The position numbers and the translations under genes are program-made. The notes under the pieces were generated by a model, which saw nothing but the letters and a program-made list of their open reading frames with translations, ran no database searches and was not told the origin of the DNA. Below, one piece after another: positions 1-64,000 of a stretch of 64,000 bases of DNA (position 1 is the first letter of the stretch; the number at the start of each line of letters is the position of its first letter). The DNA is from an uncultured Myxococcales bacterium (GTDB lineage Bacteria > Myxococcota_A > UBA9042): positions 13,314 through 77,313 of the forward strand of contig CAIXGW010000036.1 of the NCBI GenBank assembly GCA_903919145.1, given 5' to 3'.

Positions 1-859
1 CGGCCAGCGCCCACGCCCCCAACAGAGCCTGGCGCCGCTCTAGGGGATCCTCAATCACATTGAGCACAAAGCCCAGGTTGACCGCTTGCGCCGGCCTCTT
101 GTCGCCATCGGGCCGGAAGTGCGGATCCCAGCCGGCGGTGTCCAGCCCGGCGCTGCTCAGGGCCCGCAGGTCATCGCCGCGGCCGCAGCCGTAGTCAAAG
201 AACGTGGCCTCTTGCAGCAGGCCGTGGCGCCACAGCGCCTGCACCGGGGTCGACAGGCCGTTGCGGCTCAGGGCCGTCCGATGGCGCAGTACCGGCTCCA
301 CCGCCGCATCTTGGCGCCCCACCAGCTGGTGGCCCTGCACCGCCAAGCCGCGGGCCGCCAGCTCTTCCTGCCACTGCCACAGGTGGCCAATAATGGCCGG
401 GTCGTCAAAAAGACCATGCGCTGTAGCTTGTTGGGTAAGGGTCCCCCACTGCGCGCGCTGGGGATGGTCGGCCGGCAGCAGCAGCTCCTTTCTGTGCAGG
501 ATTGGCTGGTTGCCCCCAGCTGGCCAGCGGCGGTGCTGCACCGGGCCCGCGGGCAGGTCCACCGTCCAGGCGGCGTGGAGCCTGGGAAAGGCTTCTTCAA
601 AAAAATCAGGGTATTTCAGCAGGGTCACCCTTCCCTGGTGCCCGCCGCCCGCGGCCTGGGTGGGGAGGTCGAGCTTGCACACCTGCCAGCTCAGCGGCGG
701 TCCGCGGTGGCTGGCGGCCAGCTGCTCGGCGAGGGTGACCCAATGGTATTCCCGCTCCGGGACTGCGGTTTTGTGGTAATACACCGCCCCGGCGATGCGC
801 TTGCCCACCTCAGGCGCTGGGGCGGCGTGCGGCGAAGGGGCGGTCGGCTCAGTTGGCAT
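1..859 (-). CDS. DNA phosphorothioation-associated putative methyltransferase-like protein, N-terminal 286 codons (3' end lies beyond the left window edge)
   Basis: Absent from the supplied track because it runs off the edge. My translation of the minus strand from ATG 859-857 stays open to position 2: MPTEPTAPSPH...GKRIAGAVYYHKTAV...ILHRKELLLPADHPQRAQWGTL...VLRHRTALSRNGLSTPVQALWRHGLLQEATFFDYGCGRGDDLRALSSAGLDTAGWDPHFRP...AVNLGFVLNVIEDPLERRQALLGAWALA. The FDYGCGxGxD...GWDP...VNLGxVxNVIED block matches my memory of the TIGR04096-type family. The assignment is from memory, not a search. Confidence 0.5.
   Translation of the reverse strand, partial: MPTEPTAPSPHAAPAPEVGKRIAGAVYYHKTAVPEREYHWVTLAEQLAASHRGPPLSWQVCKLDLPTQAAGGGHQGRVTLLKYPDFFEEAFPRLHAAWTVDLPAGPVQHRRWPAGGNQPILHRKELLLPADHPQRAQWGTLTQQATAHGLFDDPAIIGHLWQWQEELAARGLAVQGHQLVGRQDAAVEPVLRHRTALSRNGLSTPVQALWRHGLLQEATFFDYGCGRGDDLRALSSAGLDTAGWDPHFRPDGDKRPAQAVNLGFVLNVIEDPLERRQALLGAWALA
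404..450 (-). repeat. element-related sequence, copy N (in frame inside the methyltransferase-like CDS)
   Basis: AGTGGGGGACCCTTACCCAACAAGCTACAGCGCATGGTCTTTTTGAC. G5ACCCT plus TTTTTGAC at +27..+34, exactly as in B. Uses CTT and TTT codons. Confidence 0.4.
587..635 (-). repeat. possible degenerate element copy P (inside the methyltransferase-like CDS)
   Basis: GGGAAGGGTGACCCTGCTGAAATACCCTGATTTTTTTGAAGAAGCCTTT. GTGACCCT as in copy I, CCTGA at +11..+15 as in D and E, and a T7 run encoding Phe-Phe with TTT TTT. Confidence 0.25.
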
Positions 860-947
860 GGGCGTGGCCTCCTGGCGGCGCTGGCGCCAGGCCCGCAGCT
901 TGCCCGGTCGGCTGCTGGCTGGCTAGACTGCCTTGGGGAGGCGGACG

Positions 948-1553
948 ATGAAGAATCAGCAGCGCTCTGGCGACTCTGGCCCGCAACAACCTGCCGTCGA
1001 TATCGGCGCTCTGTGCAGCCGCCACTTTGCCTGGCGCGACCTGCTGCACTGCGGCGAGACCTGGCAGCGGCTGGCGCAACAGGGAGGGGGACCCTCGCTC
1101 AACCTGCCTAAACAGTTGGAGACTTGGCGGGGCCTGCAGGAGTTGGCGCGGCGGCTGTTGGACCCGCTGGTCGATCGCTTTGGGCCGGTTCAGCTGACCT
1201 ATGGCTTTGCCGGGCCAGAGCTGACGCGGCACATTGGCGGCCGCATCGCGCCCAAGCTGGACCAGCACGCCGGCAGCGAACTCGACCGCAACGGGATGGC
1301 GATCTGTGCCAGGGCGGGGCAGGCGGTGGATCTGCTGGTGCCCGGCACGGCCAGCGATCAGGTGGCGACCTGGATCCGCGCAGAATTGCCGTTTGACCGG
1401 CTGTATTTCTATGGCGCCGACCGCCCCCTGCACCTCAGCTTTGGCCCGCAGCACAAGCGGCAGGTGGTGGCGATGGTCCGCGGGGCCAGCGGGCGGCTGG
1501 TGCCGCGGCTGTGCAAGCCTTGGGCCCACCTGTCTGGCGGCGATGCCAGCTGA
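948..1553 (+). CDS. putative Zn hydrolase with peptidase M15 / DD-peptidase (hedgehog-type) fold
   Basis: Track ORF 933..1553. ATG 948 preceded by GGGGAGG (935-941) is the better start. DQHAGSELD (H-x6-D) and a later GQAVDLLV strand resemble M15-type metal and active-site segments. Balanced composition, unlike the overlapping shadow frames. Confidence 0.45.
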   Translation: MKNQQRSGDSGPQQPAVDIGALCSRHFAWRDLLHCGETWQRLAQQGGGPSLNLPKQLETWRGLQELARRLLDPLVDRFGPVQLTYGFAGPELTRHIGGRIAPKLDQHAGSELDRNGMAICARAGQAVDLLVPGTASDQVATWIRAELPFDRLYFYGADRPLHLSFGPQHKRQVVAMVRGASGRLVPRLCKPWAHLSGGDAS

Positions 1554-1656
1554 TTCAATAATTGTGTGGAGTTACCCAAGGGTGGCGAAGTTGACGCCAC
1601 AGGTGGCTGGCAAGCGGTGCAGCCCGCCGCGTCCCGCTTTGCATCCCTCCAACCCA

Positions 1657-2988
1657 TCAATCCCTGACACGAACCTCGCTCCACCGCTCCGCCAGCTCTG
1701 GCCACTGGGTCGAGGCGCCGCCGCTTGCCACGTGCCGCACTGCGTCCTCTGCGCTGGCCATCGCGTGGTCCAGGTTGCAGTGCAGCCACAGCCCCTGCCG
1801 CCCCGCCGGCCACAGCCGACCCGACGCGCACGCATGCCGCAGCGCCAGCCGCCAGCGCGGCAGCCAGCCTCGGCGAAACAGCGGATACACCGCCGGCAAG
1901 AAGCGCTGGACCACCTCAGAGACCTCTGCCTCGCGGCTGAGGATTTTGGCCTGGGCCAGCTGCCGGCGCAATTCGCCCAGGTCGCCGGTAAAGTCGCGGT
2001 CCGCCGCGTGCCGACCCTGGGGAATCTCCACGCAGAGCACTCGGCCGCGCCCGTGCGGATGCCCCAGGAAATTGCCGACCTCGCTGACCCGCCCGAACCA
2101 GAACTGCGCCTCTGGCGTGTACCAGGTATCCACCGGGCCGGGCTGGCCATCGGCAACCACCAGCCACAGCAAGAACAAGCCGCGGTGATCCAGCTGGGCC
2201 GCCAGCTGCTGGTCGGGGGTCAGCGCGGCCGACAGGTGGCCGGTGTGGACCACAGCATCCGCATCCAGGTTGGCCAAATCACCATGCTGCAAGCTGAGTT
2301 GACATAGGGTCACCCTCGCACCGCTCTGCGTCGCCAGCTGGGCCAGCCCGTCCATCCACGCGCCAAAGCCGCCGCGCGGATGCAAGAACTCGCCGCGCTG
2401 GGGGCGCCACAGCAGCTGCCACGGGGCACTGCTCGATACGCGCTGCTTGGCGCAGCTCTGGCTCAGCTCGGCCGGGTCCAGGCCCCAGACTTTGTCGGCA
2501 TAGGGGCGGTAGAAGGCGCGGTAGGCCGCCTCGCCGCTGCGCGACCGGACAAATTCGCCAAAGCCTATATCGCTTTGCGGCTCTGGTGCGCGCTGGCGTT
2601 CCCAGTGGCGGCCGCTCAGGCGCGCGTGCACCAGGCTGCCCAGCAGCTCTCCGCCGCCGCGAAGGCCCAGCCCCTGGGCGAGATCGGTCAGCCGCAGCGG
2701 GTAGTTGAAGGACCTGCCGCCGACCAGCACCAGCCCGCGCCGCCGCCGCTTCTCCAGCGGAATGCGCTGCGCCAGCTCGGCCACGGCGGGCACCTGCAGG
2801 GCCGGGGCGTGCAGCCGGTGAGCACCCAGATCGCAAGGCCAGCCAGCCACTGGCTGCGGCGCCAGCAGCCCGCCGACCTGAGCCTCGGGGCCCAGCAGCT
2901 CGACCTGCCAGCCCGCCTGGGCCAGCCGCCAGCCGGCCGTCAACCCCGCCGCACCGCTGCCAACCACGATCGCCTTGCGGGTGGCCAT
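1657..2988 (-). CDS. FAD/NAD(P)-binding oxidoreductase (amine-oxidase / phytoene-desaturase-like fold)
   Basis: N-terminus MATRKAIVVGSGAAGLTAGWRLAQAGWQVELLGPEAQVGGL is a classic GxGxxG dinucleotide-binding fold. 443 aa. The start abuts the stop of the upstream gene (2989). Confidence 0.8.
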   Translation of the reverse strand: MATRKAIVVGSGAAGLTAGWRLAQAGWQVELLGPEAQVGGLLAPQPVAGWPCDLGAHRLHAPALQVPAVAELAQRIPLEKRRRRGLVLVGGRSFNYPLRLTDLAQGLGLRGGGELLGSLVHARLSGRHWERQRAPEPQSDIGFGEFVRSRSGEAAYRAFYRPYADKVWGLDPAELSQSCAKQRVSSSAPWQLLWRPQRGEFLHPRGGFGAWMDGLAQLATQSGARVTLCQLSLQHGDLANLDADAVVHTGHLSAALTPDQQLAAQLDHRGLFLLWLVVADGQPGPVDTWYTPEAQFWFGRVSEVGNFLGHPHGRGRVLCVEIPQGRHAADRDFTGDLGELRRQLAQAKILSREAEVSEVVQRFLPAVYPLFRRGWLPRWRLALRHACASGRLWPAGRQGLWLHCNLDHAMASAEDAVRHVASGGASTQWPELAERWSEVRVRD

Positions 2989-3591
2989 CTACGCCGTGGT
3001 CTTGGCGTCGGCGGTTTTGGGGCTCTGCAGCCACATCGCCAGCAGGGTCCAGCCGCTCATCAGCGTCCACGTCACGGCCATCGCCGCGCCACTGACCGGC
3101 ATCAGCCAAAAAAAGTCGGCAGTTTTCCAGATGATAACCGGAGCCAGCACATGCAGCAGGCTGCTCAGGCCCGCAAGCGCTATCACCGTGCCCGCGGCCG
3201 CCGGATGCAGCCGTGTCAGCATGAACAGGTGCGCCAGGATCAGGTAGACCACGCTGACGCTGAACAGGTGCTGGTGAAAAACATCCAGGATCCACGGGCG
3301 CTTGAGGTCTTCGGTGGGCGCCGCCAGCACCTCTGCCTTGGCAGCCGGCGGCTCGTCGCCCAGATCCAGCGCCGGACCGCCCGTGGTCGCCTTGGGCGCG
3401 CGGTTCACGTAGCGCTCTTGTACGCTCACCTGCCCGGGCTCGCTGGTAGTGCGGCTGCCAATCCGGTCGCCGTACATCAGCGCGCTCGACCACAGGCCCA
3501 GCAGAATAAACAGCAAAAACAGCGTGTAGACCAGCTTGGCCGGTACCGCCAGGGCCCCCAGGTGATAACCTTTGGAGATAAAGAGCTTCAT
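2989..3591 (-). CDS. integral membrane protein, about 4 TM segments with conserved His residues, function unknown
   Basis: 200 aa. Hydrophobic segments LVYTLFLLFILLGLW, VVYLILAHLFML, TVIALAGLSSLLHVLAPVII and AAMAVTWTLMSGWTLLAMW, plus a HQHLF/LAHLF/LLHVL His pattern. Immediately upstream of the FAD oxidoreductase gene in the same operon. Confidence 0.6.
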   Translation of the reverse strand: MKLFISKGYHLGALAVPAKLVYTLFLLFILLGLWSSALMYGDRIGSRTTSEPGQVSVQERYVNRAPKATTGGPALDLGDEPPAAKAEVLAAPTEDLKRPWILDVFHQHLFSVSVVYLILAHLFMLTRLHPAAAGTVIALAGLSSLLHVLAPVIIWKTADFFWLMPVSGAAMAVTWTLMSGWTLLAMWLQSPKTADAKTTA

Positions 3592-3597
3592 ATTCTG

Positions 3598-4359
3598 CTA
3601 CTGTGCCGCAGTCTTGGCCGCGCTGGCCCCGCCGCCGCCGCTTGGCACCAGCGCCTTGGCCAGGCCGGGCTTGAGCAGCAGCTCGTCGGCCATCGCCATC
3701 GCCCGCCGTACCCCGTTGGCCATCGACTTGGAGCTGATGGTCGCCCCGGCGATCGCCACAATGTCGGTGCCATGGCGCAGCGCATCGCCCGCGGTCTTGC
3801 CGACAAACTGGTTGCGAAAGCGCGTCTGCTGCACTTCGGCGCCGTAGGCCTCGCGATACACCATGACTTCCAAGCGCTTGAGCACGCCATCCGCGCCAAT
3901 CAGCACGCCAAAGGTGATCGGCTGGTGCTGGCCCAGCTCGTTGTCGAGGACGGCCACACCGTCGATGCGCTCGCCGGTCTTGCCGTAGTAGACGGTCCAG
4001 CTGGCGGCCACGTCATAGCCCAGCCGCTTGCGCAGGTTTTGCTGCTGCGCTGCCGTCAGGGCCAGCTTGGCAAAGGTCACGCGCTCGCTCTTGGCAAAGA
4101 AGTCCTTGAGCAGCGCAGGCTTGTCCCAGTACACATCCGCCGCCGCCGGCTTGGCCACCAGGCCCAGGCTGAGCACCAGCAGCGCCCCCAGCAGGCCCAG
4201 CAGCGCCCGACCGATCCGCGGCAAGGTCGCCAAATCGCCTTTCGCGGCGAGCAGTGGACTCAAACAGTGGGGGTGCAGCGCTGCCACGGGAACCTCGGCA
4301 ACCGGACGATAGGGAGCGTCCGACCAGCTAATGATAACGACTTTCAATTTCGTTTCCAA
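3598..4359 (-). CDS. FMN-binding domain protein (FMN_bind, RnfG/NosR-like), membrane anchored
   Basis: TM anchor ALLGLLGALLVLSLGLVA, then ...GVLIGADGVLKRLEVMVYREAYGAEV...IVAIAGATISSKSMANGVRRA. The AGATISS segment is the typical FMN-attachment region. The real start may be downstream of the annotated ATG, because the N-terminal 50 aa look non-genic. Confidence 0.65.
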   Translation of the reverse strand: METKLKVVIISWSDAPYRPVAEVPVAALHPHCLSPLLAAKGDLATLPRIGRALLGLLGALLVLSLGLVAKPAAADVYWDKPALLKDFFAKSERVTFAKLALTAAQQQNLRKRLGYDVAASWTVYYGKTGERIDGVAVLDNELGQHQPITFGVLIGADGVLKRLEVMVYREAYGAEVQQTRFRNQFVGKTAGDALRHGTDIVAIAGATISSKSMANGVRRAMAMADELLLKPGLAKALVPSGGGGASAAKTAAQ

Positions 4360-4431
4360 GGGCTGACCTGGCGTTTGTGGGCCCTGCGTGACATTGCCAT
4401 GGCAGAAGGGCGAGCCCTGTCGCTCAGCGCC

Positions 4432-5769
4432 TCAGAACAGAAACGCCACGCTGCTGACAAACTTTGGCGCAAAATCCCAAGCGCCTGAAGCCACATCGCG
4501 GCGCACGCCCCCCGCCGCGTTGGAGACCAGCTGCACCTCGTTCTTCCAGACATAGCCCTCGATCGGCCGGTAGTTCAGGCCGGCGGTCAGCTTGTCGACG
4601 TCAAACTGGTTCAGCGCCGCTTGGTTGGTGTCGGTCTGCTCGTAGCGCAGCACGGCCGTCATCACCGAGTCGGTCAGATCGGCGGGCAGCAGCTGCCACA
4701 GCCACGGGATCGTGAAGTGCAGGTTGCTCTGCAGGTACCAGCCCTGCATGTCGGTAGGGATCGGCGCGCGGCTGTTGGCGGGGCTGCCGGCAGAAAACCC
4801 TTGCACATAGCCCGGATCGATAAAGGCCCGCACGTACTCGCCTTGGAACTCCAGTCGCCCAAGCCGCGCCGTCAAGTCCGCAGACACCATCTGGATGCGC
4901 CGCTGCTGGTCGTCGTATTCGCCGCGGTAGCCAGAAAGGCCCAGCTCCAGCTTGAGGTTGGGTGCCCAGGACAGCCGGCCGACCAAGGCCTTGTCGTCAT
5001 TGTTGTCTTCGCCCTTGCTGCCCACTGCGCCCTTGGTGCCCATGCCGTCGGCGATCTTGGCATCCAGCCCGTTGATGGCATAGACCTCATAAGCCAGCGT
5101 CTGGTCGCCGAATTCAAACTTGCCCAGGGCCCCCACGCCGGTCTCAAACCACGTCGACGGCGTAATCGTGGTCAGCGGCAGCGGCCGTTCGCTGAGGTCC
5201 TGGGTCGGCGCGTCGTGGCGCAGGTTGTAGGCACCAAACGGCACCAGGATGATGCCCGCTCGCAGGGTCAGCCACTCGGTCGCTTTGAAGTCGACCACGC
5301 TGAACTCAAGAATCGCTTCGCCTGCCTGCAGTTGCCCATCGCGCTTGCTGGGGCTGCCGCCAAACTCGATCTCAAACTCGGTGCTGGTAGAGATCCGCGG
5401 GTGCATCTGGCTGTAGAAGAACAGCACGTAGCGGTGGGCGTTAAAGAAGCTGTCGCGGCCCTGCTCGTTGGTGTACTCAATCTCGCCGTAGCCGCCAATC
5501 GTGGTTTTGTTGTGCACGCTCAGCAGCTTGTCAGAGATGTTGTCCAGCAAGGAGGTGCGGCGGTACATCTCGGCGCGGGCATCGTTGTCGTTGGGCTGGC
5601 CGTGGCCCACGGTGGGAGCCATGGCCGCGCCATCGTCGTCCAGTTCCAGCTTGGGGCCAGAGGACTCCACTGTCGGAGTCACGGCGGCGGGCGAAGCCAC
5701 GGGATCGGCTGCCGCGACGGTGGGCAACAGCCATGCCAAGGGGATTGCAAGAAACAGTAGTCTAAGCAT
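4432..5769 (-). CDS. outer-membrane beta-barrel (porin-like) protein
   Basis: Signal peptide MLRLLFLAIPLAWLLPTVAAADP, alternating beta-strand pattern, aromatic girdle residues, C-terminal ...SSVAFLF ending in Phe. AGGAA RBS 6 nt before ATG 5769. Confidence 0.7.
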   Translation of the reverse strand: MLRLLFLAIPLAWLLPTVAAADPVASPAAVTPTVESSGPKLELDDDGAAMAPTVGHGQPNDNDARAEMYRRTSLLDNISDKLLSVHNKTTIGGYGEIEYTNEQGRDSFFNAHRYVLFFYSQMHPRISTSTEFEIEFGGSPSKRDGQLQAGEAILEFSVVDFKATEWLTLRAGIILVPFGAYNLRHDAPTQDLSERPLPLTTITPSTWFETGVGALGKFEFGDQTLAYEVYAINGLDAKIADGMGTKGAVGSKGEDNNDDKALVGRLSWAPNLKLELGLSGYRGEYDDQQRRIQMVSADLTARLGRLEFQGEYVRAFIDPGYVQGFSAGSPANSRAPIPTDMQGWYLQSNLHFTIPWLWQLLPADLTDSVMTAVLRYEQTDTNQAALNQFDVDKLTAGLNYRPIEGYVWKNEVQLVSNAAGGVRRDVASGAWDFAPKFVSSVAFLF

Positions 5770-5792
5770 GGTGTTTCCTCAGGGTCCCCCTC
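5747..5792 (-). repeat. element-related sequence, copy K (G-run half plus downstream half; on the porin gene start)
   Basis: GAGGGGGACCCTGAGGAAACACCATGCTTAGACTACTGTTTCTTGC. The first 12 nt are identical to B. The ATGTTATCTCC segment is replaced by GAGGAAACACC. The ATG start is at +12 as in B. AGACTA at +18..+23 is identical to B, and TTTCT lies at +27..+31. Confidence 0.5.
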
Positions 5793-5829
5793 GACACAGC
5801 GCGGGGATCGGTCGGCGTTTGGCCGCCAG

Positions 5830-6933
5830 CTAATTGCAGAGCTTGGCCACGTCGAGACCCCAAATCGCCTGAATCGCGCTCAGGATTTTGGCGGTGTCGG
5901 CCTTGGTCGGGTCATCTTGCAGCAGCGTTTGCAGCGCGGCGGCGTGCTGGGTCGTCTTTTGCTTGTCCCAGTCGGCGACGTAGGGCAGCAGCATCGCCGC
6001 AAACAGCCGGCCTTCGATGAGCTTGATCGCCGGCTTGTCGCCCTTTTGGATGCCGATCATCTCGCGCCCCAGGGAAAGGGCCAGCACTTCCAGGATCTTG
6101 CCGTCGACCTCGCTGGCCAGCGCCTGCAGATCGGGGGTCAGCTTGCTCAGCTTGTCTTCATTGCCGGTCTTGCCTTCGGCCGTTAGCGCGGCGTCCAGCT
6201 TGGCGCGGCCGCTGCGCAGCAGGTCCCAGATCTGGCTGGCATAAGTGGTGCCGCAGTTGCCATCGCGCGAGGCGACGGTGCCGGCCAGGCCAATGCCCTC
6301 GGCGCCGTCCAGGCTCATGCCGTAGTAGCCAATGCCCTCGTCGTAGCCCTTGCGGCTGCCATCCATCAAGTAATTGAATAGCGAAGCATAGAAGAACTGC
6401 TGCAAGGACTTGTCGATGATCTGCGCGTGCCAGTCGATGCTGCCGACGCTGTCGCGGGCGGCAGAGCCGGCTTTGGCCCCGGCCTCGATGGCGGCGCAGA
6501 TGGCAGCGTCGAGCTGTTTGCCGAGCCCCACTGGGTTGGCGTAGGGGTGGACGTCCTTGCGGCCCGCGACCTTGGCGCCAAGGTTGGCGGTCTCTACGTA
6601 GAGACTGGCGAATTTCTTGGGGTCGCTGGCGGCGGTGGCTGTGGGGCTCCATTTGCTGCAGGACTCGCCAAAGTGTTCGGCCTTGAAGTCCGCGCTCTTG
6701 TGCAGGGTGCTGATCGTCTGCCAGGCGCCGACGCGCAGCAGCTGGTTGGCGAGGTTGGCCTGCTGAAACGGCTGGTAACCCTTGCCGGCGCTGGTGTCGC
6801 TCTTGGCATCGCTGGCTGAGCTGTCGGTGGTGCTGGCGTCGCTGGCATCGGCGGGATGGGTGCCGTGGTCGTCGGCTTCGCAGGCGGTGGCGCAGGCGAG
6901 CAGGGAGGCGAGGATCCAAGCGGTCGTCTTCAT
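5830..6933 (-). CDS. lipoprotein of unknown function, mostly helical
   Basis: MKTTAWILASLLACATAC lipobox, acidic Ser/Asp-rich linker, then a 300-aa helical domain. I could not place it in a family; a vague imelysin/DUF4856-like impression is not supported by a clear motif. Confidence 0.6.
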   Translation of the reverse strand: MKTTAWILASLLACATACEADDHGTHPADASDASTTDSSASDAKSDTSAGKGYQPFQQANLANQLLRVGAWQTISTLHKSADFKAEHFGESCSKWSPTATAASDPKKFASLYVETANLGAKVAGRKDVHPYANPVGLGKQLDAAICAAIEAGAKAGSAARDSVGSIDWHAQIIDKSLQQFFYASLFNYLMDGSRKGYDEGIGYYGMSLDGAEGIGLAGTVASRDGNCGTTYASQIWDLLRSGRAKLDAALTAEGKTGNEDKLSKLTPDLQALASEVDGKILEVLALSLGREMIGIQKGDKPAIKLIEGRLFAAMLLPYVADWDKQKTTQHAAALQTLLQDDPTKADTAKILSAIQAIWGLDVAKLCN

Positions 6934-6987
6934 GGGGAGGCTCCGGGAATTGCCCTTTTGGCGTGTGGGTTTGTAGAGTGATGGCCG

Positions 6988-7770
6988 TCAGGGTTGGCAG
7001 ACGTGGTTGTCCTTGTTGTTGGTGACGCAGCGCTGCGGCTTGCCCTCTTTGGCCGGGCAGTCCTGGTCGCGGAAGCACTGAAAGGTGCGCGCGGCGGTGG
7101 TGCTGACCTCGCCCAGGCCGGCCTGACACACCAAGCCACCTGGCGAAATAGCCAAACAGCGCTTGCCTTTGGCGTCACAGCACTGACTGGTGGTGCACTC
7201 GCCCTGGCTGAGCACCGCGCTGCCGTCATTGTCCTTGACGCAGCACACCGCTAGGCACTGGCTGCTGCCCGGCTCCTGCGCGCAGACAATGCCGGTCTGC
7301 AGGTTGGGGTTGACGCCGACCCAGGTCACGGTGCCGTAGTAGGGGTCCACGACCTTTTGGCCCGGCTCGCCGCGGTGGGTGTCGTAGTACTCAAACACGC
7401 CGGGGCGCAGAAAAGTGTGGCGCCACCACGCGAATTCCTTGCCTTTCTCGCTTCCCATCGGCCCGCCGCGCTGCAGGCTCGGCGAGTACAGCTCGACCGG
7501 AGAGCTCAGGCTGGTCAGGTCAGTCGGCACATCGGGAGCAAAGTTGCGGAACTCCACGGTCTGGCCTACCTCGACCACCAAGCACGGCGGGTTGGCGGCC
7601 CCCATGCCGACTTCGACCATGTGGTCGGCCTTGACCTGCGCAGCGGGCGAGACCTGCGGGCCGTCGGGATGCGGTGCGCAGCCGGTCAGGGCCGCCAGCA
7701 AGCCGACGCAGCAGGTCGCCCGAACAGTCCCCAGGGCAATGTCTGATCGATGAAATCGAAGGGTTTTCAC
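6988..7770 (-). CDS. lipoprotein with cupredoxin-like N-terminal domain and Cys-rich C-terminal domain
   Basis: Lipobox LLAALTGC. VVEVGQTVEFRNFAPDVPT...GVFEYYDTH resembles a cupredoxin beta-sandwich but lacks the Cys copper ligand. The C-terminal 90 aa have about 15 Cys (CLAVCCVKDND...TSQCCDAKGKRC...). Overlaps the upstream gene by 4 nt. Confidence 0.55.
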   Translation of the reverse strand: MKTLRFHRSDIALGTVRATCCVGLLAALTGCAPHPDGPQVSPAAQVKADHMVEVGMGAANPPCLVVEVGQTVEFRNFAPDVPTDLTSLSSPVELYSPSLQRGGPMGSEKGKEFAWWRHTFLRPGVFEYYDTHRGEPGQKVVDPYYGTVTWVGVNPNLQTGIVCAQEPGSSQCLAVCCVKDNDGSAVLSQGECTTSQCCDAKGKRCLAISPGGLVCQAGLGEVSTTAARTFQCFRDQDCPAKEGKPQRCVTNNKDNHVCQP

Positions 7771-9260
7771 GGATGCTCCTCGCCTCGGCTAGGCGACAGC
7801 GCCAGGCCCATGGGCAGTTGCAGGCGGTACAGGGTCAGGGTTTGCTGGGCCAGGTCGACGCCGGGTCGCGCCGCAAAGGTCGCCACCGCGGTCAGCTGGA
7901 GACCCGCCGTCTGGGCCGCAGCCAGCCCCGGCACCCGCGAAGACGCGTAGAGCTGCGGCGCCCTTGCGCTAGGATCACCCAGCATAGAGCGCAGATCCGC
8001 GGCACTGGCCACCCGCAGCGAGCGCACAGCCGGGGCCTGCCAGCGCACCACCCCCACTTCCGAGCCGCCCAAGACCAGCATTCCTTCAGCGGGTTGTCGG
8101 GCCAACCAGCTGCCCAGCGCCACATCGGGCGAGGGATGGGACTGTTGCAGGTGCAGGCGCGGCACACTTACCGCCGCGGCTGCACCCACCGCTAGCACGC
8201 TCAACGCCAACGGTATCGACCGGCGCCGACCGTGGGTCCGCCCACCCGCCACCGCCAGCAGGGCCACCGCCAGCAGGGCCACCAGCGGCAGTATATGACG
8301 CGACCGCTCGGGATTCTGGCCCAGCACCATCCAAGCCAGGTAGCCCATCGCCAGCGCCAGCAGCCAGGCGACTGGGGGGCGGTCCTGGAGCGCGGCAGGC
8401 CAAGCCAGCCTGGCCATCAGCAGCGCCACCGCCAGCAACCCTGCGCCGCCGTCCCACAAGTGCGCCAGCCACAGCTGAGCTGCTTCCAGCGTCTGCAGCG
8501 GTGGCCCGTCGCCGCGCCACTGCGTCGCGTGCCCCTGGGCAAACGCCGCGCCGAGCTTCCACAGCGGCAGCGGACCGCCCGCCAGCCACGCCAACGGCAG
8601 CAGCCACGCCAGGGTGACCGCTGCAAACAACCCCAGGCGGGTCCAGCGTTCTTGGCGACTGGTGCTCGCTGTCACCATCCACAGCAGTATGCCCAGCGCC
8701 ACCGGCCAGCTCGACAGGCGCACCGCCAGCAGCGCTGCCGCCGCCAAAACGGCGCCGCGCCCGAGCCAGAGCGTCTGCGGACCGGCGCTCACGCTCGCCA
8801 GTGCCAGCACCGCCGTCGCGGTGACCAGGTGGGCGCCCAGTCCGTCCGACAGCGGTCGCGCATCCGCCAGCCACAGATCCGGCAGGCTCAAGTACAGGGC
8901 CACCCCCGCCAAAGCCCATAGAGGCCCAGCAGTTTTTGCCAGCCACCACGCCAGCGCAGCGGCCGCCGCCATCGCACCGACTGCCGCCGGCCAGGCCAGC
9001 GCCGCCGCAGACTCGGCCCCCAGCGCCTGGGCCAGCCGGCCCAGCAGCACGTACAGCGGATAGCCCGGCAGGTGCGGGCTGTGGCGGCTGAGATCAAAGT
9101 GCTGCAGCGCGTGGGCAAAATTGACCGAGTCGTGGTCGTGCAGCTGCTGCGGCAGGAAGGGCAGCCGTGTCGCCAGCGCCATCAGCATGGCCAGCAGCGC
9201 CCCAGCCGCTGCAGAGCGGTCGGCGACGGGCGGCGTCAGCTGAGGCGCGGTACTGGGCAC
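7767..9260 (-). CDS. polytopic GT-C-type glycosyltransferase (DUF2723/TMEM260- or PMT-like)
   Basis: GTG start with GGAG upstream. DSVNFAHALQHFDLSRHSPHLPGYPLYVLLG matches the D..F....(H)PPGYPLY loop I remember from DUF2723/GT39-type proteins. At least 10 hydrophobic segments. Confidence 0.65.
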   Translation of the reverse strand: MPSTAPQLTPPVADRSAAAGALLAMLMALATRLPFLPQQLHDHDSVNFAHALQHFDLSRHSPHLPGYPLYVLLGRLAQALGAESAAALAWPAAVGAMAAAAALAWWLAKTAGPLWALAGVALYLSLPDLWLADARPLSDGLGAHLVTATAVLALASVSAGPQTLWLGRGAVLAAAALLAVRLSSWPVALGILLWMVTASTSRQERWTRLGLFAAVTLAWLLPLAWLAGGPLPLWKLGAAFAQGHATQWRGDGPPLQTLEAAQLWLAHLWDGGAGLLAVALLMARLAWPAALQDRPPVAWLLALAMGYLAWMVLGQNPERSRHILPLVALLAVALLAVAGGRTHGRRRSIPLALSVLAVGAAAAVSVPRLHLQQSHPSPDVALGSWLARQPAEGMLVLGGSEVGVVRWQAPAVRSLRVASAADLRSMLGDPSARAPQLYASSRVPGLAAAQTAGLQLTAVATFAARPGVDLAQQTLTLYRLQLPMGLALSPSRGEEHP

Positions 9261-9299
9261 AGGCGGGCTCCGGATGGCGGGTGCTGCGGCGAGTGATAG

Positions 9300-9320
9300 T
9301 GAAAGTGAATGTCACTTTCA
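9300..9320. promoter_or_regulatory. perfect 9-bp inverted repeat (candidate operator) just downstream of the -10 element
   Basis: TGAAAGTGA-atg-TCACTTTCA. A/T-rich compared with its surroundings. Overlaps the predicted transcription start of the GT-C gene. Confidence 0.5.
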
Positions 9321-9325
9321 GTAGC

Positions 9326-9355
9326 GTTATACCCCAGCACGCGGCAGACCGTCAA
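9326..9355 (-). promoter_or_regulatory. sigma-70-like promoter for the GT-C gene
   Basis: On the minus strand: TTGACG (9355-9350), 18 nt, TATAAC (9331-9326). About 65 nt upstream of the GTG start at 9260. Confidence 0.5.
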
Positions 9356-9379
9356 GATCGCGACTTAACGCGTCCGTTA

Positions 9380-9426
9380 CGGAAAAAGACTAGCAACGAC
9401 AAACAGATAACATTGGGTCCCCCTCT
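9380..9426 (-). repeat. dispersed G-run/ACCC[A/T]ATGT element, copy A (intergenic)
   Basis: AGAGGGGGACCCAATGTTATCTGTTTGTCGTTGCTAGTCTTTTTCCG. Lies between the 1227-aa gene stop and the GT-C gene promoter. T5 at +27..+31 counted from the A of the core ATG. Confidence 0.7.
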
Positions 9427-9591
9427 GTACAACTGCCACCGCCGCGGCGCACCGGCAGCTGCCGTGACAGTCGCGTGACCAGCGGATTCCGCTGAGGCTG
9501 CAGAGGCCGCCCGCCTGCGCATCGACCGGTCAGTCAAGAGAGGACTCAACAGAATTAGGGTGTTGTGCGTGGCTGGCCGCAAAGGCGGCGG

Positions 9592-12500
9592 TCAGCGGCT
9601 CAGGCGCAGCTGCTCGGCGGTGTCGACGGCGCGCAGGGCTTGAGCGGCGGCAGGGTAGTCCTCGGGGCCCACGAGGCCCGGGGTCACGGCGAGCCGGTAG
9701 TCCAGCTGCAAGCCATCGGGCAGGGCGGTGGTGGTGCGCGAGGCTTGCAGCAGCCGGTGGGCGGCCTTGAGCGAGCCCAAGGGCTGGATCGACTTGCCCA
9801 GGCTGTGCACGCGCAGCTGCAGCCGCAGGTCGGTGGCATAGCCCAGCAAGAGGTCGGTGCGCCGCTGAGGCAAACCGGCATAGGTCTTGCCTAGTTCGGC
9901 CGGGTACAGACCTAGGTCCAGGTTGGTTTCTCGTTGGGTACTTGGCTTGGCGGTTACGCCATAGCGCAGCACCAGGGGGCCGCTGGGGGAGTCCAGGTCC
10001 CAGGCACCCAGCCAGCTCAGCTTCAGCCCGGGAAAGGAGCTGCCCGCCAGGTCTGCCAGCAGGGCGTCGCGCTCGCCGGTCGGTGTCGAGGCCAGAAACT
10101 GGCGAATCAGGGCTGCCACGCCGCCGCCCAGGGTCTCTTGCACATGGCCGGTCACCGCGCCATCGGCGCTCCACACCAGGTCGCCACTGATCTCGCGGAT
10201 GTCCAGGCCATCTCCCAGGGGCGGCACCGTCACCATCGCCGCGGCCGAGGGATTCTGGCAGCCCACCAGCAGGCCGGGCCGACCGCGCAGGCCGGCGCGC
10301 ACATGGTCGATGAGGCCTCCTTCCAGGCCAGGGTCGTACCACAGGTCGGTGCCAGCCCGGCGAATCACCACCAATTCCATGGGCCAGTCCAAGGGATCAG
10401 CGGCAAGGCTTGCGGGTTCGCGCGCCAGAGGCCGCAGGCGCACCAGGCAAGCATCTGCACCCAGGCGGCGAGCCAGTGCGTAGAACAGGGCTGCCCGGTC
10501 GCCCTGGCGTTGGTCCAGCGCTGCTGTGGCCGACCCCGGCAGCCCGCCTTCGTGCTGCTGCTTGACGTGCTGGGCGATCCGCCGAGCCAGGGCCTGCCAG
10601 CGCTCGCGACCTTCGGGTTGCAGCGCCGCCTGTTCCTGCCAGGCCTGCAGCTGTGCTGAGGGCCTTTGCACCATCGCCGCCAGGGCCTCCTGCCACGGCT
10701 CTACCACAGAGGCCAGGTTCGCCTGGGCCGACAGCCGCACACTAGCCACGGCCAGTTCGGCTCGGGCGGCGCGCGGCTCTTGGCGGGCCCGCGGCACCTG
10801 GTGGGCGCGGTAGGTGTAGACGGTGAATTCGCCGACTCTTTTGACGTCAGGCGCCGGGGCATGGGCGGACGCCTCCAGGGTCGCGGTCACGCCGTCTGGC
10901 ACCAGCACGACCAGCTCGGACTCGCGGATCGGCCCGTCATAGGCCTGCAGCAAGAAGGGGTCGAGGCGAGTGGCGCCGGTCGCCGGATCCTCAGGCTCTA
11001 CATAGACAATCTGGGCGTACTCCACCGCTGTGCCTGCCTCGACTCCGCGCAGGCTCACCGTCTCCTTGTCCGCCGTGTCGGCAGGGGGCAGGGCGGTGCC
11101 GTCGGCCAACAAAGTCCGGGCCAGCTCCAGGTCAGCGCCCTGGGCAATCCGCACCTCTCCCACCGCTTCGGCAGCATCGTCGGCCAGGACGCGCAAGACC
11201 TGATGAACCCTGCGGATGGCCCCTCCGCCTGGCAGTAGCACCACCACCTCCTGGTCCAGCAGCCACGCCAGGCGCGCGCCACTGACCAGCTGAGGATCGT
11301 CGGCCTGTGCGGCGATCTGGCTGCCGTTGCGCAGCCAGGCTGTCCACGGTGGCACGGCTCCGGCGCGCAGGGCTTGCTGGCGCTGGGCCAGGGTCGGGCC
11401 AGCCGCCGTGACCAGGGAGCCAAGCGCCCGCTGCGCCGCGCCGGGATTCTTGCGTAACCAAGCCTGCTGGGCAGCCTGCCACTGCTCCTGGGCCACGTCG
11501 CTGAGCCAAGACGGTCCCTGGGGGGGCGCCTCCCCCGCCAGCGCCGCGGTCTGCAGCAGTCGCTGCCGGGCCTGCCGCGCCAGGGCCGGACGGGTCGCCG
11601 CCAGGGCCAGGGCATCGGCAGAACGCTTGGACTCCCCAGCGCTTTGGAGCAGTTGCGCGGCAACCACGCCCAGGTGCGGGCAATCGTCGGCCATGGCGGT
11701 CGGCGCCCAGCTGCGCAACAACGGCCTGTAGCCGAATTCCAGCGCCAATTCCCACACGGCCTGGCGCTGGGCACAAGTCCGCACGGGCTCGCCGGCCAGC
11801 GCCTGATGGCCCAGGTCGGGCAGGCCCAGCAGTTGCAGCGCCCGCACCCGCGCCAGCCGCGCCGCTGCAGAGGGCAGCAGCGCTTGCCCCGGTCGGTCCA
11901 CTTCGCCGGACTTCACCTCGACCACCGGCCTGGGCGCCGGCTGGGCCAGCAGGTCCAACTGTTCCAAGGCAGCCTGGGGATTGCCGGAGTCCAAGTGGCG
12001 CTGGGCTTCCAGCAGCAGCGCCTGGCCGTGCAGGGGCCAAGCCGCTCTTACCTGGTCCACTGCTTCGCCGCCTTGAGGGGTGCTGCCGGCAAAGAGGCCG
12101 CGCAGCGCCGGCAGCAAAGCCTTGGGAAAACGCTGTTGCCACCAGTTCAGCACCTGTACCGCTGGATCTGCCAGCAGCTGCCCGGCGCGCTGCAGCACCA
12201 GATCCAGCTCTGGCGGCAGCTCCGGCCCAGCGGGCGGCGGCGCTGGGGCGCCAAGGGGCGGTGCGTCGGCCAGCCAGGCCAGCCACAGCGGATCGCCGTC
12301 GGCCGCCGCGGCCACCAGCACATCCAGCCGATGCTGGCCGGGGCTGAGGTTTTTGACCGTCGCGGCCAGCCCAGACTCGGGGTGGTCCAGGCGCTCGCCG
12401 TCGAGCCATGCCAGCAACTGCCGCTCGGCGCGCACGCCCACAGTCAGGGCGCCGCCGCCGCGCCAGCGCACCTGCAGCCGCTGGATCCCGGGGTGCTCTA

Positions 12501-13275
12501 CCGCCAGCGCCACCTGCGCCGCCCCTCCTGCGCTGACATCTATCGGCAGGGGCACGCCTGCTTCTTCTTGCCAAGCGGGCGGTGCTGCTGAGCCACCGCC
12601 GTCTCTTAGGGCATCCAGTCCGGACATCAGCCTGCGCGACCATGGCTTTACCTGCTGCACGACCGTCAGATCGGCCGGTAGCTGCCCCACTGCGACTCCC
12701 AGCCGCGCCAACGCCATCGCCCGCTGGACCCGCTGCGCCGCCGCACCTTGCGCCACAAGGCCTTGCAGGGGCTGCCCTGTCTCGCGGTTGCCCAGCGGTT
12801 GCGCCAACGCGCCATGGTGGACCGCCCGCCATAGCGCCTGGGTGGCCGCGCGATCTCCTTCCACGCCCAGCGGTTGTAGCAGTTCTGCTGCCCGCAGCCA
12901 CTGCTGGGCCGCCGCCTGGCCGTGCAGGGCGCCGTCTCCCAGCCAGGCTCCCAGCCACGCCGCCTCGCCGCTGCTGGCGTGGGCAATCGCCACCGCGCTG
13001 GCCCCGTCCCGCCGCGCCGACCTTGGCATCAGCTCCTCTACCGCCTCCGGGCAGCCCTGGGACCACAGCAGGCACAGCCAGACCATCTGCCGGCGCGCCT
13101 CTGCCGCCAGCTCGGGATCGTTGAGGTGGTCGCGCGCCCATTGCCCGGTCTCGGCAGGGTCAGCGTCGGGGTGCCAAGCGGCTTTGGGCGCCGAGCACGC
13201 CGCCAGCCCAGCCAGGCAACCTGTCAAAAACCATAGTCTGCACAAGGAGATAACATAGGGTCCCCCTCTACTCAT
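9592..13275 (-). CDS. large lipoprotein: beta-sandwich + TPR-like helical region + DUF3857-like + degenerate transglutaminase-like domain (catalytic Cys replaced)
   Basis: 1227 aa paralog of the upstream gene with the same domain order. It has QGDRAALFYALARRLGADACLV where the paralog has FGDCKDKATLIAALLGELGIDAEV. Lipoprotein signal LWFLTGCLAGLAAC. The annotated ATG overlaps the upstream stop (ATGA). An in-frame TTG at 13245 directly precedes the signal peptide and is an alternative start. Confidence 0.75.
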   Translation of the reverse strand: MSRGGPYVISLCRLWFLTGCLAGLAACSAPKAAWHPDADPAETGQWARDHLNDPELAAEARRQMVWLCLLWSQGCPEAVEELMPRSARRDGASAVAIAHASSGEAAWLGAWLGDGALHGQAAAQQWLRAAELLQPLGVEGDRAATQALWRAVHHGALAQPLGNRETGQPLQGLVAQGAAAQRVQRAMALARLGVAVGQLPADLTVVQQVKPWSRRLMSGLDALRDGGGSAAPPAWQEEAGVPLPIDVSAGGAAQVALAVEHPGIQRLQVRWRGGGALTVGVRAERQLLAWLDGERLDHPESGLAATVKNLSPGQHRLDVLVAAAADGDPLWLAWLADAPPLGAPAPPPAGPELPPELDLVLQRAGQLLADPAVQVLNWWQQRFPKALLPALRGLFAGSTPQGGEAVDQVRAAWPLHGQALLLEAQRHLDSGNPQAALEQLDLLAQPAPRPVVEVKSGEVDRPGQALLPSAAARLARVRALQLLGLPDLGHQALAGEPVRTCAQRQAVWELALEFGYRPLLRSWAPTAMADDCPHLGVVAAQLLQSAGESKRSADALALAATRPALARQARQRLLQTAALAGEAPPQGPSWLSDVAQEQWQAAQQAWLRKNPGAAQRALGSLVTAAGPTLAQRQQALRAGAVPPWTAWLRNGSQIAAQADDPQLVSGARLAWLLDQEVVVLLPGGGAIRRVHQVLRVLADDAAEAVGEVRIAQGADLELARTLLADGTALPPADTADKETVSLRGVEAGTAVEYAQIVYVEPEDPATGATRLDPFLLQAYDGPIRESELVVLVPDGVTATLEASAHAPAPDVKRVGEFTVYTYRAHQVPRARQEPRAARAELAVASVRLSAQANLASVVEPWQEALAAMVQRPSAQLQAWQEQAALQPEGRERWQALARRIAQHVKQQHEGGLPGSATAALDQRQGDRAALFYALARRLGADACLVRLRPLAREPASLAADPLDWPMELVVIRRAGTDLWYDPGLEGGLIDHVRAGLRGRPGLLVGCQNPSAAAMVTVPPLGDGLDIREISGDLVWSADGAVTGHVQETLGGGVAALIRQFLASTPTGERDALLADLAGSSFPGLKLSWLGAWDLDSPSGPLVLRYGVTAKPSTQRETNLDLGLYPAELGKTYAGLPQRRTDLLLGYATDLRLQLRVHSLGKSIQPLGSLKAAHRLLQASRTTTALPDGLQLDYRLAVTPGLVGPEDYPAAAQALRAVDTAEQLRLSR
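13223..13269 (-). repeat. dispersed element, copy B (on the start region of the 1227-aa lipoprotein gene)
   Basis: AGAGGGGGACCCTATGTTATCTCCTTGTGCAGACTATGGTTTTTGAC; about 69 percent identical to copy A over 47 nt. In-frame TTG at +12 starts the lipoprotein signal peptide. T5 at +27..+31. Confidence 0.7.
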
Positions 13276-16200
13276 GGCGCCACCTCTGGGCCGACCGCGA
13301 TCTCTGTACGCAGGGCGGCGTCGACCTGGGCCAGCCAGGCGCGGAACTCGGGGTAGGCCGCCGCAGAGACGCGCACCTGGGGGATCTCCAACTGGTGGAT
13401 CAGCTGCACTCCGCCGCCAACAGGCTGGGCCTGCAGCTCAAAGCGACAGCCCTGCCACTGGAGCTTCTGGTGGGCGGGCAGGTTTTGGGCGCGCCAGCCA
13501 GGGGGCAGCAGCAGTCGCACGGTCTCGGTCTCATGAATGGGCGCTTCAAGGACCAGCGCCACCTGGCGCGTCTCGGCCCGCGCCAGCACCTCCTGCCAGG
13601 GCCGCTGGGGCCGCTTGGGGGCGAGCAGCCAGTCGCTGCCCTGGCGCTGACCCCAGGCGGTGAGGCGACCGTCCAGCTGAGCCGTTACCGTGTCTGCCTG
13701 CGGATCGACGCCGCTGACCTGCACTTGGGTAGCCTGTAGACTGGGCCAGCGCTCGGCAATTTCGCTTTCCAGCTTGTCTTTGCGGGCGCTGGTCGCCAGC
13801 AGCTGCCGCGCCATGGCCGCCGCCAGTCCTCGCCACTGCCCCGACCAGTGCAGGGTCGCGCCGCCTTGGCCGTCCAGGCGCAGCTCGGCGGTGGACTGAT
13901 CGAGTTCGTTGGCAAAATCAGCGGTCGGCAGCGACTCCAGCTTGGCGCCGCGCGGGCGGATGCGCAGGGCCATGCCGCCGGTGTCGCCGGTGGGCAGCTC
14001 CAGTGGACCGTGGTGGGTCGCCGTGGCGTCCAGCCACCAGCCGAGCGCTGGCACCCAGGCAATGGCGTGGTTGAAAACGCCCAAAGAGGCGATGCCGTCG
14101 CTGAGCTGTCCGTGGTCGGCAGTGCGCACCAGAGCCACCTCAGCGTCGATACCCAACTCGCCTAGCAGGGCGGCAATGAGTGTCGCTTTGTCTTTGCAAT
14201 CGCCAAATTGACGCTGGGCCACCTCTCTGGCGCTGTGCGGCTTGATCGAGTGGATGCCAAACTCCAAGCCCACGTAGCGCACCTGGCTGCGGGCGTAGTC
14301 GTACACCGCGCGCACCTTGGCCTCGGTGGTCTGCTTGCCCTGGGTCAGGCGGGCGGCCAGCTCGCGCAGCAGCGGATCGGTGCCGCGGGCGGGCAGGGCC
14401 TCGCGCAACAGCCCCTGGTACCACTGCACGACCTCTGGCCAGCCGCCAAAAGACGAAGCGTGCAGGTAGGCCAGCAGCTCGGTGGCCCCTGGGCCCTGGA
14501 CATCGGCGGCGGCGGCGGCAAAAGGCCCCAGCGTCCAGCTCCACTGCTGCCATGGACCGCCCTCATCGGCGCGACCCACAGTCTTGATTTCCGGCAGAAA
14601 ATTCTGGTCTGGCTGGGCGTGATCGCGCACCTTGGCGTGCAGCGCCATGCCCTGAGGCAACCGAATCGCCACTTGGGTCTCGCGCACCGGCACCACGTCG
14701 CTCAGCGGCACCAGCTCGCCAAACACCAGGCCAAAGGGCGCTGGCGCCAGGTCATGCACCGCGTGCTCAATGACTACGGCGTCGCCCGGCCGCAGGTTCT
14801 GAAAGGTCAAGGTCAGGCGCTCCAGGTCAAAATACATGCCCGAAGCGTCCTCGGTGAACCGGTCGACTGCTTGGCTGACCTGGCGCTCTATCCTGCCATC
14901 CGCCCGCACCACCACCGCCTGAAGCACGCTGGCCTCTGACAGAGACGGGGCATAGTCGATCTCGCTTTGGTGGCTGCCCGGCGCTCCGGGTCCCAGGTAC
15001 CAGACTTCCGCTTCATAGCGGGCCTGCTGGCCGTTGCCCAGGCTGTGCATCAGCGTCTGTCTCAGGCGGATTTCTACTGCATGGGTGCGGGGTTGACTGC
15101 GCTCGCGCTGCACCATGGCCAGCAGATCGCGGCGGGCCTCGGCATAGAAGGCGCTGCCTTGGGCCAGCAGCTGCAGGCGCGCCCGCAGATCGCTGCGCTG
15201 GGGCGAAAGGGCTGTCGCTATGCGCAGATGCACCACTGCCTCCTGGCGCTGACCCTGGCGCTGCGCCAGCTGGCCGGCCAGGTCGTGCCACTGGGTGCGG
15301 CGCTGACCCGGCGGTACCCGCAGCAACAGGGCCTGAGCCATCGATAATTCGCCATCCTGCAGCCGGTAGCGCGCCAGGTTCTCCCACAGGCGGGTGCGCA
15401 GCGGTGCCATCTGCAGCAGCTTGGCGGCCTCCAATTCGGCCTTGGCCAGCTGCCCTGCTTCGGCCAGGGCGGTCACCCACTCGCCGCGAGTTTCAGGGAC
15501 ATCAAGCAATTGCACGGCCCGCGCGTGGAGATCCGCCGCCGCCCGCCATTGTTCAGCCGCAGCCAGGCGGTGGGCCCGATCGCGCAGCAACCGCGGCACG
15601 GTGGGCCATTTTTGCAGGCACTGCAGCAGTAGGCCGTTGGCGGCGCGGTCGGCGGCCATGTGGCTCCAGATCGCCACGCGGGTCCGGCAGGCATCCACGC
15701 TCTCCAATTCGGCTTGGCGACCGGTCTGTTCGGCCCACTGCTGCCACTGGCGGTGGGCCTCGGTGGTCTGCCCGGCCTGGTCCAGCGCGCGGGCATGGGC
15801 CACCAGCAGCGTGACCTCGGCAGGCAGGCGCTGCCGCCACGCCGCCAGCCGCGCCACCCGGTCGCCGGCCTCTCCGGGTAGCAGGGCATGGGCCACGGCC
15901 AGGTGGGGCAGCGCCGGCAGGTCGGCCACGTCCAGCGCCAGCAGCCGCTCTTCCAGGGGCTGGGGCATCGGCCAGCCGTGCCAGGCCATCTGCAGCAAGG
16001 CCGCAGCCAATTCGCCTTGCAGGGGGCTGTTTTCCGCCCAGCGCAACCCGGCGACCCGGTCGGGCTCGGCGGCCACTGGCGGCGGATCTTCTCCCGCCAC
16101 CGCCGACGCTCCCACCGGCAGCGCAGCGCTCTCTACAGCCAGCGGAGCCCCCTTGGCATCCAGCACCCGGATCGACAGCGGCAAGCTCGCCCCCGCCGGC

Positions 16201-17129
16201 GCCAGCTTGACCAGCAGCCGCTGCCAGCCCGGCCGCAGTACCGCCGCCGCATGGTCGACCGCCGGCAGCGCCACAACCGCGGGGTCAATGCCGTAGGTCT
16301 CAGGCTTGGCGGCGATGCCCGGAAGGTCCTTGCCTTGGGCCGCGAGCTCCTTGCCCCCCAGCCACAGCCGCGCCGGCCCATCGATGCCCAGCTGGATCGT
16401 GACCGGCCCGGCCTGGTCTGCCCGCTCAGGCCTGATCCAGCTCTGCACATAGATCAAGGCGTCGTCGGGGCGGTCGACCAATTCGTCCAGCATTACTGTG
16501 GTTTCTGGTAGGGTCCCCCTCTGGTTCTCTGCCGTCAGGCCCTGCCCATGGCCGCGCGGCACGGCTTGCCAGCTCACCGGGCCCTGGCGACCGCGCCAGC
16601 TGGATTGCGGCGTCGCGGCCGGGCGCTGCATCGCCTCTGCCTCGACCTCAGCCACCCGCGCCAGCGCTGTGCCGTGCTCGTCGCCAAACGGCCCCAGCCA
16701 GCTCAGCGCCGTCACTTGGCCCAACTGGCCGCCGCGGGGCGCTCGCACCTGCTCTGCCAGTCGCTGCACCATGGCCAGCGCCGGCGAGTGGACCATGGCC
16801 GCGTGGTGGGCCCAGTCCGCCTGCAATTCACTCAGGGCCTGCTTGAATTGCGCCGGAGGCACCAGCGGCATCAGCCGGGCCAGCTCCAGGGCGCCGGCCA
16901 GACTGGCGGCCGGGTCGGGACTCCGCCCTTTGGCACCAGATCCGGTCAAGGCGGCGACCAGCTGCCCCAGCCGCAGCTGCTCGGTGGAGGCCAGAGGCTG
17001 CTCCGTTTTGGCCAATACCTCTATTTTCTTGGCATTTGCCGCAGCGGCCAGCCCTGCAACGGCCAGCCAACCAACAGCGGCAGCGGCCAGCCAGGCGAGC
17101 TTGGGCGGGCGGGTGGATCTTGGAGTCAT
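13272..17129 (-). CDS. large secreted protein: TPR region + DUF3857-like + transglutaminase-like cysteine protease core
   Basis: 1285 aa with a signal peptide. Core RQFGDCKDKATLIAALLGELGIDAEVALVRT...FNHAIAWVPALGWWLDAT gives the Cys-His-Asp arrangement of transglutaminase-like enzymes (Cys codon 14196-14198). 4-nt overlaps with both neighbours. Confidence 0.85.
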   Translation of the reverse strand: MTPRSTRPPKLAWLAAAAVGWLAVAGLAAAANAKKIEVLAKTEQPLASTEQLRLGQLVAALTGSGAKGRSPDPAASLAGALELARLMPLVPPAQFKQALSELQADWAHHAAMVHSPALAMVQRLAEQVRAPRGGQLGQVTALSWLGPFGDEHGTALARVAEVEAEAMQRPAATPQSSWRGRQGPVSWQAVPRGHGQGLTAENQRGTLPETTVMLDELVDRPDDALIYVQSWIRPERADQAGPVTIQLGIDGPARLWLGGKELAAQGKDLPGIAAKPETYGIDPAVVALPAVDHAAAVLRPGWQRLLVKLAPAGASLPLSIRVLDAKGAPLAVESAALPVGASAVAGEDPPPVAAEPDRVAGLRWAENSPLQGELAAALLQMAWHGWPMPQPLEERLLALDVADLPALPHLAVAHALLPGEAGDRVARLAAWRQRLPAEVTLLVAHARALDQAGQTTEAHRQWQQWAEQTGRQAELESVDACRTRVAIWSHMAADRAANGLLLQCLQKWPTVPRLLRDRAHRLAAAEQWRAAADLHARAVQLLDVPETRGEWVTALAEAGQLAKAELEAAKLLQMAPLRTRLWENLARYRLQDGELSMAQALLLRVPPGQRRTQWHDLAGQLAQRQGQRQEAVVHLRIATALSPQRSDLRARLQLLAQGSAFYAEARRDLLAMVQRERSQPRTHAVEIRLRQTLMHSLGNGQQARYEAEVWYLGPGAPGSHQSEIDYAPSLSEASVLQAVVVRADGRIERQVSQAVDRFTEDASGMYFDLERLTLTFQNLRPGDAVVIEHAVHDLAPAPFGLVFGELVPLSDVVPVRETQVAIRLPQGMALHAKVRDHAQPDQNFLPEIKTVGRADEGGPWQQWSWTLGPFAAAAADVQGPGATELLAYLHASSFGGWPEVVQWYQGLLREALPARGTDPLLRELAARLTQGKQTTEAKVRAVYDYARSQVRYVGLEFGIHSIKPHSAREVAQRQFGDCKDKATLIAALLGELGIDAEVALVRTADHGQLSDGIASLGVFNHAIAWVPALGWWLDATATHHGPLELPTGDTGGMALRIRPRGAKLESLPTADFANELDQSTAELRLDGQGGATLHWSGQWRGLAAAMARQLLATSARKDKLESEIAERWPSLQATQVQVSGVDPQADTVTAQLDGRLTAWGQRQGSDWLLAPKRPQRPWQEVLARAETRQVALVLEAPIHETETVRLLLPPGWRAQNLPAHQKLQWQGCRFELQAQPVGGGVQLIHQLEIPQVRVSAAAYPEFRAWLAQVDAALRTEIAVGPEVAP
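16476..16523 (-). repeat. element-related sequence, copy L (in frame inside the transglutaminase-like CDS)
   Basis: CAGAGGGGGACCCTACCAGAAACCACAGTAATGCTGGACGAATTGGTC. A 14-mer AGAGGGGGACCCTA is shared with B. AATTGG at +27..+32 as in E and F. In-frame ATG at +17. Confidence 0.45.
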
Positions 17130-18895
17130 TTCACCGCGACCTTGAGGAATTGCAGGCGCTTGCTAGCATACTGGTACAACTCTTGCACCCGCTGCAGGTA
17201 TTCGCCGTTGGACGAGCGCTTGCGCGGATCGGCCAGCAGGTCGGCAGCCATAAGGCAGAAAGCATGGTCAATCCGTGGCTTTAGGTAGGCCGGATCCAGC
17301 ATCTTGACCGCCAGATCCATCGCCAGCGCCGCCCACTGCTCTCGCCACGGCGGGTGGTCCAGCGCCCGGTACATCTGGTTGTAGAAGCCCTCATCGACCT
17401 TGTAGCTGCCCTTGTTCGGCAAAAGAGCTGTAAAAATAGTCTCATCCAGCACGTCGTTTTGCGGCGTCCACAGATGGCCCCAGGTCACGTCCAGATCCCA
17501 CGGCAGAAACATCCATCGGTCATCGATGGTCGCCGGGTTGCGGTACATGTAGTAGTTCTTGCGCAGGTGCTCTTGGTTCTGCAGCACGGTCATCACGGCG
17601 GCAAAGGCCAGCCAATCGCCGACTTTGACGTGGCGATCCAGCTGAGCGGCCAGTTGGCTAGTTGGCAGCTGCAGTACCCGCTCAATCAGGTCGCGCAGAT
17701 CGTCGTAGGGCTTGGCGCCAGAGTGCTTGGCATAGACCTGCGGGTACACGTCAGGCGGATACAGCGGAGTCAGGTTGCCGCCGGGGATGGCCAGCTCGTT
17801 GGGAGGATCGGCCTCATACAGGGCGCCGTTGGGGTTGAGGCCGCGGCGCTTGAGGTAGGTCGCGTCCAAGCGTTCCACTTGCAGCATCACGCCATAGAAG
17901 CGCTGGTTGACCCGCAGATGGACAAAACGGGTCTGCGGCGTCGGCAACCAGGTGAAGTCGCGGATCGCCTGGTAGGAAAGCCAAGTGCGCAGCTGGGTTT
18001 TGTCAATGTATTCACTGCGCAGGATCAGATCGGCGCTGCCATCGCTCAGCGTGGTGCCCTTGGCCAGCTTGACGCGAAAAGAGCGCTTGACCAGGTCTGA
18101 GCTGGTGGCGCCGTGCAGCCGGACCTGGGCGCCCTGGTAGGTGTTGCCGTCCACCTGCAGCGAACAAGGGTAGTAGTCGCGGAGGTAGGGATTATCTAGC
18201 AAAGACTCCCAGTTAGAGGGCGTCAGCTGCAGGGTCACCACGGGCAGGTGGCTGGCATACGCAAAGAACCAGTGGTGGCCTTCGCGGCCATCGTGAAACT
18301 GGGCGGTCAGCTTGTGCGGGCCCGGTGTGTCAAATCGCACCTCCACGCTGCCCTGGCCCCCTGCCAGGTCGGTCGTTTGGGTAACGGTGGTGCCCGCATC
18401 GCCGCTGATCTGCAGCGGGCCCTGGGCCGCAGTGTCCAAGGTGGCCGCCCCGGGCAAGATGGCGTAGGTCTGCATTCGCTCGACGTGGCCCAGCAGGACC
18501 ATGTCGGCGTCGGTCTCAATGCCAATGTTGCCGTCTGGGATCGGCAGGACGGGCAGGGCAAAGGCCTGGTCAAGCCCAGCCAGCGTCTGCGTACAAGCCT
18601 GCGGCAGGGTGGGTGCCACGGCTGGCGCTACGGCGTCGGCAGCCCACGGCGGCGCAGTGTCGATTTTACCAGTGTCTTCTTGGGTTTCTGCGGCGTCGGT
18701 CGGCAGGTCGCCGGCTGTAGCTGCATCAGTCGCCGCCGCGGGACCTTCCGTGCAGCCTGCAGCCAGCACCAGCGCCACCAGCAACCCCAGCAGGCCTGGC
18801 CATCCCGGCAAGCGCTGCAGCCGTGCGTCGCTCCGCCGATCCAGCTGGCGCGCCACGCCACCGCTGTGGCACTGCTGGCGGTCTGGGACGGGCAT
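17126..18895 (-). CDS. CotH-family protein kinase-like lipoprotein
   Basis: Lipobox LVLAAGC. FRVKLAKGTTL...LILRSEYIDKTQLRTWLSYQAI...VHLRVNQRFYGVMLQVERLDATYLKRRGLNPNGALYEADPP...KNYYMYRNP...WMFLPWDLDVTWGH are the CotH signature blocks as I remember them. Confidence 0.85.
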   Translation of the reverse strand: MPVPDRQQCHSGGVARQLDRRSDARLQRLPGWPGLLGLLVALVLAAGCTEGPAAATDAATAGDLPTDAAETQEDTGKIDTAPPWAADAVAPAVAPTLPQACTQTLAGLDQAFALPVLPIPDGNIGIETDADMVLLGHVERMQTYAILPGAATLDTAAQGPLQISGDAGTTVTQTTDLAGGQGSVEVRFDTPGPHKLTAQFHDGREGHHWFFAYASHLPVVTLQLTPSNWESLLDNPYLRDYYPCSLQVDGNTYQGAQVRLHGATSSDLVKRSFRVKLAKGTTLSDGSADLILRSEYIDKTQLRTWLSYQAIRDFTWLPTPQTRFVHLRVNQRFYGVMLQVERLDATYLKRRGLNPNGALYEADPPNELAIPGGNLTPLYPPDVYPQVYAKHSGAKPYDDLRDLIERVLQLPTSQLAAQLDRHVKVGDWLAFAAVMTVLQNQEHLRKNYYMYRNPATIDDRWMFLPWDLDVTWGHLWTPQNDVLDETIFTALLPNKGSYKVDEGFYNQMYRALDHPPWREQWAALAMDLAVKMLDPAYLKPRIDHAFCLMAADLLADPRKRSSNGEYLQRVQELYQYASKRLQFLKVAVK

Positions 18896-19013
18896 GCGCG
18901 GGCCTCGCGGCCGCTGTGGACCGTGGATTCAAGATACCGCTTCGCCGTCGGCCGTCAAACTTGCTGCGCCCGCAGTCCGGCACCGCTGCTGGGCCTAAGA
19001 GGTTTGGGCGGAT

Positions 19014-20204
19014 CTACTGCGCCGGGCGGACCTGGCTCCACGCCCAGTCGATCCACGGCAACAGCGCCGCGACGTCGGCCGTTTCGACGGTGGCGCCGCA
19101 CCAGATCCTCAGGCCGGCGGGGGCGTCGCGGTAGGAGCCCAGATCAAAGCCAGCTTTCTCTTTCTCCAGCAGGCTGACGACCTGCTTGGCCGCGGCCTGC
19201 TGGCCGGCTTCATCCAGGGCTTGAAACCACGGGTCGCTGAAGATCAGGCACACCGAGGTGCAGGACCGCACCGCCGGGTCGCTGGCCAGGAAGTCGACGT
19301 AGGGCGACCGGGCCACCCACTGGGCCACCGCCGCCAAGTTGGCCTCGCTGCGGGCAATTAGCCCAGGCAGCCCGCCGACCGACTCGGCCCAGCGCAGCCC
19401 GTCCAGGGCATCTTCGACGGCCAGCATCGACGGGGTGTTGATGGTCTCGCCCTCAAAGAGGCCGGCCGTCAGCTTGCCACCGCTAGTCATCCGAAAGATC
19501 TTGGGCATCGGCCACGGCGGCGAATAGGTCAGCAGCCGCTCGACCGCGCGCGGGCTCAGCGCCAACATGCCGTGGGCCCCCTCTCCGCCCAGGACCTTCT
19601 GCCAACTCCACGTCACTACGTCCAATTTTCGCCAGGGCAGCTCCATGGCAAACGCCGCGCTGGTCGCGTCGCACAGGGTCAACCCGCTGCGATCGTCGCG
19701 GATCCAGTCGCCATTGGGCGCGCGCACCCCGGCTGTGGTGCCATTCCAGGTAAAGACGATGTCGCGGTCCGGCGCAGTCTGGCCCAAGTCCGGCAGCTGA
19801 CCGTAAGGGGCCGTCAGGGTCCGCACGTCCTTGATCTTGAGCTGCTTTAGGATATCGTTCTGCCAGCCCTGGCCAAACGCCTCCCAGTGCACCGCATCCA
19901 CGCCACGCGGGCCCAGCAGCGACCACATCGCCATCTCGACGGCGCCCGTGTCGGAGGCCGGCACGATGCCGAGCAGGTAGTCCTCTGGAATTCCAAGCAG
20001 CGTCTTGGATCGGTCGATCACTTCCTTGAGCTTGCTCTTGCCGATCTTGGCGCGGTGAGAGCGGCCAATCGCAGCGTCTTTGAGGGCCTGCAGGGACCAG
20101 CCCGGTCGCTTGGCACACGGCCCCGACGAGAAGCACGGGTTGTTTGGAGTCACAGAAGGCTTGGACACGACAGGCATCGTCATCGCTTGGGTCCTTGGCG
20201 GCAC
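19014..20204 (-). CDS. serC: phosphoserine aminotransferase (long, actinobacterial/archaeal-type)
   Basis: [16 protein letters not shown]...[17 protein letters not shown]...[24 protein letters not shown]...[29 protein letters not shown] is typical of SerC. The start could be the internal MTMPV (20183). Confidence 0.85.
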
Positions 20205-20308
20205 TGACCGCGGCTTGGCCCGCTGGCAAGGATCTCTCGCCTTGGGGTCTGGCAGCGGATGGTGCGCTGGCCGCGTTGAGGAATCAACCCGGCGCTGTCA
20301 CGGGCCTG

Positions 20309-20340
20309 TCCCCGTCTCGACCCGCTCCCCGTTTCGACCC
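20309..20340 (-). repeat. two tandem 15-mers upstream of serC
   Basis: + strand TCCCCGTCTCGACCC (20309-20323) and TCCCCGTTTCGACCC (20326-20340), one mismatch, 17-nt period. 105-135 nt upstream of the annotated serC start. Confidence 0.6.
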
Positions 20341-20360
20341 TGTCCCTGCTGTAGCCGGCC

Positions 20361-21425
20361 TCAAGCGCGCAGCTGCACCACCGGAATTCGCGGGCCAATG
20401 GTGACATCCACGTCGACCAGCCCCCAGTACAGCTCGCCATCGATGCACGGGTCGACGGTGTAGCCGGCCTTGGGCACGATGCGCACGCTGTGGGCCGAGT
20501 GCTGAACAAACCTATCGAAACTCAATGGCTTTCCCGTGGTCATGCGCGGCAGATTGCGCAGGATGTCCAGGGGGCCTGGGTCACCGCACTGCACGTGCAG
20601 GGCTGCGCCACTCTTGGCGTAGGGAAAAAACCTAAAAACATTGGCAAGGTTGATGTCAATGGCCCCAATCTCCAGGTCGCGGAACACTTCAAAGGGCACC
20701 AGCTCGCCATCGACCCAGACCTGCGCAGGCAGCGGCTCAAACACCGACTCGCCAAAGTAGCGAAAATCCACTGGCAGGGGCAGCCATTTGAGCGGTCCGA
20801 CCCGCGAGGCCTGCGAAGCCAAGATCTTGCCAACCAGATAGGCGATGCCGACCGCGTCTTGGCGGTCGTGGGCGTAGAACTTGTCAAAGAAGCGCTGCGC
20901 CACGCCTGCCATGGCCCCGGCAAAGCCAATCTTTTCAAAGTGCCTGCCCGGCAGATCCGCATCCGGGCCGTAGGTGCCGGCGGTGCGGAAGGTCGGTAGC
21001 TCGACCACCGATGGCGCCTCGCCGCGGTTGAGCACCTGGGCCAGCCGCGGCAGCAGCTGGTCGCAGTGACCCACCACCTCTGCCTTTCTACCTATAAAAT
21101 CAATAGTCCCGGCATTGGTCGGCAGGATCGCCGGCCAGCGCGTGTCGCCGCGCTCGCGCAGCACCTGGTCGGTCACGTTCATGAGCCAGTGAAACGCGCC
21201 GTCGCCGCCGTCCGCTACCAGGTACGGCACGCCCAGGTCCAGAAACTCGCGCACGACCTCGGCAATTGCGCTGACGTCTTTGGTCCGGCGCACCAGGCCA
21301 AGGGGGCCCAGCACTTCGCGCATCCGCTCATACCGGCCTGGATTCAGGCGGTTCTTGCGCGAGTTTGGGTTGGTGACTACGCCTACCTGCGGTCCTGCCA
21401 TCGCCCCTCCTGTTCCGTGATCCAC
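20361..21425 (-). CDS. diacylglycerol/lipid kinase-like (ATP-NAD kinase fold) protein
   Basis: VGVVTNPNSRKNR...VPYLVADGGDGAFHWLMNV contains the GGDG motif of the DAGK/NAD-kinase catalytic domain. Confidence 0.6.
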   Translation of the reverse strand: MDHGTGGAMAGPQVGVVTNPNSRKNRLNPGRYERMREVLGPLGLVRRTKDVSAIAEVVREFLDLGVPYLVADGGDGAFHWLMNVTDQVLRERGDTRWPAILPTNAGTIDFIGRKAEVVGHCDQLLPRLAQVLNRGEAPSVVELPTFRTAGTYGPDADLPGRHFEKIGFAGAMAGVAQRFFDKFYAHDRQDAVGIAYLVGKILASQASRVGPLKWLPLPVDFRYFGESVFEPLPAQVWVDGELVPFEVFRDLEIGAIDINLANVFRFFPYAKSGAALHVQCGDPGPLDILRNLPRMTTGKPLSFDRFVQHSAHSVRIVPKAGYTVDPCIDGELYWGLVDVDVTIGPRIPVVQLRA

Positions 21426-21471
21426 GGCATTTGTGCGGTGGAATCAGCCTTTGCAGAGCAACCCCTGCGCG

Positions 21472-22413
21472 TCAAACGAGTTGCATCTGCCTGGCCGGCC
21501 GCAGCAGCCAGGTCTCCACGCCAAGGTTTTCCAGCCGAAGGGCCAGCGCGCTGGCGCCCGGGTGATCCTCGGCGTCATCCTGCAGCAGCGCCCACGTGGC
21601 GGCGGTTTGCGCGATCGCTGTGTCAATTTGCTGGCCTACAGCTGTCCTGCGAAAAGCCAGCGCCCGCTCTGCCGCCGGGGGCGGAGTGCGCAACGGGTCG
21701 TGCAGGGCCCACTGGGCGGCGGCCGTGGTGGCTTCTTGGCGGGTGGCGACTCGCAGCTGCGGCGCTTTGCCGCCCGTCGACCGCCGCGGGGCTGGGGCTC
21801 CAGGGCTCAGCCAGCCCCAGGCTCGCCGCAGCGGGGCAGAAAGCTGGACGCTCAACTCAGGCAGGTGGGCCAGCAGCTGCTGCAGAGCCCATGCGCCCAA
21901 AAAGGCATCATCGACAGTCAGTTGGATGGGGCGATCGCCCAGCGCTGCAGCCAGCTCCAGCAGCCACTGCTGCAGCTGCGCCGGAGCCGTCCAGGCCAGG
22001 TGGCCGGCGCTGGCGTCGAGCAGGACCCCCTGCGCCTCGCGAAATTCGCCCTGGACCACCCCCGGCAGCGCCTCCGCGGCAAAATGCCGAGCGTCCAGCA
22101 CCGTCTGCCCGTGCAGATGCAGGCGGAGCATCGCCGCTGCGGGCGAGCTACCTGCGGGCAAGAGTGCCACGGCTAACTTGCCTAATTGAAATGGTTTTCC
22201 CCAAGGCGGCGTCAGGCAGGTGCCCTCGCCCGGGATGGCGGCTGCCACGCCGCTGCTGCACAGCGCGCGCGAGCGGACCCGGCGTCGGTCATCAAAATCA
22301 GCCACAAAACCAACGCGTTGTCGCGTGTCGCCGTCTAGCGACAGCCGGGCTTCTGCTATCTGCCAGCCGCGGGGGCCTGCTCGAACACCGTATTTTTGCT
22401 CAACAATCTGCAA
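21472..22413 (-). CDS. hypothetical protein
   Basis: 313 aa with balanced composition (D, E, Q, W present), unlike the Arg/Pro-rich overlapping plus-strand frames. In an operon context between the kinase-like gene and the AgmX-like gene. No motif recognised. Confidence 0.45.
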   Translation of the reverse strand: MQIVEQKYGVRAGPRGWQIAEARLSLDGDTRQRVGFVADFDDRRRVRSRALCSSGVAAAIPGEGTCLTPPWGKPFQLGKLAVALLPAGSSPAAAMLRLHLHGQTVLDARHFAAEALPGVVQGEFREAQGVLLDASAGHLAWTAPAQLQQWLLELAAALGDRPIQLTVDDAFLGAWALQQLLAHLPELSVQLSAPLRRAWGWLSPGAPAPRRSTGGKAPQLRVATRQEATTAAAQWALHDPLRTPPPAAERALAFRRTAVGQQIDTAIAQTAATWALLQDDAEDHPGASALALRLENLGVETWLLRPARQMQLV

Positions 22414-22492
22414 ATTCGCCTGACCTCTCCTGCCTCAGAAGCGCATCTGCGGCGGCGCGAGAGCATGCCAGACTGGGCCGCCAAGCGTAAGA

Positions 22493-24310
22493 TCAGCCGC
22501 CCTTAGAGAACACGTAGGACTGGCTGAACGTCTGCGGCGCCGGCAACAGCGGCAGGCCGCGGATGGCAGAGAACTTGGCCTTGATGCAGTCAGAGAACTT
22601 GCCGGAAGCGCCGGACACGCTGACATCGGTGACCGTGCCCTCGGTGCCGACGGTAAAGGTGACCTTGACCTTGCCGCCTTCGTCCGGGTTGTCGCGCAGG
22701 GCTTCCTCATAGCAGCGCTGAACAGCTGAGTTTTTGCGCGAAATGACCTTGCCGACTTCGGCCTTGTTTTCACCCGGGCCATCCACGCCGCCCGAGCTCA
22801 GCTTGACCGAGACCGCGGCTTCTTTCTTCTCGCCGCCGGTATCCTTGACTTCGTCGGCCTTGCGGTCGCCAAACCCCTTGCCCGCGGTGCCCGCCTTGAC
22901 CTTCTCTACGGTGCCGCCACCGGATGACCCGGCGAGCTTGACGCCGCCAGCGCCCGGCCCCTTGCCTTCGCCACCGCTGCCAGCACCGCTGTCGCCGCCA
23001 AAGGTCTTGGCCACCACCTCGCCGGCTTCGCCTTCGGCCGCTTCGCCAAACAGCTTGGTGGCGCCGCCGCCTTGGGGGCCGCCAAAAGCGCCGGCGATGG
23101 TCTTGGTCTCAATGTTTGCGCGGGCCTGGCGCTTGGCCTCATCCGGGTCTGCCTGTTTCTCGCCCAGCGACGCCGGCTTGTCCGCCTTGCCCGTGTCAGC
23201 CTTGGGCGCGTCCTTGGGCTTTTCCTTGTCTTTCTCAGCCTTGTCGGCTTTCTCTTTGACCGCTTCAGGCACGATGTCGGTGGTCGGCTTCTTCTCTTCC
23301 TCAGGCTCTGGTGGTGGTTCCTTGACCTCTTCTTTGATCTCTACCACCACTTCGTAGGTCGTTTTGGCGGTCTCCTCGCCGGCTTTGGCGCCACCCAGAA
23401 AGCGGTTGGTCGACTTCTCAAAGTACTGGGCCTGGAACACTAGCCCCAAGATGAACAACAGCGAGACGGAGAATGAAATCCACCAGGCTGGCTCGCCCAG
23501 AATCCCTGCAACTACACTTTCTGGAAGCGATTTTTTGGTGATGACCGGCACAGTGACCGACTGCTTGACCACCTGGAACACCAAGATGTGCGCGCCCAAA
23601 GTGGCCCGACCGCGCGTGCCCAAGCTCAGGTGGCAGACCACGTCATTGCCTTCTTGGCGCGCCTTGCCCTTGGCCTGCAGATCCTTGAGTTCCGTCGGCG
23701 CGCCATCCACTGCCAGGCGCACCTTCATGGCCGCTGGCGCGCGCATGGTGACGCTACCATCCTTATGATTCTCAAATGAAATTGCGGGGCCCTGGTAGTC
23801 CTCTTCGGGCAGCACAATCGTGCAGTCGCGGGTGGTGCCGACCGAGACCCGCTTGGTGTCCGGGAAGATCCGTTCGTCAATGAGGCGCTCTTCAAAGACC
23901 AGCCCTAGGCGCAGCACAGTGCGTTCGCGGGTGATCATCGGGTGGCTGTCGCCCCGCACGAACTGGAACATGACCGTGACGTCGCCCTGGCTGACTGAGC
24001 CGCCGGCTACCTCATCGATCGGGATGGCGCGCTTGCCCTTGACTGTCTGAACGTCGTTGGTGCTGGCAGCGCCGCGAAGGTTGACGCGCGCGCTCTGATC
24101 TGCCGGCACGACCAGAAAGAAACGTCGGCCGTCGCAGACTAGAAAGTCAATAAACTCAGGGAAGTCTGGGTGAAGCTTGGGCGCGATGTGGATCGTCGAG
24201 CCGGCGCGGCGGCCAATCGAGACGTCAATCTTCCGATCGAACTGCTCTTCATGAATGATGCTGCCTCGGTACACGATGCCCAGGCGCAAGTTGCGGTTGG
24301 CAGTACTCAT
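22493..24310 (-). CDS. AgmX/PglI C-terminal domain protein (TonB-C-like), with duplicated N-terminal domain, TM segment and Lys/Glu/Pro-rich linker
   Basis: C-terminus VISRKNSAVQRCYEEALRDNPDEGGKVKVTFTVGTEGTVTDVSVSGASGKFSDCIKAKFSAIRGLP matches the AgmX/PglI C-terminal domain typical of Myxococcota. Two N-terminal repeats: LRLGIVYRGSIIHEEQF...IGRRAGSTIHI and LRLGLVFEERLIDERIF...VGTTRDCTIVLP. Confidence 0.75.
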   Translation of the reverse strand: MSTANRNLRLGIVYRGSIIHEEQFDRKIDVSIGRRAGSTIHIAPKLHPDFPEFIDFLVCDGRRFFLVVPADQSARVNLRGAASTNDVQTVKGKRAIPIDEVAGGSVSQGDVTVMFQFVRGDSHPMITRERTVLRLGLVFEERLIDERIFPDTKRVSVGTTRDCTIVLPEEDYQGPAISFENHKDGSVTMRAPAAMKVRLAVDGAPTELKDLQAKGKARQEGNDVVCHLSLGTRGRATLGAHILVFQVVKQSVTVPVITKKSLPESVVAGILGEPAWWISFSVSLLFILGLVFQAQYFEKSTNRFLGGAKAGEETAKTTYEVVVEIKEEVKEPPPEPEEEKKPTTDIVPEAVKEKADKAEKDKEKPKDAPKADTGKADKPASLGEKQADPDEAKRQARANIETKTIAGAFGGPQGGGATKLFGEAAEGEAGEVVAKTFGGDSGAGSGGEGKGPGAGGVKLAGSSGGGTVEKVKAGTAGKGFGDRKADEVKDTGGEKKEAAVSVKLSSGGVDGPGENKAEVGKVISRKNSAVQRCYEEALRDNPDEGGKVKVTFTVGTEGTVTDVSVSGASGKFSDCIKAKFSAIRGLPLLPAPQTFSQSYVFSKGG

Positions 24311-24837
24311 GCAGTCCTCATCAGCGTCTTGTGCGCCCGGTTTGAAGGGGCCCGGCTGCTGCCGGTCTAACTATTGTGCTTCCCGCACAGACCGATTGCG
24401 ACACAGGTGGTAATCGCTCCCTGCCGCTTTGCCTTCTGGGGCACTTCCGAGCTCTCGGCGATCTGTTGGCGCCCCGGCCCGGCACAAGCCGGCAGCCGAC
24501 GTCCACAAGTCTGCGCCCCTCGGTTTGGACCCTAAAGCAGCAAATCGCTCATGTCAATCTGCACCCGCAACCGCTGCTGGACGAGCGCCAGATCGAAAGC
24601 GCCGGAACCACTGGCCATGTCCCGCGGCGGGTGGCCGGCCCCTCTCCCTGCGGCGCTGCCCAGACAACTGGCCACAACCCTTCACGTCTGGGCTCCATCT
24701 TTGCGCCGGTGGACCGCGGTTGCCCCCGTCACGCTTGCTCTGGCTTGGTAGGCGCGCCGTTGCCGTGGCGTGCCCCCCTGCGCTTTGGCCCTCGCCTGCA
24801 GGATCTGGTCGATCGTCCGCTGACCGCAGCCGGACCT

Positions 24838-24897
24838 GACCCAGATCAACCGGACTCGACCCAGATCAACGGGGGCTGACCCAATGTTATGGCCGCT
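24838..24897 (+). repeat. three tandem 20-nt units, each starting GACCCA[G/A]AT; the third unit is the core of element copy C
   Basis: GACCCAGATCAACCGGACTC / GACCCAGATCAACGGGGGCT / GACCCAATGTTATGGCCGCT at 24838, 24858 and 24878 (exact 20-nt period). A degenerate fourth unit, GACCGCAGCCGGACCT, lies at 24822. Confidence 0.7.
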
Positions 24898-24917
24898 TAG
24901 AGAAAGAGCAATTGCCC
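24871..24917 (+). repeat. dispersed element, copy C (upstream of the Y1 transposase gene)
   Basis: GGGGGCTGACCCAATGTTATGGCCGCTTAGAGAAAGAGCAATTGCCC. AATTG at +27..+31, as in E, F and L. Confidence 0.7.
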
Positions 24918-24955
24918 GCTGAGGTGGTCGCCTCCAGGATGTCCCTCTCCTTGGC

Positions 24956-24992
24956 ACCGCTGCAGCGCCAACTATTTTCGCGGTGCAGCGGT
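24956..24992 (+). other. imperfect hairpin between element copy C and the transposase start
   Basis: ACCGCTGCA-g-CGC-(11 nt)-GCG-g-TGCAGCGGT: a 9-bp perfect outer stem plus a 3-bp inner stem. Confidence 0.55.
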
Positions 24993-25071
24993 CCCTGGCC
25001 GCGGTTTCTTGCTGTGCCCGCCGAGAACTCTCTATGACGCCAGCATCAAGCGGCGGCTTGGAAGGTTTCCG

Positions 25072-26193
25072 ATGAATCGACGCTCTAAAGCCAATCCCAC
25101 CGTTTTGGCCACGCAGCCTGACGCAGCCATGCCAACCTCGCGGGCCACGCTCGTGCGCAACTACGACCCAAAGTATCTCCATGAGATCACGATCCGCACC
25201 AACAACGGCGTGTTTGCCTTTGATCCCAATGATCAAGGGCTCAAGTCGCTGGTTCTGGGCCTGCTGCATGAGGCGGCCAGGACCTACGGCGTTAGCATCA
25301 TTGGCATTCAGTTCATGACCAACCACTACCACGGACTGTTTGGTATTGCCTCGGCGGCCAGGTTCTGCAAGTTTCTCATGTACTTTCATGGATGTGTGGC
25401 CAGCCTTGCTCACGTCAGGCTTGGCACTGGGGGCAAGTTCTGGAGCGAGAACAAGTGGGTCCCAGTCGCCCAGGACGAGGTATCGGTCTCACGGCGGCTC
25501 CGCTACATCCTTGGCCAGGCGGTCAAGGCCGGGTTGGTGGAACACCCCGTCCAGTTCCCGGGCATCTCGAGCACTGACTTCATGATCGACGGCAAGCCGC
25601 TTGTCGGACTCGTGTTCGATAGGACGCGCCGCTACCGCGACAGCCAACTGAAGGCTGGAACCAAGCCCGAGGAGGCCTACACGACCCGGGTCGAAGTGCC
25701 TATCAGTCCGCCGCCTTGCTGGGCGCACCTGAGCCCCGGCGAACTGCAGCAGCGCTACCGACAGATTGCAGACGAGGTTGCGCGGACGCCGCTTCATGTG
25801 CTGCGCGGCACGCGGTTGCTGGCCAGTCCGCAGCCTGAGCCTCCGGACCTGACCCAACGTCAACTGTCAGATAAAGAAGAAGAAATCCTCGAGACGGTCG
25901 ACGACAAGGTGCGGATTCCAGTCCGCGAGACCGAGACCGGCAAACCCCACGAACAGGGCCGCCCGAACGCCAAGAAGCGTGGAGACAAGCGCCGGCGTAT
26001 GCCCTACTTGCTGTCGTCCAATCTTCTGGAAGTGTTGGCGTATGAGGAAAGCTACCTTCAGCTTTGCGAAGCGTACGCCGCGGCAAAGCGGCGATGGCAC
26101 GCGCGCGCAAGTACGGGCCATGATGGGTTGGTGGCCCCCAGGTTCAAGCTGCCGCCGCACACACTGGTAGGGACAATGCCTTTGGTGGACTAG
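25072..26193 (+). CDS. Y1 HUH transposase, IS200/RAYT-like (COG1943-type), with about 225-aa C-terminal extension
   Basis: ATG 25072 with GGAAGG 6 nt upstream; the track ORF starts at TTG 25009. YLHEITIRTNNGVFAF...GVSIIGIQFMTNHYHGLF contains the HUH motif (HYH codons 25324-25332). RLRYILGQAVKAGLVEHPVQFPGIS contains the catalytic-Tyr helix (Tyr codon 25504-25506). 373 aa, whereas the IS200/RAYT proteins I remember are about 150-190 aa. Confidence 0.8.
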   Translation: MNRRSKANPTVLATQPDAAMPTSRATLVRNYDPKYLHEITIRTNNGVFAFDPNDQGLKSLVLGLLHEAARTYGVSIIGIQFMTNHYHGLFGIASAARFCKFLMYFHGCVASLAHVRLGTGGKFWSENKWVPVAQDEVSVSRRLRYILGQAVKAGLVEHPVQFPGISSTDFMIDGKPLVGLVFDRTRRYRDSQLKAGTKPEEAYTTRVEVPISPPPCWAHLSPGELQQRYRQIADEVARTPLHVLRGTRLLASPQPEPPDLTQRQLSDKEEEILETVDDKVRIPVRETETGKPHEQGRPNAKKRGDKRRRMPYLLSSNLLEVLAYEESYLQLCEAYAAAKRRWHARASTGHDGLVAPRFKLPPHTLVGTMPLVD

Positions 26194-26230
26194 GTCCGGC
26201 CAAGCAAGCTGCCGACCAGGAAGGGCGGCG

Positions 26231-26278
26231 CGGAGGAAGTAATGTGATGTCAGGGATTTGACATTGGGTCGGGGGCGG
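26231..26278 (-). repeat. dispersed element, copy D (downstream of the Y1 transposase gene, inverted relative to C)
   Basis: CCGCCCCCGACCCAATGTCAAATCCCTGACATCACATTACTTCCTCCG. C-run instead of G-run. CCTGA at +11..+15 and ATTACT as in E and F. Confidence 0.6.
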
Positions 26279-26393
26279 AGATCTTTGCCGCTCGCCGGGG
26301 CGCCCTTGTGGACGTTGCCGAGGGCGGTGCATACACTGCGCAGACGGTACCGCGCCCGCATTGGTGCGACACGGTCTGCAAAGGGGAGGGGCA

Positions 26394-28415
26394 ATGCCTT
26401 GTGGGGATGTGGAATTGTCCACGGATGTCGCGCGCCGCAGTCTTGCCGTGGCCGCCGCGAAGGCGGGGCGCAGCTCATGGTCCGCGGCCGCCGCGTGGTT
26501 GGGGGCGGCCCTGCTGACGGCATTGGCGGTGGGTGGCTGCGAAGGCGCCGTTGCCGACACAGCCGCGGACGCCGCTTCCGAAAGCGACGAGGAAGCCTCG
26601 GCGGACGGCGAGGCTGGCGATGCAGCAGTAGCGGACGGTGGGCAGGCTGACAGCGGCGACGCGGATGGAGCGACCATCGATGGCGGCGCGGGCGACGCGG
26701 CACCTGCCGATGGCGGCCCTTCTGATGCGCAGGCGGTAAACAAGGGGTGCAAGAGCGATCTGGACTGCAGCAATCTGGTGCTGACGGCTTGTCAGTCAGC
26801 CACCTGCGAGCTGCAGACAGGGCTTTGCCAGGCCCAGAACTTGCCCGATGACGCGACCTGCACTGGGCAAGGCCAGGACGCCTGCAAGCTGGACCCTCGC
26901 TGCAAGGCGGGAAAATGCAAGTACAGTCAGCTGTCTTGTGATGACGGCAACGGCTGCACCACCGATAGTTGCGATTCCTCCAGCGGCTGCAGCAGTACAG
27001 CGGTCACTGCCGCCGGCGGCGTGGTGCCGTGTCTGGACGGCAGCGCCTGCACCGTTGCCGCCAACTGCTCGGCCGGCGTTTGCACCAAGCTCAAGGGCTT
27101 GGACTGCGACGATAAACAGCCTTGCACCACCGATTCCTGCGCCGCCAAGACCGGCTGCACCCACGAGCCGATCACCGACGGTCAGTCCTGTAGTGACGGC
27201 AAGTACTGCACAGAGAAGGATTCCTGCAAGAAGGGCGCTTGTACCGGCGCGGCCGTGGTCTGCCCAGATGACGGCAAGCCCTGTACCGTCGCCGCCTGCG
27301 CCGAGCCCGCCAAGGGGTGCAGCAGCCCGGTGTTGGTGGACCTGCTCTGCGATGACGGCAAGCCTTGCACCACCAAAGACAGCTGCAACGCCAGCGGTGA
27401 CTGCGTCGGCCTAGCCCTGGACTGCGACGATGCCAACCCCTGTACCGACGACGCCTGCGACCCAGCGCAAGGATGCCTGCACAAAGACAACAAACTGCCG
27501 TGCACCGGTGACGCCTGCCTCGCCAGCGGTCAGTGCAGCGGCGGCAAATGCCAGGGCTCCCAGCAGACTTGTACCGACGGCAACCTGTGCACCCAGGACT
27601 CGTGCGACAAGGTTCTTGGCTGTCAGAACAAGCCCTGGCCTTCACCGTGCTGGGATGGCAACGCCTGCACCGCAGAAGACACCTGCATCGCCGGGGTGTG
27701 CAAAGGAGGCGGTCAGCTCAAATGCGAAGACGCCAACCAGTGCACGGTAGATTCATGCGATGCCTCAAAGGGTTGTGGTCACGTCGCCAGCGCTCCAGGC
27801 TCCAGCTGCGACAGCGGCAAGACCTGCTCCGCCGGATTGTGCTTGGCCAACTCCTGTGGCGACGGCTGGTGCTCCAGCGCAGAAAACCCTGCGTCCTGCC
27901 TGCAGGATTGCCCGGAAGACGGCGGAGCTTGCCAGAGCAGCGACTCGACCTGCCTCGCCAGCTGCACTGCCGCCAAGTGCAAGGCCCAAAGTGACGCCTG
28001 CTCCGCCACCGAAGGTTGCAAAAACGTTGGAGTATGCTTGCTTGCCTGTGGGACGGAGCTGAGCTGCCTGGTCAAGTGCTTGACGGATGCCCCCGGCAGC
28101 GCGGCGGAGGTGTTTGGCGCCTATGACCAGTGCATGCAGGCCTTTTGCGTCAAGGACTTCTGGATCGGCAAAAAGTGCAGCGGGGCAGGCAACCAATACG
28201 TCCAGTGCGTGGATGCCTGCGAAGGTGCGATGTGCAAGAGCATGGTCCTTCAGTGCAAACTCAGTGACGGCTGCACGGCGGTCCGCAGCTGCCTCAAGAC
28301 CTGCTCCCAGGCGGATCCGGTGCCGTGCATTATCGACTGCAAGGCCAAGGGCACGCAGGCCGACGGATTGCTCAATGCCGCTCTGGACGATTGTGACAAA
28401 ACCTACTGCCTCTGA
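26394..28415 (+). CDS. secreted/lipoprotein Cys-rich repeat protein (myxobacterial-type disulfide-rich modules)
   Basis: ATG 26394 after AAAGGGGAGGGG. Signal LLTALAVGGC, then an acidic linker. At least 6 modules of the form C-T-x-D-x-C-x(4,5)-G-C: CTTDSCDSSSGC, CTTDSCAAKTGC, CTVAACAEPAKGC, CTDDACDPAQGC, CTQDSCDKVLGC, CTVDSCDASKGC. A different Cys-rich C-terminal domain follows. Confidence 0.8.
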   Translation: MPCGDVELSTDVARRSLAVAAAKAGRSSWSAAAAWLGAALLTALAVGGCEGAVADTAADAASESDEEASADGEAGDAAVADGGQADSGDADGATIDGGAGDAAPADGGPSDAQAVNKGCKSDLDCSNLVLTACQSATCELQTGLCQAQNLPDDATCTGQGQDACKLDPRCKAGKCKYSQLSCDDGNGCTTDSCDSSSGCSSTAVTAAGGVVPCLDGSACTVAANCSAGVCTKLKGLDCDDKQPCTTDSCAAKTGCTHEPITDGQSCSDGKYCTEKDSCKKGACTGAAVVCPDDGKPCTVAACAEPAKGCSSPVLVDLLCDDGKPCTTKDSCNASGDCVGLALDCDDANPCTDDACDPAQGCLHKDNKLPCTGDACLASGQCSGGKCQGSQQTCTDGNLCTQDSCDKVLGCQNKPWPSPCWDGNACTAEDTCIAGVCKGGGQLKCEDANQCTVDSCDASKGCGHVASAPGSSCDSGKTCSAGLCLANSCGDGWCSSAENPASCLQDCPEDGGACQSSDSTCLASCTAAKCKAQSDACSATEGCKNVGVCLLACGTELSCLVKCLTDAPGSAAEVFGAYDQCMQAFCVKDFWIGKKCSGAGNQYVQCVDACEGAMCKSMVLQCKLSDGCTAVRSCLKTCSQADPVPCIIDCKAKGTQADGLLNAALDDCDKTYCL

Positions 28416-28525
28416 CCGCGGTTGCACTGGGCAAAAGGGCCGCGATTGACCACGTCCCGGGCCCGTGCGATACCGCGAGTCCGCCTGCGACCGGCTCAGA
28501 CCGGCTGCCCACAGGGAGAGTTGCT

Positions 28526-29896
28526 GTGAAGAATTTCGTCTTGGATACCAACGTCCTGTTGCACGACAGCGACTGCCTTCGCGGTTTTGCCGACAACGTG
28601 GTCAACATCCCGATCTACGTGATCGAGGAAATGGACACCTTCAAGCGCGACCAGGGTGAACTTGGCCGCAACGCCCGGCGCATCGCCCGCGAACTCGACG
28701 GCTACCGCGAGAGCGGCAACCTGCGCGAGGGCGTGCCGCTGCCCAATGGCGGCATCGTCCGCGTGGTCATGGAGCGCGCCGACCTGCCCAAGGACTTCTC
28801 CATCTCGCACACGATGGACGACGCGATTCTTTCCAGCGCCCTGTTTCTGCACCGCGAAGAGCCTCACCGCAAGGTGGTTTTCGTCACCAAGGACACCAAC
28901 CTGCGCATTCGCTCGGACGCGCTGGGCCTGCACGCGGTGGACTATGACCGCCAGGGTCAAGACGTCAGCGACCTCTACACCGGGACTGCCGAGTTGGTCG
29001 TGCCCGCCGATGCCATTGACCTGCTCTACGCTGAGGGCAGCATCGGCCAGGAAGAGTTGGGCAAGACCTACTCGATCTACCCTAATCAATATCTACAGTT
29101 GACCGCGGAGGGGCTGGCGTCCAAAACTGCCTACGCCCGCATGGTCAACGGCAGGCTGGAGCATCTGCGCGGCGCCAAGCAGCCCGCATGGGGCGTTGGA
29201 CCGCGCAACCGCGAGCAGATGTTTGCGATCGACATGCTGCTGCGCGAAGACATTCAGCTGTGCACCCTGGTCGGAAAAGCCGGCACTGGCAAGACCCTGC
29301 TGGCGCTGGCGGCCGGCCTGCAGGCAGTGACGGAAAAAGAGACCTACCGCAAGCTCTTGGTATCTAGGCCGATCTTTCCATTCGGTCGCGACATCGGCTT
29401 TCTGCCCGGCTCGGTCGAAGAGAAGCTCAACCCGTGGATGCAGCCCATTCACGACAACATTGACTTCCTCATGACCTCGCAGTCGCGCGGCGGTCGCGGC
29501 AGTTCTGGCCGAGATGGTGGCAAAGACGGCGGCAAAGACGGCGGCAAGGACTTGAAAATCTGGACCTTTGAGACCCTTTCTGACCAGGGAATCATTGAGG
29601 TCGAGCCCCTGACCTACATCCGCGGCCGCAGCCTGCCCGGCGTCTACATGATCGTCGACGAGGCTCAGAACCTCACGCCGCTGGAGATCAAGACCGTGCT
29701 GACCCGGGTCGGCGCCGGCACCAAGATCATCCTGACCGGTGACCCCTACCAGATCGACCAGCCTTATCTCGACAGCGTCAACAACGGTCTGACCTACGTG
29801 GTCGAGTGCTTCAAGGACCAGGCGATTGCCGGTCACATCACCTTGACCAAGGGCGAGCGCAGCCCGCTGGCCGAGCTGGCCGCCAACTTGCTCTAG
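28526..29896 (+). CDS. PIN-PhoH2 fusion ATPase (PhoH-like, YlaK-type)
   Basis: N-terminal PIN (MKNFVLDTNVLLHD...IPIYVIEEMD...). Walker A LVGKAGTGKTLLALAAG and PhoH blocks IIVDEAQNLTPLE and KIILTGDPYQIDQ. Contains an unusual GRDGGKDGGKDGGKD insert. Confidence 0.85.
   Translation: MKNFVLDTNVLLHDSDCLRGFADNVVNIPIYVIEEMDTFKRDQGELGRNARRIARELDGYRESGNLREGVPLPNGGIVRVVMERADLPKDFSISHTMDDAILSSALFLHREEPHRKVVFVTKDTNLRIRSDALGLHAVDYDRQGQDVSDLYTGTAELVVPADAIDLLYAEGSIGQEELGKTYSIYPNQYLQLTAEGLASKTAYARMVNGRLEHLRGAKQPAWGVGPRNREQMFAIDMLLREDIQLCTLVGKAGTGKTLLALAAGLQAVTEKETYRKLLVSRPIFPFGRDIGFLPGSVEEKLNPWMQPIHDNIDFLMTSQSRGGRGSSGRDGGKDGGKDGGKDLKIWTFETLSDQGIIEVEPLTYIRGRSLPGVYMIVDEAQNLTPLEIKTVLTRVGAGTKIILTGDPYQIDQPYLDSVNNGLTYVVECFKDQAIAGHITLTKGERSPLAELAANLL
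29516..29551 (+). repeat. in-frame 12-nt tandem repeat x3 inside PhoH2
   Basis: GGTGGCAAAGAC GGCGGCAAAGAC GGCGGCAAGGAC encodes GGKD x3. Confidence 0.8.
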
Positions 29897-29977
29897 CCGG
29901 CGATCAGGCCCCGCTGGCTGTCTGCGCCGCCAGCCCTCCTGGCTCAAGACCAGCCGCCGTGCCGCGGTTGTGGAGTT

Positions 29978-30709
29978 GTGATGAAAGCAAAGTCCATGAG
30001 CGCTGCTGCGCTGCTGCACGTGGCCGGGCCGCTGGCTCTGGTTCTGCTGGCTCCGCAGCCAGGGCAGGCGGCCAAGCCCAGCGCCGCTGGCCATCCGGTG
30101 GCCAAGCTTCTGGCAGAAGCAGAGAGCGCTAATCTTCGTGACATCACCGTCATTGCCGTAGCAGAACCGCTAGAGCGCGAGCATAGCAGTGGCTCCGCTG
30201 CGTTGGTCCGGCTAGATGACGGTCGCGACGGCGGACTGCCCAACTGCTGGCTGGTCGAGCTGGCGGGCCGGTCATCGGCGCCTGGAAAAATCGACGCAAA
30301 AATGCGTCTTTCGGTGTGCCCGGGGGGCTCCACCAAGGGCGCTCAGCTGGTTCGCGCGCCGCTCTCCAAGGCCATGGAAGCCTGGCAGGTGCGCCTGGAG
30401 CAGATCCGCTACGACAGCAAGGGCGGCGGCAGCGAGCAGAGCATCCTGTGGGGCTTGTACGGAAAAACCCAAGGCGATACAGAGGCGCGGGCGCTGTGGG
30501 AGCGGACCTCGACCACCTTCAAGTCGCGCACCGACCCCACCGTCAATCAGTCAGAGGTGTGTCAGGCGCCGCAGCTGGACGCCACCGGCCAAGAGCCCGG
30601 TCCCATCGCCATTCAGTGCGACACCGAAACGACGCTGGGCAAGCTGCCCAAACGCGCCAAGCAGACCTTTCGGTCCGTGTGGTCCGGCAACCGCTACATC
30701 GCCCAGTAG
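29978..30709 (+). CDS. secreted hypothetical protein
   Basis: Signal peptide MKAKSMSAAALLHVAGPLALVLLAPQPGQA, then a mixed-composition 210-aa domain. GGAG upstream of ATG 29981. Confidence 0.55.
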   Translation: MMKAKSMSAAALLHVAGPLALVLLAPQPGQAAKPSAAGHPVAKLLAEAESANLRDITVIAVAEPLEREHSSGSAALVRLDDGRDGGLPNCWLVELAGRSSAPGKIDAKMRLSVCPGGSTKGAQLVRAPLSKAMEAWQVRLEQIRYDSKGGGSEQSILWGLYGKTQGDTEARALWERTSTTFKSRTDPTVNQSEVCQAPQLDATGQEPGPIAIQCDTETTLGKLPKRAKQTFRSVWSGNRYIAQ

Positions 30710-30723
30710 CTGCTGAGTGTGTG

Positions 30724-30775
30724 CACCTGACCCTATGTTATTTTCCTGAGATTACTGTGGAATTGGCCGTATTCC
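30724..30775 (+). repeat. dispersed element, copy E (52-nt direct repeat, first copy)
   Basis: CACCTGACCCTATGTTATTTTCCTGAGATTACTGTGGAATTGGCCGTATTCC. Hairpin GGAAT-N7-ATTCC at 30759-30775. Confidence 0.75.
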
Positions 30776-30912
30776 GACTGCCGGATGTGCAGGGGTGGGC
30801 GCTCCAGCCTGTCGACCTCGCCCAAGGCACGGTCAGATGCCAGCACTTGGCCGCAGCGCCAGCCGCCGTGAGCGACCGGTGCCCCGCGCAACCCACCGGT
30901 CTGGCTCTTGCA

Positions 30913-30964
30913 CACCTGACCCTATGTTATTTTGCCGAGATTACTCAGGAATTGGCCAGGTTCC
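30913..30964 (+). repeat. dispersed element, copy F (52-nt direct repeat, second copy, 189 nt downstream of E)
   Basis: CACCTGACCCTATGTTATTTTGCCGAGATTACTCAGGAATTGGCCAGGTTCC; 45/52 identical to E. The hairpin is kept as GGAAT-N7-GTTCC (G-U possible only on the + strand RNA). Overlaps the stop codon and last 7 codons of the convergent HAD gene. Confidence 0.75.
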
Positions 30965-31639
30965 TGAAGGGCGAGTGCCCAGGGCCAGCCGCGCGAGCCG
31001 GCTGATTCCGTCCAGCACGTAGTCTGCTCCCATGGCGTGGACGGCGCGGCTGTGGTCTTGATCGACCAGGGCACAGCGCACGCCAGCGTTGCGAGCCGTG
31101 TGCAGGTCAATCCAGGAACTGCCGACCATGAGGGCGCGGTCGCGGGCGTCGGCTTGGCCGCTCAGCTGGTGCACAAGGGTTAGAAGGCCTTCTGGGTCGG
31201 GCTTGCGTGGCACGTCGCCATCGCCTGCCAGCAGGTACTGGAAACGCCCGGCGATGCCCATCTGCTGCAGCAGCTTGAGCGATGGGTTGAGGGGTTTGTT
31301 GGTCAGCACGGCCATGTGCACCCCGGCGTCGCTGAGCTCTTGCAGCACTTCGGGCACTCCGTCATAGAGATAGGCCCTGGCTCCCAGGTGTTTTTCGTAC
31401 TCGGTTCGGAACTCGGGCAGGCGCTCGCTGATTTCCAGGTCCGTTGGCACCGGGCCGGTCAGGGCCAGGGCCGATCGCAGAATCACGCGCAGGTTCTCTC
31501 CGGGCCATTGGCGCACCTGCTCGACGGTCAACTTCGGCCGGCCAATAGCCTGCAGTTGATCGTTCAGGGCGTCGGTCAGGTCGTCAAACGTGTCGACGAG
31601 CGTGCCGTTGAGGTCGAGAATCAGGAACGGGTAGCGCAT
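30941..31639 (-). CDS. HAD-superfamily phosphatase (phosphoglycolate phosphatase-like)
   Basis: MRYPFLILDLNGTLVDT (DxD-type motif I as DLNGT), VLTNKP (motif II), GDGDVPRKPDP / MVGSSWIDLHTARNAG (motifs III/IV). The track ORF extends to 31675; I prefer the internal ATG 31639. The last 7 codons plus the stop lie inside repeat copy F. Confidence 0.75.
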   Translation of the reverse strand: MRYPFLILDLNGTLVDTFDDLTDALNDQLQAIGRPKLTVEQVRQWPGENLRVILRSALALTGPVPTDLEISERLPEFRTEYEKHLGARAYLYDGVPEVLQELSDAGVHMAVLTNKPLNPSLKLLQQMGIAGRFQYLLAGDGDVPRKPDPEGLLTLVHQLSGQADARDRALMVGSSWIDLHTARNAGVRCALVDQDHSRAVHAMGADYVLDGISRLARLALGTRPSGTWPIPE

Positions 31640-31776
31640 GCCCGCGTTGCACTCCGCCCCGACCACGGGGCGCATTTCTCAGTTTGGCCGATTGGGCGGC
31701 GATTGCCAAGAATGGGCTGGCGCGATACCGTCACGTCTGCGTCGGTTCAACACAGCCGCAGCCGGGAGCGAGCGCC

Positions 31777-32691
31777 ATGAGGGCCAAGCAGTTGCATAGG
31801 CGGGAAGGGCTTTGGCCGCTGCTGGCATCGACCTTGCTGGCGATCTTGCCGGTGATCGGCACGGTCAGTTCTAGGACTGCCGCTGGGCAGTCGGTCGCTG
31901 GTCCGCCGCCAACGCCGCTAGAAGTCTCTGAAGATGGTCGCAAGATCAGCGTATCGGGCGAGGCGGGACCTCCTGCGACTGCCAAATTGCCGTTGCCGCG
32001 GCTGACCAAGACCGCCGCCGACAAGCCCGCCGCCGCTGCCGTCGCGGTTGCCCCCGCAGAGACTGCCAAGCCGCGCCGTCCGGCGGCTGTGGCTCGCTCA
32101 GGTGTCGAATTTCGCATTGGTTATGCCTGGGCCCCTGAGGGTGTGCTGCGCGCCGTGCAGAGGCTGAGCGAAGTCGGGCAGGGTGTGCGCGATCGCCACC
32201 CAGAACTACAGGGGCTGGCCATCGACGCGGGCTATCGGATGGCGCTTTCCGATCGGTCGTGGGTGATCTGGCGCGGCGGTCTCCTGGCGCCACTGGTGCC
32301 CGACCAGAACTGGTATTCGTCTACCGGATCGCCGGCGCCGCTCTACACCACCGTGGGGGCCGTCGCGATCGATTTGGGCGCGGACTACCTGTATCGCGTG
32401 CCCCTGACCGACTGGCTGGGTTGGACGCTGCGAGCCGGTCTGGGGATGAGCCTGATTCCCGGCTCAGTCGAGCAGACCGAGACCCTGCCCAACTGCACGG
32501 CGGCGCAGGCGGCCAAGTGCCCCCACTGGCAGCAGGTGGGGCGCAAAGAAGTGTGGATTCCGCCAGTGTTGCCGTCGGTACACGCCATGACCGGGCTAGA
32601 GTGGCGGGTCACGCCAGAGCTCGCCATCACCCTGCAAGGCGGTGTGCGCACGCTGCCGTACTGGGGCGGTGGGGTCGCCTATTCTTTCTGA
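31777..32691 (+). CDS. outer-membrane beta-barrel-like protein
   Basis: Start at MRAKQLHRREGLWPLLASTLLAILPVIG (internal to track ORF 31684). Pro/Ala-rich linker, amphipathic beta strands, C-terminal ...GGGVAYSF ending in Phe. Confidence 0.5.
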   Translation: MRAKQLHRREGLWPLLASTLLAILPVIGTVSSRTAAGQSVAGPPPTPLEVSEDGRKISVSGEAGPPATAKLPLPRLTKTAADKPAAAAVAVAPAETAKPRRPAAVARSGVEFRIGYAWAPEGVLRAVQRLSEVGQGVRDRHPELQGLAIDAGYRMALSDRSWVIWRGGLLAPLVPDQNWYSSTGSPAPLYTTVGAVAIDLGADYLYRVPLTDWLGWTLRAGLGMSLIPGSVEQTETLPNCTAAQAAKCPHWQQVGRKEVWIPPVLPSVHAMTGLEWRVTPELAITLQGGVRTLPYWGGGVAYSF

Positions 32692-32975
32692 CCAGCCCGA
32701 CCCCGGCCGGGCCCCAGTTCACTGCTGGCCGGCTTGAGGCATTGCCCCCCCAGGTTGGCGCGGTGGAGTCGGGTCTGCCACAGCCCTGGCCAGCCGGGCG
32801 CCGCTGGCGGCTAGGGGCACCAGTCGTTGCGGCGTGGGTGCCAGGGGATGCCGCAGCGCCGTCCAATTGCGCAAGAGCGTCCGATTTTTGGGCCACACCC
32901 GCAAAAGATTGCCCCAACAGCAGGGCACGACTAGACTCCCTGCGGGCGCCCGCTGAGCGCCTCTAGGGACCCTCC

Positions 32976-35900
32976 TTGTCGCACGCTGAGGAATTCCAAG
33001 GAACTGAGCGCTACGAGGTGCGGCGCCGCCTCGGGTCAGGCGGCATGGGCGTTGTGTACCACGCCTGGGACCGCCACAAGCGCATGGACGTGGCTCTCAA
33101 GGTGCTGTCCAGCATCAACGCCGACGGAATCTACCGCCTCAAGGCAGAGTTCCGCTCGCTGGCCGACGTCAGCCATCCCAACCTGGTGGGCCTGTACGAT
33201 CTGGTGTCCGCCGGGGCGGTGTGGTTCTTTACAATGGAGCTGGTCGAAGGCAGCGACCTGCTCGACTGGGTCCGCGGCTCTGCTGGCGAATTGGCAGAGC
33301 AGAGCTGGCAAGAGCTTCAGAGCGGAGACACTGTCTCCAGCATCGACGAGATGACCGTGGACGTGGACTCGGCCGAGGCCAGCCAGCTAACCGGCAAAGG
33401 CCAACCGCAACCGGTGGCCCTGGTGCGGCGGCGAGCGGCCGATCCGCTGCGGCTGGCGACGGCGATGCGCCAGCTGGCATTGGGCGTGCGGGCGATCCAC
33501 AGCGCTGGCAAGCTGCACCGCGACATCAAGCCGTCCAACGCGATGGTGGACGCCAGTGAGCGGTTGGTGCTGCTCGACTTTGGCCTGGTCCGCGACACCG
33601 CCGCCCGCAAGCGCGAGTCGCACCACGACAACATCATCAGCGGCACCCCCGCCTACATGGCCCCAGAGCAAGCCATGGGCAAGCCGACCGGGCCCGCCGC
33701 CGATTGGTACGCGGTGGGGGTGATGCTCTACGAGGCGCTGACCGGGCAGTTGCCCTTTCACGGCACTTGGTTTCAGCTGGTGGAAGCCAAGCGCGCCGGC
33801 CCGCGGCTGCGACCGACCGACCTCAATCCGCAGGCGCCCGAGGTGCTGTCGCAACTGGCCATGCGGCTGTTGGCCTTTGAACCGGCGGAACGGCCCGGCG
33901 AAGAAGAGATCCTGCAGATCCTGGGGGTCCAGGAAGACAGAGAGACCGCCCTTCGACCGGTTGACCTGGATGATCCGCCGTTCTTGGGGCGTGCCCAGGA
34001 GCTGCAGACCCTGGCCGCGGCCTTTGACGCCAGCCTGACGCCCGGCCGCCTCGGCGTTCCACTGCCGGTCGTGGTCCACGTGGTTGGCGCGCCAGGCGGC
34101 GGCAAGTCCGCGCTGGTCAGAGAGCACGTGGCGCGTCTGTGCAAGGATCCCCGCAATCCTGTGGTGTTACAAGGGCGCTGCCACGAGCGCGAGGCGGTGC
34201 CCTACAAGGCGCTCGACGCGCTGATCGACGGACTGACCCGCTGGCTGCTGCAGCGCGATCGCGGCGAAGTGGCGGAGCTGTTGCCCCGAGAGATCAGCGC
34301 CTTGGCGCAGGTTTTTCCGGTGCTCTGCCGTGTCGAAGCCGTGGCCAAGGCCCCCGAATTGCGCGAGGCCGAGTCCCTAGACAAGCGCGGTCTGCGCCGG
34401 CGCGCCTTTGCCGTGCTCAAGCAATTGCTCAGGCGGATCACCCAGCACTGGCCCCTGGTGCTGGTGATCGACGACCTGCAGTGGGGCGATCCCGACTCTG
34501 TTGAGCTGCTCGCCAGCTTGTTGGAGCCGCCGGACGCGCCGCCGATCCTGCTTGAGCTGACCTACCGGGCGGAAGAGCGGGCGGTGTCGCCAACTCTCCT
34601 TGGCGTGCGCAAGCTAGCTCCACCCAATGCCAACGGTTTTGACGCGCGCGAGGTCGCCGTTGGGCCGATGACCGAGCAGGACAGCTGCGACTTGGCGCGC
34701 ACGATGATGGCCGGCGGCAGCAAGCTGAGCGGTGGCGCACCCGTAGACGAAGAGCGGGTGCAGGTGATCGCCAGGGAGGCCCAGGGAAGCCCGCTGTTTG
34801 TGGTGGAATTGGTGCGCTACCGCGACGATCGGGTGGCGGTGGGGTCGGGCACCTCGACCACTCGGCAGGTCTCGCTGGACTATGTGATCGGCGCGCGCGT
34901 CGCCCAACTCAGCCCGCCGGCGCTGCGACTGCTGCAAGTGATCGCCGTGGCCGGTCGGCCCATTGCCCAGCAGCTAGCCGTCGAGGCAGCCCGGCTGGAC
35001 CGCGATGCCCGGGCGATCCTGCTGCGCATGCGCTCCTCCCACTTTGTGCGCACAGCCGGCGATGACGACCGCGACACGGTAGAGACCTTTCACAACCGCG
35101 TGAGAGAGCTGGTGATTCGCGGCATCGATCCGGTCACGCTGCGCGACATCCACGCCAGCTGGGCGGCGGTGCTGACCCAGGACGGGGTGGCTCAGGGCGG
35201 CGTCGAAGATGTCGATGGCCTGGCCTATCACTGGTTGGGCGCTGGAGACGAAGATCAGGCTCTGGGCTACACCCTGCAGGCTGCTCGCAAAGCCCACGCC
35301 GTCCACGCCAATCACGATGCCGTGCGCGACTTTGAGACCGCACTGACGATCCTGGCCAAGCGCAGCGATGCCGCCTCAGCGCAGCTGCGGGTGCAGGTCG
35401 AAGAAGAAACCGCCCAGGCCGCGCGCCAAGCGGGCATGTACCAGCGGGCTGCCCAGCTGCTGGGCGAGTGCCTGCAGCGCGCCACCACCAAGGTCGCCCA
35501 AGCGGACATCCACGTGGGTCTGGGCCAGGTCTATCAAGAGATGGGCGAGTCCGACCGAGCGATCGAAGAGTTGGAGACGGCGCTGCGGTTCTACGGCCAG
35601 GCGCCGCCCAAGAGCACCCTGACCCTGGTGCTGCAGACGGCCGGCCAGTACCTGCTGCACCAATGGCACACCACGTTGGCCCGGCCGCGGCAGGCACAGC
35701 TCTCTGCAGATGGGCTGCGAGGCGATTCCACTCTGCAAAAGCGCGCCGACACCATGTTTGCGCTGATCCGCATTTACTACTTTGTCGACGTGTTGCGCGT
35801 GACCTGGGCGGGGATGTATGCGGTCAACTTGGCCCGCAAGCTGCCCAGAGACGGCGATCGGGCGCTGGCGTGGAGCTTTTACGGCGTCATCCTGGTTGGC

Positions 35901-36956
35901 CTGGGCATGCTGGAGAGGTCCGCCCGCTGGTGCGAAGAGGCCGTGTATCTGGCCCGCAGCGCAGGCGATCCGGTGGCAGAAGGCGTGGCGGTGCTGCGGC
36001 TGGGCACCAACGCGATGTTCCAGAACGACCTGCCCAGAGCCGAGAGGACTCTGCGCGAGGCCATCCAGATCTTTAAGGAAGTCGGAGAGATGTGGGAGCT
36101 GCAGACCGGTCTCATGCTCACCGGCACGACCCGACTGCTGGTGTCCGATTTCCGCGGCGCTATCCCCCTCTATGAAGAGATGGGCCTGACCGGCATCCAG
36201 ATCAACGCGCTCATGCATCAAGCGTGGGCCAAGACCTGGACGCCGTTTTGCCGCTATCTGTTGGGCGAGCTGGCTGCGCAGGAAGTGGCGCTGCACCACA
36301 ATGAGGCGCTGGAGCTATCGGCCCGCGTGCGCGACTTGGCCAACACGGTCGCCACGCTGCAGCTGATGGCGACCATCGCAGTGCGCGAAGGTCAGGTAGA
36401 ACGGTCGGCCGGTCTGGCCATCCGCACCCGCGAGGCGGTGTCGCGCTATTTGGTGCAGGTTCCGTTCTTGCAGGCGGCATGGGTCGCGGCTGCAGAAGCG
36501 GCGCTGTTTGCGCTGGAAAATGGCGCCAAGTCGGCGGGGCGCCCGACTCTGCTCAAGATCGCCCGCAAGGGCTATCAAGTGCCTGGGCGCCTGGGCAAGA
36601 ACTACCCCTATCTGGTGGGGCCGGCGCTGCGGATCCGCGCCCGCTATCTGGCGCTGGTCAAGGGGCCCAGCGCGGCCGAGCCGGTCTTCCGCAAGGCCAT
36701 TGAGGTGCTGGAGCGCACCCCCAATCGCTGGGAGACCGCCGTGGCCCTGTATGACGCGGCCAAAGCCCTGCCGGCGCGTCGCCTGGAGTACCTGCGGCGG
36801 GCAGTGCGAATCTTTCAAGAGATCGGCGCCGAGGCCGAGCTGCGCCGCGCCGAGCGCGAACTGGCCACCAGCTCGCTGCTGGGGCCTCTGCAGCCCACCG
36901 CCACGGCTGTCCATGCCACGACGATGCCGGCCAAGCAGCCCGGCGCGCGGTCCTAG
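32976..36956 (+). CDS. Ser/Thr protein kinase fused to AAA/STAND-type NTPase and TPR region
   Basis: Kinase subdomains LGSGGMGVVYHAWD, ALKVL, HRDIKPSNAM, DFGL, GTPAYMAPE. P-loop VVGAPGGGKSALV and LVIDDLQWGD (Walker B). C-terminal TPR-like helices. TTG start. Confidence 0.85.
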   Translation: MSHAEEFQGTERYEVRRRLGSGGMGVVYHAWDRHKRMDVALKVLSSINADGIYRLKAEFRSLADVSHPNLVGLYDLVSAGAVWFFTMELVEGSDLLDWVRGSAGELAEQSWQELQSGDTVSSIDEMTVDVDSAEASQLTGKGQPQPVALVRRRAADPLRLATAMRQLALGVRAIHSAGKLHRDIKPSNAMVDASERLVLLDFGLVRDTAARKRESHHDNIISGTPAYMAPEQAMGKPTGPAADWYAVGVMLYEALTGQLPFHGTWFQLVEAKRAGPRLRPTDLNPQAPEVLSQLAMRLLAFEPAERPGEEEILQILGVQEDRETALRPVDLDDPPFLGRAQELQTLAAAFDASLTPGRLGVPLPVVVHVVGAPGGGKSALVREHVARLCKDPRNPVVLQGRCHEREAVPYKALDALIDGLTRWLLQRDRGEVAELLPREISALAQVFPVLCRVEAVAKAPELREAESLDKRGLRRRAFAVLKQLLRRITQHWPLVLVIDDLQWGDPDSVELLASLLEPPDAPPILLELTYRAEERAVSPTLLGVRKLAPPNANGFDAREVAVGPMTEQDSCDLARTMMAGGSKLSGGAPVDEERVQVIAREAQGSPLFVVELVRYRDDRVAVGSGTSTTRQVSLDYVIGARVAQLSPPALRLLQVIAVAGRPIAQQLAVEAARLDRDARAILLRMRSSHFVRTAGDDDRDTVETFHNRVRELVIRGIDPVTLRDIHASWAAVLTQDGVAQGGVEDVDGLAYHWLGAGDEDQALGYTLQAARKAHAVHANHDAVRDFETALTILAKRSDAASAQLRVQVEEETAQAARQAGMYQRAAQLLGECLQRATTKVAQADIHVGLGQVYQEMGESDRAIEELETALRFYGQAPPKSTLTLVLQTAGQYLLHQWHTTLARPRQAQLSADGLRGDSTLQKRADTMFALIRIYYFVDVLRVTWAGMYAVNLARKLPRDGDRALAWSFYGVILVGLGMLERSARWCEEAVYLARSAGDPVAEGVAVLRLGTNAMFQNDLPRAERTLREAIQIFKEVGEMWELQTGLMLTGTTRLLVSDFRGAIPLYEEMGLTGIQINALMHQAWAKTWTPFCRYLLGELAAQEVALHHNEALELSARVRDLANTVATLQLMATIAVREGQVERSAGLAIRTREAVSRYLVQVPFLQAAWVAAAEAALFALENGAKSAGRPTLLKIARKGYQVPGRLGKNYPYLVGPALRIRARYLALVKGPSAAEPVFRKAIEVLERTPNRWETAVALYDAAKALPARRLEYLRRAVRIFQEIGAEAELRRAERELATSSLLGPLQPTATAVHATTMPAKQPGARS

Positions 36957-36959
36957 CGC

Positions 36960-37544
36960 ATGGCAGAAGAGCGGGTGGCTGAAAAGCGGGTGGCGGAAAC
37001 GATCAAGATTACACTGCTGACCCACGGCAAGGAGTTTGGCAAGCGCTCCAACACCGGTCAGGTGGTGGCGCAGGTGCTGGGCTCGCAGGCTGAGCGGATT
37101 CACTGGCAGCGCATGGACCCGCCAGCGCAGCTGCTGGCGGAGATTGCGGCGGGAGGAGTGGCGCTGGTCTATCCCGGTCCGGCTCAGGAGCAAGGTCAGG
37201 ATCTGTCTGATATTAGACAGTTTGTTGTCATAGACGGTACGTGGCTCACTGCGCGCAAGATCTACCAGCGCAGCCCGTACCTGCACCACCTGCGCCGCGT
37301 CAGCCTGCAGCCTCAGGCGCCCTCTCGCTACAACCTGCGCAAAAACCAGAAGGAAGACGGGCTGTGCACGGCCGAGTGTGTAGTGGAACTGCTCCGCGGC
37401 GCCGGCCGGCCCGTGCAGGCCGCCGAGCTTCTGCGCGCCTTTTTGGCCTACCAGAAGCCGGAAAAGCTCCCGGTGGCCTTGGGCGATAGAGATGGCCCGT
37501 CGGCGCCTGGGAGTCTGCCGGAAGAACCTTCAGACTGCGGCTAG
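36960..37544 (+). CDS. DTW domain protein (tRNA acp3U-transferase family)
   Basis: FVVIDGTWLTARKIY contains the DTW motif; ...YNLRKNQKEDGLCTAECV. Starts 4 nt after the kinase gene stop. Confidence 0.75.
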   Translation: MAEERVAEKRVAETIKITLLTHGKEFGKRSNTGQVVAQVLGSQAERIHWQRMDPPAQLLAEIAAGGVALVYPGPAQEQGQDLSDIRQFVVIDGTWLTARKIYQRSPYLHHLRRVSLQPQAPSRYNLRKNQKEDGLCTAECVVELLRGAGRPVQAAELLRAFLAYQKPEKLPVALGDRDGPSAPGSLPEEPSDCG

Positions 37545-37568
37545 GAAGTCGCCTCAGTTGGAGCGACC

Positions 37569-37610
37569 GGGGGCTGACGGCAAAGTGCTTAAAGAAATGC
37601 TAGCTTGTGG
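37569..37610 (+). repeat. possible degenerate element copy M (convergent intergenic region)
   Basis: GGGGGCTGACGGCAAAGTGCTTAAAGAAATGCTAGCTTGTGG. The first 10 nt are identical to copy C, and the remainder aligns only with indels. Confidence 0.25.
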
Positions 37611-37698
37611 GCAACGATCCAGCGGTCATCCGCCGAGTCTGGCAGCCATAGCTAGGTGCAACCCGAAGCGAACTGGCGGCTGTGGGGCTTGGCGGCGA

Positions 37699-38316
37699 TC
37701 ACGGGCTGGCGGTAGCGGCTTGGGCCTGCCGTGCCAGGTCTGCCAGCCCCTGCTCTGACAGCGGGCCTTCGACGGCCCCGACCACTTGGCCGCTGGCCGA
37801 AATCGCGGCGCTGAAGGGAATGCCATCGACACCCCAAGCGCGATGGGCCAAGCCGGTGGCGTCGTGGACCGTTGGAAAGGTGTAGCCGTGTTTGCGCAGA
37901 AACGCGATGGCGTCTAGCGATTCGTCGCCGGCGACGGTCAGGATCTGCAGGCCCTGGCCGTCTTTCTCGCGTTGCCACAGCGCTTGCCAGCGCGGCAGTT
38001 CCTGGACGCACGGCGCGCACGACGGCGCCCAGAAGTGCAGCAGCAGTGGCCGACCCCGAAGGTCCTGTGGGCCAATGCGCAATTGCGTGGGACCCCCGCT
38101 GTCCAGGCGCAGCAGCGGCAGGGTGAACTCGGGGGCACCGCGGCCCGCCAGATCGGTGTGCTGGTGAGGGGTTTGGCGCAGGGCGATGGCTGCAGAGAGC
38201 CCCGCGGCTGCCAAACCCAGGGCCAGAACCCAGGCGGCGCGCCGGCGACCAGGGCGTTCAGAGGGCAGGGCGGCGGTCATCGGACTCCTGGGGCCAAGAG
38301 GGTGGGGCCTTGGCAT
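37699..38316 (-). CDS. TlpA/ResA-like thiol:disulfide oxidoreductase (thioredoxin fold)
   Basis: RPLLLHFWAPSCAPCVQELPRW contains the CxxC motif in the redoxin context, with an N-terminal membrane anchor/signal. The start may be the internal ATG at 38280. Confidence 0.8.
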   Translation of the reverse strand: MPRPHPLGPRSPMTAALPSERPGRRRAAWVLALGLAAAGLSAAIALRQTPHQHTDLAGRGAPEFTLPLLRLDSGGPTQLRIGPQDLRGRPLLLHFWAPSCAPCVQELPRWQALWQREKDGQGLQILTVAGDESLDAIAFLRKHGYTFPTVHDATGLAHRAWGVDGIPFSAAISASGQVVGAVEGPLSEQGLADLARQAQAATASP

Positions 38317-38370
38317 CGGTAGGAGCCCGGCGGAAGGCCCAAGGCTTCTGCGCCGGCCCTGCTGCGCCCG

Positions 38371-39045
38371 TCAAGGGTGATGGATCACCGCCACCGCGTC
38401 CAGGTCAAAGCCGCCCGAGCTACCCTGGTATTGGTTGAGCCCGGAGTCGGTGATCCTCACCAGTCGCCACGGCCCAGGGCCTATGGCGCCAAGCGCCTGC
38501 AGGTCAAACGCGTCGCCCCCGGCCAGCGCGACATCCACTGGCGAAATCCCGTTGCCCGGCGCCGAGAAGACGGGAGTCACCCCCGCGCAGCCCGGATAGT
38601 CTGGGGCCAGCTCGGCGTGGCACGGCCACTCGTGCCAGGTGACGCCATCGGCGCTGATCGCCACCCGGCCGGTTTCGCTGAACCCCGCAAAGGCATTCTC
38701 AAACACCAGCAGATCCGCTCCTGGGCCGTCCACCAGCGGCTGGTCATCCAGCGCCACCACGATGGTGCCGCCTTGGCCCAGCGAGACCACGTCCAGACCT
38801 CCCGCTGTGGCCCCGCCGCCCTGGGGTGCTCCCAGGACCACGGCGGGCAGCTTGTCGGCCCCAAAGCCAGCGTTGGGCCCAGGCGCAAAGCTTACCACGC
38901 GATCTGCAAATAAATCCAGTGACTTAACATTGGGTGGCCCCCCGTATTCACTGTCGCATCCCGGCAAGGCAATGGCAGGCAGGGCCGCCAAGCCCGCCAC
39001 CGCCAGCCTTACCCCGCGGCCGCCCAGCTGAGAGAGCGCTTTCAT
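38371..39045 (-). CDS. lipoprotein, function unknown
   Basis: Lipobox AIALPGC, then a Gly-rich beta-type domain (DLLVFENAF..., VRITDSG...GFDLDAVAVI). Contains in-frame element copy G (codons 33-48). The start abuts the stop of the upstream lipoprotein gene. Confidence 0.6.
   Translation of the reverse strand: MKALSQLGGRGVRLAVAGLAALPAIALPGCDSEYGGPPNVKSLDLFADRVVSFAPGPNAGFGADKLPAVVLGAPQGGGATAGGLDVVSLGQGGTIVVALDDQPLVDGPGADLLVFENAFAGFSETGRVAISADGVTWHEWPCHAELAPDYPGCAGVTPVFSAPGNGISPVDVALAGGDAFDLQALGAIGPGPWRLVRITDSGLNQYQGSSGGFDLDAVAVIHHP
38897..38943 (-). repeat. dispersed element, copy G (in frame inside a lipoprotein CDS)
   Basis: GGGGGGCCACCCAATGTTAAGTCACTGGATTTATTTGCAGATCGCGT encodes ...YGGPPNVKSLDLFADR... 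using TTA, TTT and GCA codons. Confidence 0.55.
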
Positions 39046-39645
39046 CTACGGCTTCTTGGTCATCTTGGTCCAGCCAAAGCCGCCGCAGCCGGCCTTGTCC
39101 AGGTCCTTGTCGTTGGCAACCAAGGTGCTGGCCTTGGCCAGGTCAATGGAATCTTTGCCATAGTCTACCGTGCAGTAGTAGAAAACGTTGGCCTTTGGCT
39201 CGGTCCACACCTGCTTGCTGAACTTGTTGGGGCCATACTTGTCATCGGGTGGGTTCTGGGTGTAGGCGACGTTGGCGGCGTTGTCGAAAGACGCGATCTT
39301 CTGTGGGCCCCACTTGTCGGCGGCGATGGTCTCTTCGCTGCCAAAGTTGGTGGTCCAGGTGCCCAAGAGCTCGATCGCAGCGCCGGCCCCAGAGTCCGCG
39401 CCGTCCTGGGCGCTGGTGGTGTCGCTGGCGTTGGCGGGGGTAGAGGACTCGCTGTCGCAGCCCGTGCCGGCGATCGCAAAAAAGCTAGCGATAGCAAGGC
39501 AGTTTGTGCGGGTCGCCCTCCACATGGCGGTTGGGGCCCTGCCGGTCCGCATCGGCAAGAGTGGCGCCGCCCCTAGCGGCTGCGTCGGACTGCTCCGCGT
39601 GGGGTCCTGTTGCGTTGTCTTTTCGCGATTTTCAAACAGTTTCAT
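39046..39645 (-). CDS. lipoprotein, function unknown
   Basis: Lipobox FFAIAGTGC. The start is probably an internal Met (39552 or 39525), because the first 30-40 aa look non-genic. Mature domain LLGTWTTNFGSEETIAADKWGPQ...VFYYCTVDYGK. Confidence 0.6.
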   Translation of the reverse strand: MKLFENREKTTQQDPTRSSPTQPLGAAPLLPMRTGRAPTAMWRATRTNCLAIASFFAIAGTGCDSESSTPANASDTTSAQDGADSGAGAAIELLGTWTTNFGSEETIAADKWGPQKIASFDNAANVAYTQNPPDDKYGPNKFSKQVWTEPKANVFYYCTVDYGKDSIDLAKASTLVANDKDLDKAGCGGFGWTKMTKKP

Positions 39646-40405
39646 CGCACAGATCCCTGCGGAAACCCGGATGATGGGGGTCTCTGACGCAGGCCCTGGG
39701 AAAATGGGGGCAGGCGCTGGGCTCCGGGGCGACCGACAGCTGGCGCAGCGGCGTCAGAATCGGCGGCAGAGGGCCCTGCGCAGACCTCTCCCCTTTCCAC
39801 GAGGGAGCGTGCAATCAGAGAGTTCCCGACTCGCGCTGCCAGCCCCGGGTCTCCGCTGCAGCGACGCGTCAGCGCCGATGAACGAAAAACAGCTGTCAGC
39901 GCACACGGTTGCGGGCCAGCGCCGGAGTCACACCGGCTTCCTCTAGCGCCGCAGCGAATCCGCGGAGCTGGGCCAGCATAAGGCCCTCAACCGATCAGCG
40001 CAACCGCAGTAGGCCCCGGGGCGCCGCAGCCGCCTCAGCTGCCAGGGCCCAGCCTGGCCCAAAGAGAAACAGCGATCACAGCCTGCGGGCAGGTGCCGCC
40101 GGATGGACCACCAGCCGCCGCCGTGGCCAGAGGGCCCAACGCACGGTCCACTGGTCGCCGAGGATCGGCAGCGCCCTTGAAAAGCGACCTATGAGCGCGG
40201 TCCAACTCTGGGTACAGTACGCCCGCGGCTGGCGAGGCGGCTGGCGTCCCAGCTGCCAGCGGTTGGCCTGGGAGGCCACGCCAGCCCTGCCCTGCGTGTA
40301 GCGGGGGCTTGCCGGCAGCCTGTCCAGATGGCGGGTCCTTCCAACGGTTTGTGTCAATATCGGCAAACGCCGGCCCAAGATTCTGCGCTCCTGTCAGGAG
40401 GTACC

Positions 40406-41101
40406 GTGCCCACTGCCTTTGCCCAGACCCCCCAGATCCAGCCGCCGCCCACGGCCGCGCAGGTCCAAGATGCCGCTGGCTTGCTGCCGCCCTCGCTGAC
40501 GGCCTGGTGGCTGGCGGCGCTGGTCGGGGCCGTTGTCGCTTGGTGGTTTGGCCCGCAACAGCCGTACCAGCCGCGAGTCTCTGCTGCGACGTTTGACCTG
40601 GAGCGCGACCTGCCCAAGGCCAAGGCCAGCGTGCGCCAGCGCGACGCGGTCAAGCCCTGCAGCTGGCGCAGCGGCGATCAGCGGTTTGCCTGCGGCGATG
40701 AACCTTGGGCCTTTGTTGGCCCCTATGGCGGCATTACGGCTGGCGTCGCGCGCCGCTGCACCTGGGCGCATCCCGTGGCGGCCGGAGCCACGGCAGAGCT
40801 GCGCTGGGAAAAAGCCGCAGTGGGTAGAGAATTGCAGGTCCAGCTGGGCCTGGTGGACGCCGCTCCCGCAGGCGCGCCGGTGCACCTCAAGGTCTGGCTG
40901 GGTGCCGATCTGATGGCTGAGCTGCAGAGCCGCGATGCCAGCGATTTTGCGCAATTGGTCAAGGAAATCCCGGTGGGAGAAGGGCGTGCCGATCTGCGCT
41001 TGGAGATCTCTACCACCGACCACACCTTGCGCATGGCCTGCCTGGATGTGCGCATGCGCGGCGAACGCCCTGGCGGCGTCGCCCACCCGGAGGCCCGATG
41101 A
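40406..41101 (+). CDS. membrane-anchored hypothetical protein
   Basis: GTG 40406 preceded by CAGGAGG (the track ORF starts further upstream at 40328). TM LTAWWLAALVGAVVAWWF, then a 190-aa domain. 4-nt overlap with the downstream membrane protein gene. Confidence 0.45.
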   Translation: MPTAFAQTPQIQPPPTAAQVQDAAGLLPPSLTAWWLAALVGAVVAWWFGPQQPYQPRVSAATFDLERDLPKAKASVRQRDAVKPCSWRSGDQRFACGDEPWAFVGPYGGITAGVARRCTWAHPVAAGATAELRWEKAAVGRELQVQLGLVDAAPAGAPVHLKVWLGADLMAELQSRDASDFAQLVKEIPVGEGRADLRLEISTTDHTLRMACLDVRMRGERPGGVAHPEAR

Positions 41102-42675
41102 GCACGCCTACCCAGTGGACGGTTTCCGGCCTGGCTGCGGACCCCATGGCCACGCCGCGGCTGCGGTCACTGGTGACTGGGGCGATCGTCGAAATTCTGT
41201 GTCTGCTGGCGGCCCTGCTGGCGGTGGCCCTGCTGCTGGCGCCGGGGCTGCAGGTAGCGGCCTCCGCGGCGCCCACGCTGCAGGGCCTGGTCGGCAGCGG
41301 CTCGGCGGTGACCGATGGCGCGTGGCCTGTGCTTTTGCGGCGGGTCCTGCTGCTGTTGCCAGCCGGCGTGCGCGCAGAGCCGCTGTGGGCCCTGCAGTGG
41401 CTGCAGACGGCGCTGGGCAGCGTTGGCTTGTATCTGCTCGGGCGGCTGGCGTGGTCGCTGGGTGGGGCGCGGACGGCGGTTCCGGCGCTGGCGCTGGCCC
41501 TGGTGTGGCCCCCAGCGCGGCAGGCGCTGCTGAATTGGTCCGCAGAGTCGGTGCTGGCTGTGGCGGCCCTAGCGGCGGCCTGGGCCGTGGTCGGCCAGCG
41601 GCGGTCGCCGCGCCGTGCGGCGCTGGGCCTGGGCTCTGCGGCGGCGCTGACGGCGGCGGTTCATCCGCTGGGCCTGCTGGCGGCGCTGCTGCTGCTGGGC
41701 GCCATGTTGTTGCCTTTGGAGCCGCCGGACCGGGGCCTGAGCGACGGCCTCTCTGGCGAGGTCGACCGCCCCGATTTTCCCACCGGCGCCCGCTGGCTGC
41801 CGTGGCTGGCCGGCGCGCTGTGGGCGGTCGGCGTGCTGCTGGCGCTGCTGGCGCCTGCCGGGATCAAGCCCTGGGGGACGGCGCAATTCGCGGTGCTGCG
41901 TCGGCCCGAAGACGTGCTGGCGCTGGGCGGCGCCTCCGAATTGCCGCTGCTGGGGGCGTGGGTGGCGCTGGTGGCGCAGACGCCGCTGGCCCTGCTGTGG
42001 CTGTCGATTGGCCCGCTGCAGCGCGGGTTGGGGCAGGCTGGCCGCGCGTCGCCGCTGGCAGGGCTGGCGGTGGTGACCCTGGCATGGCTGCTGGTTCTGG
42101 CGATCGCCGGTGCGCCGCTGCCGGGAGCTTTGGATGGATTGGTCGTGGTGGCGCCGCTGCTGTGCGTCCTGGCTGGCGTAGGATTTAGCTGGAGGCTCAA
42201 AGGTTTGTTGTACATCGGCCATCGCGGCGGCGCGGTCATCTGGGTAGCCAGCCTGGCGCTGCTGCTGGGCGCCGACCTGTGGCTTGCCAGTGCCGACCGC
42301 AGAGCCCTGCTTGGGCGGATTCCGGGGGTGCTGACGTCGGCCGAACAGCTGCGCGGCGCGGTGCTTGGCCCAGCGGATCTGGCCTTGCTGCAGCGGTTTG
42401 GCGAGCCGACGGCGATCCTGCCCAGCCAGCGCGGCGGCAACGATCTGGCCAATGCCTTGAAGCCGCTGGCAAAATCGGTCGAGCAGGGCCAATACGTTGC
42501 TGCTCACGTCGCCCGCTTGGTGCTGCTGCCAGAGCCGCCGAGCGACCGCATCGATCGCGTCCTGGCCGACCACGGCCAGCGCCTGGGTTGCACGGCCGAC
42601 CTGCGCCACTGCCTTGTGCGGATTGCCGGCCGTCCTGCACTGCCCGCCGAGCGCGAAGCCGCCCGTCCACAGTAG
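41098..42675 (+). CDS. polytopic membrane protein, possibly GT-C-type glycosyltransferase (ArnT/PMT-like)
   Basis: 525 aa with at least 10 hydrophobic segments and a soluble C-terminal domain. The overall layout and Leu/Ala/Trp-rich loops resemble GT39/GT83 proteins. No diagnostic motif seen. Confidence 0.45.
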   Translation: MSTPTQWTVSGLAADPMATPRLRSLVTGAIVEILCLLAALLAVALLLAPGLQVAASAAPTLQGLVGSGSAVTDGAWPVLLRRVLLLLPAGVRAEPLWALQWLQTALGSVGLYLLGRLAWSLGGARTAVPALALALVWPPARQALLNWSAESVLAVAALAAAWAVVGQRRSPRRAALGLGSAAALTAAVHPLGLLAALLLLGAMLLPLEPPDRGLSDGLSGEVDRPDFPTGARWLPWLAGALWAVGVLLALLAPAGIKPWGTAQFAVLRRPEDVLALGGASELPLLGAWVALVAQTPLALLWLSIGPLQRGLGQAGRASPLAGLAVVTLAWLLVLAIAGAPLPGALDGLVVVAPLLCVLAGVGFSWRLKGLLYIGHRGGAVIWVASLALLLGADLWLASADRRALLGRIPGVLTSAEQLRGAVLGPADLALLQRFGEPTAILPSQRGGNDLANALKPLAKSVEQGQYVAAHVARLVLLPEPPSDRIDRVLADHGQRLGCTADLRHCLVRIAGRPALPAEREAARPQ

Positions 42676-42682
42676 GGGTTTC

Positions 42683-42728
42683 CGTGTAGATGCGAGTTAT
42701 TCCAAGCAGATAACATTGGGTGCCCCGC
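42683..42728 (-). repeat. dispersed element, copy H (intergenic, antisense to flanking + strand genes)
   Basis: GCGGGGCACCCAATGTTATCTGCTTGGAATAACTCGCATCTACACG. Begins 8 nt after the stop of 41098..42675. Followed on the + strand by the direct repeat AGATCTCCAC/AGATCTCCGC (42732-42751). Confidence 0.65.
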
Positions 42729-42829
42729 AATAGATCTCCACAGATCTCCGCAGCGGCCCGTTGGTCGACGCGCCGCGCCGGGCAAGGCACAATGCGCAAC
42801 TCGCCGCCCACCACGGGCTGGAGACACTC

Positions 42830-43774
42830 ATGGCCGGGACCAGTCTGCTCGCACTCATCGACGACATCGCCACGATCCTGGACGACGTCGCCGTCCTGAC
42901 CAAGATCGCCTCCAAGAAGACGGCGGGCGTACTTGGCGATGACCTGGCCCTCAATGCCCAGCAGGTGGCGGGCATCCACGCCGACCGCGAGCTGCCTGTG
43001 GTGTGGGCGGTGGCCAAGGGCTCCATGCTCAACAAGGCGATCCTGGTTCCCGCCGCGCTGGCCATCAGCGCCCTGGCGCACTGGGCGGTGACGCCTTTGC
43101 TGATGATGGGCGGTGCTTTTCTGTGCTTTGAAGGGGCCGAAAAGGTGGTCCATCGGCTGATGCATCCGCGCGACCACCGCGAGGAAGCGGTTGCGCCATT
43201 GCCAGTGCTGTCCGGCCAGGAGCTGCTGGCGCTAGAGAAGTCCAAGATCAAGGGCGCGGTAAGAACCGACTTCATCCTGTCGGCTGAAATTGTCGCCATT
43301 ACCTTGGGCATTGTGGCCGAAGCCTCCTTTGCCACCCAAGTGGCGGTGCTGGCTGGTACGGCGGTGATGATGACCATTGGGGTCTATGGCCTGGTGGCTG
43401 GGATCGTCAAGCTGGACGATGCGGGGCTGTACCTGGCCCAGCGGACCGGCACCACCGCCTCAGCGCGGCTGGCCCGCAGGCTTGGCCGCGGTCTGGTGCG
43501 CGGCGCGCCGCTGCTGATGAAGACTCTGGGCATCGCCGGCACCCTAGCGATGTTCCTGGTCGGCGGCGGCATTGTCAGCCATGGGACGCCGGGCGCCGAG
43601 CCGTGGATCGCCGCCCAGGCCCAGGCCTTTGCGCAGCAGGGCGGTGCGTCGGCCGTTGCGGGCGCGCTGCTGCCGTCGGCAGTCAACCTCACCGCTGGCG
43701 TGGTCCTGGGGCTGCTGCTGGTTGGCGTCTGGTCGGTGGTCCAAAAGATCCGGCCGAGCAAGGCCGCAGCCTAG
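42830..43774 (+). CDS. DUF808 (YedI-like) inner-membrane protein
   Basis: [46 protein letters not shown] is nearly the canonical DUF808 N-terminus. I use the internal ATG of track ORF 42761. Confidence 0.85.
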
Positions 43775-43815
43775 GCCTGAGCGCCCGCTGGCGGTGGGTC
43801 AACGGCCGGCCGCCT

Positions 43816-44544
43816 CTAGCCAATCCCGCGGTGGCGGTAGCGGATCTTGGCAATGTCAAACAGCATTCTGGAGGCATCGCGCACCGGGCTGACGGTGGTG
43901 CGCTCGTCGTTGACCCAGCGCACTCCCACTTCAGCAATGCGGTAGCCGAGCTTGCGCGCCACGTACAAGACCTCGACATCAAAGGCAAAGCGCTCGATCG
44001 TCATGCGGCCAAAGCAGCGCTTGGCGGCCTCGGCAGAGAAGAGCTTGAAGCCGCACTGGGTGTCAGAGAAGCCCGGCAACGCCATCGCCCGCACCAAGGT
44101 GTTGAAAGTGCGGCCCATGGCTTCGCGGTACGCCGGCTGGTGGCGGGTAATGTCGCTATCTGGGCGGTCGCGCGAGGCAATGGCCACATCGGCCCCCGCC
44201 AGGATGGCTTGGCGCAGCTTGAGCAATTCGCCAATCGGCGTAGACAAGTCCGCGTCAGAGAACAGCACCCAGTCGCTGTGGGCCAATTCGACGCCGCGGC
44301 GCACGGCGGCGCCCTTGCCGCGGTTGACCGGTAGGCGCTCTACCTGCAGCCGCGGTTCGCTGGCCGCCCGGCGCTGGACTACGGCGGTGGTGTCATCGCG
44401 CGAGCCGTCATCCACCACCACGATCCGCGCGGTTGGGGCGTGCTCGTCCAGCCAGGCCAGCATCTGGTCCAGGGTCGCGCCGATCCGCGCCGATTCGTTG
44501 TACGCGGGCACGACAATGGTCAAGCTTTCCAGAACGTCTGCCAT
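43816..44544 (-). CDS. family-2 glycosyltransferase (polyprenyl-phosphate sugar synthase-like)
   Basis: LTIVVPAYNESARIGATL...RIVVVDDGSRDDT...FSDADLSTP...QCGFKLF are GT2/Dpm1-like blocks. ATG 44544 is preceded by AGGAGG; the track ORF extends to 44604. Confidence 0.8.
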   Translation of the reverse strand: MADVLESLTIVVPAYNESARIGATLDQMLAWLDEHAPTARIVVVDDGSRDDTTAVVQRRAASEPRLQVERLPVNRGKGAAVRRGVELAHSDWVLFSDADLSTPIGELLKLRQAILAGADVAIASRDRPDSDITRHQPAYREAMGRTFNTLVRAMALPGFSDTQCGFKLFSAEAAKRCFGRMTIERFAFDVEVLYVARKLGYRIAEVGVRWVNDERTTVSPVRDASRMLFDIAKIRYRHRGIG

Positions 44545-44611
44545 GGCGCTGCCATCCTCCTGCGGGCCAGATTCTTTAGTGGCTGGGGGCCCACCGCGCT
44601 GCATGGCTGCG

Positions 44612-46636
44612 CTACAGCCGCTCTTCTAGAGCGCTGGAGTTCTCTTTGCTGCCATTGGTCTTGGAGCCGCCGGACTTGCCGCCGGACTTGCCGCCCGACT
44701 TGCCGCCAGGGCCCTTGCTGTCGCCGAGCTTGCCCTCGGTTGGCTCCAGCTTGCGCAGGGCGATCTTGGTCTGCGGTGCGGCCTTGCGGTCGATCGCCAC
44801 TTCTTTCTCGGCATAGCCGTCCAGACGCAGGACCACGGTCAGGCTCTCATCGCCTGCTACGGTAATCGCTACCGGAGAAAGTCCTTTGTCCACACCGCCA
44901 ACCGAGATGTGCGCGCCAGGCGGCTCCGTGGCCACCTCGACCTGCACCGGGCCGAGCTTGGCCCCAGGCGCCAGTCCGGCGGCCGCGTCGCCTGCACCGG
45001 TCGCACCGCCAGCCACAGCACCACTGCCGGCGGCGTCGGCGGCCTGGGCCGCGGCTGCGGCTGCCCCGGCAACGCCTGCGACCTGAAGATTTTGCGGCGC
45101 CGCTGAAGCAGCCTCTCCCACACCAGCGGCACCCACACCAGCCACCCCCACACCAGCCACCCCAGCCTGGCTTTCGGCGCCAGCGGGGGCTTCGGCGCCA
45201 CTCAGGCCACCGGTGGCCAGCCAGACAACGGCGGCGGCGGCGGCGGCCAGGATAGCCAAGATCGCCGCGATCATCGCCCCAGAGCGCTTGGCAGGCAGCG
45301 ACGAGTCGTCATCCCCATCGACAGGCGCAGTCGGATAGGCGGCGATGGCTCCAGGCGCCAGGACCGGCTCTGAGCCCGTCAGCGGCGTCGGCGCTCTGCC
45401 CTGGGGGGGCGGCGGCACGGTCAGGCCTGCCGAGCTCGCTGCGGGCGTCGGCGGCGCTTGGGCAGCCCCGTCAGCCAAAGGCATGGCCGCTGGCGGCGGC
45501 GACAGCGGCGGCGCGCTAGACAGGCCCTGCAGAGAGCCAGCGCCCAGCTGGGCCGGCATCTGATACGCGGCTGTGCGGGCCTCGACACGCAGGGCATCGT
45601 AGCCATCGGTCGCGCCATCCAATTCTGCGGGGGCGACCATTGCGGTGGCGGCGGCCGCTTTGAGGGACCGGGTGGGGTCCATCCGCGGCGCCCCGCGGCA
45701 GCCTTCCAGCCCCTGGCGCATCTCCATGGCGGTGGCGAAGCGGTCGTCGGGGTTCTTGGCCATGGCCCTTTCGATGACGCGGACAAACGCCTCTGACAGC
45801 GGCACCAAAGACAGCTTGCGCAGGTCCGGGATCGGGTCGGCCACGTGAGACAGCAGCACCGAAAGGGGATTTTCGCCGTCATAGGGGGGGCGGCCCGCAG
45901 CCAGCTGAAATAACACGCAACCCAGCGAATATAGGTCACTGCGCCGATCCAGGCTCTTGTTCTGGGCCTGCTCTGGGCTCATGTAGGTGGGCGTGCCAAA
46001 GGCCTTGCCGGTGCCCGTCAAGTTGGAGCCCAGGCGCTTGGCGATGCCAAAGTCCAGCACCTTGACCACCGCATCGTCGCCTTCGACCTCATGCAGAAAG
46101 ATGTTGTGCGGCTTGAGATCGCGGTGCACCAGGTTGGAGGTGTGCGCCTCGGCCAAGGAGCGCAGGATCTGCGCGCCAATCGTGATGATTTCCTGCTCTT
46201 GAAAGTAGGTCTGGGTGCTGATCCGCTCGCGCAGCTCTTCATTGAGGGCGCGGCCGGTCAGCAGTTCCATGGCGATGTACAGCGCGCCGCCTTCGGTCTG
46301 GCCGAAATCGAAAACGCGAATGGTATTTGGATGCTTGAGCGAGGCCGTGACCTGGGCTTCGGCAAAAAAGCGCTGGATCATGTCCGAGTCGTCGGAGTCC
46401 AGCGACACCGCCAGCAGCTTGATGGCAATGTCCTGATCGGTCGCAAGGTTCTTGGCGCGGTATACGGCACCAAAGCCGCCCTGGCCAATCATCCGGCCGA
46501 TGCGGTAGCGGCCGTTGACTTCGGTGCCCTCGGTGAGCTTGGCGTCGGGGTTCTGCGCCAAGACCAGCGTGGCGGTGCCGTCGTCAGGGCAGCGCGCCTC
46601 CTGGCTTTTCTTGCCGCACTTGGGACAGAGCCGCAT
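44612..46636 (-). CDS. Ser/Thr protein kinase with N-terminal zinc-ribbon and C-terminal PEGA-like domain
   Basis: MRLCPKCGKKSQEARCPDDG; kinase blocks GQGGFGAVYRA, AIKLL, HRDLKPHNIF, DFGIAKR, GTPTYMSPE; TM segment; VATEPPGAHISVGGVDKGLSPVAITV (PEGA-like). ATG 46636 after GGAGGAA; the track ORF extends to 46675. Confidence 0.85.
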   Translation of the reverse strand: MRLCPKCGKKSQEARCPDDGTATLVLAQNPDAKLTEGTEVNGRYRIGRMIGQGGFGAVYRAKNLATDQDIAIKLLAVSLDSDDSDMIQRFFAEAQVTASLKHPNTIRVFDFGQTEGGALYIAMELLTGRALNEELRERISTQTYFQEQEIITIGAQILRSLAEAHTSNLVHRDLKPHNIFLHEVEGDDAVVKVLDFGIAKRLGSNLTGTGKAFGTPTYMSPEQAQNKSLDRRSDLYSLGCVLFQLAAGRPPYDGENPLSVLLSHVADPIPDLRKLSLVPLSEAFVRVIERAMAKNPDDRFATAMEMRQGLEGCRGAPRMDPTRSLKAAAATAMVAPAELDGATDGYDALRVEARTAAYQMPAQLGAGSLQGLSSAPPLSPPPAAMPLADGAAQAPPTPAASSAGLTVPPPPQGRAPTPLTGSEPVLAPGAIAAYPTAPVDGDDDSSLPAKRSGAMIAAILAILAAAAAAVVWLATGGLSGAEAPAGAESQAGVAGVGVAGVGAAGVGEAASAAPQNLQVAGVAGAAAAAAQAADAAGSGAVAGGATGAGDAAAGLAPGAKLGPVQVEVATEPPGAHISVGGVDKGLSPVAITVAGDESLTVVLRLDGYAEKEVAIDRKAAPQTKIALRKLEPTEGKLGDSKGPGGKSGGKSGGKSGGSKTNGSKENSSALEERL
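44666..44701 (-). repeat. in-frame 12-nt tandem repeat x3 at the C-terminus of the PEGA kinase
   Basis: + strand GCCGCCGGACTT GCCGCCGGACTT GCCGCCCGACTT encodes GGKS x3 on the minus strand. Confidence 0.8.
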
Positions 46637-46739
46637 CACCCGATCGTTCCTCCAGCCTCGCGGCCATCTGTGCACCTGGGACGCATGAGCCGGGCTTCAG
46701 CTTCAGTTCCCGGCCACCGCCGTCAGCCAACCGGCGATT

Positions 46740-46976
46740 CTACACCTGCCGCGGGCGATCTGGCGAATCGACGGGCTGATCGGTGTCTCGGCGGTCAGGC
46801 TGGCTTGGCAGCTGCGCTGGCTCGCCGGCGTCGTGGGCCCCCCAAGGCGGCTTGTCTGGCCCGGGCGCTCCGGCCAGAATCAAGGCAACCTCAGCCAAAT
46901 CAGCAGGAAGGTCGCCAAAGACCACCTGGCCGTCGGGCAGGACGGTAATGGCTACGTTGAGCTTAGGCCCGGGCAC
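46740..46976 (-). CDS. small hypothetical protein
   Basis: 78 codons. The GTG start lies 2 nt after the L,D-transpeptidase stop. The N-terminal half (LNVAITVLPDGQVVFGDLPADLAEVALIL) looks protein-like and the C-terminal half is low complexity. Confidence 0.3.
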   Translation of the reverse strand: MPGPKLNVAITVLPDGQVVFGDLPADLAEVALILAGAPGPDKPPWGAHDAGEPAQLPSQPDRRDTDQPVDSPDRPRQV

Positions 46977-46978
46977 GC

Positions 46979-48994
46979 CTACAGCCCCCGGGTGCTACTG
47001 GCTTTGAATTCCTTGGCTTCTTCGACTGGCAGCACACCGTCGTACACCGCGTTGTCGTAGCCGTAGACGTCGTAGCCAAAGACTGCGTGGCCTTCTTCAT
47101 CGACGCCAGCGCTGGCGTAGTCAATGTGGACGGGGATGGCGGTCTTGAGCTTGACCTCCTTCTCTTCTTTCTCGTTGATGATGTCGCGGATCGCCTTGGC
47201 GCTCATGCTTTGATCGCGACCCAGCACCAGCTCAGCCAGGTCCAGCGGCTTGTCGACCCGCACACAGCCGTGGCTGAAAGGCCGGCGCGACTTGCCAAAC
47301 AGGGCTCGGAAGGGCGTGTCGTGCAGGTAGATGTTGAACTTGTTGGGGCCTTGGAATTTGACGTTGCCCAGCAGGTTGGCTTTGCCGGCGCGCTGGTACC
47401 AGACTTCGGTGCCATCGGGCTGCACTTCGCGCACGTAGCCCTCCTTCTCCAAAAAGCTGGGATCCTTGGCCAATTTTGGCTGCAGCTCCAGCTCGACCAC
47501 CCGCTGGGTTGGAAACCACTTGGGGGCCAGGATCACCCGGGTCATCTTGTGAGAGAACAGCTTGGTGCGGTTAATCTTGCCCTTCATCATGGTCAGCTGG
47601 TCGGTATCGGTGTCGTTGTTGCCGACAATGACGCGGTGCTTGGCGATGGGCTCGCCGCTGTCCATGACCCACAGCGTCTGAAACGCGATGTTGACGAAGA
47701 TGTAAAAACCGTTGCCGGGATCGCGACCTTCTGACTCGCGGTAGCGCTGCAGGGCCAGGCGGATCTGGCGCAGGCGCTTGTCGGCCGGCACATCGGCTTC
47801 TAGCACCAGGCTGCGGGTAATGATGCCATCGCCATCGAGCTGGTGGCGGGTCTGAAAGGCCTTGACGGCGGTCTCCAGCTCGTCGTCAAACAGATCGCCG
47901 TCGCTGACGTCATAGCCCTCGGTCCGCAGGCGGGTGCGCAGGGCCTTGATGAATTCCAGGTTGGCGGGGCTGACCGGCCCTTTCTTGATGGCCTTGTCGG
48001 TGATCTTGGGCAGCGGCTGCCAGCCGCCGGCAGTCACCAGTTCCTGATACTTCACAGAGGTATCCAGCAGCTTGGCGTACTGCGGATGGGTGGGCCACAG
48101 GGCCTTGAGCGCATCGCCCAGCCGCCCGGGAGCGTCCGCCAGGATCTTGAGGATCGCATCGGCGTGCTTGTCAGCCAGCTTCTTGATCTCGGCTGGCATC
48201 TGCGCCTTGACCGGGTGGGCCGGCGTGGCGATCTGCAGATCGATGAAGTAGCGCGCCGCGGCTCGGCTCAGCTCCACGTCGGCCGCCAGCACGGCCAGCC
48301 GCGCCTTGGTCGAAGCCGCCGCCAGGGCCGGCACGGCCTGATCCAGCGCTTGCAGCCCGGCCGGGCCCAGCTTGTCGGCCCCCGCTCTGGACAATTGCAC
48401 CGCGCCGCCCTCGCCGCCGCGCAGCCACAGCGCCGCCGCGCCGCCCACTACCGCCGCCAGCGGCTGGCGGGTCATGGTCAGCAGCACGCCGCGCTCGGTC
48501 TGCAGGGTAGAGGGCACTGCCGCCGTGGCTTGGTCCAGCTGGGTCAATCGGTAGCCGCCCTGGTCGATGCCGTGGCGGTCTAGCTCGGCCAGCAGCGCCA
48601 GCAGCGCCTGGGCATCGGCGTTGGGCTGGCCGTCGCGGCCAAAAAAGCGCAGCGCCCCATTGGCGTGCAGGGCGGTCACCACCTTGGCGTCGGCACCCGC
48701 AGCTTTGATCAGCTTGGTCAGCTCGGCGGCTTCGGCGGCCTTGGCTTGGTCGGCGGCGGCGCTGATCTTGGTCACCAGCTCGGCCAGGGTGACCAGTTTG
48801 ACCGGCGGCACTGCGGCGGTCGCGGCGGACCCGGGCTCGCCGGCGGCCTCGCCCTGGGCGGGCTTGGGCTTGTCTGGCTCTTGGCCATCGCAGGCGGCCA
48901 GGCCAAAGGCCAGCGCGGTCACTGCGGCCAGGGCCGGGCTGAGGTGGGTCGATCGGGTCAGCAGGGGCAGGTACATGGCAAACCTTGGCCGCAC
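46979..48994 (-). CDS. L,D-transpeptidase (YcbB/LdtD-like) with peptidoglycan-binding domain
   Basis: PG_binding_1-like ETAVKAFQTRHQLDGDGIITRSL. YkuD catalytic block NIYLHDTPFRALFGKSRRPFSHGCVRVDKPLDLAELVL. Confidence 0.85.
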   Translation of the reverse strand: MRPRFAMYLPLLTRSTHLSPALAAVTALAFGLAACDGQEPDKPKPAQGEAAGEPGSAATAAVPPVKLVTLAELVTKISAAADQAKAAEAAELTKLIKAAGADAKVVTALHANGALRFFGRDGQPNADAQALLALLAELDRHGIDQGGYRLTQLDQATAAVPSTLQTERGVLLTMTRQPLAAVVGGAAALWLRGGEGGAVQLSRAGADKLGPAGLQALDQAVPALAAASTKARLAVLAADVELSRAAARYFIDLQIATPAHPVKAQMPAEIKKLADKHADAILKILADAPGRLGDALKALWPTHPQYAKLLDTSVKYQELVTAGGWQPLPKITDKAIKKGPVSPANLEFIKALRTRLRTEGYDVSDGDLFDDELETAVKAFQTRHQLDGDGIITRSLVLEADVPADKRLRQIRLALQRYRESEGRDPGNGFYIFVNIAFQTLWVMDSGEPIAKHRVIVGNNDTDTDQLTMMKGKINRTKLFSHKMTRVILAPKWFPTQRVVELELQPKLAKDPSFLEKEGYVREVQPDGTEVWYQRAGKANLLGNVKFQGPNKFNIYLHDTPFRALFGKSRRPFSHGCVRVDKPLDLAELVLGRDQSMSAKAIRDIINEKEEKEVKLKTAIPVHIDYASAGVDEEGHAVFGYDVYGYDNAVYDGVLPVEEAKEFKASSTRGL

Positions 48995-49062
48995 GGCGGC
49001 AAGTAGACGATAATCGAACCCCGGGCCAGGTCAAACATTCTCGGGTTTGTGCGGCCAGGCGC

Positions 49063-50718
49063 CTACGGAGCGGGCACCGGCACCGGCGCTGCAGGGCAGG
49101 CCTTCTCAACGGCCACCAGCGCTTCTGTCATCGCCTGCTTGGCGGCGTCGGGCAAGGAGCCATGGCCAATGGCGGCGCGCAGGGCTTCGGCGCGGCGGGC
49201 CGCCTTGCAGCGGTCGGTTTGGCGGTCGAGGTCGATCAGGTGGGCCTGCGCCATCAGCGGCCCCAGCAAGGCGTCCATCGGCAGGCGGGTCCGCGCGTAC
49301 TCCAGCAGCTCGCGCGGCGGCGTGTCTTTGGCCAGGCCAGTGCCGCGGCTCAGCTCGGTGTTGCGGCCACCCAGGGCGTAGCCATAGCCCAGGGTCAGCG
49401 CCTGGACCCCAGAAAGCTCAGCCACAGTCAGTCGATTTTGCTGATCTTTGTCGGCCTCGCTTAGGCCCAGGCTGCGCAGCACCGCCCACCACGCCACGTC
49501 GGCGTTGGTCATCACGCCGATGCGGCGGTTGTGCAAAGAGGCGTTGAGCGCCGCGACCGCCGTGTCGCCGTTGGCGCTGGTCTTGATGGCTTCGGCCAGG
49601 GCAACGTCGTCCAATGGGGTGCGCATCGCCAGTTTCTTGACCAGCGGGTCGCTCAGCCAGCCGCGAAAAACCGGCGCTGCGGTGGCAAAGGCATCGCCAA
49701 ACACATGGCCATCGCCCGCCGGGGCGCGGCCGCTCTTGGGCGCAGCTTCGGCCTTGGCTGGCGGCAGCTGGATAGGCTTGCTGACCTTCTGGGCCAGCTC
49801 GGGGCCGCAGCGGGCCGCAGGGGCCGTCGCCAGGGCCAGGGCCAGCCCCTGAACCCGCTCTGCTGCAGCCAGGCGCAGGGCTTCCTGGCCAGAGAATCGC
49901 ATGGCTTTGTCCAGGTTTTTGGCCAGTTGGCACGCTCCCGGCCGCGGATCGGCTTCGGCGCGAGCCAGGGCCGCCGCCACGGTCGCCACCTGCCACGTCG
50001 GCGCTTTCTTGGCCGCCAGCTCCAGCAGCTGGACCGCGCCGGCGCTCTGCAGCTTGTCGCTGTGGACCAACAGCTTGGCGGGCTGGCCGGCATCGCGCAG
50101 CGCCCGCGCCCAGCCCAGCAGCAAGCTGTGGCGGGCAGAGGCCTCCGACGTCTGCAGGTTGTCGATCCGCGCGCTGCCGCTTGGCCCCACCGCCAGCCGA
50201 CCGGCAATGCCCACCAGCAAGTAGCGCTCCACCGCGTGGCGGGTCATGGCCGCGCCGCCCAGCGAGTCCAGCGCGGCCAGGGCCCGGTCGGCCGGCAGGT
50301 CATCGCGCAGCAGCCGCTCGCGGTCGTGGACCTGCAAGAGGCCCTGATCGCGGATTTGCGCCACCAGCGGGTGCTCTTGGTAGGCCCGCCACGGCTGCCA
50401 GGCCGCCACCAGACCCGCCGGCTCCGGGTCCAGGCTAGCGGTGACGGCCGTAGGCGCCTCGGCGATGGGCACCGGCGCTGCGGGAGCTTGGGCAAACCCT
50501 TGGGCACTGCCCAGCCCGCCGGCGGCCGCCCACAGCAGGGCCAGCCGGCCGCGCCACGGCCAGCGCCGCCCAGCATTGGCGCGCAGCGGCCACAGAAGAC
50601 CTTTGGCCCGCCGCGCCGCGGTCAGCTGTTGGACCGCGAGCTCTAGCCCCGCTGAGCAGGGCAGCGCCGCGCTGGCATCGCCTTGAGGCGACTGAGACGG
50701 TGTGATCCGTGCTGTCAC
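49063..50718 (-). CDS. secreted hypothetical protein
   Basis: 551 aa, Ala/Leu-rich helical. 4-nt overlap with the upstream GH13 gene argues for translation. No family recognised. Confidence 0.5.
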   Translation of the reverse strand: MTARITPSQSPQGDASAALPCSAGLELAVQQLTAARRAKGLLWPLRANAGRRWPWRGRLALLWAAAGGLGSAQGFAQAPAAPVPIAEAPTAVTASLDPEPAGLVAAWQPWRAYQEHPLVAQIRDQGLLQVHDRERLLRDDLPADRALAALDSLGGAAMTRHAVERYLLVGIAGRLAVGPSGSARIDNLQTSEASARHSLLLGWARALRDAGQPAKLLVHSDKLQSAGAVQLLELAAKKAPTWQVATVAAALARAEADPRPGACQLAKNLDKAMRFSGQEALRLAAAERVQGLALALATAPAARCGPELAQKVSKPIQLPPAKAEAAPKSGRAPAGDGHVFGDAFATAAPVFRGWLSDPLVKKLAMRTPLDDVALAEAIKTSANGDTAVAALNASLHNRRIGVMTNADVAWWAVLRSLGLSEADKDQQNRLTVAELSGVQALTLGYGYALGGRNTELSRGTGLAKDTPPRELLEYARTRLPMDALLGPLMAQAHLIDLDRQTDRCKAARRAEALRAAIGHGSLPDAAKQAMTEALVAVEKACPAAPVPVPAP

Positions 50719-52979
50719 GGCTTGACTGCTGCGATGCGATAAGAGCGCGCCGGTACGCTGACTTCGGGCCCGCTGATCGCCTCGCCGCTGACCAGATCGA
50801 CCGCGCTGCCCGCGGGCATCCCGCCGACGCTGACGGCTTGGTCGCCGCGGTTGATCGCCACGTAGACACTGCCCTTGTCATCGCTCATGCGGTAGACCCA
50901 GGCGTCTTGGCCTATCCACTCGGTCGTGCGGACGCCGCGGCGCAGGGCAGACAGGTCCTTGCGCAGCTGGCCAAGCTTTTTCATTTGCGCCAGCAGCTGC
51001 TTTTGCGGGTCAGTCCAGCCGGCCCAAGGCATCATCCGCCGGTTGTCGGGATCGCCAGCCCCGGCCAGGCCAAGCTCGTCTCCGTAGTAGATCAGCGGCA
51101 CGCCGCGGTTGGTCATCAGCAGCGCCATCGCCACCGCCACCCGCTGGTACGCTTTGGCATCCTGGACCACGCCCGGCGGGTTGTTCCAGGCGCTGCCCTT
51201 GCCCGCGTCCCACACGTTGTCAAACAGCGGCGGATCGCTGGCGTAGTGGATCAGCCGCGGCAGGTCGTGGTTGCCGGCAAACGGCGACATCACCGCGTCG
51301 GCGCCATAGAAAGGGTCATTCTTGTTCATGAATGACTCCAGGTCGGCCATCTTGCCTTTGCGCAGCAGCACCACTTCGTCCAGCAGCGCCCGCCACGGGA
51401 AATCAAACTGGCCGTCGAGCTTGGTGCAAGGATCTACAAAGGATTTGATCAGGTTCTGGTCGCCGGTGTAGGTCTCGCCCACCAGCCAGATGTGCTGGCC
51501 GCGCTTGGGCTCCAGCTCGGTGTTGAGGCGCTGGCGCAGGTCCGTCAGCCACGGGCCGTCGACGTGCTTGATCGCGTCCAGGCGCAAGCCATCGGCTCCA
51601 GACTGCTCCATCCACCACATCACGTTATCGATCGAGGCTTTGCGCGCCGCGGCGTTGTTGAAATTGAAGTCCGGCAGGTAGTCGCGGAACCAGCACCAGA
51701 TCGCCGACGGGCCATCCCACGGGCAGACGCTGGCGCCGCACACGCAGTCGCCGCCGCCGCCGTTGAGCTTGTAGAACCAGTCGGCGTGGTCCTTGAACAG
51801 CGGAGATTCTTTGTGAACATGGTTCATGGCGTAGTCGAGCACCACCTGAATCCCCTGGGCGTGGGCGGTGTCCACCAAGGTCTTGAGGTCGGCCATGCTG
51901 CCAAAGTGGCTGTTGGTCGCTTGGATGTCGCGCGGCCAGTAGCCGTGAAAAGCTGTGTACAGCTTGCCGTCGTCGCCCAGCTCGGCCGCGTCGGTGTTGT
52001 CCATCGGCACCGTCAGCCACAGCACGTTGACGCCCAGGTCCTTGAACCAACCCTCTTGGATCTTTTGGGTCACGCCTTTCCAGTCGCCGCCGGCCCAGTT
52101 GGCGATGTCGGCCACCTGAGCGTTGGGGTTCTTGCTGTCATTGCCCTTGTCTCCATTGAAGAATCGGTCGACAAAGACGAAGTACATCACGCCGTCGCGC
52201 CAATCAAAGGCGCCCGGCTTGGCAGGTGCGCCGCACAGGGTAGAGGGGACGGGACAGATACCACTGCTCGGGCAAGAAAGTGCAGCAATGACGGAATTTT
52301 TTCCGCCGTAGCCGTCATCGGCGTTCAGCGGATTGCCGGCATCGGTCAGCCACTGCTCTTGGCCGTTTTGCAGCACCACGCGGAACTTATAGAGAATCTC
52401 CTTGCCTTGCGGCAGGTGGATAGAGGTCGTCCACGGCTGGCCTGGCTGCTGGGTCATCGGCGCGCCGGCCTTCCAGCCGTTCCAAGAGCCGCGCACTTCC
52501 ACCGAGCCTTCGTCGCCCTTGCCGGCGTAGGCAAAGGCGGTCGGGCACAGCTTGTCGCTGTCGGCGCAGCTGGCCGCGCCATCGGCCGGGCCGCCATCGC
52601 CTGCGTCGGCGGTCGCCTCATCTAAGGGTAAGGCATCACTGTCTAATTGCGCGCTGCTGTTGGCGTCGCTGCCGGCGCTGTCCGCGGTGCCATCGCCTAC
52701 CAGGTCCAGATCGGCATCGCCCACGGGCAGGTCGCCACTGGCGTCGCTTGCACCGCCACCGTCACCGTCACCGCTGCCGTCGGTGCTTGCTGCCGCATCG
52801 GCTTTGCTGCCCGCATCGGCGACGTCTGTCAGAAAACCGCTTCCGATGTCTGCGGTTGAGAGGGCGTCGTCCACCGTCTGGACGGGGGCCTGGCAGCCCA
52901 CTACCGCGGCCGTGAGCCAAGCCAAGGCCCACAGCGGTGTGCGGCAGCGGCAGAAGACAGAGATCAAAGGGTCGCGCAT
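50715..52979 (-). CDS. GH13 alpha-amylase-family lipoprotein with N-terminal CBM48-like module
   Basis: Lipobox LTAAVVGC. VEVRGSWNGWKAG...ILYKFRV (CBM48/AMPK-beta-like). GH13 regions VFVDRFFNGD, GIQVVLDYAMNHV, GADGLRLDAIKHV, WLVGETY, FAGNHDLPR. Confidence 0.85.
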   Translation of the reverse strand: MRDPLISVFCRCRTPLWALAWLTAAVVGCQAPVQTVDDALSTADIGSGFLTDVADAGSKADAAASTDGSGDGDGGGASDASGDLPVGDADLDLVGDGTADSAGSDANSSAQLDSDALPLDEATADAGDGGPADGAASCADSDKLCPTAFAYAGKGDEGSVEVRGSWNGWKAGAPMTQQPGQPWTTSIHLPQGKEILYKFRVVLQNGQEQWLTDAGNPLNADDGYGGKNSVIAALSCPSSGICPVPSTLCGAPAKPGAFDWRDGVMYFVFVDRFFNGDKGNDSKNPNAQVADIANWAGGDWKGVTQKIQEGWFKDLGVNVLWLTVPMDNTDAAELGDDGKLYTAFHGYWPRDIQATNSHFGSMADLKTLVDTAHAQGIQVVLDYAMNHVHKESPLFKDHADWFYKLNGGGGDCVCGASVCPWDGPSAIWCWFRDYLPDFNFNNAAARKASIDNVMWWMEQSGADGLRLDAIKHVDGPWLTDLRQRLNTELEPKRGQHIWLVGETYTGDQNLIKSFVDPCTKLDGQFDFPWRALLDEVVLLRKGKMADLESFMNKNDPFYGADAVMSPFAGNHDLPRLIHYASDPPLFDNVWDAGKGSAWNNPPGVVQDAKAYQRVAVAMALLMTNRGVPLIYYGDELGLAGAGDPDNRRMMPWAGWTDPQKQLLAQMKKLGQLRKDLSALRRGVRTTEWIGQDAWVYRMSDDKGSVYVAINRGDQAVSVGGMPAGSAVDLVSGEAISGPEVSVPARSYRIAAVKP

Positions 52980-53182
52980 GAAGGCACCTCGGCTCTCCAG
53001 GGTAGCCGCGAGGTCAGGCCTCCGGCAACCCCAAGCGACCGGACCCCCACCGCCGTGTCATCGAATTGTCTCGCAAGCCCGCTATCGCGCTTTGGAATAG
53101 TTGCATTCACTCTGGGCCGCGGCACACTCGGGCGCGGACGCGCGCCATCGACTCGGCTCGATGCTTGCAGCCCAGAGGGTCC

Positions 53183-54199
53183 ATGACCGTTTCCTTGGCA
53201 ATCCTGGTGCTGGTCGCGGTCATTTTTGACTTTCTCAACGGTTTTCACGATTCCTCCAACATCGTGGCGACCATGATCTCGTCGCGCGCGTTCACCGGTC
53301 GCCAGGCCCTGGCCATCACCACCGTTTGCGAGGTCACCGGGCCGTTCCTGTTTGGCGTCGCCGTGGCCACCACCATTGGATCGGAGCTGGTCCAAGGCGG
53401 CGTGATGACCCAGGGCGGCGTGTTCATGCCGGTGATCATTGCGGCTTTGTGCGGCGCCATCACCTGGAACTTGCTGACCTGGTGGCTTGGCATCCCCTCG
53501 AGCTCTTCTCACGCCCTGGTCGGCGGCCTGGTGGGCGCCGTGGCCATTGAGTTTGGCATTGGCGCCATTGCCTGGGGCGGTATGCGCAAGATCCTGATTG
53601 CGCTGTTTCTCTCGCCGATTCTGGGCATGGTGGCGGGCTTTGTGATCCAGCGATCGCTGCTGCACCTGATGGTGTGGATGCACGCCACCCCCAAGGCCAA
53701 CTGGTTCTTTCGCAACGCCCAGCTGGGCACGGCCGTAGCGCTGGCGCTGGCCCATGGCACCAATGATGCGCAGAAAACCATGGGAATTTTGACCATGGGC
53801 TTGGTGGCCACCGGCGTCATTCCGTCGTTCCACGTGCCGCTGTGGGTGATGGTGGTCAGCGCGCTGGCGATCGGTGCGGGCACGGCGACGGGCGGCTGGC
53901 GCCTCATCAAGACCCTGGGCTACGGCTTCTACAAGATCTGGCCCATCCACGCGTTTACCGCTCAAGCGGCCTCGGGCGCCGTCATCCTGGGCGCAGCGGT
54001 GCTCGGCGGTCCGGTCAGCACCACCCAAGTGATGTCCAGCGCGATCGTCGGCGTGGGCGCCTCAGAGAACTTTCGCAAGGTTCGCTGGCAGGTCGCGGGC
54101 AACATCGTGCTGGCCTGGGTGCTGACGATTCCGGCCTCGGCGGGGATGGCGGCTGGGCTGTATGCGCTCTACAAGTGGATTTCAGGCATGGTCGCGTGA
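53183..54199 (+). CDS. inorganic phosphate transporter, PiT family
   Basis: MTVSLAILVLVAVIFDFLNGFHDSSNIVATMISSRA and later ALAHGTNDAQKTMGI are the duplicated PiT signature GxNDxxN/Q motifs. I use the internal ATG of track ORF 53066. Confidence 0.9.
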   Translation: MTVSLAILVLVAVIFDFLNGFHDSSNIVATMISSRAFTGRQALAITTVCEVTGPFLFGVAVATTIGSELVQGGVMTQGGVFMPVIIAALCGAITWNLLTWWLGIPSSSSHALVGGLVGAVAIEFGIGAIAWGGMRKILIALFLSPILGMVAGFVIQRSLLHLMVWMHATPKANWFFRNAQLGTAVALALAHGTNDAQKTMGILTMGLVATGVIPSFHVPLWVMVVSALAIGAGTATGGWRLIKTLGYGFYKIWPIHAFTAQAASGAVILGAAVLGGPVSTTQVMSSAIVGVGASENFRKVRWQVAGNIVLAWVLTIPASAGMAAGLYALYKWISGMVA

Positions 54200-54236
54200 C
54201 AGCCGGCGGCATCTGCCCCAGCAGGAGAGAAACTCG

Positions 54237-54869
54237 ATGAACTGGTTTAGAAATCCGCTCAAGCCGCGCAGTGATCGCTTCGTGGAGCACTTGATCAAGC
54301 AGTCCGAGTCCTGCGTGGTGGGGCTAGAGGGCCTGGTCGAATTCTGCAAGAACCCCACAGAAGCCAATGCCCGGGCGGTCAGAGAAGCCGAAGAGCGCGG
54401 CGACGAAGAGCGGCGCATGCTCATTGACGAGCTGAACCGCACTTTTGTCACGCCGCTGGACCGAGAGGACCTGTTTGCCCTGTCTCGGGCGATCGACGAC
54501 ATCTTGGACTACGCCTGGTCTACGGTCGACGAGATGACCCTGTTCCGCCTGGAGACCACCCCCTACCTGACCCAGATGGCCGAGCTGCTGCGCGACGCCG
54601 GCAAGGAAATGCTGTTGGCGATGCAGCGGATTCTTGAGCATCCGGCCGTGGCCAATGAGCATGCCATGCGCGCCAAGCACTGCGAAAACCGCATGGAGAA
54701 GGTGTACCGCGAGGCCATCGCTGCGCTGTTTACCCAAAAGGTCGACACCATTGACGGGGTCCTGGAGCTGCTCAAGCTGCGCGAGGTCTACCGGCACCTG
54801 TCCAATGCCGCCGACCGCGCCGATGCAGCGGCCAACATCGTGACCGACGTGATCATGAAAGTGATGTAG
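54237..54869 (+). CDS. DUF47 / PhoU-like Pit accessory protein
   Basis: MNWFRNPLKPRSDRFVEHLIKQS...ELNRTFVTPLDREDLFALSRAIDDILD...VYRHLSNAADRADAAANIV is typical of the TIGR00153/DUF47 family that pairs with PiT. Confidence 0.85.
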   Translation: MNWFRNPLKPRSDRFVEHLIKQSESCVVGLEGLVEFCKNPTEANARAVREAEERGDEERRMLIDELNRTFVTPLDREDLFALSRAIDDILDYAWSTVDEMTLFRLETTPYLTQMAELLRDAGKEMLLAMQRILEHPAVANEHAMRAKHCENRMEKVYREAIAALFTQKVDTIDGVLELLKLREVYRHLSNAADRADAAANIVTDVIMKVM

Positions 54870-54935
54870 ACGTCGCGAACCGGTGCGCGGCACACTCGGC
54901 GGCACCACGGCGTTGGGCGGGCGGCGAGAGCGGCG

Positions 54936-57900
54936 ATGACGAATTTCGGACAGAGCGACCAGAGGAGCGGTTTGCGGGTGACCCTATGTCATGTCCGCGC
55001 CGTGGCTCATGTTTTTGCGATATCGTCTGCCCTGTTCTGCGGGTCTGCGGTCCCGCCGGCGCAGGCCCAGCCGGCGCAAGCCCAGCCGGCCGACCAGGTG
55101 GCCCTGCAGGGGGCGCAGGGCGAAAAGGAGGCGATGGCCGAGACCGAGCCTCTGCAGCTGGCGTTTTCTGACGCCTACAATGCCGGAAACTACGCAAAGG
55201 CTCTGGAAATCCTTAAGAAAGCGCTGGAGGTTTGGCAGAAGAAGGTGGGGCCCAACCATCCGATCGTCGGCAATCTGCGGGTCAACTGTGCGGAATTGAT
55301 GCGCCAGCTCGGGCGGTTGCAGGAGGCAGAGGTCGAGCTGGAGGCGGCGCTGGCGGTGCTGCAGACTACCCTGGGGCCAGAGCACGCGCAGACGCTGGTG
55401 GCGCACCACAACCTGGGGGCGTTGCAGCTGCAGCGCGGGCGGGTGGCGCAAGCGGTCGAGACACTGGAGAAAGTGTTGGTCCTGCTGGTCAAGGTGCGCG
55501 GCGAAGGCTCGCTGGAAGTCGCGCAGGCGCGCATGCACTTGGCCGACTCCAAGCTGCAGCAGGGCAAGCTGGCTGAAGCCAAGGCCTTGTACGAACAGGT
55601 GATGCGCGCGCTGGAGAGTGCCAAGCCGCCCAGCGCCGAGCACCTGGCCATCGCCTACAACAACCGCGCCAAGCTCAAGCGTTACCAGGGCGACCTGCCA
55701 GGGGCCGAGGATGATCTCAGCAAGGCCGCGCTGATCCTGGGGAAAGTCTTTGGCATGAGCCATCCCTCCCTGGCGATGGCGGCCATCAACCTGGCCGATC
55801 TGCGGATGGAGCGCGGCGACCTGGGGCTGGCCGAAGAGGCGCTGATTCAAGCGATCCGCCTGTCGGCATCGGCCCTGGGGCCAGAGCATCCCCAGGTGGG
55901 GCATGGCGCGGTCCTGCTGGCCAATCTGTACCGGACCCGCGGCGAGCACGATCGGGCCAAGAAGCTCTACGCCGAGGCGCTGCCGATCCTGGAGCACGCC
56001 TACGGTCCCCAGCACCCGGCGCTGGCCGAGGCGCTCAACCACCAGGGCGTGCTGGCGCTGCAGATGGCCGACGACGCGCTGGCTGGGCAACTGCTAGACA
56101 GAAGCTGGAAAATCTTGGTGAAGCCGGGGCAGACGCCGCCGCAGCTCGCCATCACGGTCGGGCAGAACCTGGCCGTTGTGCTGGAGCGCACCGACCGCGC
56201 CGACCAGGCGGCAAAGCTCTACGCAGAGGCGATCGCCGCCTGCGACCAGGTGGTGGGCGCCGATCAGGCGGCCTGTGCCCCGCCGCGCTACAACCTGGGG
56301 CTGCTCCACCTCAAGGCGCGCCGGCTGCCGCAGGCCCAGCAGTGGCTGCAAGCGTCGCTGCTGCTGCGCGAGAAAGCGCTGGGGCCTCACCATCCCGACG
56401 TGGCCCGCTCGCTGGCGGCGGTGGCGGCGATCCTGGATCTGCAGGGAAAGCTCAGCGGCGCGGCCGACCTGATGCAGCGCGCCGTCGAGATCCGCGACCG
56501 CCAGCTGGCGCTGATGCTGGGTGGCGGCGCCGAAGGGCCCAAGCGCGCGCTGGTGGCGACCCTGGGCGAAGAGCGAGACATTGCCCTGGACCTGCTGCTG
56601 AGGGCCGGGCGGCCGGCGGCGGCGCTCGAGCTGGTTTTGCAGCGCAAGGGCCGGGCGCTGGAGGCCACGGTAGACGGCCTGCGCGGCGTCGGCGCAGATT
56701 CGCAAGCCGCGGCTGAGCTTTCTGCGGCGCGCGGCCGGCTGGCAGCCCTGTACGCCCGCGGGCCGGTGGGGCAGCCGGCAGAGGTCTACGCGGCCGCCCT
56801 GCAAGAGGCCGGGCGCAGGGCAGAGGAGCTGGAGAGGCGGGCAGTGGCTCGCTTTGGCCCGGCGGTGTCGGCCGAGCCGCTGCACCTGGCGGACCTTCAG
56901 GCGCGCCTGCGCGGGGGGACCCTCTTGGAACTGTTTGTGCGCAAGCCGCTTTCGCTCAAGAAGCCTGAGTCGGCCCAGGCGCCGGCGCTGGTGACCGGCT
57001 GCCTGCTGGGGCCCAAGGGGCCGCCGGTGTGCCGCGACCTGGGCCCGGCTGCCGAGCTGGAGGGGCTGGCCCTGCAGGTGCGGCGCGCCGCGATGCTGCC
57101 GACCGGCGACGTCGACAAGCCGGGCGCGGCGCTGCGCCAGGCGGTCATCGACCCGTTTGCGGCCGAGCTCAAGGCGGTCAAGCAGCTGCTGGTGGCCCCC
57201 GATGGCGCGCTGCATCTGGTGCCCTTTGCGGCCTTGCCGGCGGCTGCAGGGGGCCGGCTGTTGCAGCAGTACACCCTGTCTTACCTGACCTCTGGCCGCG
57301 ACTTGCTGCGGATGGCGGCCACACCGGCGCAGCCCGTGCCGCGCGGCCAAGCGGTGCTGATCGGTGCGCCAGGCTACGACCAAGCGGCGCAGGGGGACCC
57401 CACCAAAACCCAAGCAGTGCCTCAGCAATTGCCGGCACCGGGGCGACGGGCGGCCGCCGGGCTGGGCCGCTTCAGCCCGCTGCCAGGCACGGCGGAGGAG
57501 GCGGCGCAGCTGGCGGCGCTGTGGCCCAAGGCCCAGGTGTGGAGCGGTGCTGCCGCCAGTGAGAAAGCCCTGCGCGGGGTGCGCGGCCCTGAGCTGCTGC
57601 ACATCGCGACCCACGGTTTCTTCTTGGCAGACAAGGCCGATCCGGTGGTAGAGGCGGTGCGCGGCGGCCGGCGCGGCGCGGAGCTGTGGGGCGAGCCGCC
57701 AGCGCCAGTGCTGCCCGAGCCCGGCCGCGACGACCCGCTGCTGCGATCGGGCATTGCCCTGGCTGGCGCCAACCAGCCGCCGCAAGGCGATGACGACGGC
57801 GTGATGACCGCCTTGGAAGTCGCTGGGTTGGACCTGGTAGGCACCCGGCTGGCGGTGCTGTCTGCCTGCGAGACCGGCGTGGGCGACGTCAAGAACGGCG

Positions 57901-58190
57901 AGGGCGTCTTTGGCTTGCGCCGCGCCCTGGTGCTGGCCGGCGCCGAGACCCAGGTGATGAGCCTTTGGAAAGTCGACGACTTGGCGACCCGCGATCTGAT
58001 GGTGGCGCTGCACCAGAAGCTGTTGGGCCACGGCGGGCAGGCTCCCCTTGGCCGTGCCGAGGCGCTGCGCCAAGCTCAGCTGCTGTTGGCCAAGGACCCC
58101 AAGCGCAGTCACCCGTTCTGGTGGGCGGCCTTTATCCTGTCGGGCGAGTGGCGAGCGCTGCCGTCGGAGCCTGGGGGTGGCCCGGGTTGA
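54936..58190 (+). CDS. TPR-repeat + CHAT-domain (caspase-like protease) protein
   Basis: N-terminal half has many TPR units (NLGALQLQRGRVAQAVETLEKVL and others). C-terminus LLHIATHGFFL...LAVLSACETGVG...VFGLRRALVLAGAETQVMSLWKVDD...HPFWWAAFILSGEW carries the CHAT His/Cys dyad context. The likely real start is GTG 55002 (MAHVFAISSALFCGSAVPPAQA looks like a signal peptide), just downstream of element copy I. Confidence 0.85.
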   Translation: MTNFGQSDQRSGLRVTLCHVRAVAHVFAISSALFCGSAVPPAQAQPAQAQPADQVALQGAQGEKEAMAETEPLQLAFSDAYNAGNYAKALEILKKALEVWQKKVGPNHPIVGNLRVNCAELMRQLGRLQEAEVELEAALAVLQTTLGPEHAQTLVAHHNLGALQLQRGRVAQAVETLEKVLVLLVKVRGEGSLEVAQARMHLADSKLQQGKLAEAKALYEQVMRALESAKPPSAEHLAIAYNNRAKLKRYQGDLPGAEDDLSKAALILGKVFGMSHPSLAMAAINLADLRMERGDLGLAEEALIQAIRLSASALGPEHPQVGHGAVLLANLYRTRGEHDRAKKLYAEALPILEHAYGPQHPALAEALNHQGVLALQMADDALAGQLLDRSWKILVKPGQTPPQLAITVGQNLAVVLERTDRADQAAKLYAEAIAACDQVVGADQAACAPPRYNLGLLHLKARRLPQAQQWLQASLLLREKALGPHHPDVARSLAAVAAILDLQGKLSGAADLMQRAVEIRDRQLALMLGGGAEGPKRALVATLGEERDIALDLLLRAGRPAAALELVLQRKGRALEATVDGLRGVGADSQAAAELSAARGRLAALYARGPVGQPAEVYAAALQEAGRRAEELERRAVARFGPAVSAEPLHLADLQARLRGGTLLELFVRKPLSLKKPESAQAPALVTGCLLGPKGPPVCRDLGPAAELEGLALQVRRAAMLPTGDVDKPGAALRQAVIDPFAAELKAVKQLLVAPDGALHLVPFAALPAAAGGRLLQQYTLSYLTSGRDLLRMAATPAQPVPRGQAVLIGAPGYDQAAQGDPTKTQAVPQQLPAPGRRAAAGLGRFSPLPGTAEEAAQLAALWPKAQVWSGAAASEKALRGVRGPELLHIATHGFFLADKADPVVEAVRGGRRGAELWGEPPAPVLPEPGRDDPLLRSGIALAGANQPPQGDDDGVMTALEVAGLDLVGTRLAVLSACETGVGDVKNGEGVFGLRRALVLAGAETQVMSLWKVDDLATRDLMVALHQKLLGHGGQAPLGRAEALRQAQLLLAKDPKRSHPFWWAAFILSGEWRALPSEPGGGPG
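54974..55019 (+). repeat. dispersed element, copy I (on the start region of the TPR-CHAT gene)
   Basis: GCGGGTGACCCTATGTCATGTCCGCGCCGTGGCTCATGTTTTTGCG. In-frame GTG at +17 starts a signal-peptide-like sequence. T5 at +27..+31. Confidence 0.6.
56913..56957 (+). repeat. element-related sequence, copy O (in frame inside the TPR-CHAT CDS)
   Basis: GGGGGGACCCTCTTGGAACTGTTTGTGCGCAAGCCGCTTTCGCTC. CTGTTTGT at +8..+15 is identical to copy A, and TTTCG lies at +27..+31. Confidence 0.35.
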
Positions 58191-58310
58191 TCCAGTCGTT
58201 TTGAGCAGGTAGACGCAAGCAGCCGGATTTTCCGACCCGTCTGGCTGACAAAGCGCAAACTGGCGCGCTACCCGCAACAGCTTGCCCCGACAGGCTCCCG
58301 GCCGCGCTGA

Positions 58311-58748
58311 CTACTCGGCCGGCCACGTCGCTTTGAGCCCTGGCCACTGCCCCGGCAGCCGGGCGTCGGCCATGGGGTACAGAATGTGCTCTTCCTTGAG
58401 GTTGTGCTGCTGGATCAGCATCAGCAGCGTGTCGCCCTGGTCCAGCAAGCCCTGCGGATCGCCGGCGGCCAGCGCCTGGCTCATGGCGTCCAGGACCCGG
58501 CGCATCTGCGCGTGTTCGTGGCGCATCACCGCCGTCGGGCCCATGCCGTGCATGCCGGTCGCATTCTCTATGGCTGGAAACAGGGTGGCTTCTTCGAATT
58601 CAAAGTGGCGCTGCATGGCCCGCTCAAAGCGGCCAAACAGATTGCGGGTCAGGGCCAAGTCGCCCTGGTCGGCGGCGGTCTCGACCTCGGCCCACAGCAG
58701 ATCGCAAGCGCGGTGGTCTTGGGTCATGAAGAAGTTTGCGGCGTCCAT
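58311..58748 (-). CDS. hemerythrin (HHE cation-binding) domain protein
   Basis: MTQDHRACDLLW...RFERAMQRHFEFEEATLFPAIE...VMRHEHAQMRRVL...IQQHNLKEEHILYPMAD contains the H...HxxxE...H...HxxxE ligand pattern. Confidence 0.8.
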   Translation of the reverse strand: MDAANFFMTQDHRACDLLWAEVETAADQGDLALTRNLFGRFERAMQRHFEFEEATLFPAIENATGMHGMGPTAVMRHEHAQMRRVLDAMSQALAAGDPQGLLDQGDTLLMLIQQHNLKEEHILYPMADARLPGQWPGLKATWPAE

Positions 58749-58800
58749 CGACGTTTCTCCAAATTGCTAAAGACTTTTGCCGCAGAGCCGGTCTTGTTGG

Positions 58801-58835
58801 CAGCGGCGTTATCAGATGATAACATGGTGCCGCTG
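58801..58835. promoter_or_regulatory. palindromic candidate TetR operator in the hemerythrin / TetR-DUF2249 divergent intergenic region
   Basis: CAGCGGC GTTATCA ga TGATAAC atggt GCCGCTG. The inner 7-bp arms (58808-58814 / 58817-58823) are perfect, and the outer 7-bp arms are also complementary. Confidence 0.55.
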
Positions 58836-58902
58836 GCGGGTCGAGTCCGGTGCCCGACCGGCTCTCAGGCCGCACCTCGACCGCGCCCAACCCAAGGATC
58901 CC

Positions 58903-60012
58903 ATGGCTTGGTTTGCCCCTGAACCCGCCCGCCGCGACCAGATTGTCGCCGCCGCCTTGGCGCTGCTGGCCACCACCCCGCTAGAGCGCCTGACCACCCG
59001 GGCCATCGCCGCCGCCGTGGGGGTGAGCCAGCCGGCGCTGTTTCGCCATTTCCGCTCGCGCGAGGCGATCTTGCTGGCCGTGGTAGAGACGGTGCGCGCC
59101 CAGTTGGAAGGCGAGCTGCTGCAGCTGCTGACGCCGCCCGCCGACCGTGCCCCGCCGCCGCCGCTGGCCCAGAGTCTGGCGTTGGCGCGGGCGCTGATTG
59201 GCCATGTGGTGCGCCATCCTGGCTTGCCGCGCCTGCTTTTTGCCGACCTGGCGCTAGACGCGCCGGCCCTGCGGGTGGCGGTGCGCCAGCTGGTGTCGAT
59301 GCAGCGCGCCCTGGTCGCCGAGCTGGTGACCCAAGCGCAGCGGCTGGGTCAGGTGGCGCCCAGCGTCGATCCGCCGGCGGCTGCGGTGCTCTTTGTGGCG
59401 ATGCTGCAAGGGCTATTTTTGCAGCAGGCCCTGGACGACCTGGCACCAGCGGACCTGCCCGACCGGCTGGAGCGCCTGCTGCCCCTGTGGCTGGCGGCGC
59501 TGGGAGCTGAGGCGCAGGCCCCGCTGCAGCCCCCGCCGCCTGCGGCCGCGCTGCCAGAGCCCGGGCCGGACGGCCTGCAACTGTTGGATATCCGGCCGAT
59601 CCTCGCTCAGGGCATCGACCCGCTGACGGCGATTTTGGCGGCGCTGCTGCCGCTGCCCCGCGACAGCGTGCTGGTCGTCACCGCGCCGTTTCGGCCGCGG
59701 CCGCTCGAAGCGCTCCTCGCCAGCAAGGGTCATGGAATTACAGCGATAGAAGGGCAAGAAGGGGCCTGGAGCACGGTGGTGCGGGTGGCCGAGCCAGCGC
59801 CGCTGCTGGACCTGCGCGAGCTGGAGCCGCCAGAGCCGCTGCAGCGAATCGTGGCGCTGGTGCGCGCTCTGCCCCCGGGTGGCGTGCTGGTGGCGCTGTT
59901 GCCGCGGGCGCCGCGGTGGCTGTTGCCGCAGCTGCAGCAGCTTGGCTGCACCCACAGCGTGGCCGAGCTGGCCGATGGCTCGGCGCTCCTGCGCACCCAG
60001 GGAAAATCGTGA
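58903..60012 (+). CDS. TetR-family HTH regulator fused to two DUF2249-like domains
   Basis: ATG 58903 (track ORF from 58777). LERLTTRAIAAAVGVSQPALFRHFRSREAIL is the TetR HTH. The C-terminal half has two segments (LDIRPILAQGIDPLTAILAALLPLPRDSVLVVTAPFRPRPL... and LDLRELEPPEPLQRIVALVRALPPGGVLVALLPRAPRWLLPQL...) that resemble DUF2249 as I remember it. Confidence 0.7.
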   Translation: MAWFAPEPARRDQIVAAALALLATTPLERLTTRAIAAAVGVSQPALFRHFRSREAILLAVVETVRAQLEGELLQLLTPPADRAPPPPLAQSLALARALIGHVVRHPGLPRLLFADLALDAPALRVAVRQLVSMQRALVAELVTQAQRLGQVAPSVDPPAAAVLFVAMLQGLFLQQALDDLAPADLPDRLERLLPLWLAALGAEAQAPLQPPPPAAALPEPGPDGLQLLDIRPILAQGIDPLTAILAALLPLPRDSVLVVTAPFRPRPLEALLASKGHGITAIEGQEGAWSTVVRVAEPAPLLDLRELEPPEPLQRIVALVRALPPGGVLVALLPRAPRWLLPQLQQLGCTHSVAELADGSALLRTQGKS

Positions 60013-61289
60013 ACACCGCTGGGCTTTCAACGGATCAGGCGCCGCCGTTTGCGGTGCCGCTTAGCTGGTACGCGCTGGTGCCGCTGTCGGTGGTGGCGGC
60101 GGGCGCGCTGCTGATCGTCCACGGATCCCGCCTGCTGGCCACCGGTTGGCTGCAGCCGACCGCGGGCCTGGCGCACCTGGGGACGCTGGGCCTGCTGGCG
60201 GCGGCGATGGCCGGCTCGCTGTACCAGATGGTACCGGTAGTGGCGGGGGCACCGGTGCCGTGGCCGCGGCTGGCCCACGCGGTGGCTGGGCTTTTTGCGC
60301 TTGGCGCGGCGGCGCTGGTCTCCGGCCTGGTCGCGGGCGAGCCGCTGCTGCTGCTCTGGGCGACCTGGGCGCTGGGGGCAGCGCTGGCGGCGCTGGTGGG
60401 GCAAGTCGGCACAGCGCTTTGGCGATCGCCGGTAAAAGAGCCTTCTGTCCGCGGCATGAAGCTGGCGCTGCTGTGCCTGGTGGCGCTGGCGGGCCTGGGG
60501 CTGCGGCTGGCCTGGGGCCACGCCACCGGTCAGCTGCCAGTAGAGCGCCAGACGCTGCTGGTGGCGCACCTGGCGCTTGGCCTGCTGGGCTGGGTGGGCG
60601 CACTGCTGGGCGCGGTCAGCTGGCAGATTGCGCCGATGTTCTGGTTTGCCGGGGCGCCGCCGCCGCGATGGCCAAGAAATTACCTTGGATCCGTTGCGGT
60701 TTCTCTGGCTGTGGTGTTGATTTTGGCGCTGGCCAAGGCGCCCTGGCTGGCTGTGGCGCTGGCGGCGGCACCGGCGGCCCTGGCGGTGTGGGCAGTGCAG
60801 CCGTGGCAATTGTGGCGGCAGCTGCAGGCGCGGCGGCGCAAGCGCCCGGATCCCAGCTTGCACCTGTGGCAATTGTCGCTGCTGTGCGCCCCTTTGACCC
60901 TGGTGGCGGCCGCGCTGCTGCTGTGGATCGACTGGGGACCGCTGGGGCCGCTGTTCGGCTGGCTGGCGGTGTGGGGCTGGGCCGGCGCCGCGGTGCACTC
61001 TGCGCTCAGCAAGATCGTGCCATTTCTTGCTTGGTTCCATCGCTTTACCCAGACTGGCGACCAGCCAGAGCTGCAGGCGCGCGTGCCGCCCATGAAGCAG
61101 CTGCTGCCCGATGCGCGGCTGCGCCTGGGCCTGTACAGCCACACCGCCGCTCTACTGCTGGGGATTTTGGCGATTGTGACGGGGCTGGATCCCCTGGCGC
61201 GGCTAGCGGGCCTGGCGGTCGCGCTGACCGGCGTGCTGTGGGCCGGCGAGTTGGCGCTGCCGGTGTGGCGGGCTTGGCGGGTCAGGTAG
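60009..61289 (+). CDS. polytopic membrane protein (10-12 TM), possibly NnrS-like
   Basis: GTG 60009 overlaps the upstream TGA (GTGA). The His-containing TM segments GLAHLGTLGLLAAAMAGSLYQMVPVV and VAHLALGLLGWVGALLGAVSWQIAPMF are loosely reminiscent of NnrS. The family call is weak. Confidence 0.55.
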   Translation: MNTAGLSTDQAPPFAVPLSWYALVPLSVVAAGALLIVHGSRLLATGWLQPTAGLAHLGTLGLLAAAMAGSLYQMVPVVAGAPVPWPRLAHAVAGLFALGAAALVSGLVAGEPLLLLWATWALGAALAALVGQVGTALWRSPVKEPSVRGMKLALLCLVALAGLGLRLAWGHATGQLPVERQTLLVAHLALGLLGWVGALLGAVSWQIAPMFWFAGAPPPRWPRNYLGSVAVSLAVVLILALAKAPWLAVALAAAPAALAVWAVQPWQLWRQLQARRRKRPDPSLHLWQLSLLCAPLTLVAAALLLWIDWGPLGPLFGWLAVWGWAGAAVHSALSKIVPFLAWFHRFTQTGDQPELQARVPPMKQLLPDARLRLGLYSHTAALLLGILAIVTGLDPLARLAGLAVALTGVLWAGELALPVWRAWRVR

Positions 61290-61569
61290 GCGGCCCCCTG
61301 GATAGCCCGGCCGTCGCTGAGGACTGGACCTGGGGTCCGACGCCGGTCAGATCTTCGCGTAGACGGCAGTTGCGGTGGCCCGCTGGCCGGAATTAGCACC
61401 ACATGCAGGCGTATCGCAGGCGACGGAGGCGCTTGTGGCAGCGGGCCTGCGCCGCGTTGCGCAGGTCTTCCGGGGGTAGGGCCCACGGTATGGCGTGGTC
61501 GACCAAAATGCCTTGCGATAACAACGATCAGACACTCCCTACGGTCCTGTCGGACCGGAGTTTCTGCCC

Positions 61570-61598
61570 TTGATAGGCCTCACGTGATGCGCTAGCAT
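61570..61598 (+). promoter_or_regulatory. sigma-70-like promoter of vapBC (predicts a leaderless transcript)
   Basis: TTGATA (61570-61575), 17 nt, TAGCAT (61593-61598). The vapB ATG at 61606 lies 7 nt after the -10 element. Confidence 0.55.
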
Positions 61599-61600
61599 CA
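61585..61600. promoter_or_regulatory. inverted repeat overlapping the vapBC -10 element (candidate VapB operator)
   Basis: TGATGC-gcta-GCATCA. Confidence 0.5.
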
Positions 61601-61605
61601 GATGC

Positions 61606-61839
61606 ATGCGCACCACTCTTGACATCGACGACGATGTGCTCCAGGCAGCCAAGGAACTGGCGCACCGCGCCGGCAAGACGGCTGGGGCGGTGCTGTCTGA
61701 GCTGGCGCGTTCCGCGCTGCTCCATCCGCCTGGGCCAGCGGCCGCCAGCGCCAGCGTGCTGGGCTTCGAGCCCTTTGCGTCGCGCGGCAAGGTCGTGACG
61801 ACGGAGCTCGTCCGGCGCCTGCAAGACGAAGAAGACTGA
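61606..61839 (+). CDS. vapB: type II antitoxin, VapB family
   Basis: MRTTLDIDDDVLQAAKELAHRAGKTAGAVLSELARSAL is the typical VapB N-terminus. The stop is 2 nt before the PIN toxin gene start. Confidence 0.75.
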   Translation: MRTTLDIDDDVLQAAKELAHRAGKTAGAVLSELARSALLHPPGPAAASASVLGFEPFASRGKVVTTELVRRLQDEED

Positions 61840-61841
61840 TC

Positions 61842-62297
61842 ATGCGCTTCCTGCTAGACGTCAATGTTCTCATCGCATTACTTGATGCCGACCATCTGCG
61901 GCACTCGGATGCAAGGGCATGGATGCTTGCCAATGGTGCCGCCGGCTGGGCCTCGTGCACGCTGACGCAGAATGGCTGCCTGCGCATCATGGCGTCACCG
62001 GCGTACCCGGGTGCCTTGCCCGTCGCAGCGGTCGCGGAACGGTTGCGCAAGGCCACCGCCCACCCCGCGCACGAATTCTGGGCTTGCGACATTTCTCTGC
62101 TGGACACCCGCATGGTCAGCCCGCTGCACTTGCTTGGCCCGAGCCATCTGACCGATATCTATTTGCTGGCGCTGGCAGTTCGCCACGGTGGCCGCTTGGT
62201 CACCATGGACACGCGCATCAGCTTGGGCGCGGTAGTAGGCGCCCGTCCAGAGCATCTGGTGGTGTTGGGGAAGAACGGTGGTAGACCGACGACGTAG
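61842..62297 (+). CDS. vapC: type II toxin, PIN-domain VapC family
   Basis: MRFLLDVNVLIALLDADH...SCTLTQNGCLRIM...LTDIYLLALAVRHGGRLVTMD carries the PIN acidic residues (D6, D104-region, D at ...TMD). Confidence 0.85.
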   Translation: MRFLLDVNVLIALLDADHLRHSDARAWMLANGAAGWASCTLTQNGCLRIMASPAYPGALPVAAVAERLRKATAHPAHEFWACDISLLDTRMVSPLHLLGPSHLTDIYLLALAVRHGGRLVTMDTRISLGAVVGARPEHLVVLGKNGGRPTT

Positions 62298-62333
62298 CGG
62301 CGGGCCGCTTGCGTGCGGCGGCGTCTAGGGAAA

Positions 62334-62345
62334 GGATCGGCATAG
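62334..62345 (+). repeat. 12-nt direct repeat GGATCGGCATAG, copy 1
   Basis: Exact 12-mer repeated at 62480-62491. Adjacent to an A/T-rich patch at 62341-62370 (10 G+C of 30 by my count). Confidence 0.6.
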
Positions 62346-62479
62346 TACGATTTGATTTCAAGTAATTGCGAGAGGTGCTGCGCGAGGGGCTCTGGGCAAT
62401 CTTCCGTGCCAGCGGGGCTCGATCGAAGCGAGACGCTTTGGCCTAAGGCCGGCGTCCAGATACGAGCGTCACCCTGTTT

Positions 62480-62491
62480 GGATCGGCATAG
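62480..62491 (+). repeat. 12-nt direct repeat GGATCGGCATAG, copy 2
   Basis: Exact copy of 62334-62345, 146 nt downstream, in the vapC-MNT intergenic region. Confidence 0.6.
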
Positions 62492-62580
62492 GGACCGCGG
62501 GCTCATCACCTGCCGCAAATCCTGCCCCTCCCTTGCCAGTGCCACCGGCGATGCTAGCCCCAGGCCAGGAGGACGTGACC

Positions 62581-62901
62581 ATGCGGCTGAGCCCGGAATT
62601 CACTGCAGACATCGCTCGCCGCGTCTACGCGGTGCCCGAGGTGCGAGAGGTGTTTCTCTTCGGTTCGCAGGCGCGCGGGCAGGCCCGATCAGACAGCGAC
62701 ATCGACCTCGTTGTCGTGTACGGCGGGCCGGCCACGAGGTCTGCGGTGGGTGCGGCGGTCCGCCTCCAGCTGTGGGGACTGCCGTTTGGCTTTGACCTCT
62801 TGGTGTTGACCGAGGACCGGTGGAGCAAGCTGCCGGCCTCGCGTGCCTGGTTCGACCGCGAGTTGCTTCGCGATGCCGTGAGGCTCGATGCGGTGGCGTG
62901 A
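62581..62901 (+). CDS. nucleotidyltransferase-domain protein (MNT-type antitoxin-like)
   Basis: ATG 62581 after AGGAGG. VREVFLFGSQARGQARSDSDIDLVVVY is the GSxxRGx(5-6)SDxDL minimal-nucleotidyltransferase motif. Confidence 0.75.
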   Translation: MRLSPEFTADIARRVYAVPEVREVFLFGSQARGQARSDSDIDLVVVYGGPATRSAVGAAVRLQLWGLPFGFDLLVLTEDRWSKLPASRAWFDRELLRDAVRLDAVA

Positions 62902-62919
62902 ACGACGAGAAGTGATGGC

Positions 62920-63114
62920 GTGGTGGGCGTGGCGGCAGAACGGGCGGGCGATTTACTGATCGAGGCTTGTTCGCGATTGACGCTGTACGGCGTGGGGCCT
63001 CGGTATCCCGGGCCGAGTGGTGAGGCCTCGGACGATGACGCCCGCGACGCTATAGCCAATGCGGAGGTCGTGGTCGCGTGGGCTGAGGCGGAGTTGGAGC
63101 GGATGGAATCTTGA
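62920..63114 (+). pseudogene. truncated HEPN-domain remnant (C-terminal half only)
   Basis: The 64-codon ORF LIEACSRLTLYGVGPRYPGPSGEASDDDARDAIANAEVVVAWAEAEL resembles the C-terminal ...RYP... helix pair of HEPN partners of MNT proteins. There is no room for the N-terminal helices between the MNT stop (62901) and this ORF. Confidence 0.45.
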
Positions 63115-63157
63115 GCCCGCTCTGGGTCCCGACAGGTGCGGATCGCGGCATGCCCGG

Positions 63158-63583
63158 CTACTTCCTTGGGATCGCCCGGACTGCGGCGACCGCGGTCGGT
63201 GGCAGTCCTGACATTAGCCTTTTCACGAAATGGCCCTGAGTCGTTCTGCTCGGTGACGCCATTGGGTCGTCGTAAATCTCGCGTTGCCCGGCGCCGCCGC
63301 AACCCGTCTTCACAAAGTGCAGGAAGTCCTCGATCGGCAGATTCCAGCGCGCATTGACTTGGAAGTACATGATGTCCAGGTTCTCTCCGCCGGCCGGCGT
63401 GCGTCGATGTAGTCGCAGCTGTGTCGGTCCGGGCACCTCCAAGGTCGGGTTCGCCAAACCGCGGAACGCAGCCCACAGCTGCTGGCACGGCCCGGCGCGC
63501 TGCGGGCAATCGCGGCAGAACTTGTTCTGGCCAGGGCTGCCGTCGCCTTGCCAATTCACGCAGAAATTCAGATCCATGTGCAA
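63158..63583 (-). pseudogene. downstream half of a Cys/Gly-rich ORF, out of frame with the upstream half (63607..64000)
   Basis: DLNFCVNWQGDGSPGQNKFCRDCPQRAGPCQQLW...NLDIMYFQVNARWNLPIEDFLHFVKTG looks protein-like, but the C-terminal 40 aa look like noise. Only a TTG start. Separated from the upstream ORF by one stop and a 1-nt frame offset. Confidence 0.3.
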
Positions 63584-63606
63584 GTCCTTGCCGCGCAGCC
63601 GCGGAG

Positions 63607-64000
63607 TTACGGGCCGATAAGAATGCGGAACCCACTGGGGTTCGGATCGGTCAACTCGAGATTGCTAGCCGCTCCAGTGCGGTACGGCGCATACGCGGCG
63701 CCGCCGCAAAATCCGTGCCAAACGAACCCGGGTTGCTCGATTGCCTGACCAACGGCCCCAAATCCGCAGATTCCAGGTTGCGTGCCACAGCCATTACCAA
63801 AAGTTCCGCCTGGTTGGACTGCGATGCAGTAGCCGGACCCGAAGCAGGCATTGGTGTCATAGCAGTCCGCCGGTCCGGGTAGCCCTGCCAACCGCCCATA
63901 GGTATAGGTCAGCTTGTCCGCGCCGTAGGCTGTCAGCTTTGGATTACCCGTTGGATAGCTCGCTAGCGTCATCGACCCATCAGCAGTCTTGCGGCAGGCC
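63607..64000 (-). CDS. Cys/Gly-rich hypothetical protein fragment (open to the right window edge)
   Basis: The track ORF starts at ATG 63972, but the frame stays open to position 63997 (ACRKTADGSMTLASYPTG...). CYDTNACFGSGYCIAVQPGGTFGNGCGTQPGICGFG...WHGFCGGAAYAPY. No family recognised. Confidence 0.35.
   Translation of the reverse strand, partial: ACRKTADGSMTLASYPTGNPKLTAYGADKLTYTYGRLAGLPGPADCYDTNACFGSGYCIAVQPGGTFGNGCGTQPGICGFGAVGQAIEQPGFVWHGFCGGAAYAPYRTGAASNLELTDPNPSGFRILIGP

Follow-up and report, generated by a model that had tools for sequence, protein, structure and literature searches.

The window, as the whole 64-kb stretch of DNA analysed is called here, carries a divergent, RAYT-like gene for a Y1 tyrosine transposase and a family of short dispersed repeats, physically linked to that gene (Table 1). 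Of the 19 members of the family 12 are clear and 7 decayed; the element is strand-specific and ~50 nt long, and copy counts given for this genome refer to the 64-kb window. Several copies lie close to the boundaries of genes. Copy A is found ~26 nt upstream of a conserved promoter-like site, TTGACG-N17-TATAAC, of gene 7767-9260(-). Copy B includes the TTG start and the first lipoprotein signal-peptide residues of gene 9592-13242(-), and this TTG and the ATG of gene 4432-5769(-) occupy the same element offset, +16.

Table 1. Transposase gene and repeat copies in the window. Copies are named by letter or by core position.
Positions	Strand	Core or half-site	Feature
401-450	-	439 (half-site)	Decayed copy, core lost, GGGGGACCC and CATGGTCTTTTTGAC retained; sense in gene 859->(-)
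584-633	-	622 (half-site)	Decayed copy; sense in gene 859->(-)
730-779	+	ACCCAATGGTA	Copy antisense inside gene 859->(-)
1083-1132	+	1086 (half-site)	Decayed copy in ORF 933-1553(+)
2269-2318	-	2300	Copy in FAD oxidase gene 1657-2988(-), in frame (RVTLCQLSLQHG)
5744-5793	-	5782 (half-site)	Decayed copy at 5' end of gene 4432-5769(-)
9377-9426	-	9408	Copy A, T-run subtype, intergenic
13220-13269	-	13251	Copy B, T-run subtype, fills gap between two large genes
16473-16522	-	16511 (half-site)	Decayed copy L, AATTG subtype, in frame in gene 13272-17129(-)
24871-24920	+	24879	Copy C, AATTG subtype, left flank of Y1 gene, ~150-200 nt upstream
25072-26193	+		Divergent HUH/Y1 tyrosine transposase gene, RAYT-like (HUH motif, catalytic Tyr, fold match)
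25844-25893	+	25852	In-gene copy, in frame, encodes DLTQRQ in disordered linker
26228-26277	-	26259	Right-flank copy, inverted, ~65 nt past Y1 stop codon
30722-30771	+		Copy E, AATTG subtype, immediately 3' of stop codon of gene 29978-30709(+)
30911-30960	+		Copy F, AATTG subtype, 3' end overlaps final codons of HAD hydrolase gene 30941-31675(-)
38894-38943	-	38925	Copy in lipoprotein gene 38371-39045(-), linker after lipobox Cys
42680-42729	-	42711	Intergenic copy between two (+) genes, antisense
54973-55022	+	54981	Copy over start and signal peptide of TPR-CHAT gene (ORF from 54936)
56911-56960	+	56914 (half-site)	Decayed copy, sense in TPR-CHAT gene
57389-57438	+	57392 (half-site)	Decayed copy, AATTG subtype, sense in TPR-CHAT gene

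Shuffled controls bear out the dispersed family proposed in the preliminary description. ACCCWATGTYA has 10 exact matches on the two strands of the window against 0.03 expected (100 dinucleotide shuffles), and the 14-mer reported from three places, AGAGGGGGACCCWA, does occur three times with none expected. Conservation past the core is likewise confirmed, pairwise identity outside the 11-mer averaging 0.396 against 0.279 for random 50-mers (maximum 0.316 in 200 sets). The clear copies, recovered with a position matrix as well as an nhmmer profile, score 16.6-32.4 bits against a best background score of 8.9 bits in 20 Markov shuffles; their scores are partly circular because the profile was trained on these same copies, and the shuffles show only that background yields nothing similar. 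The weaker copies listed earlier are genuine too: the half-site GGGKGACCC is seen 12 times where 1.8 would be expected, and of the seven half-sites devoid of the WATGTYA core most keep, at the offset usual for the family, a distal box of T-run or AATTG type. Identities of 33/50 between A and B and 41/50 between E and F, in a fixed 50-nt frame, come near the earlier figures. The range of 404-56957 first given for the family is too short by the weak copy at 57389-57438.

The element consists of a G-rich 5' end, the core WATGTYA and an AT-rich distal box of two types, T-run or GAATTGG, which agrees with the two subtypes previously distinguished. Its 3' part has 51% A+T against 33% window-wide. 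A mini inverted repeat, GGG-N3-CCC, is present at the 5' end of 14 of the 19 copies; no stable hairpin is found in the element (fold z-scores -1.8 to +2.5). Neither the G-run nor the ATG, both formerly taken as defining, is universal. The G-run is missing from five copies (E, F and the three at the Y1 gene, which all lack the GGG/CCC mini-stem) and is replaced in sister versions of the element, where the position of the core ATG reads TTGTC or GTGTC. The core ATG is not a start codon. Ten copies lie within genes, nine in sense and one in antisense orientation. With the gene calls of this analysis 15 of the 19 copies run in the direction of the local gene, so that the predominant co-orientation described before holds, but not for all copies except two.

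The transposase is 373 residues long from the ATG at 25072 (354 in the database gene call). It has the HUH motif NHYHG and a catalytic tyrosine in RYILGQAVKAGLV, both invariant among 21 homologues. Matches to NCBIfam REP_Tyr_transpos (E=1.2e-7) and Pfam Y1_Tnp (E=0.004) fall under the curated cut-offs. The AlphaFold model (pLDDT 82.5) has as its top PDB fold match 4ER8_A, the E. coli RAYT bound to REP DNA, followed by the TnpA proteins of IS608 and ISDra2; the predicted structure thus shows an HUH/Y1 fold. A disordered linker (pLDDT <50 at model residues 231-257) is hypervariable.

Two copies in inverted orientation, 24879+ (~190 nt upstream) and 26259-, flank the Y1 gene, and 25852+ lies inside it; the earlier separation of the family from REP-type elements is therefore not upheld. 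The preliminary description had made no connection between this gene and its three copies. Comparison of 11 homologous Y1-gene loci from uncultured Myxococcota reveals upstream and in-gene copies at nine, and at five of them an inverted downstream copy as well. The upstream copy has the same place and orientation in L001, L037, L038, L021, L006, L004, L005 and L008, and inverted downstream copies are present in L001, L037, L004 and L006. L007 has the in-gene copy only, its contig beginning at the gene; in L039 the in-gene copy reads GGCC-CAA-GGCCGTGTCA and a clear upstream copy was not found. The arrangement recurs with a distinct element version for each protein lineage, every version having TGTYA as its core and a distal box rich in A+T: CCTGACCCWATGTTAT in L001, L037 and L038 (60-64% protein identity), GCACCCTTGTGTCAGAT in L021 and L006, AAAGCC-N3-GGCTTTGTCA in L004 and L005, and CATGGCWAYTGTCTGAT in L008. 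The in-gene copy holds a constant position in the gene across all lineages and, in the nine homologous loci with readable flanks, is always of the local flanking version, never mismatched. Both arms of the mini-stem differ between versions: the window has GGG/CCC, and L004, L005 and L039 have GCC/GGC. The stem is fully paired in 7/12 copies of the window, 5/5 of L004, 4/4 of L005 and 1/1 of L039, as compared with 6% of random positions. On the two sides of the distant homologue L024 (30% identity) a 26-nt palindrome forms arrays in inverted orientation, which gives the locus the look of a classic REPtron. Copies of the local version are also dispersed in L004, L006 and L018, and L001, L037 and L038 have 0-1 dispersed copies in ~38 kb versus 16 in the window. 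The transposase gene is syntenic between L001 and L037; in two genome bins it is multi-copy and placed at contig ends, like insertion sequences.

Matching sites in relatives differ in what they hold. At the places that match copies E, F and 42711, the syntenic L014 and L016 lack a counterpart, and their sequence is not alignable to the window; the spacer is shorter than that of the window in L014 at E/F and in L016 at 42711, where the intergenic region of the window is longer by ~77 nt. The HAD hydrolase C-terminus at copy F, WPIPE*, is conserved as WPIPQ* in L016. Conversely, L018 and L020 have a TGTCA-version copy that is missing from the window. At the site of copy A, L018 has the element in another version, displaced by no more than 1 nt; this calls for either a renewed insertion at a hotspot or an exchange in situ. 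Orthologues of the lipoprotein gene with copy 38925 have a linker only two residues shorter and their DNA aligns codon for codon, with no 50-nt insertion; all changes relative to orthologues move the sequence toward the consensus, and the copy looks as if it had been written over coding sequence through substitutions. Around copy 2300 an uninterrupted 38 nt agree with the L018 gene, which is 82% identical overall; the copy is partly retained in L020 and lost in L019. The two nearest FAD oxidase orthologues have the same length, 443 residues, and the next two differ from it by one or two. Simple insertion therefore explains neither copy.

Because the arrangement recurs at nine of 11 loci, each with its own version, we privilege the hypothesis that the transposase at 25072-26193 recognises the ~50-nt element as its cognate site, which the sequence comparisons make probable. 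The gene with its sense upstream copy, in-frame linker copy and inverted downstream copy would form a REPtron/TIRtron-like unit, and the other 16 copies would be non-autonomous relatives of the unit ends, multiplied in this lineage. By analogy to TnpA(REP) and the TnpA of IS200/IS605, the enzyme could bind one strand of the element while single-stranded; its catalytic tyrosine would then cut and rejoin the bound strand, and such reactions may disperse the element further or homogenise its copies. The dispersed copies may thus have been moved by the transposase. To our knowledge the Y1 enzymes characterised read hairpins, and the lack of a stable one in the element counts against a cognate pair. 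The sub-threshold Pfam and NCBIfam matches of the protein, the two intragenic copies free of net insertion and the exchanged version at 9408 also weigh against this reading. There are precedents for other traits: in TIRtrons the inverted repeats on the two sides of a Y1 gene form no hairpin and also occur as dispersed families (PMC3733652), and REP copies in frame inside tnpA genes have been described (PMC6006769).

An alternative that we find unlikely, though deserving attention, has the copies as fixed recognition sites of a domesticated HUH protein with a host function, for instance in chromosome organisation or in processing single-stranded DNA during replication or transcription; selection or short-patch conversion, not transposition, would keep the sites and rewrite them to the current version. 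The invariant place and local version of the in-gene copy are in its favour, as are the exchanged version at 9408, the consensus-ward origin of 38925 free of net insertion, the identical run around 2300, the L001/L037 synteny, which fits vertical inheritance, and the co-orientation with genes. However, E, F and 42711 have no counterparts in syntenic relatives and lie in spacers that are longer in the window than in L014 (E/F) or L016 (42711), seven copies have lost the core, and two genome bins have several copies of the gene, located at the ends of contigs in the manner of insertion sequences. Dispersed copies are nearly missing from relatives that share both gene and version, which fits an essential network of sites poorly. 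Co-orientation, the AT-rich 3' part in a GC-rich genome, the placement of 9408, 13251, 5782 and 54981 at gene 5' ends and the shared +16 offset of two start codons could also speak for a promoter, 5'-UTR signal, leader peptide, terminator or other cis-regulatory or RNA element unrelated to the Y1 gene. We regard this as very improbable: the element has no Rfam match, its fold is not consistent among copies, no sigma-70-like site was found on the copies, and the single terminator-like match on them is weak (54988-55006, inside copy 54981). Moreover, ten copies are in coding sequence and two are found behind convergent genes or in the space between them, ATG and G-run are exchanged for other bases in sister versions, short ORFs from the core ATG are unrelated in length and sequence, and nothing would account for the way in which copies are arranged at the Y1 gene.

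It is hard to credit that the element is a DNA-uptake signal of USS/DUS type or a motif built up by mutation and biased recombination, even though its core and phased AT-rich tracts, its lineage-specific versions and the copies overwriting coding sequence with no net insertion would suit such a signal; the strand bias relative to genes is strong, the density only ~1 copy per 3.4 kb and the close relatives nearly empty of dispersed copies. We know of no uptake-sequence system that is so closely and repeatedly paired with a Y1 gene. The thought that a protein motif (R-V/G-T-L-C...) is merely seen at the nucleotide level draws on the seven of ten wholly intragenic copies that share one phase, encoding (R/G)(V/G)TL, but has practically no chance of being right. 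It is refuted by the intergenic and out-of-phase copies: many copies are non-coding, the intragenic ones read in three phases, one of them antisense, and GC3 drops at 439 and 622, which upholds the earlier view that conservation is at the DNA level. In addition, the core is without synonymous variation and the host proteins are mutually unrelated. The copies use AGG, GGG, TGT and TAT codons, which are expected to be rare at this G+C, an expectation only.

As the cognate repeat of a Y1 transposase, the family would belong with the REP/RAYT and TIR/TIRYT systems as an atypical member (PMC3733652, PMC6006769). It differs from classical REPs by the absence of a true hairpin, with only GGG-N3-CCC in its place, by the absence of a GTAG tag, by having more than half of its copies inside genes, mostly in sense, and by two intragenic copies with no net insertion relative to orthologues. 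The repeat of the window would then represent an uncommon form of an established type of repeat system in bacteria.

The dispersed repeat of the preliminary description is confirmed as a family with 19 members in 64 kb, a density of about one per 3.4 kb, and the interpretation then given to it stands only in part. The core ACCCWATGTYA matches ten times in the window against 0.03 expected from shuffled controls, and the 14-mer AGAGGGGGACCCWA occurs three times as claimed, against an expectation of 0. A position matrix contributes two more copies (738+ and 25852+). With an nhmmer profile trained on the same 12 clear copies that it scored, these reach 16.6-32.4 bits, and all 20 shuffles remain at or below 8.9 bits. 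Conservation extends past the core, as had been proposed (identity of 0.396 versus 0.279 for random 50-mers). The 3' part of the element has 51% A+T versus 33% A+T window-wide, the G+C content of the window being 62-73%. The half-site GGGKGACCC occurs 12 times in the window against 1.8 expected; the core is absent from seven of these occurrences, most of which have the T-run or AATTG box at the offset found in the family, and judged by their sequence all seven are decayed members. The two subtypes distinguished by these boxes are both genuine, the copy at the left end of the Y1 gene (24879+) being of the AATTG type. The window codes for Ser/Thr kinases with PEGA or TPR domains, a TPR-CHAT protein and DUF3857-transglutaminase proteins, and its closest relatives are metagenome-derived genome bins of uncultured Myxococcota.

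The preliminary description recorded the copies without linking them to a gene. Two of them bracket, in inverted orientation, an ORF that has a third copy inside (see the table). The product of this ORF, 354-373 aa long, carries the HUH motif NHYHG and the catalytic tyrosine helix RYILGQAVKAGLV, and is described by the motifs NHYH and Y---Q, the tyrosine motif reading YILGQ. The NCBIfam model REP_Tyr_transpos (NF047646) aligns to it over positions 4-144 of 146 with an E-value of 1.2e-7 and 31.7 bits, below the cut-off of 80, and Pfam Y1_Tnp gives 17.6 bits, under the gathering score of 23. Residues H66, H68 and Y126, numbered on the 354-aa gene call, are invariant in an alignment of 21 sequences. 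The AlphaFold model is confident (pLDDT 82.5, pTM 0.80) and its best match in the PDB is 4ER8, the E. coli REP-associated tyrosine transposase in complex with a REP hairpin, followed in Foldseek by TnpA of IS608, ISDra2 and IS200 (probability 1.00 for these three). A profile search with the protein retrieves 536 clusters at E <1e-30, mostly of about 310 aa, so the family is not rare. Pfam gives no match to HTH or DnaA_C domains in the protein, and no tnpB-like ORF was found adjoining the gene.

The 64-kb window contains the Y1 gene only once. Its homologues in uncultured Myxococcota come from a scan of a genome collection (10 loci, all from genome bins, the window's own species being absent) and from a metagenome scan with the protein profile, in which 4 of 16 loci were useful. 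At L001 and L037 the homologues occupy one syntenic locus with the same neighbouring genes. In each of two Myxococcota genome bins there are three Y1 loci, and several of these are at contig ends. The near-identical homologues at L007, L008, L011 and L012 lie at contig ends in two Myxococcota bins, with two such loci per bin, which suggests that the gene is multi-copy and assembly-breaking there. In the window, a 13-nt direct repeat is present twice immediately 5' of the left-end copy of the gene. The cumulative GC skew has its minimum at the Y1 locus, where gene orientation shifts from mostly (-) to mixed or (+); this could mark a replication origin or be a mere gene-strand effect.

The association of gene and element is found across lineages. 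At 9 of 11 homologous loci the same layout is repeated, with a single sense copy in the gene and one or two others, also sense, 140-210 nt upstream, and an inverted downstream copy is present at five (the window, L001, L037, L004 and L006). The window gene has GACCCAATGTYA in inverted orientation on either side; in L001 the inverted stretch measures 16 nt. The element exists in five versions, which follow the protein lineages (see the table). Common to all are an AT-rich distal box, for example CCTGAGWTTACTG or CATGAAATT, and a TGTYA core with a block of GC-rich sequence before it. The in-gene copy is always the local version and is kept in every lineage examined. It is located in a disordered linker (pLDDT <50), hypervariable in length and sequence, whose sole conserved island is made of the residues encoded by this copy (LTQCY, RLCQ, PLCQ, NCLMH). 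This conserved, lineage-specific pairing identifies the window family as the cognate repeat of a Y1 enzyme. Dispersed copies are found also in L004, L006 and L018. Loci L001, L037 and L038, which have the same gene and the same version, hold 0-1 dispersed copies in about 38 kb versus 16 in the window, showing that the expansion is specific to the window's lineage. At L024, a Y1 homologue of the short type with 30% identity has inverted arrays of the 26-nt palindrome GCGCGGCGTCGTGCACCGCGCGAGCT on either side of the gene, an arrangement that is the classic REPtron picture.

Coordinates of the Y1 gene, of element copies and of neighbouring features, with the element versions of homologous loci
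Locus	Feature	Position (strand)	Sequence or remark
Window	Y1 gene	25072-26193(+)	
Window	Copy upstream of Y1 gene (C)	24879(+)	
Window	Copy inside Y1 gene	25852(+)	
Window	Copy downstream of Y1 gene	26259(-)	
Window	Direct repeat, 13 nt, two copies	24840-24878	GACCCAGATCAAC
Window	Cumulative GC skew minimum	~24-26 kb	orientation shift in region ~22000-28000
Window	Copy A	9408(-)	
Window	Copy B	13251(-)	
Window	Copies E and F, direct pair	30730(+), 30919(+)	
Window	Three copies in gene 859->(-)	439(-), 622(-), 738(+)	gene segment 401-779
Window	Promoter-like site, then inverted repeat	~9285-9360(-)	TTGACG-N17-TATAAC, TGAAAGTGAcATTCACTTTCA
L018	Nearly identical inverted repeat	3590-3660	
Window	Conserved 33-nt block	4331-4359(-) and flanks	CTTGGAAACGAAATTGAAAGTCGTTATCATTAG
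L018	Conserved 33-nt block	~8560-8600	
L020	Conserved 33-nt block	~1450-1500	
Window	Cobalamin riboswitch	39830-39986(-)	upstream of ORF 39046-39645(-)
L016	Tandem array, 18-nt unit	~12340-12480	~GGGTGCTTTCGCCCAAAA
L024	Inverted palindrome arrays	5624-5831, 6865-6968	
L021	Direct pair of copies	2022/2205	
L006	Direct pair of copies	123/283	
L001, L037, L038	Element version		CCTGACCCWATGTTAT; 60-64% protein identity
L021, L006	Element version		GCACCCTTGTGTCAGAT
L004, L005	Element version		AAAGCC-N3-GGCTTTGTCA
L008	Element version		CATGGCWAYTGTCTGAT
L039	In-gene copy only		GGCC-CAA-GGCCGTGTCA; upstream copy not clear
L007	In-gene copy only		contig begins at gene

Aligned on TGT, the versions have a 3-bp stem with a 3-nt loop at a fixed distance, GGG-N3-CCC in the window and GCC-N3-GGC in L004, L005 and L039, lengthened to AAAGCC/GGCTTT in L004 and L005. 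Pairing of this mini-stem is full in 7/12 copies of the window, 5/5 of L004, 4/4 of L005 and 1/1 of L039, compared to 6% of random positions. All seven decayed window copies also have GGGKGACCC, so that the mini-stem is present in 14 of the 19. The unpaired form (A/G)CC-TGA-CCC is found in the three window copies associated with the gene, in E and F, and in every copy of L001, L037 and L038; the copies multiplied in the window are thus mostly ones that have the mini-stem. A stem of only 3 bp does not qualify as a REP hairpin. No stable hairpin was detected in the element: fold z-scores range from -1.8 to +2.5, there is no common structure, and whole-element folds are no better than those of shuffles. 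The tetranucleotides GT[AG]G and CGTC are absent from the foot of the aligned copies, GTAG occurring near copy B only, and besides the pair bracketing the Y1 gene the window has no inverted doublets of the REPIN or BIME type. Direct pairs of copies 160-189 nt apart are seen at four places (30730/30919, 622/439, and the pairs of L021 and L006). Within the window, the spacers of E/F and 622/439 (183-189 nt) are unrelated. The idea that two direct copies some 185 nt from each other make up one composite unit was rejected on the lack of similarity between the spacers of the four pairs, and the spacing may be a coincidence.

Ten of the 19 copies lie wholly within ORFs, nine of them on the sense strand; three others overlap gene starts (13251, 5782 and 54981) and six are intergenic. 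Copies 13251 and 5782 both place the start codon at element offset +16, with the beginning of a signal peptide encoded in the T-rich box. Co-orientation with the local gene, previously claimed with fewer exceptions, is found for 15/19 copies. Copies 738, 1086 and 38925 are oriented with their gene and against the local GC-skew trend, and transcription therefore predicts orientation better than a possible replication direction. The sense-strand bias could result from access to the non-template strand, from selection against antisense copies or from a replication bias. Gene 859->(-) accommodates three copies within about 380 nt; its GC3 is 0.45-0.6 at the sense copies 439 and 622 versus 0.8-0.95 elsewhere in the gene.

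Several other identities were tried for the element and rejected. Conservation at the amino acid level does not explain the repeat, a protein motif being ruled out by intergenic, out-of-phase and antisense copies. A leader peptide with Shine-Dalgarno and ATG is disfavored by ATG-started ORFs unrelated in length and sequence and by sister versions in which the ATG is not kept. Sites resembling the sigma-70 consensus coincide with 0 copies, and a single weak match to an intrinsic terminator was obtained, in copy 54981. In a scan of the window with Rfam 15 at gathering score the element copies had no match. That scan gave a single hit for the whole window, a cobalamin riboswitch (33.8 bits), which is not an element copy.

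Syntenic loci of relatives (L014, L016 and L018) together cover 1.6-13 kb and 28.5-43.7 kb of the window. E, F and 42711 have no counterpart in the syntenic relatives, and the window spacer is longer than that of L016 at 42711 and than that of L014 at E/F; these three look like insertions. Conversely, a 5' UTR in L018 and L020 contains a TGTCA-version copy that the window lacks. The lipoprotein linker with copy 38925 exceeds that of the orthologues by just two residues. The orthologous DNA can be aligned to it codon by codon, and all differences from the orthologues are toward the element consensus; on this alignment the copy is not a 50-nt insertion. Copy 2300 is in an oxidase gene whose two closest orthologues are equal in length at 443 aa, the next two differing by 1-2 residues. 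It falls within 38 nt of perfect identity to the L018 gene, which is 82% identical overall; L020 retains the copy in part and L019 has lost it. At the site of 9408, L018 has GGGGGCCTTGTGTCAAATCCATGAAAT, one of its copies of a different version, in the same orientation; a conserved TTGACG promoter-like site is equally far away in both, to within 1 nt. These comparisons indicate that some copies come and go, and that others persist and change version or overwrite existing sequence. At 16511 the paralogues have diverged too far for an insertion to be recognised.

Other features are present in these regions. Downstream of copy A, the promoter-like site is followed by an inverted repeat that is nearly identical in L018 though the rest of the spacer does not align, and that looks like an operator. 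A 33-nt block upstream of an FMN_bind gene adjoining a porin-like gene is conserved in three lineages; it overlaps a promoter-like match and presumably resembles a Fur-type box. The L016 spacer corresponding to the one that holds E and F in the window has a tandem array of an 18-nt unit, which is a different repeat from the element at the same intergenic site.

The system was compared to known associations of repeats and tyrosine transposases. REPtrons combine REP/REPIN elements with a RAYT (TnpA-REP) gene (PMC2817692, PMC3116915, PMC3333891). Common to them and the window are a short high-density repeat, a Y1/HUH gene bracketed by inverted copies, a repeat version that co-varies with the protein lineage, a gene placed at the same locus in L001 and L037, and a best fold match to the RAYT-REP complex 4ER8. 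However, the stable palindrome, the GT[AG]G tag and the inverted doublets are all absent, half of the copies are intragenic, and the protein is about twice as long, has Y---Q instead of Y---NP and scores under the NCBIfam cut-off. TIRtrons are Y1 genes flanked by non-hairpin inverted repeats, some forming moderately abundant dispersed families in certain genomes and some with the consensus GGGGWSAS (Di Nocera et al. 2013, PMC3733652); their TIRYT transposases are subclass 2.1 of Quentin et al. 2018 (PMC6006769). The window gene likewise has non-hairpin terminal inverted repeats from a dispersed family (16 further window copies), and GGGTGAC, in five copies, fits 7/8 positions of GGGGWSAS, whereas GGGGGAC misfits and the gene-flanking copies read CCTGACCC. 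The system differs in that inversion at the gene extends over only 14-16 nt, copies flanking the gene have no G-run, the protein lacks the Y---NP motif and a detectable HTH-like C-terminal domain of subclass 2.1, and the gene contains a conserved in-frame copy, not described for TIRtrons.

Class 3 TnpA-Y1 are intermediate between IS and REPtrons in their features; the associated structures are weak and atypical, with a CnGA foot, and number about 600 in Solibacter (Quentin et al. 2018, PMC6006769). CTGA precedes CCC immediately in 5/19 window copies, but class 3 proteins are of about 178 aa with NHVH and Y----Q. In subclass 2.4, REP copies are in frame within tnpA, between the HUH and Tyr motifs (PMC6006769); the in-frame copy found here is in the C-terminal linker and kept across all lineages examined. 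With IS200/IS605 elements (IS608, ISDra2) the system shares the HUH/Y1 catalytic core and fold, several gene copies at contig ends in two bins, and some upstream copies that are direct pairs on one strand (L006, L021). It differs by its inverted rather than direct ends, the absence of subterminal hairpins and of a tnpB partner, a gene unrepeated in the 64-kb window and homologues at one syntenic locus (L001, L037). Rickettsia palindromic elements, mentioned with other in-frame intragenic repeats in PMC3733652, are likewise in frame within functional genes, frequently in linkers or at termini; they are palindromes of 100-150 nt that add residues, whereas two intragenic window copies add no length relative to orthologues. 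The window system shares the logic of TIRtrons, class 3 and subclass 2.4 and fits the full definition of none. Our literature search found no paper describing such repeats in Myxococcota.

A REPtron/TIRtron-like system is the best-supported reading of the element and its Y1 gene. The Y1 enzyme would recognise the two-part element on one of its strands and, cutting and rejoining single-stranded DNA through its tyrosine, would spread the element or keep its copies uniform. The link of repeat and gene, the fold and the co-variation of version and lineage are direct observations; binding, cleavage and mobility are inferred by analogy with the biochemistry of TnpA-REP and IS608 (PMC3479197, PMC3333891). 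The main rival is a domesticated system whose fixed sites are rewritten in place. It is favored by the lack of net insertion at 38925, the retention of 2300 in L018, the version change at 9408 and the copy inside the Y1 gene itself, yet it fits poorly with E, F and 42711, which have no counterpart in relatives, with the L018/L020 copy missing from the window and with the near absence of dispersed copies in relatives. On a related reading the copies would be a non-selfish set of sites, in which a domesticated HUH enzyme, or repair that it triggers, rewrites short patches to the current version, even in coding regions, with length unchanged and preferably on the sense strand of transcribed genes. 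We consider this improbable; if true, such rewriting would amount to a kind of templated patch conversion so far undescribed for Y1 enzymes.

The working of REP-type repeats and their tyrosine transposases is poorly understood, common though they are. To our knowledge, nearly all that is known of REPs comes from the hairpin-forming REPs of Proteobacteria. The system described here, from uncultured freshwater Myxococcota, combines a long divergent Y1 enzyme missed by database thresholds with a non-palindromic, two-part, strand-specific element. Its lineage-specific versions offer natural enzyme-site pairs for studies of specificity, and the copy within its own gene in every lineage examined and the intragenic copies without net insertion are testable features. 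Where unexplained repeats of this kind, about 50 nt long, turn up in GC-rich genome bins, a Y1 gene should be sought nearby. Gene starts, too, can be created or reshaped by such repeats, as exemplified by copies 13251 and 5782.

Follow-up and report, generated by a model that had tools for sequence, protein, structure and literature searches.

The window, a 64-kb stretch from the genome of an uncultured Myxococcales bacterium, carries a family of short sequences that recur at gene starts, between genes and inside genes. We examined it together with 7 kb more of the same genome (71 kb in total). An earlier reading of the letters of this DNA (the sequence-only reading) had singled out copy B, at the start of the gene for a 1227-aa DUF3857 lipoprotein (gene B), copy K, at the start of a gene for an OprO/P-type porin, and copy I, at the start of a TPR-CHAT gene. 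It proposed that the copies sit on translation start regions of envelope-protein genes with a fixed geometry, and that they are either the shared target of a post-transcriptional regulon or a mobile 5' cassette. The coordinates of the copies and of the features around them are collected in Table 1.

Table 1. Copies of the repeat and neighbouring features in the 64-kb window
Feature	Position	Strand	Sequence or context
Copy B of the repeat	13219..13268	-	Head GAGGGGGACCCT 13268-13257; core GACCCTATGTTA 13262-13251; tail to ~13219
Likeliest start of the 1227-aa DUF3857 lipoprotein (gene B)	13273..13286	-	SD GAGGTG 13286-13281; ATG 13275-13273
In-frame TTG, start in the sequence-only reading	13243..13245	-	Possible, less well supported
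Lipobox codons L-A-A-C (codons 24-27), then SAPK	13195..13206	-	Cysteine kept in all orthologues
Predicted porin-gene initiation-region hairpin (copy K)	5733..5797	-	Fold and conservation across relatives
c9425, closest paralogue of B	9376..9425	-	Intergenic; 167 nt past the gene B stop
Sigma-70-like promoter TTGACG-N18-TATAAC of a 497-aa gene, with perfect palindrome GAAAGTGACATTCACTTTC	9301..9355	-	Conserved in four relatives
Copy I at the TPR-CHAT gene start	54974..55023	+	Head GCGGGTGACCCT; likely start GTG 54978; AGGAG 54963-54967
c39520	39471..39520	-	Head GAGGGCGACCCG; signal-peptide region of a 199-aa lipoprotein gene, downstream of the cobalamin riboswitch
Core copy, first of two ~55-nt direct repeats	30723..30775	+	Begins 14 nt past the stop codon of a plus-strand gene
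Core copy, second ~55-nt direct repeat	30912..30965	+	Overlaps the 3' end of a convergent HAD gene
Core copy	24872..24921	+	Divergent intergenic region; ~130 nt upstream of the plus-strand gene starting at 25009
Core copy	26227..26276	-	Intergenic; antisense to the downstream gene at 26361
Core copy CACCCAATGTTATCTG	42679..42728	-	Intergenic; 39 nt upstream of a DUF808 gene, antisense to the gene
Core copy in a 224-aa lipoprotein gene	38893..38942	-	Right after the lipobox cysteine (GGPPNVKSLDLF)
c2317	2268..2317	-	Inside a conserved 443-aa amine-oxidase-like gene (ARVTLCQ)
c731	731..780	+	Antisense, in a variable part of a conserved 644-aa gene
Exact head, A/T-rich tail	16510..16521	-	Variable loop of a 1285-aa DUF3857/transglutaminase gene
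Exact head	1084..1095	+	In a plus-strand gene, codes for GGGP; no tail likeness

Sequence, composition and folding of the unit

The head GAGGGGGACCCT has seven matches with at most one mismatch in the window, against 0.47 expected, and none of 100 shuffled sequences reached this number. The core GACCCWATGTYA is present at 12 window sites, exactly or with one mismatch, where 0.24 would be expected; eight of these sites are exact, and the most enriched 11-mers of the window are variants of ACCCWATGTTA. Every copy has the layout of a unit of about 50 nt, in which a GC-rich box is followed by about 38 A/T-rich bases. The consensus consists of the G/C-rich box GGGnGACCC and WATGTYAT, followed by about 30 further A/T-rich bases. 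By position in the unit, the A/T fraction is 0.30 upstream, 0.23 in the head and 0.47-0.63 at positions 11-50, and is at background from position 51 (in copy B, 0.63 for the tail vs 0.33 for background). This step in composition marks the repeat as a discrete unit, and it is kept in the seven sites picked by the head alone (MWU p = 1e-5). The tails are also alike in register, at about 55-60% identity over 36 nt: seven pairs are identical at 20 or more of 36 positions (null P = 8e-4 per pair), and in leave-one-out scoring the tails of B, K, I, c9425 and c2317 were outscored by family members only. The register of the copies follows the head and not the start codon.

The density is about one copy per 4-5 kb over the 64 kb, with the exact heads clustered within the first 17 kb. 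The core is distributed over the two strands at 7:5, and 13 of 17 copies are oriented with local transcription (P = 0.02), a bias that could point to a function in RNA or in the course of transcription. In-gene copies are read in two different frames, and two of the three reading frames of the unit give arginine and then hydrophobic residues. The putative copies c632 and c449, which match conserved motifs of a large protein family, may be coincidences, and so may some of the further in-gene copies. A scan of genome contigs for the repeat returned six single matches, all unrelated, a metagenome scan returned one contig (42% GC), also unrelated, none of the RNA runs searched contained the locus, and a literature search on the head sequence and on myxobacterial repeats found nothing relevant; to judge from these sequences, the repeat is known only from this lake-water myxobacterium. 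A cyanobacterial origin of the DNA was rejected, as the HIP1 sequence is only mildly enriched in the window (10 copies) and the homologues indicate the Myxococcota.

Window copies were predicted to fold with energies of -1 to -10.6 kcal/mol, mostly -4 to -7, and z from -1.07 to +1.12. No fold is common to the copies, and their 76-86-nt and 31-nt folds, that of K excepted, were no better than those of shuffled sequences; in the comparison with REP/BIME palindromes, no window copy was clearly more stable than shuffled. For a MITE, the ends of the unit (GAGGGGGACCC... and ...TTTTTGAC) should be inverted copies, which they are not, and no flanking duplications are visible. Scanned ORFs of the window contained no recombinase domain, and contigs of several runs no alternative joints, that would point to a shufflon or invertible segment. 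Consensus scans found no sigma-70 promoter and no intrinsic terminator at any copy, the T-run lying about 27 nt past the head, and spacings of the sigma-54, ECF and Bacteroidetes types, checked by eye, revealed no consistent second element. With Rfam 15 at gathering score the sole match in the window was a cobalamin riboswitch (39830-39986), and at E <= 1 positions 1-17500 gave nothing relevant; no tRNA or tmRNA was found. Two further candidates were rejected: WATGTYAT resembles the Pho-box sequence CTGTCAT, but only a few copies have a second half-site at a spacing of 11 nt, and small ORFs from the core ATG would encode peptides of 4-12 residues that are mutually unrelated.

Copies at the starts of the lipoprotein and porin genes

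The letters and offsets that the sequence-only reading had given for copies B and K were confirmed, including the shared head. On the minus strand, the head of B is followed by ATGTTATCTCC, the in-frame TTG (13245-13243), AGACTA and TTTTTG (13229-13224, with the T-run at 13229-13225). In K the head (5792-5781) is followed by GAGGAAACACC and the ATG (5769-5767; MLRLLFL...), which begins 11 nt past the head, and AGACTA is found at the same offset as in B. In the AGACTA of both copies, CTA is ancestral and AGA is newly derived. A separate GAGGA serves as the SD of the porin gene, as had been proposed.

The TTG at 13245 had been taken as the start of gene B. The most likely start, judged from the comparison of orthologues, is instead ATG 13275, which lies 5 nt downstream of the SD GAGGTG and overlaps the TGA of the upstream gene (13274-13272) as ATGA. 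We prefer this ATG because the SD and the ATGA overlap are conserved, both being found also in sister loci L016 and L019; in the orthologues, indels between it and the signal peptide are 24, 51 and 72 nt long, all multiples of 3. The lipobox cysteine is codon 27, in LAAC followed by SAPK, and not that of L-T-G-C. Because the start would be ATG 13275, the head of copy B falls within codons 3-6, downstream of a likely start with an SD of its own. By this reading the head is not the Shine-Dalgarno site of gene B, nor is it that of the porin gene. The unit as a whole would occupy codons 3-19 of a lipoprotein gene translationally coupled to the upstream gene. Its head would encode S-R-G-G-P, and its T-rich tail the hydrophobic core of the signal peptide. 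A programmed frameshift at the TTTTTGA of B was considered and rejected, as the heptamer is unfit and an ATG-to-ATC change relative to the sisters accounts for the frames; the ancestral internal ATG of the sister species is ATC in the window (13251-13249, minus strand).

At copy K, a hairpin covering the initiation region of the porin gene is predicted at -29.6 kcal/mol (z = -2.86). In its outer stem, 5797-5786, which includes the K head, pairs with 5744-5733; in its inner stem, the SD segment AGGAAACA (5779-5772) pairs with UGUUUCUU (5756-5749), and the ATG is in the loop. The consensus has 20 pairs in two stems, and four of the five varying stem pairs stay paired in every sequence, one of them via two-sided changes. 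The porin intergenic spacer is 86-98% identical among relatives. Between species, the third positions of codons 1-20 are 90-100% identical, compared with 68-76% elsewhere in the gene; in the near-identical pair L010/L020, third-position identity in the rest of the porin gene is 87%. Only at K do the SD and AUG lie within a stable helix kept across relatives. K is also the sole conserved copy, and its conservation fits an SD-hiding hairpin specific to K. In this model the K head would form one side of a hairpin that is conserved in its own right and conceals the SD and AUG of the porin gene; the hairpin probably sets the translation or stability of the porin message. It resembles SD-sequestering hairpins such as translational operators and RNA thermometers in that the SD pairs with codons 5-7, the AUG is looped, the region is closed by an outer stem and synonymous positions are frozen over the first 20 codons; it differs from them in that K matches no Rfam family, and the other copies are without this structure.

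Placement of the copies and comparison with sister species

The fixed distance between element and start codon was not borne out. Counted from the first base of the head, the starts lie at about -7 (B), +24 (K), +5 (I) and -5 or -125 (c39520), those of B, K and I being inside or upstream of the unit, and most copies are elsewhere. For copy I, GTG 55002 had been favoured; it is without AGGAG or a charged n-region, unlike GTG 54978 at head position 5, which follows AGGAG and gives MTLCHVRAV... with a charged n-region, and the gene probably starts there, inside the head. The enrichment at the 5' ends of exported-protein genes does hold, with three or four of about 16-18 copies at start codons, all of such genes, which is above chance (P = 0.005 to 0.0004). 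It also holds that the likeness is at the level of nucleotides and not of peptides, as the copies use different reading frames.

Strictly intergenic positions are occupied by 7 of 16 copies, although intergenic DNA makes up 11% of the window (P = 9e-4), and 4-7 copies lie inside genes in the 71 kb examined. The eight exact-core sites comprise five intergenic ones, two on gene starts and one inside a gene. Seven of the nine extragenic copies are at most 160 nt from a start codon, and the in-gene copies sit in the most variable parts of the orthologous proteins. The family is not anchored to start codons; it lies mostly between genes and over gene ends. Among the individual copies, c9425 lies ahead of the real promoter of the following gene (497 aa), that promoter and its palindrome both being downstream of the copy; the two direct repeats at 30723 and 30912 lie within an insertion of about 180 nt unique to the window lineage, and the second of them supplies the stop codon of the HAD gene. 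The 5' region around c39520 was remodelled in the window lineage only.

In sister species, whose porin is 91-94% identical to that of the window, the core was missing from some 100 kb of loci, one orthologue excepted, and the loci have a variant of their own, with 2-3 copies in 16-28 kb. At both B and c9425, L016 and L019 have GGGG(A/G)CCTTGTGTCA where the window has GACCC(T/A)ATGTTATCT; the paralogous copies B and c9425 changed in concert in the window lineage. The sister variants at these two sites are strongly hairpinned in prediction (-13 to -14 kcal/mol, z -1.9 to -2.7), and only in L016 and L019 is the head 9 nt before an in-frame ATG. Compared with relatives, there are extra bases near c16521 and c39520; the head at 16510..16521, which has no specific tail likeness, adjoins an insertion unique to the window lineage, whose length is about 30 nt (27-33 nt, according to which relative is compared). 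The site at 38936, in the copy 38893..38942, arose in place via clustered substitutions, and in c2317 the head is ancestral coding sequence and the tail is common to L019 only. Several copies show no length gain over orthologues that lack the copy, and because c2317 and 38936 add no length they fit insertion poorly and in-place drive or selection better.

Origin of the repeat and its possible significance

The reading that we favour, with a probability of about 45%, is that of a dispersed short repeat, specific to the lineage, which weakly constrained DNA tolerates and which has in part been co-opted to provide codons of signal peptides. The repeat would spread, or be homogenised, at the DNA level within the lineage by a templated process, and its copies would persist where constraint is weak, in intergenic junctions, signal peptides and variable loops. 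A copy that lands on the 5' end of a gene could then contribute to a signal peptide; the frames of the unit that encode arginine and hydrophobic residues would explain why copies are in excess at exported-protein genes. The list of copies, the step in composition, the contexts, the lack or altered form of the sites in sister species and the joint change of B and c9425 are observed directly, and from there the mode of spread and the co-option are inferred. What counts against this reading is that the 64 kb contain no terminal inverted repeats, target-site duplications or transposase, RAYT or recombinase gene, that several copies add no length, that the copies favour the sense strand of local transcription and that some in-gene copies may be coincidences.

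The family can be compared with several known systems. Like REP/BIME and other small extragenic repeats, it is short, multi-copy, lineage-specific, to judge from the 71 kb examined mostly extragenic, and often found right after operon stops, and its sister-species version forms a G/C-rich stem-loop; the window version, however, is not palindromic, has a long A/T-rich tail and some in-gene copies, and is not accompanied by a RAYT-type gene in the 64 kb. With Rickettsia palindromic elements and Coxiella MITEs it shares in-gene copies in variable or surface segments, the use of several frames and altered N- and C-termini, but the unit is about 50 nt long and not 100-150, has no terminal inverted repeats and in several genes adds no length. 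Haemophilus USS and Neisseria DUS also have a core of about 12 nt with an A/T flank in fixed register, coding and non-coding copies, species dialects at orthologous sites and an in-place origin, whereas in the 64 kb the density is lower, the copies are mostly extragenic and their orientation is linked to transcription. The Borrelia upstream homology box and the 5' regions of Mycoplasma variable lipoprotein genes are shared 5' cassettes of lipoprotein gene families. As in those cassettes, unrelated exported-protein genes here have upstream sequence and leader-peptide codons in common at the nucleotide level; those are longer, near-identical, promoter-containing and in one frame, whereas the copies here are about 55-60% alike over 36 nt, use differing frames and mostly lie off gene starts.

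A regulatory role could be sought in DNA or in RNA. We consider it unlikely that the unit is a DNA binding site for a regulator or nucleoid-associated protein whose copies mark a regulon of envelope and phosphate-related genes. The G/C box with TGTYA, sometimes followed by a second TGY 11 nt downstream, does resemble direct-repeat sites of the OmpR/PhoB type, tandem half-sites seem present at c9425 (TGTTAT-N5-TGTCGT) and 26270 (ATGTCAA-N4-CTGACAT), and the neighbours include the OprO/P-type porin, PHO4-PhoU and PhoH; the intergenic enrichment, the proximity of most extragenic copies (7/9) to a start codon (<=160 nt) and other conserved operator-like repeats in the same intergenic regions would agree with such a role. 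A second half-site, however, is found in a minority of copies only, some copies are in genes, antisense or between convergent genes, the consensus scan detected promoter geometry at none of them, and the sites are not conserved at orthologous genes although adjacent true promoters and palindromes are. The model of the sequence-only reading, an mRNA cis-element bound by an RNA-binding protein or sRNA that controls the initiation of exported-protein genes, appears quite unlikely to us. Binding might, for instance, be to a GGA triplet exposed in the loop of a GGG/CCC mini-hairpin, as at CsrA-type sites. The model draws on the sense orientation of 13 of 17 copies, on the three or four copies at gene starts, on the inclusion of the K head in the conserved SD-hiding hairpin and on the strong hairpins predicted for the sister variants of B and c9425. 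In these variants the hairpin has a GGA or GGG loop and directly precedes an ATG, with 89% of cells paired, use of G-U pairs and changes on both sides of two pairs. Against this stand the variable start-codon geometry, window head hairpins no more stable than shuffled ones, the lack of a common fold, many copies deep in genes or in DNA unlikely to be translated, and a turnover of sites between species with 91-94% identical porins that would need a change in the specificity of the trans-acting factor. With most copies intergenic, in-gene or antisense and sites missing or different in sisters, a regulon with one shared initiation element is not supported; the alternative of a mobile or spreading 5' piece comes closer to the evidence than a regulon does.

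The remaining two explanations concern how the copies came about. We regard as very unlikely that the unit is an uptake-signal-like, HIP1-like or otherwise drive-propagated motif of this freshwater myxobacterial lineage, made in place by biased uptake or repair with homologous replacement wherever the DNA tolerates it, with a dialect that switched between sisters. The core with an A/T-rich flank recalls the Haemophilus uptake sequence, some copies were made in place through clustered substitutions without a change in length, sister species have different variants at orthologous sites, as with a dialect, and copies occur on both strands, in coding and non-coding DNA, at about one per 4-5 kb. 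The exact-core copies are nonetheless mostly extragenic (7/8), their orientation tracks local transcription and is not random, exact heads cluster in the first 17 kb, and in the sister loci their variant numbers only 2-3 copies over 16-28 kb; we know of no uptake specificity in Myxococcota. Were this explanation true, the system would be the first of its kind known outside Pasteurellaceae and Neisseriaceae. That there is no element at all, and that chance and convergent gene-start features of a GC-rich genome (a G-rich SD, ATG, A/T-rich early codons, Phe and Leu codons in signal peptides) produced the likeness, is the most improbable of the explanations. TTT is the preferred Phe codon (260 vs 164 TTC), which makes T-runs in signal peptides unremarkable, conserved protein motifs account for c632 and c449, the c2317 head is ancestral coding sequence, and the AGACTA of B and K combines an ancestral part (CTA) with a newly derived one (AGA). 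Eight exact 12-nt cores, where 0.24 sites (exact or with one mismatch) are expected, are however not convergence, intergenic, antisense and convergent-spacer copies carry the same core and A/T-rich tail, and the register is kept relative to the head and not to the start codon. For the core family this explanation is contradicted; it survives for single head-only or in-gene copies.

If the reading as a dispersed, partly co-opted repeat is true, the family would illustrate on a small scale how such a repeat reshapes the ends of genes in an uncultured myxobacterium: it would supply signal-peptide codons at B, I and c39520 and the stop codon of the HAD gene, and would change in concert between close species. 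The likeness of gene starts in GC-rich genomes can stem from an overlying repeat, and because such a repeat can make starts look alike, gene-start calls need to be checked against orthologues. For this clade, the hairpin predicted at the OprO/P-type porin gene offers a concrete candidate, open to testing, for a structure that controls how an outer-membrane protein is translated.

A repeat unit of about 50 nt

The sequences and offsets that the sequence-only reading had given for the copies were found to be correct. The head GAGGGGGACCCT occurs at four exact and three one-mismatch sites versus 0.47 expected, and the core GACCCWATGTYA at eight exact and four one-mismatch sites in the whole window versus 0.24 expected; the most enriched 11-mers of the window are variants of ACCCWATGTTA. 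Among the candidate copies, B, K and I lie at the starts of the genes for a DUF3857 lipoprotein, a porin and a TPR-CHAT protein. An ungapped alignment of 11 candidates brought out the head, an ATGT in many copies, a TTG around position 24 and a T-run around positions 40-44. Their tails (positions 13-48) are alike in register, with seven pairs at least 20/36 identical (null P = 8e-4 per pair). In leave-one-out scoring, B, I, K, c9425, c2317, c731 and c39520 have tails outscored only by fellow family members, and those of c632, c1084 and c16521 did not stand out. A scan with the tail matrix only found new sites, the 'heads' of which are just ...CTGACCCT or ...GCACCCA.

All 18 candidate sites show a step in composition: the A/T content falls from 0.30 over the preceding 30 nt to 0.23 in the head, rises to 0.47-0.63 at positions 11-50, and from position 51 returns to the background of 0.28-0.33. 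The same step is present in seven sites picked by the head alone (MWU p = 1e-5). The repeat is therefore a discrete unit of ~50 nt, composed of a G/C box and an A/T-rich stretch. The numbers of copies are low, and membership in the family is least certain for those inside genes. Because the motifs encoded by c632 and c449 (RLSLLxYPxFFEEAFP; LT..AE..GLFDD) are kept across a whole protein family of more than 2500 members, these two are doubtful as copies and probably coincidences.

Location of the copies and gene starts

Strictly intergenic positions are occupied by 7/16 copies (K, c9425 and the core-site copies 24878, 26270, 30729, 30918 and 42722), whereas intergenic DNA makes up 11% of the window (P = 9e-4). 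Copies B, I and perhaps c39520 lie on gene starts, c2317, 25851, 38936, c16521 and c1084 are within genes on the sense strand, and c731 is antisense within a gene, as is one copy just beyond the window (L017:4352, in the locus that extends it). Seven of the eight exact-core sites are intergenic or on a gene start, and the orientation matches local transcription in 13/17 copies (P = 0.02). The proposed enrichment at the starts of exported-protein genes is a real excess, with 3-4 of 18 copies within -25..+35 of a start codon (P = 0.005 to 0.0004), all at such genes, but it concerns a minority of the copies. Two tandem GACCCAGATCAAC units adjoin core copy 24878 in a ~700-nt, apparently non-coding stretch (see the table).

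Gene starts were deduced from the sequence and from orthologues. For gene B, the ATG overlaps the upstream stop codon as ATGA, and two sister species (L016 and L019) have GGAGGTG and the identical ATGA; the stretch from this ATG to the signal peptide measures 24, 51 and 72 nt in the three species, without a break in frame, and with this start the head of copy B would read S-R-G-G-P. L016 and L019 also have an in-frame ATG 9 nt past the head (MSWRWLGF... and MSSCWLGF...). The matching window codon is ATC, and the window ATG right after the head is out of frame and opens a 10-codon ORF. The TTG previously taken as the start of gene B is in frame but has no SD, and is the less probable start. The start of gene K, followed by a clear signal peptide, can be regarded as secure on sequence grounds. 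For gene I, the upstream GTG, the probable start, yields MTLCHVRAVAHVFAISSALFCGSAVPPAQA followed by Q, and the GTG favored earlier has neither an SD nor a charged n-region. The starts thus lie at about -7, +24, +5 and -5 relative to the heads of B, K, I and c39520, so the supposed fixed geometry between unit and start codon does not hold; the constant distance is that within the unit, from head to T-run. The AGACTA common to B and K is present in both, but in B only AGA is new and CTA is ancestral.

Features in and around the window (window positions unless a locus is named)
Feature	Position	Strand	Remark
Gene B, ATG	13275	-	GAGGTG 5 nt upstream
Gene B, TTG	13245	-	
Gene K, ATG	5769	-	GAGGA 6 nt upstream
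Gene I, GTG	54978		head position 5; preceded by AGGAG
Gene I, GTG (earlier proposal)	55002		
ATGA overlaps	13272-13275, 17126-17129	-	also in L016, L019
Palindrome GAAAGTGACATTCACTTTC	9301-9319	-	perfect, 19 nt
GAAATTGAAAGTCGT	~4340-4352	-	
Direct repeat GGTCACGCGAC-TGTCACGG	9462-9480	-	GTCAC, 11-nt spacing
TGCCATGGCAATGTCACG	~4380-4400	-	after porin gene
Two tandem GACCCAGATCAAC units	24830-24875	+	directly upstream of 24878
Apparently non-coding stretch	24310-25009		
Extra TGAGTGTGCGCACCT (run X5 strain)	30713		
Cobalamin riboswitch	39830-39986	-	33.8 bits; gathering score 31.5
Two small lipoprotein genes	39645-39046, 39045-38371	-	downstream of riboswitch
644-aa protein	1-859, on to L017:5072	-	
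Third sister-variant copy	L019:12480-12530, L016:11513-11534		FMN_bind gene
Four tandem 65-nt units	L023:16766-16971	-	

Comparison with related populations and the porin region

We compared orthologous loci from four related populations in all: L016 (porin 94% identical), L019 and L022 (one sample, third close species), L010, L020 and L023 (91%), and the more distant L012, L014 and L021. The head, SD and ATG of K do not differ among the five close genomes and are missing from L012 and L014. Where the window has GACCC(T/A)ATGTTATCT at both B and c9425, a variant (...GACACAAGGGGACCTTGTGTC-ATG... and ...ACAGGGGGCCCTTGTGTC...) stands at both places in L016 and L019; these paralogues therefore changed alike within one lineage. 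In L010 and L020, gene B is preceded by a 300-nt spacer that has its own promoter and resembles the unit only faintly, and the c9425 position has nothing of the unit. A third copy of the sister variant, GATCCGAC(A/T)CTGCCCCCCCTTGTGTC, apparently inverted, lies in the N-terminal coding region of the FMN_bind gene, in L019 with a tandem duplication of GATCCGACTCTGCCCCCC. In the sister species, hairpin folding of the heads is strong (-13 to -14 kcal/mol, z -1.9 to -2.7); in the window versions, it does not exceed that of shuffled sequence. Over six sequences, the same ones from which the structure was drawn, 89% of cells pair, G-U pairs included, with two pairs changed on both sides.

The core motif was not found in L019+L022, L016 or L020+L023, except in L019 at the orthologue of c2317; the gene that holds c2317 is conserved, and the head of this copy (ARVTL) is ancestral coding sequence also present in L010 and L020. 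Copy c16521 occupies a variable loop, adjoining a ~30-nt insertion (27-33 nt by relative compared) specific to the window lineage, and its head is CCAGTAAGGGAATCAAC at the corresponding place in L019. Copy 38936 lies in a variable linker right after a lipobox cysteine; relative to L022 it shows clustered C-to-T and C-to-A changes at unchanged length. Copy c39520 is in a signal-peptide region wholly different among three species and ~80 nt longer in the window. Copies 30729 and 30918 are direct repeats of ~55 nt, ~85% identical, inside a ~180-nt insertion between convergent genes, the second providing the stop codon of a HAD gene; a strain with ~95% identity over this stretch (run X5) keeps the whole arrangement. 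Just upstream of 30729, that strain has a 15-nt tandem duplication. Separately, the leader with the cobalamin riboswitch is well conserved in L022, and the tandem units of L023 (…CAACAGTCTCGACAGCTCCC…GGTTTTGGCTCGTCCC…) lie beside the two-lipoprotein locus.

The source genome is sampled over ~71 kb, and the window recurs in near-identical form in lake-water metagenomes. Named porin homologues belong to Myxococcota/Myxococcales (Vulgatibacter, Archangium, others; 48-53% identity). At 67% G+C and GC3 of ~0.83, 41 window genes have 260 TTT versus 164 TTC codons for Phe, an unusual preference. The 644-aa protein has no Pfam domain and more than 2500 homologues (E <= 0.001, 50%-identity library), and appears to represent an uncharacterised widespread family; its invariant motifs, including DYGCGxGDD and NLGFVxNVIE, suggest a methyltransferase-like fold. 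The first 19 kb form a row of minus-strand genes, in transcription order CotH, a 1285-aa DUF3857/transglutaminase protein, the 1227-aa lipoprotein (gene B), genes of 497, 260 and 367 aa, an OprO/P-type porin (gene K), and FMN_bind, Aq_1264_TM and amine-oxidase-like proteins. ATGA overlaps join the first three, whereas L010 and L020 have the promoter-bearing spacer before the third; operon structure therefore changed within the clade.

The palindrome directly follows the promoter of the 497-aa gene (TTGACG-N18-TATAAC) and is conserved in L016, L019 and L020. The related GAAATTGAAAGTCGT lies within the FMN_bind promoter (TTGGAA-N17-TATCAT), and the two resemble a putative shared operator of the 497-260-367-porin and FMN_bind operons. 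The direct repeat in the spacer after gene B, conserved in L016 and L019 and loosely in L020, resembles a response-regulator (PhoB/OmpR-type) site, and TGCCATGGCAATGTCACG is similar to it.

The 58-nt porin spacer is 86-98% identical across five genomes, and third positions of codons 1-20 are 90-100% identical versus 68-76% in the rest of the gene between species (rest 87% in the near-identical pair L010/L020). For the K region, a hairpin of two stems is predicted (-29.6 kcal/mol, z = -2.86). Its outer stem joins the head strand GUGUCGAGGGGG to UCCCCUUGGCAU in codons 9-12 and its inner stem the SD segment AGGAAACA to UGUUUCUU in codons 5-7, with the AUG in the loop; four of five variable pairs stay paired in every sequence, one via changes on both sides. 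This hairpin is a credible candidate for a translational or stability control element of the porin message, specific to K.

Nature of the family

Because the units are short, multi-copy and lineage-specific, are mostly extragenic or on gene ends, fall where orthologous regions vary most, at times with added length, and because the nearest paralogues, B and c9425, evolve in concert, we tentatively favor, at a probability of about 0.45, a dispersed repeat that would be copied or homogenised at the DNA level and persist where constraint is weak. Inverted ends and target duplications of the unit were not found, and the window contains no detected transposase or recombinase. As several copies arose without length change, the in-place copies may instead reflect selection for a binding site, or a process that is driven by repair or resembles an uptake signal. 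Two of the three reading frames of the unit encode arginine, with an AGA or AGG codon supplied by the head, and then hydrophobic residues supplied by the T-rich tail, frame a being used in B and frame b in I and c39520, which would explain why the 5'-end copies occur in genes for exported proteins.
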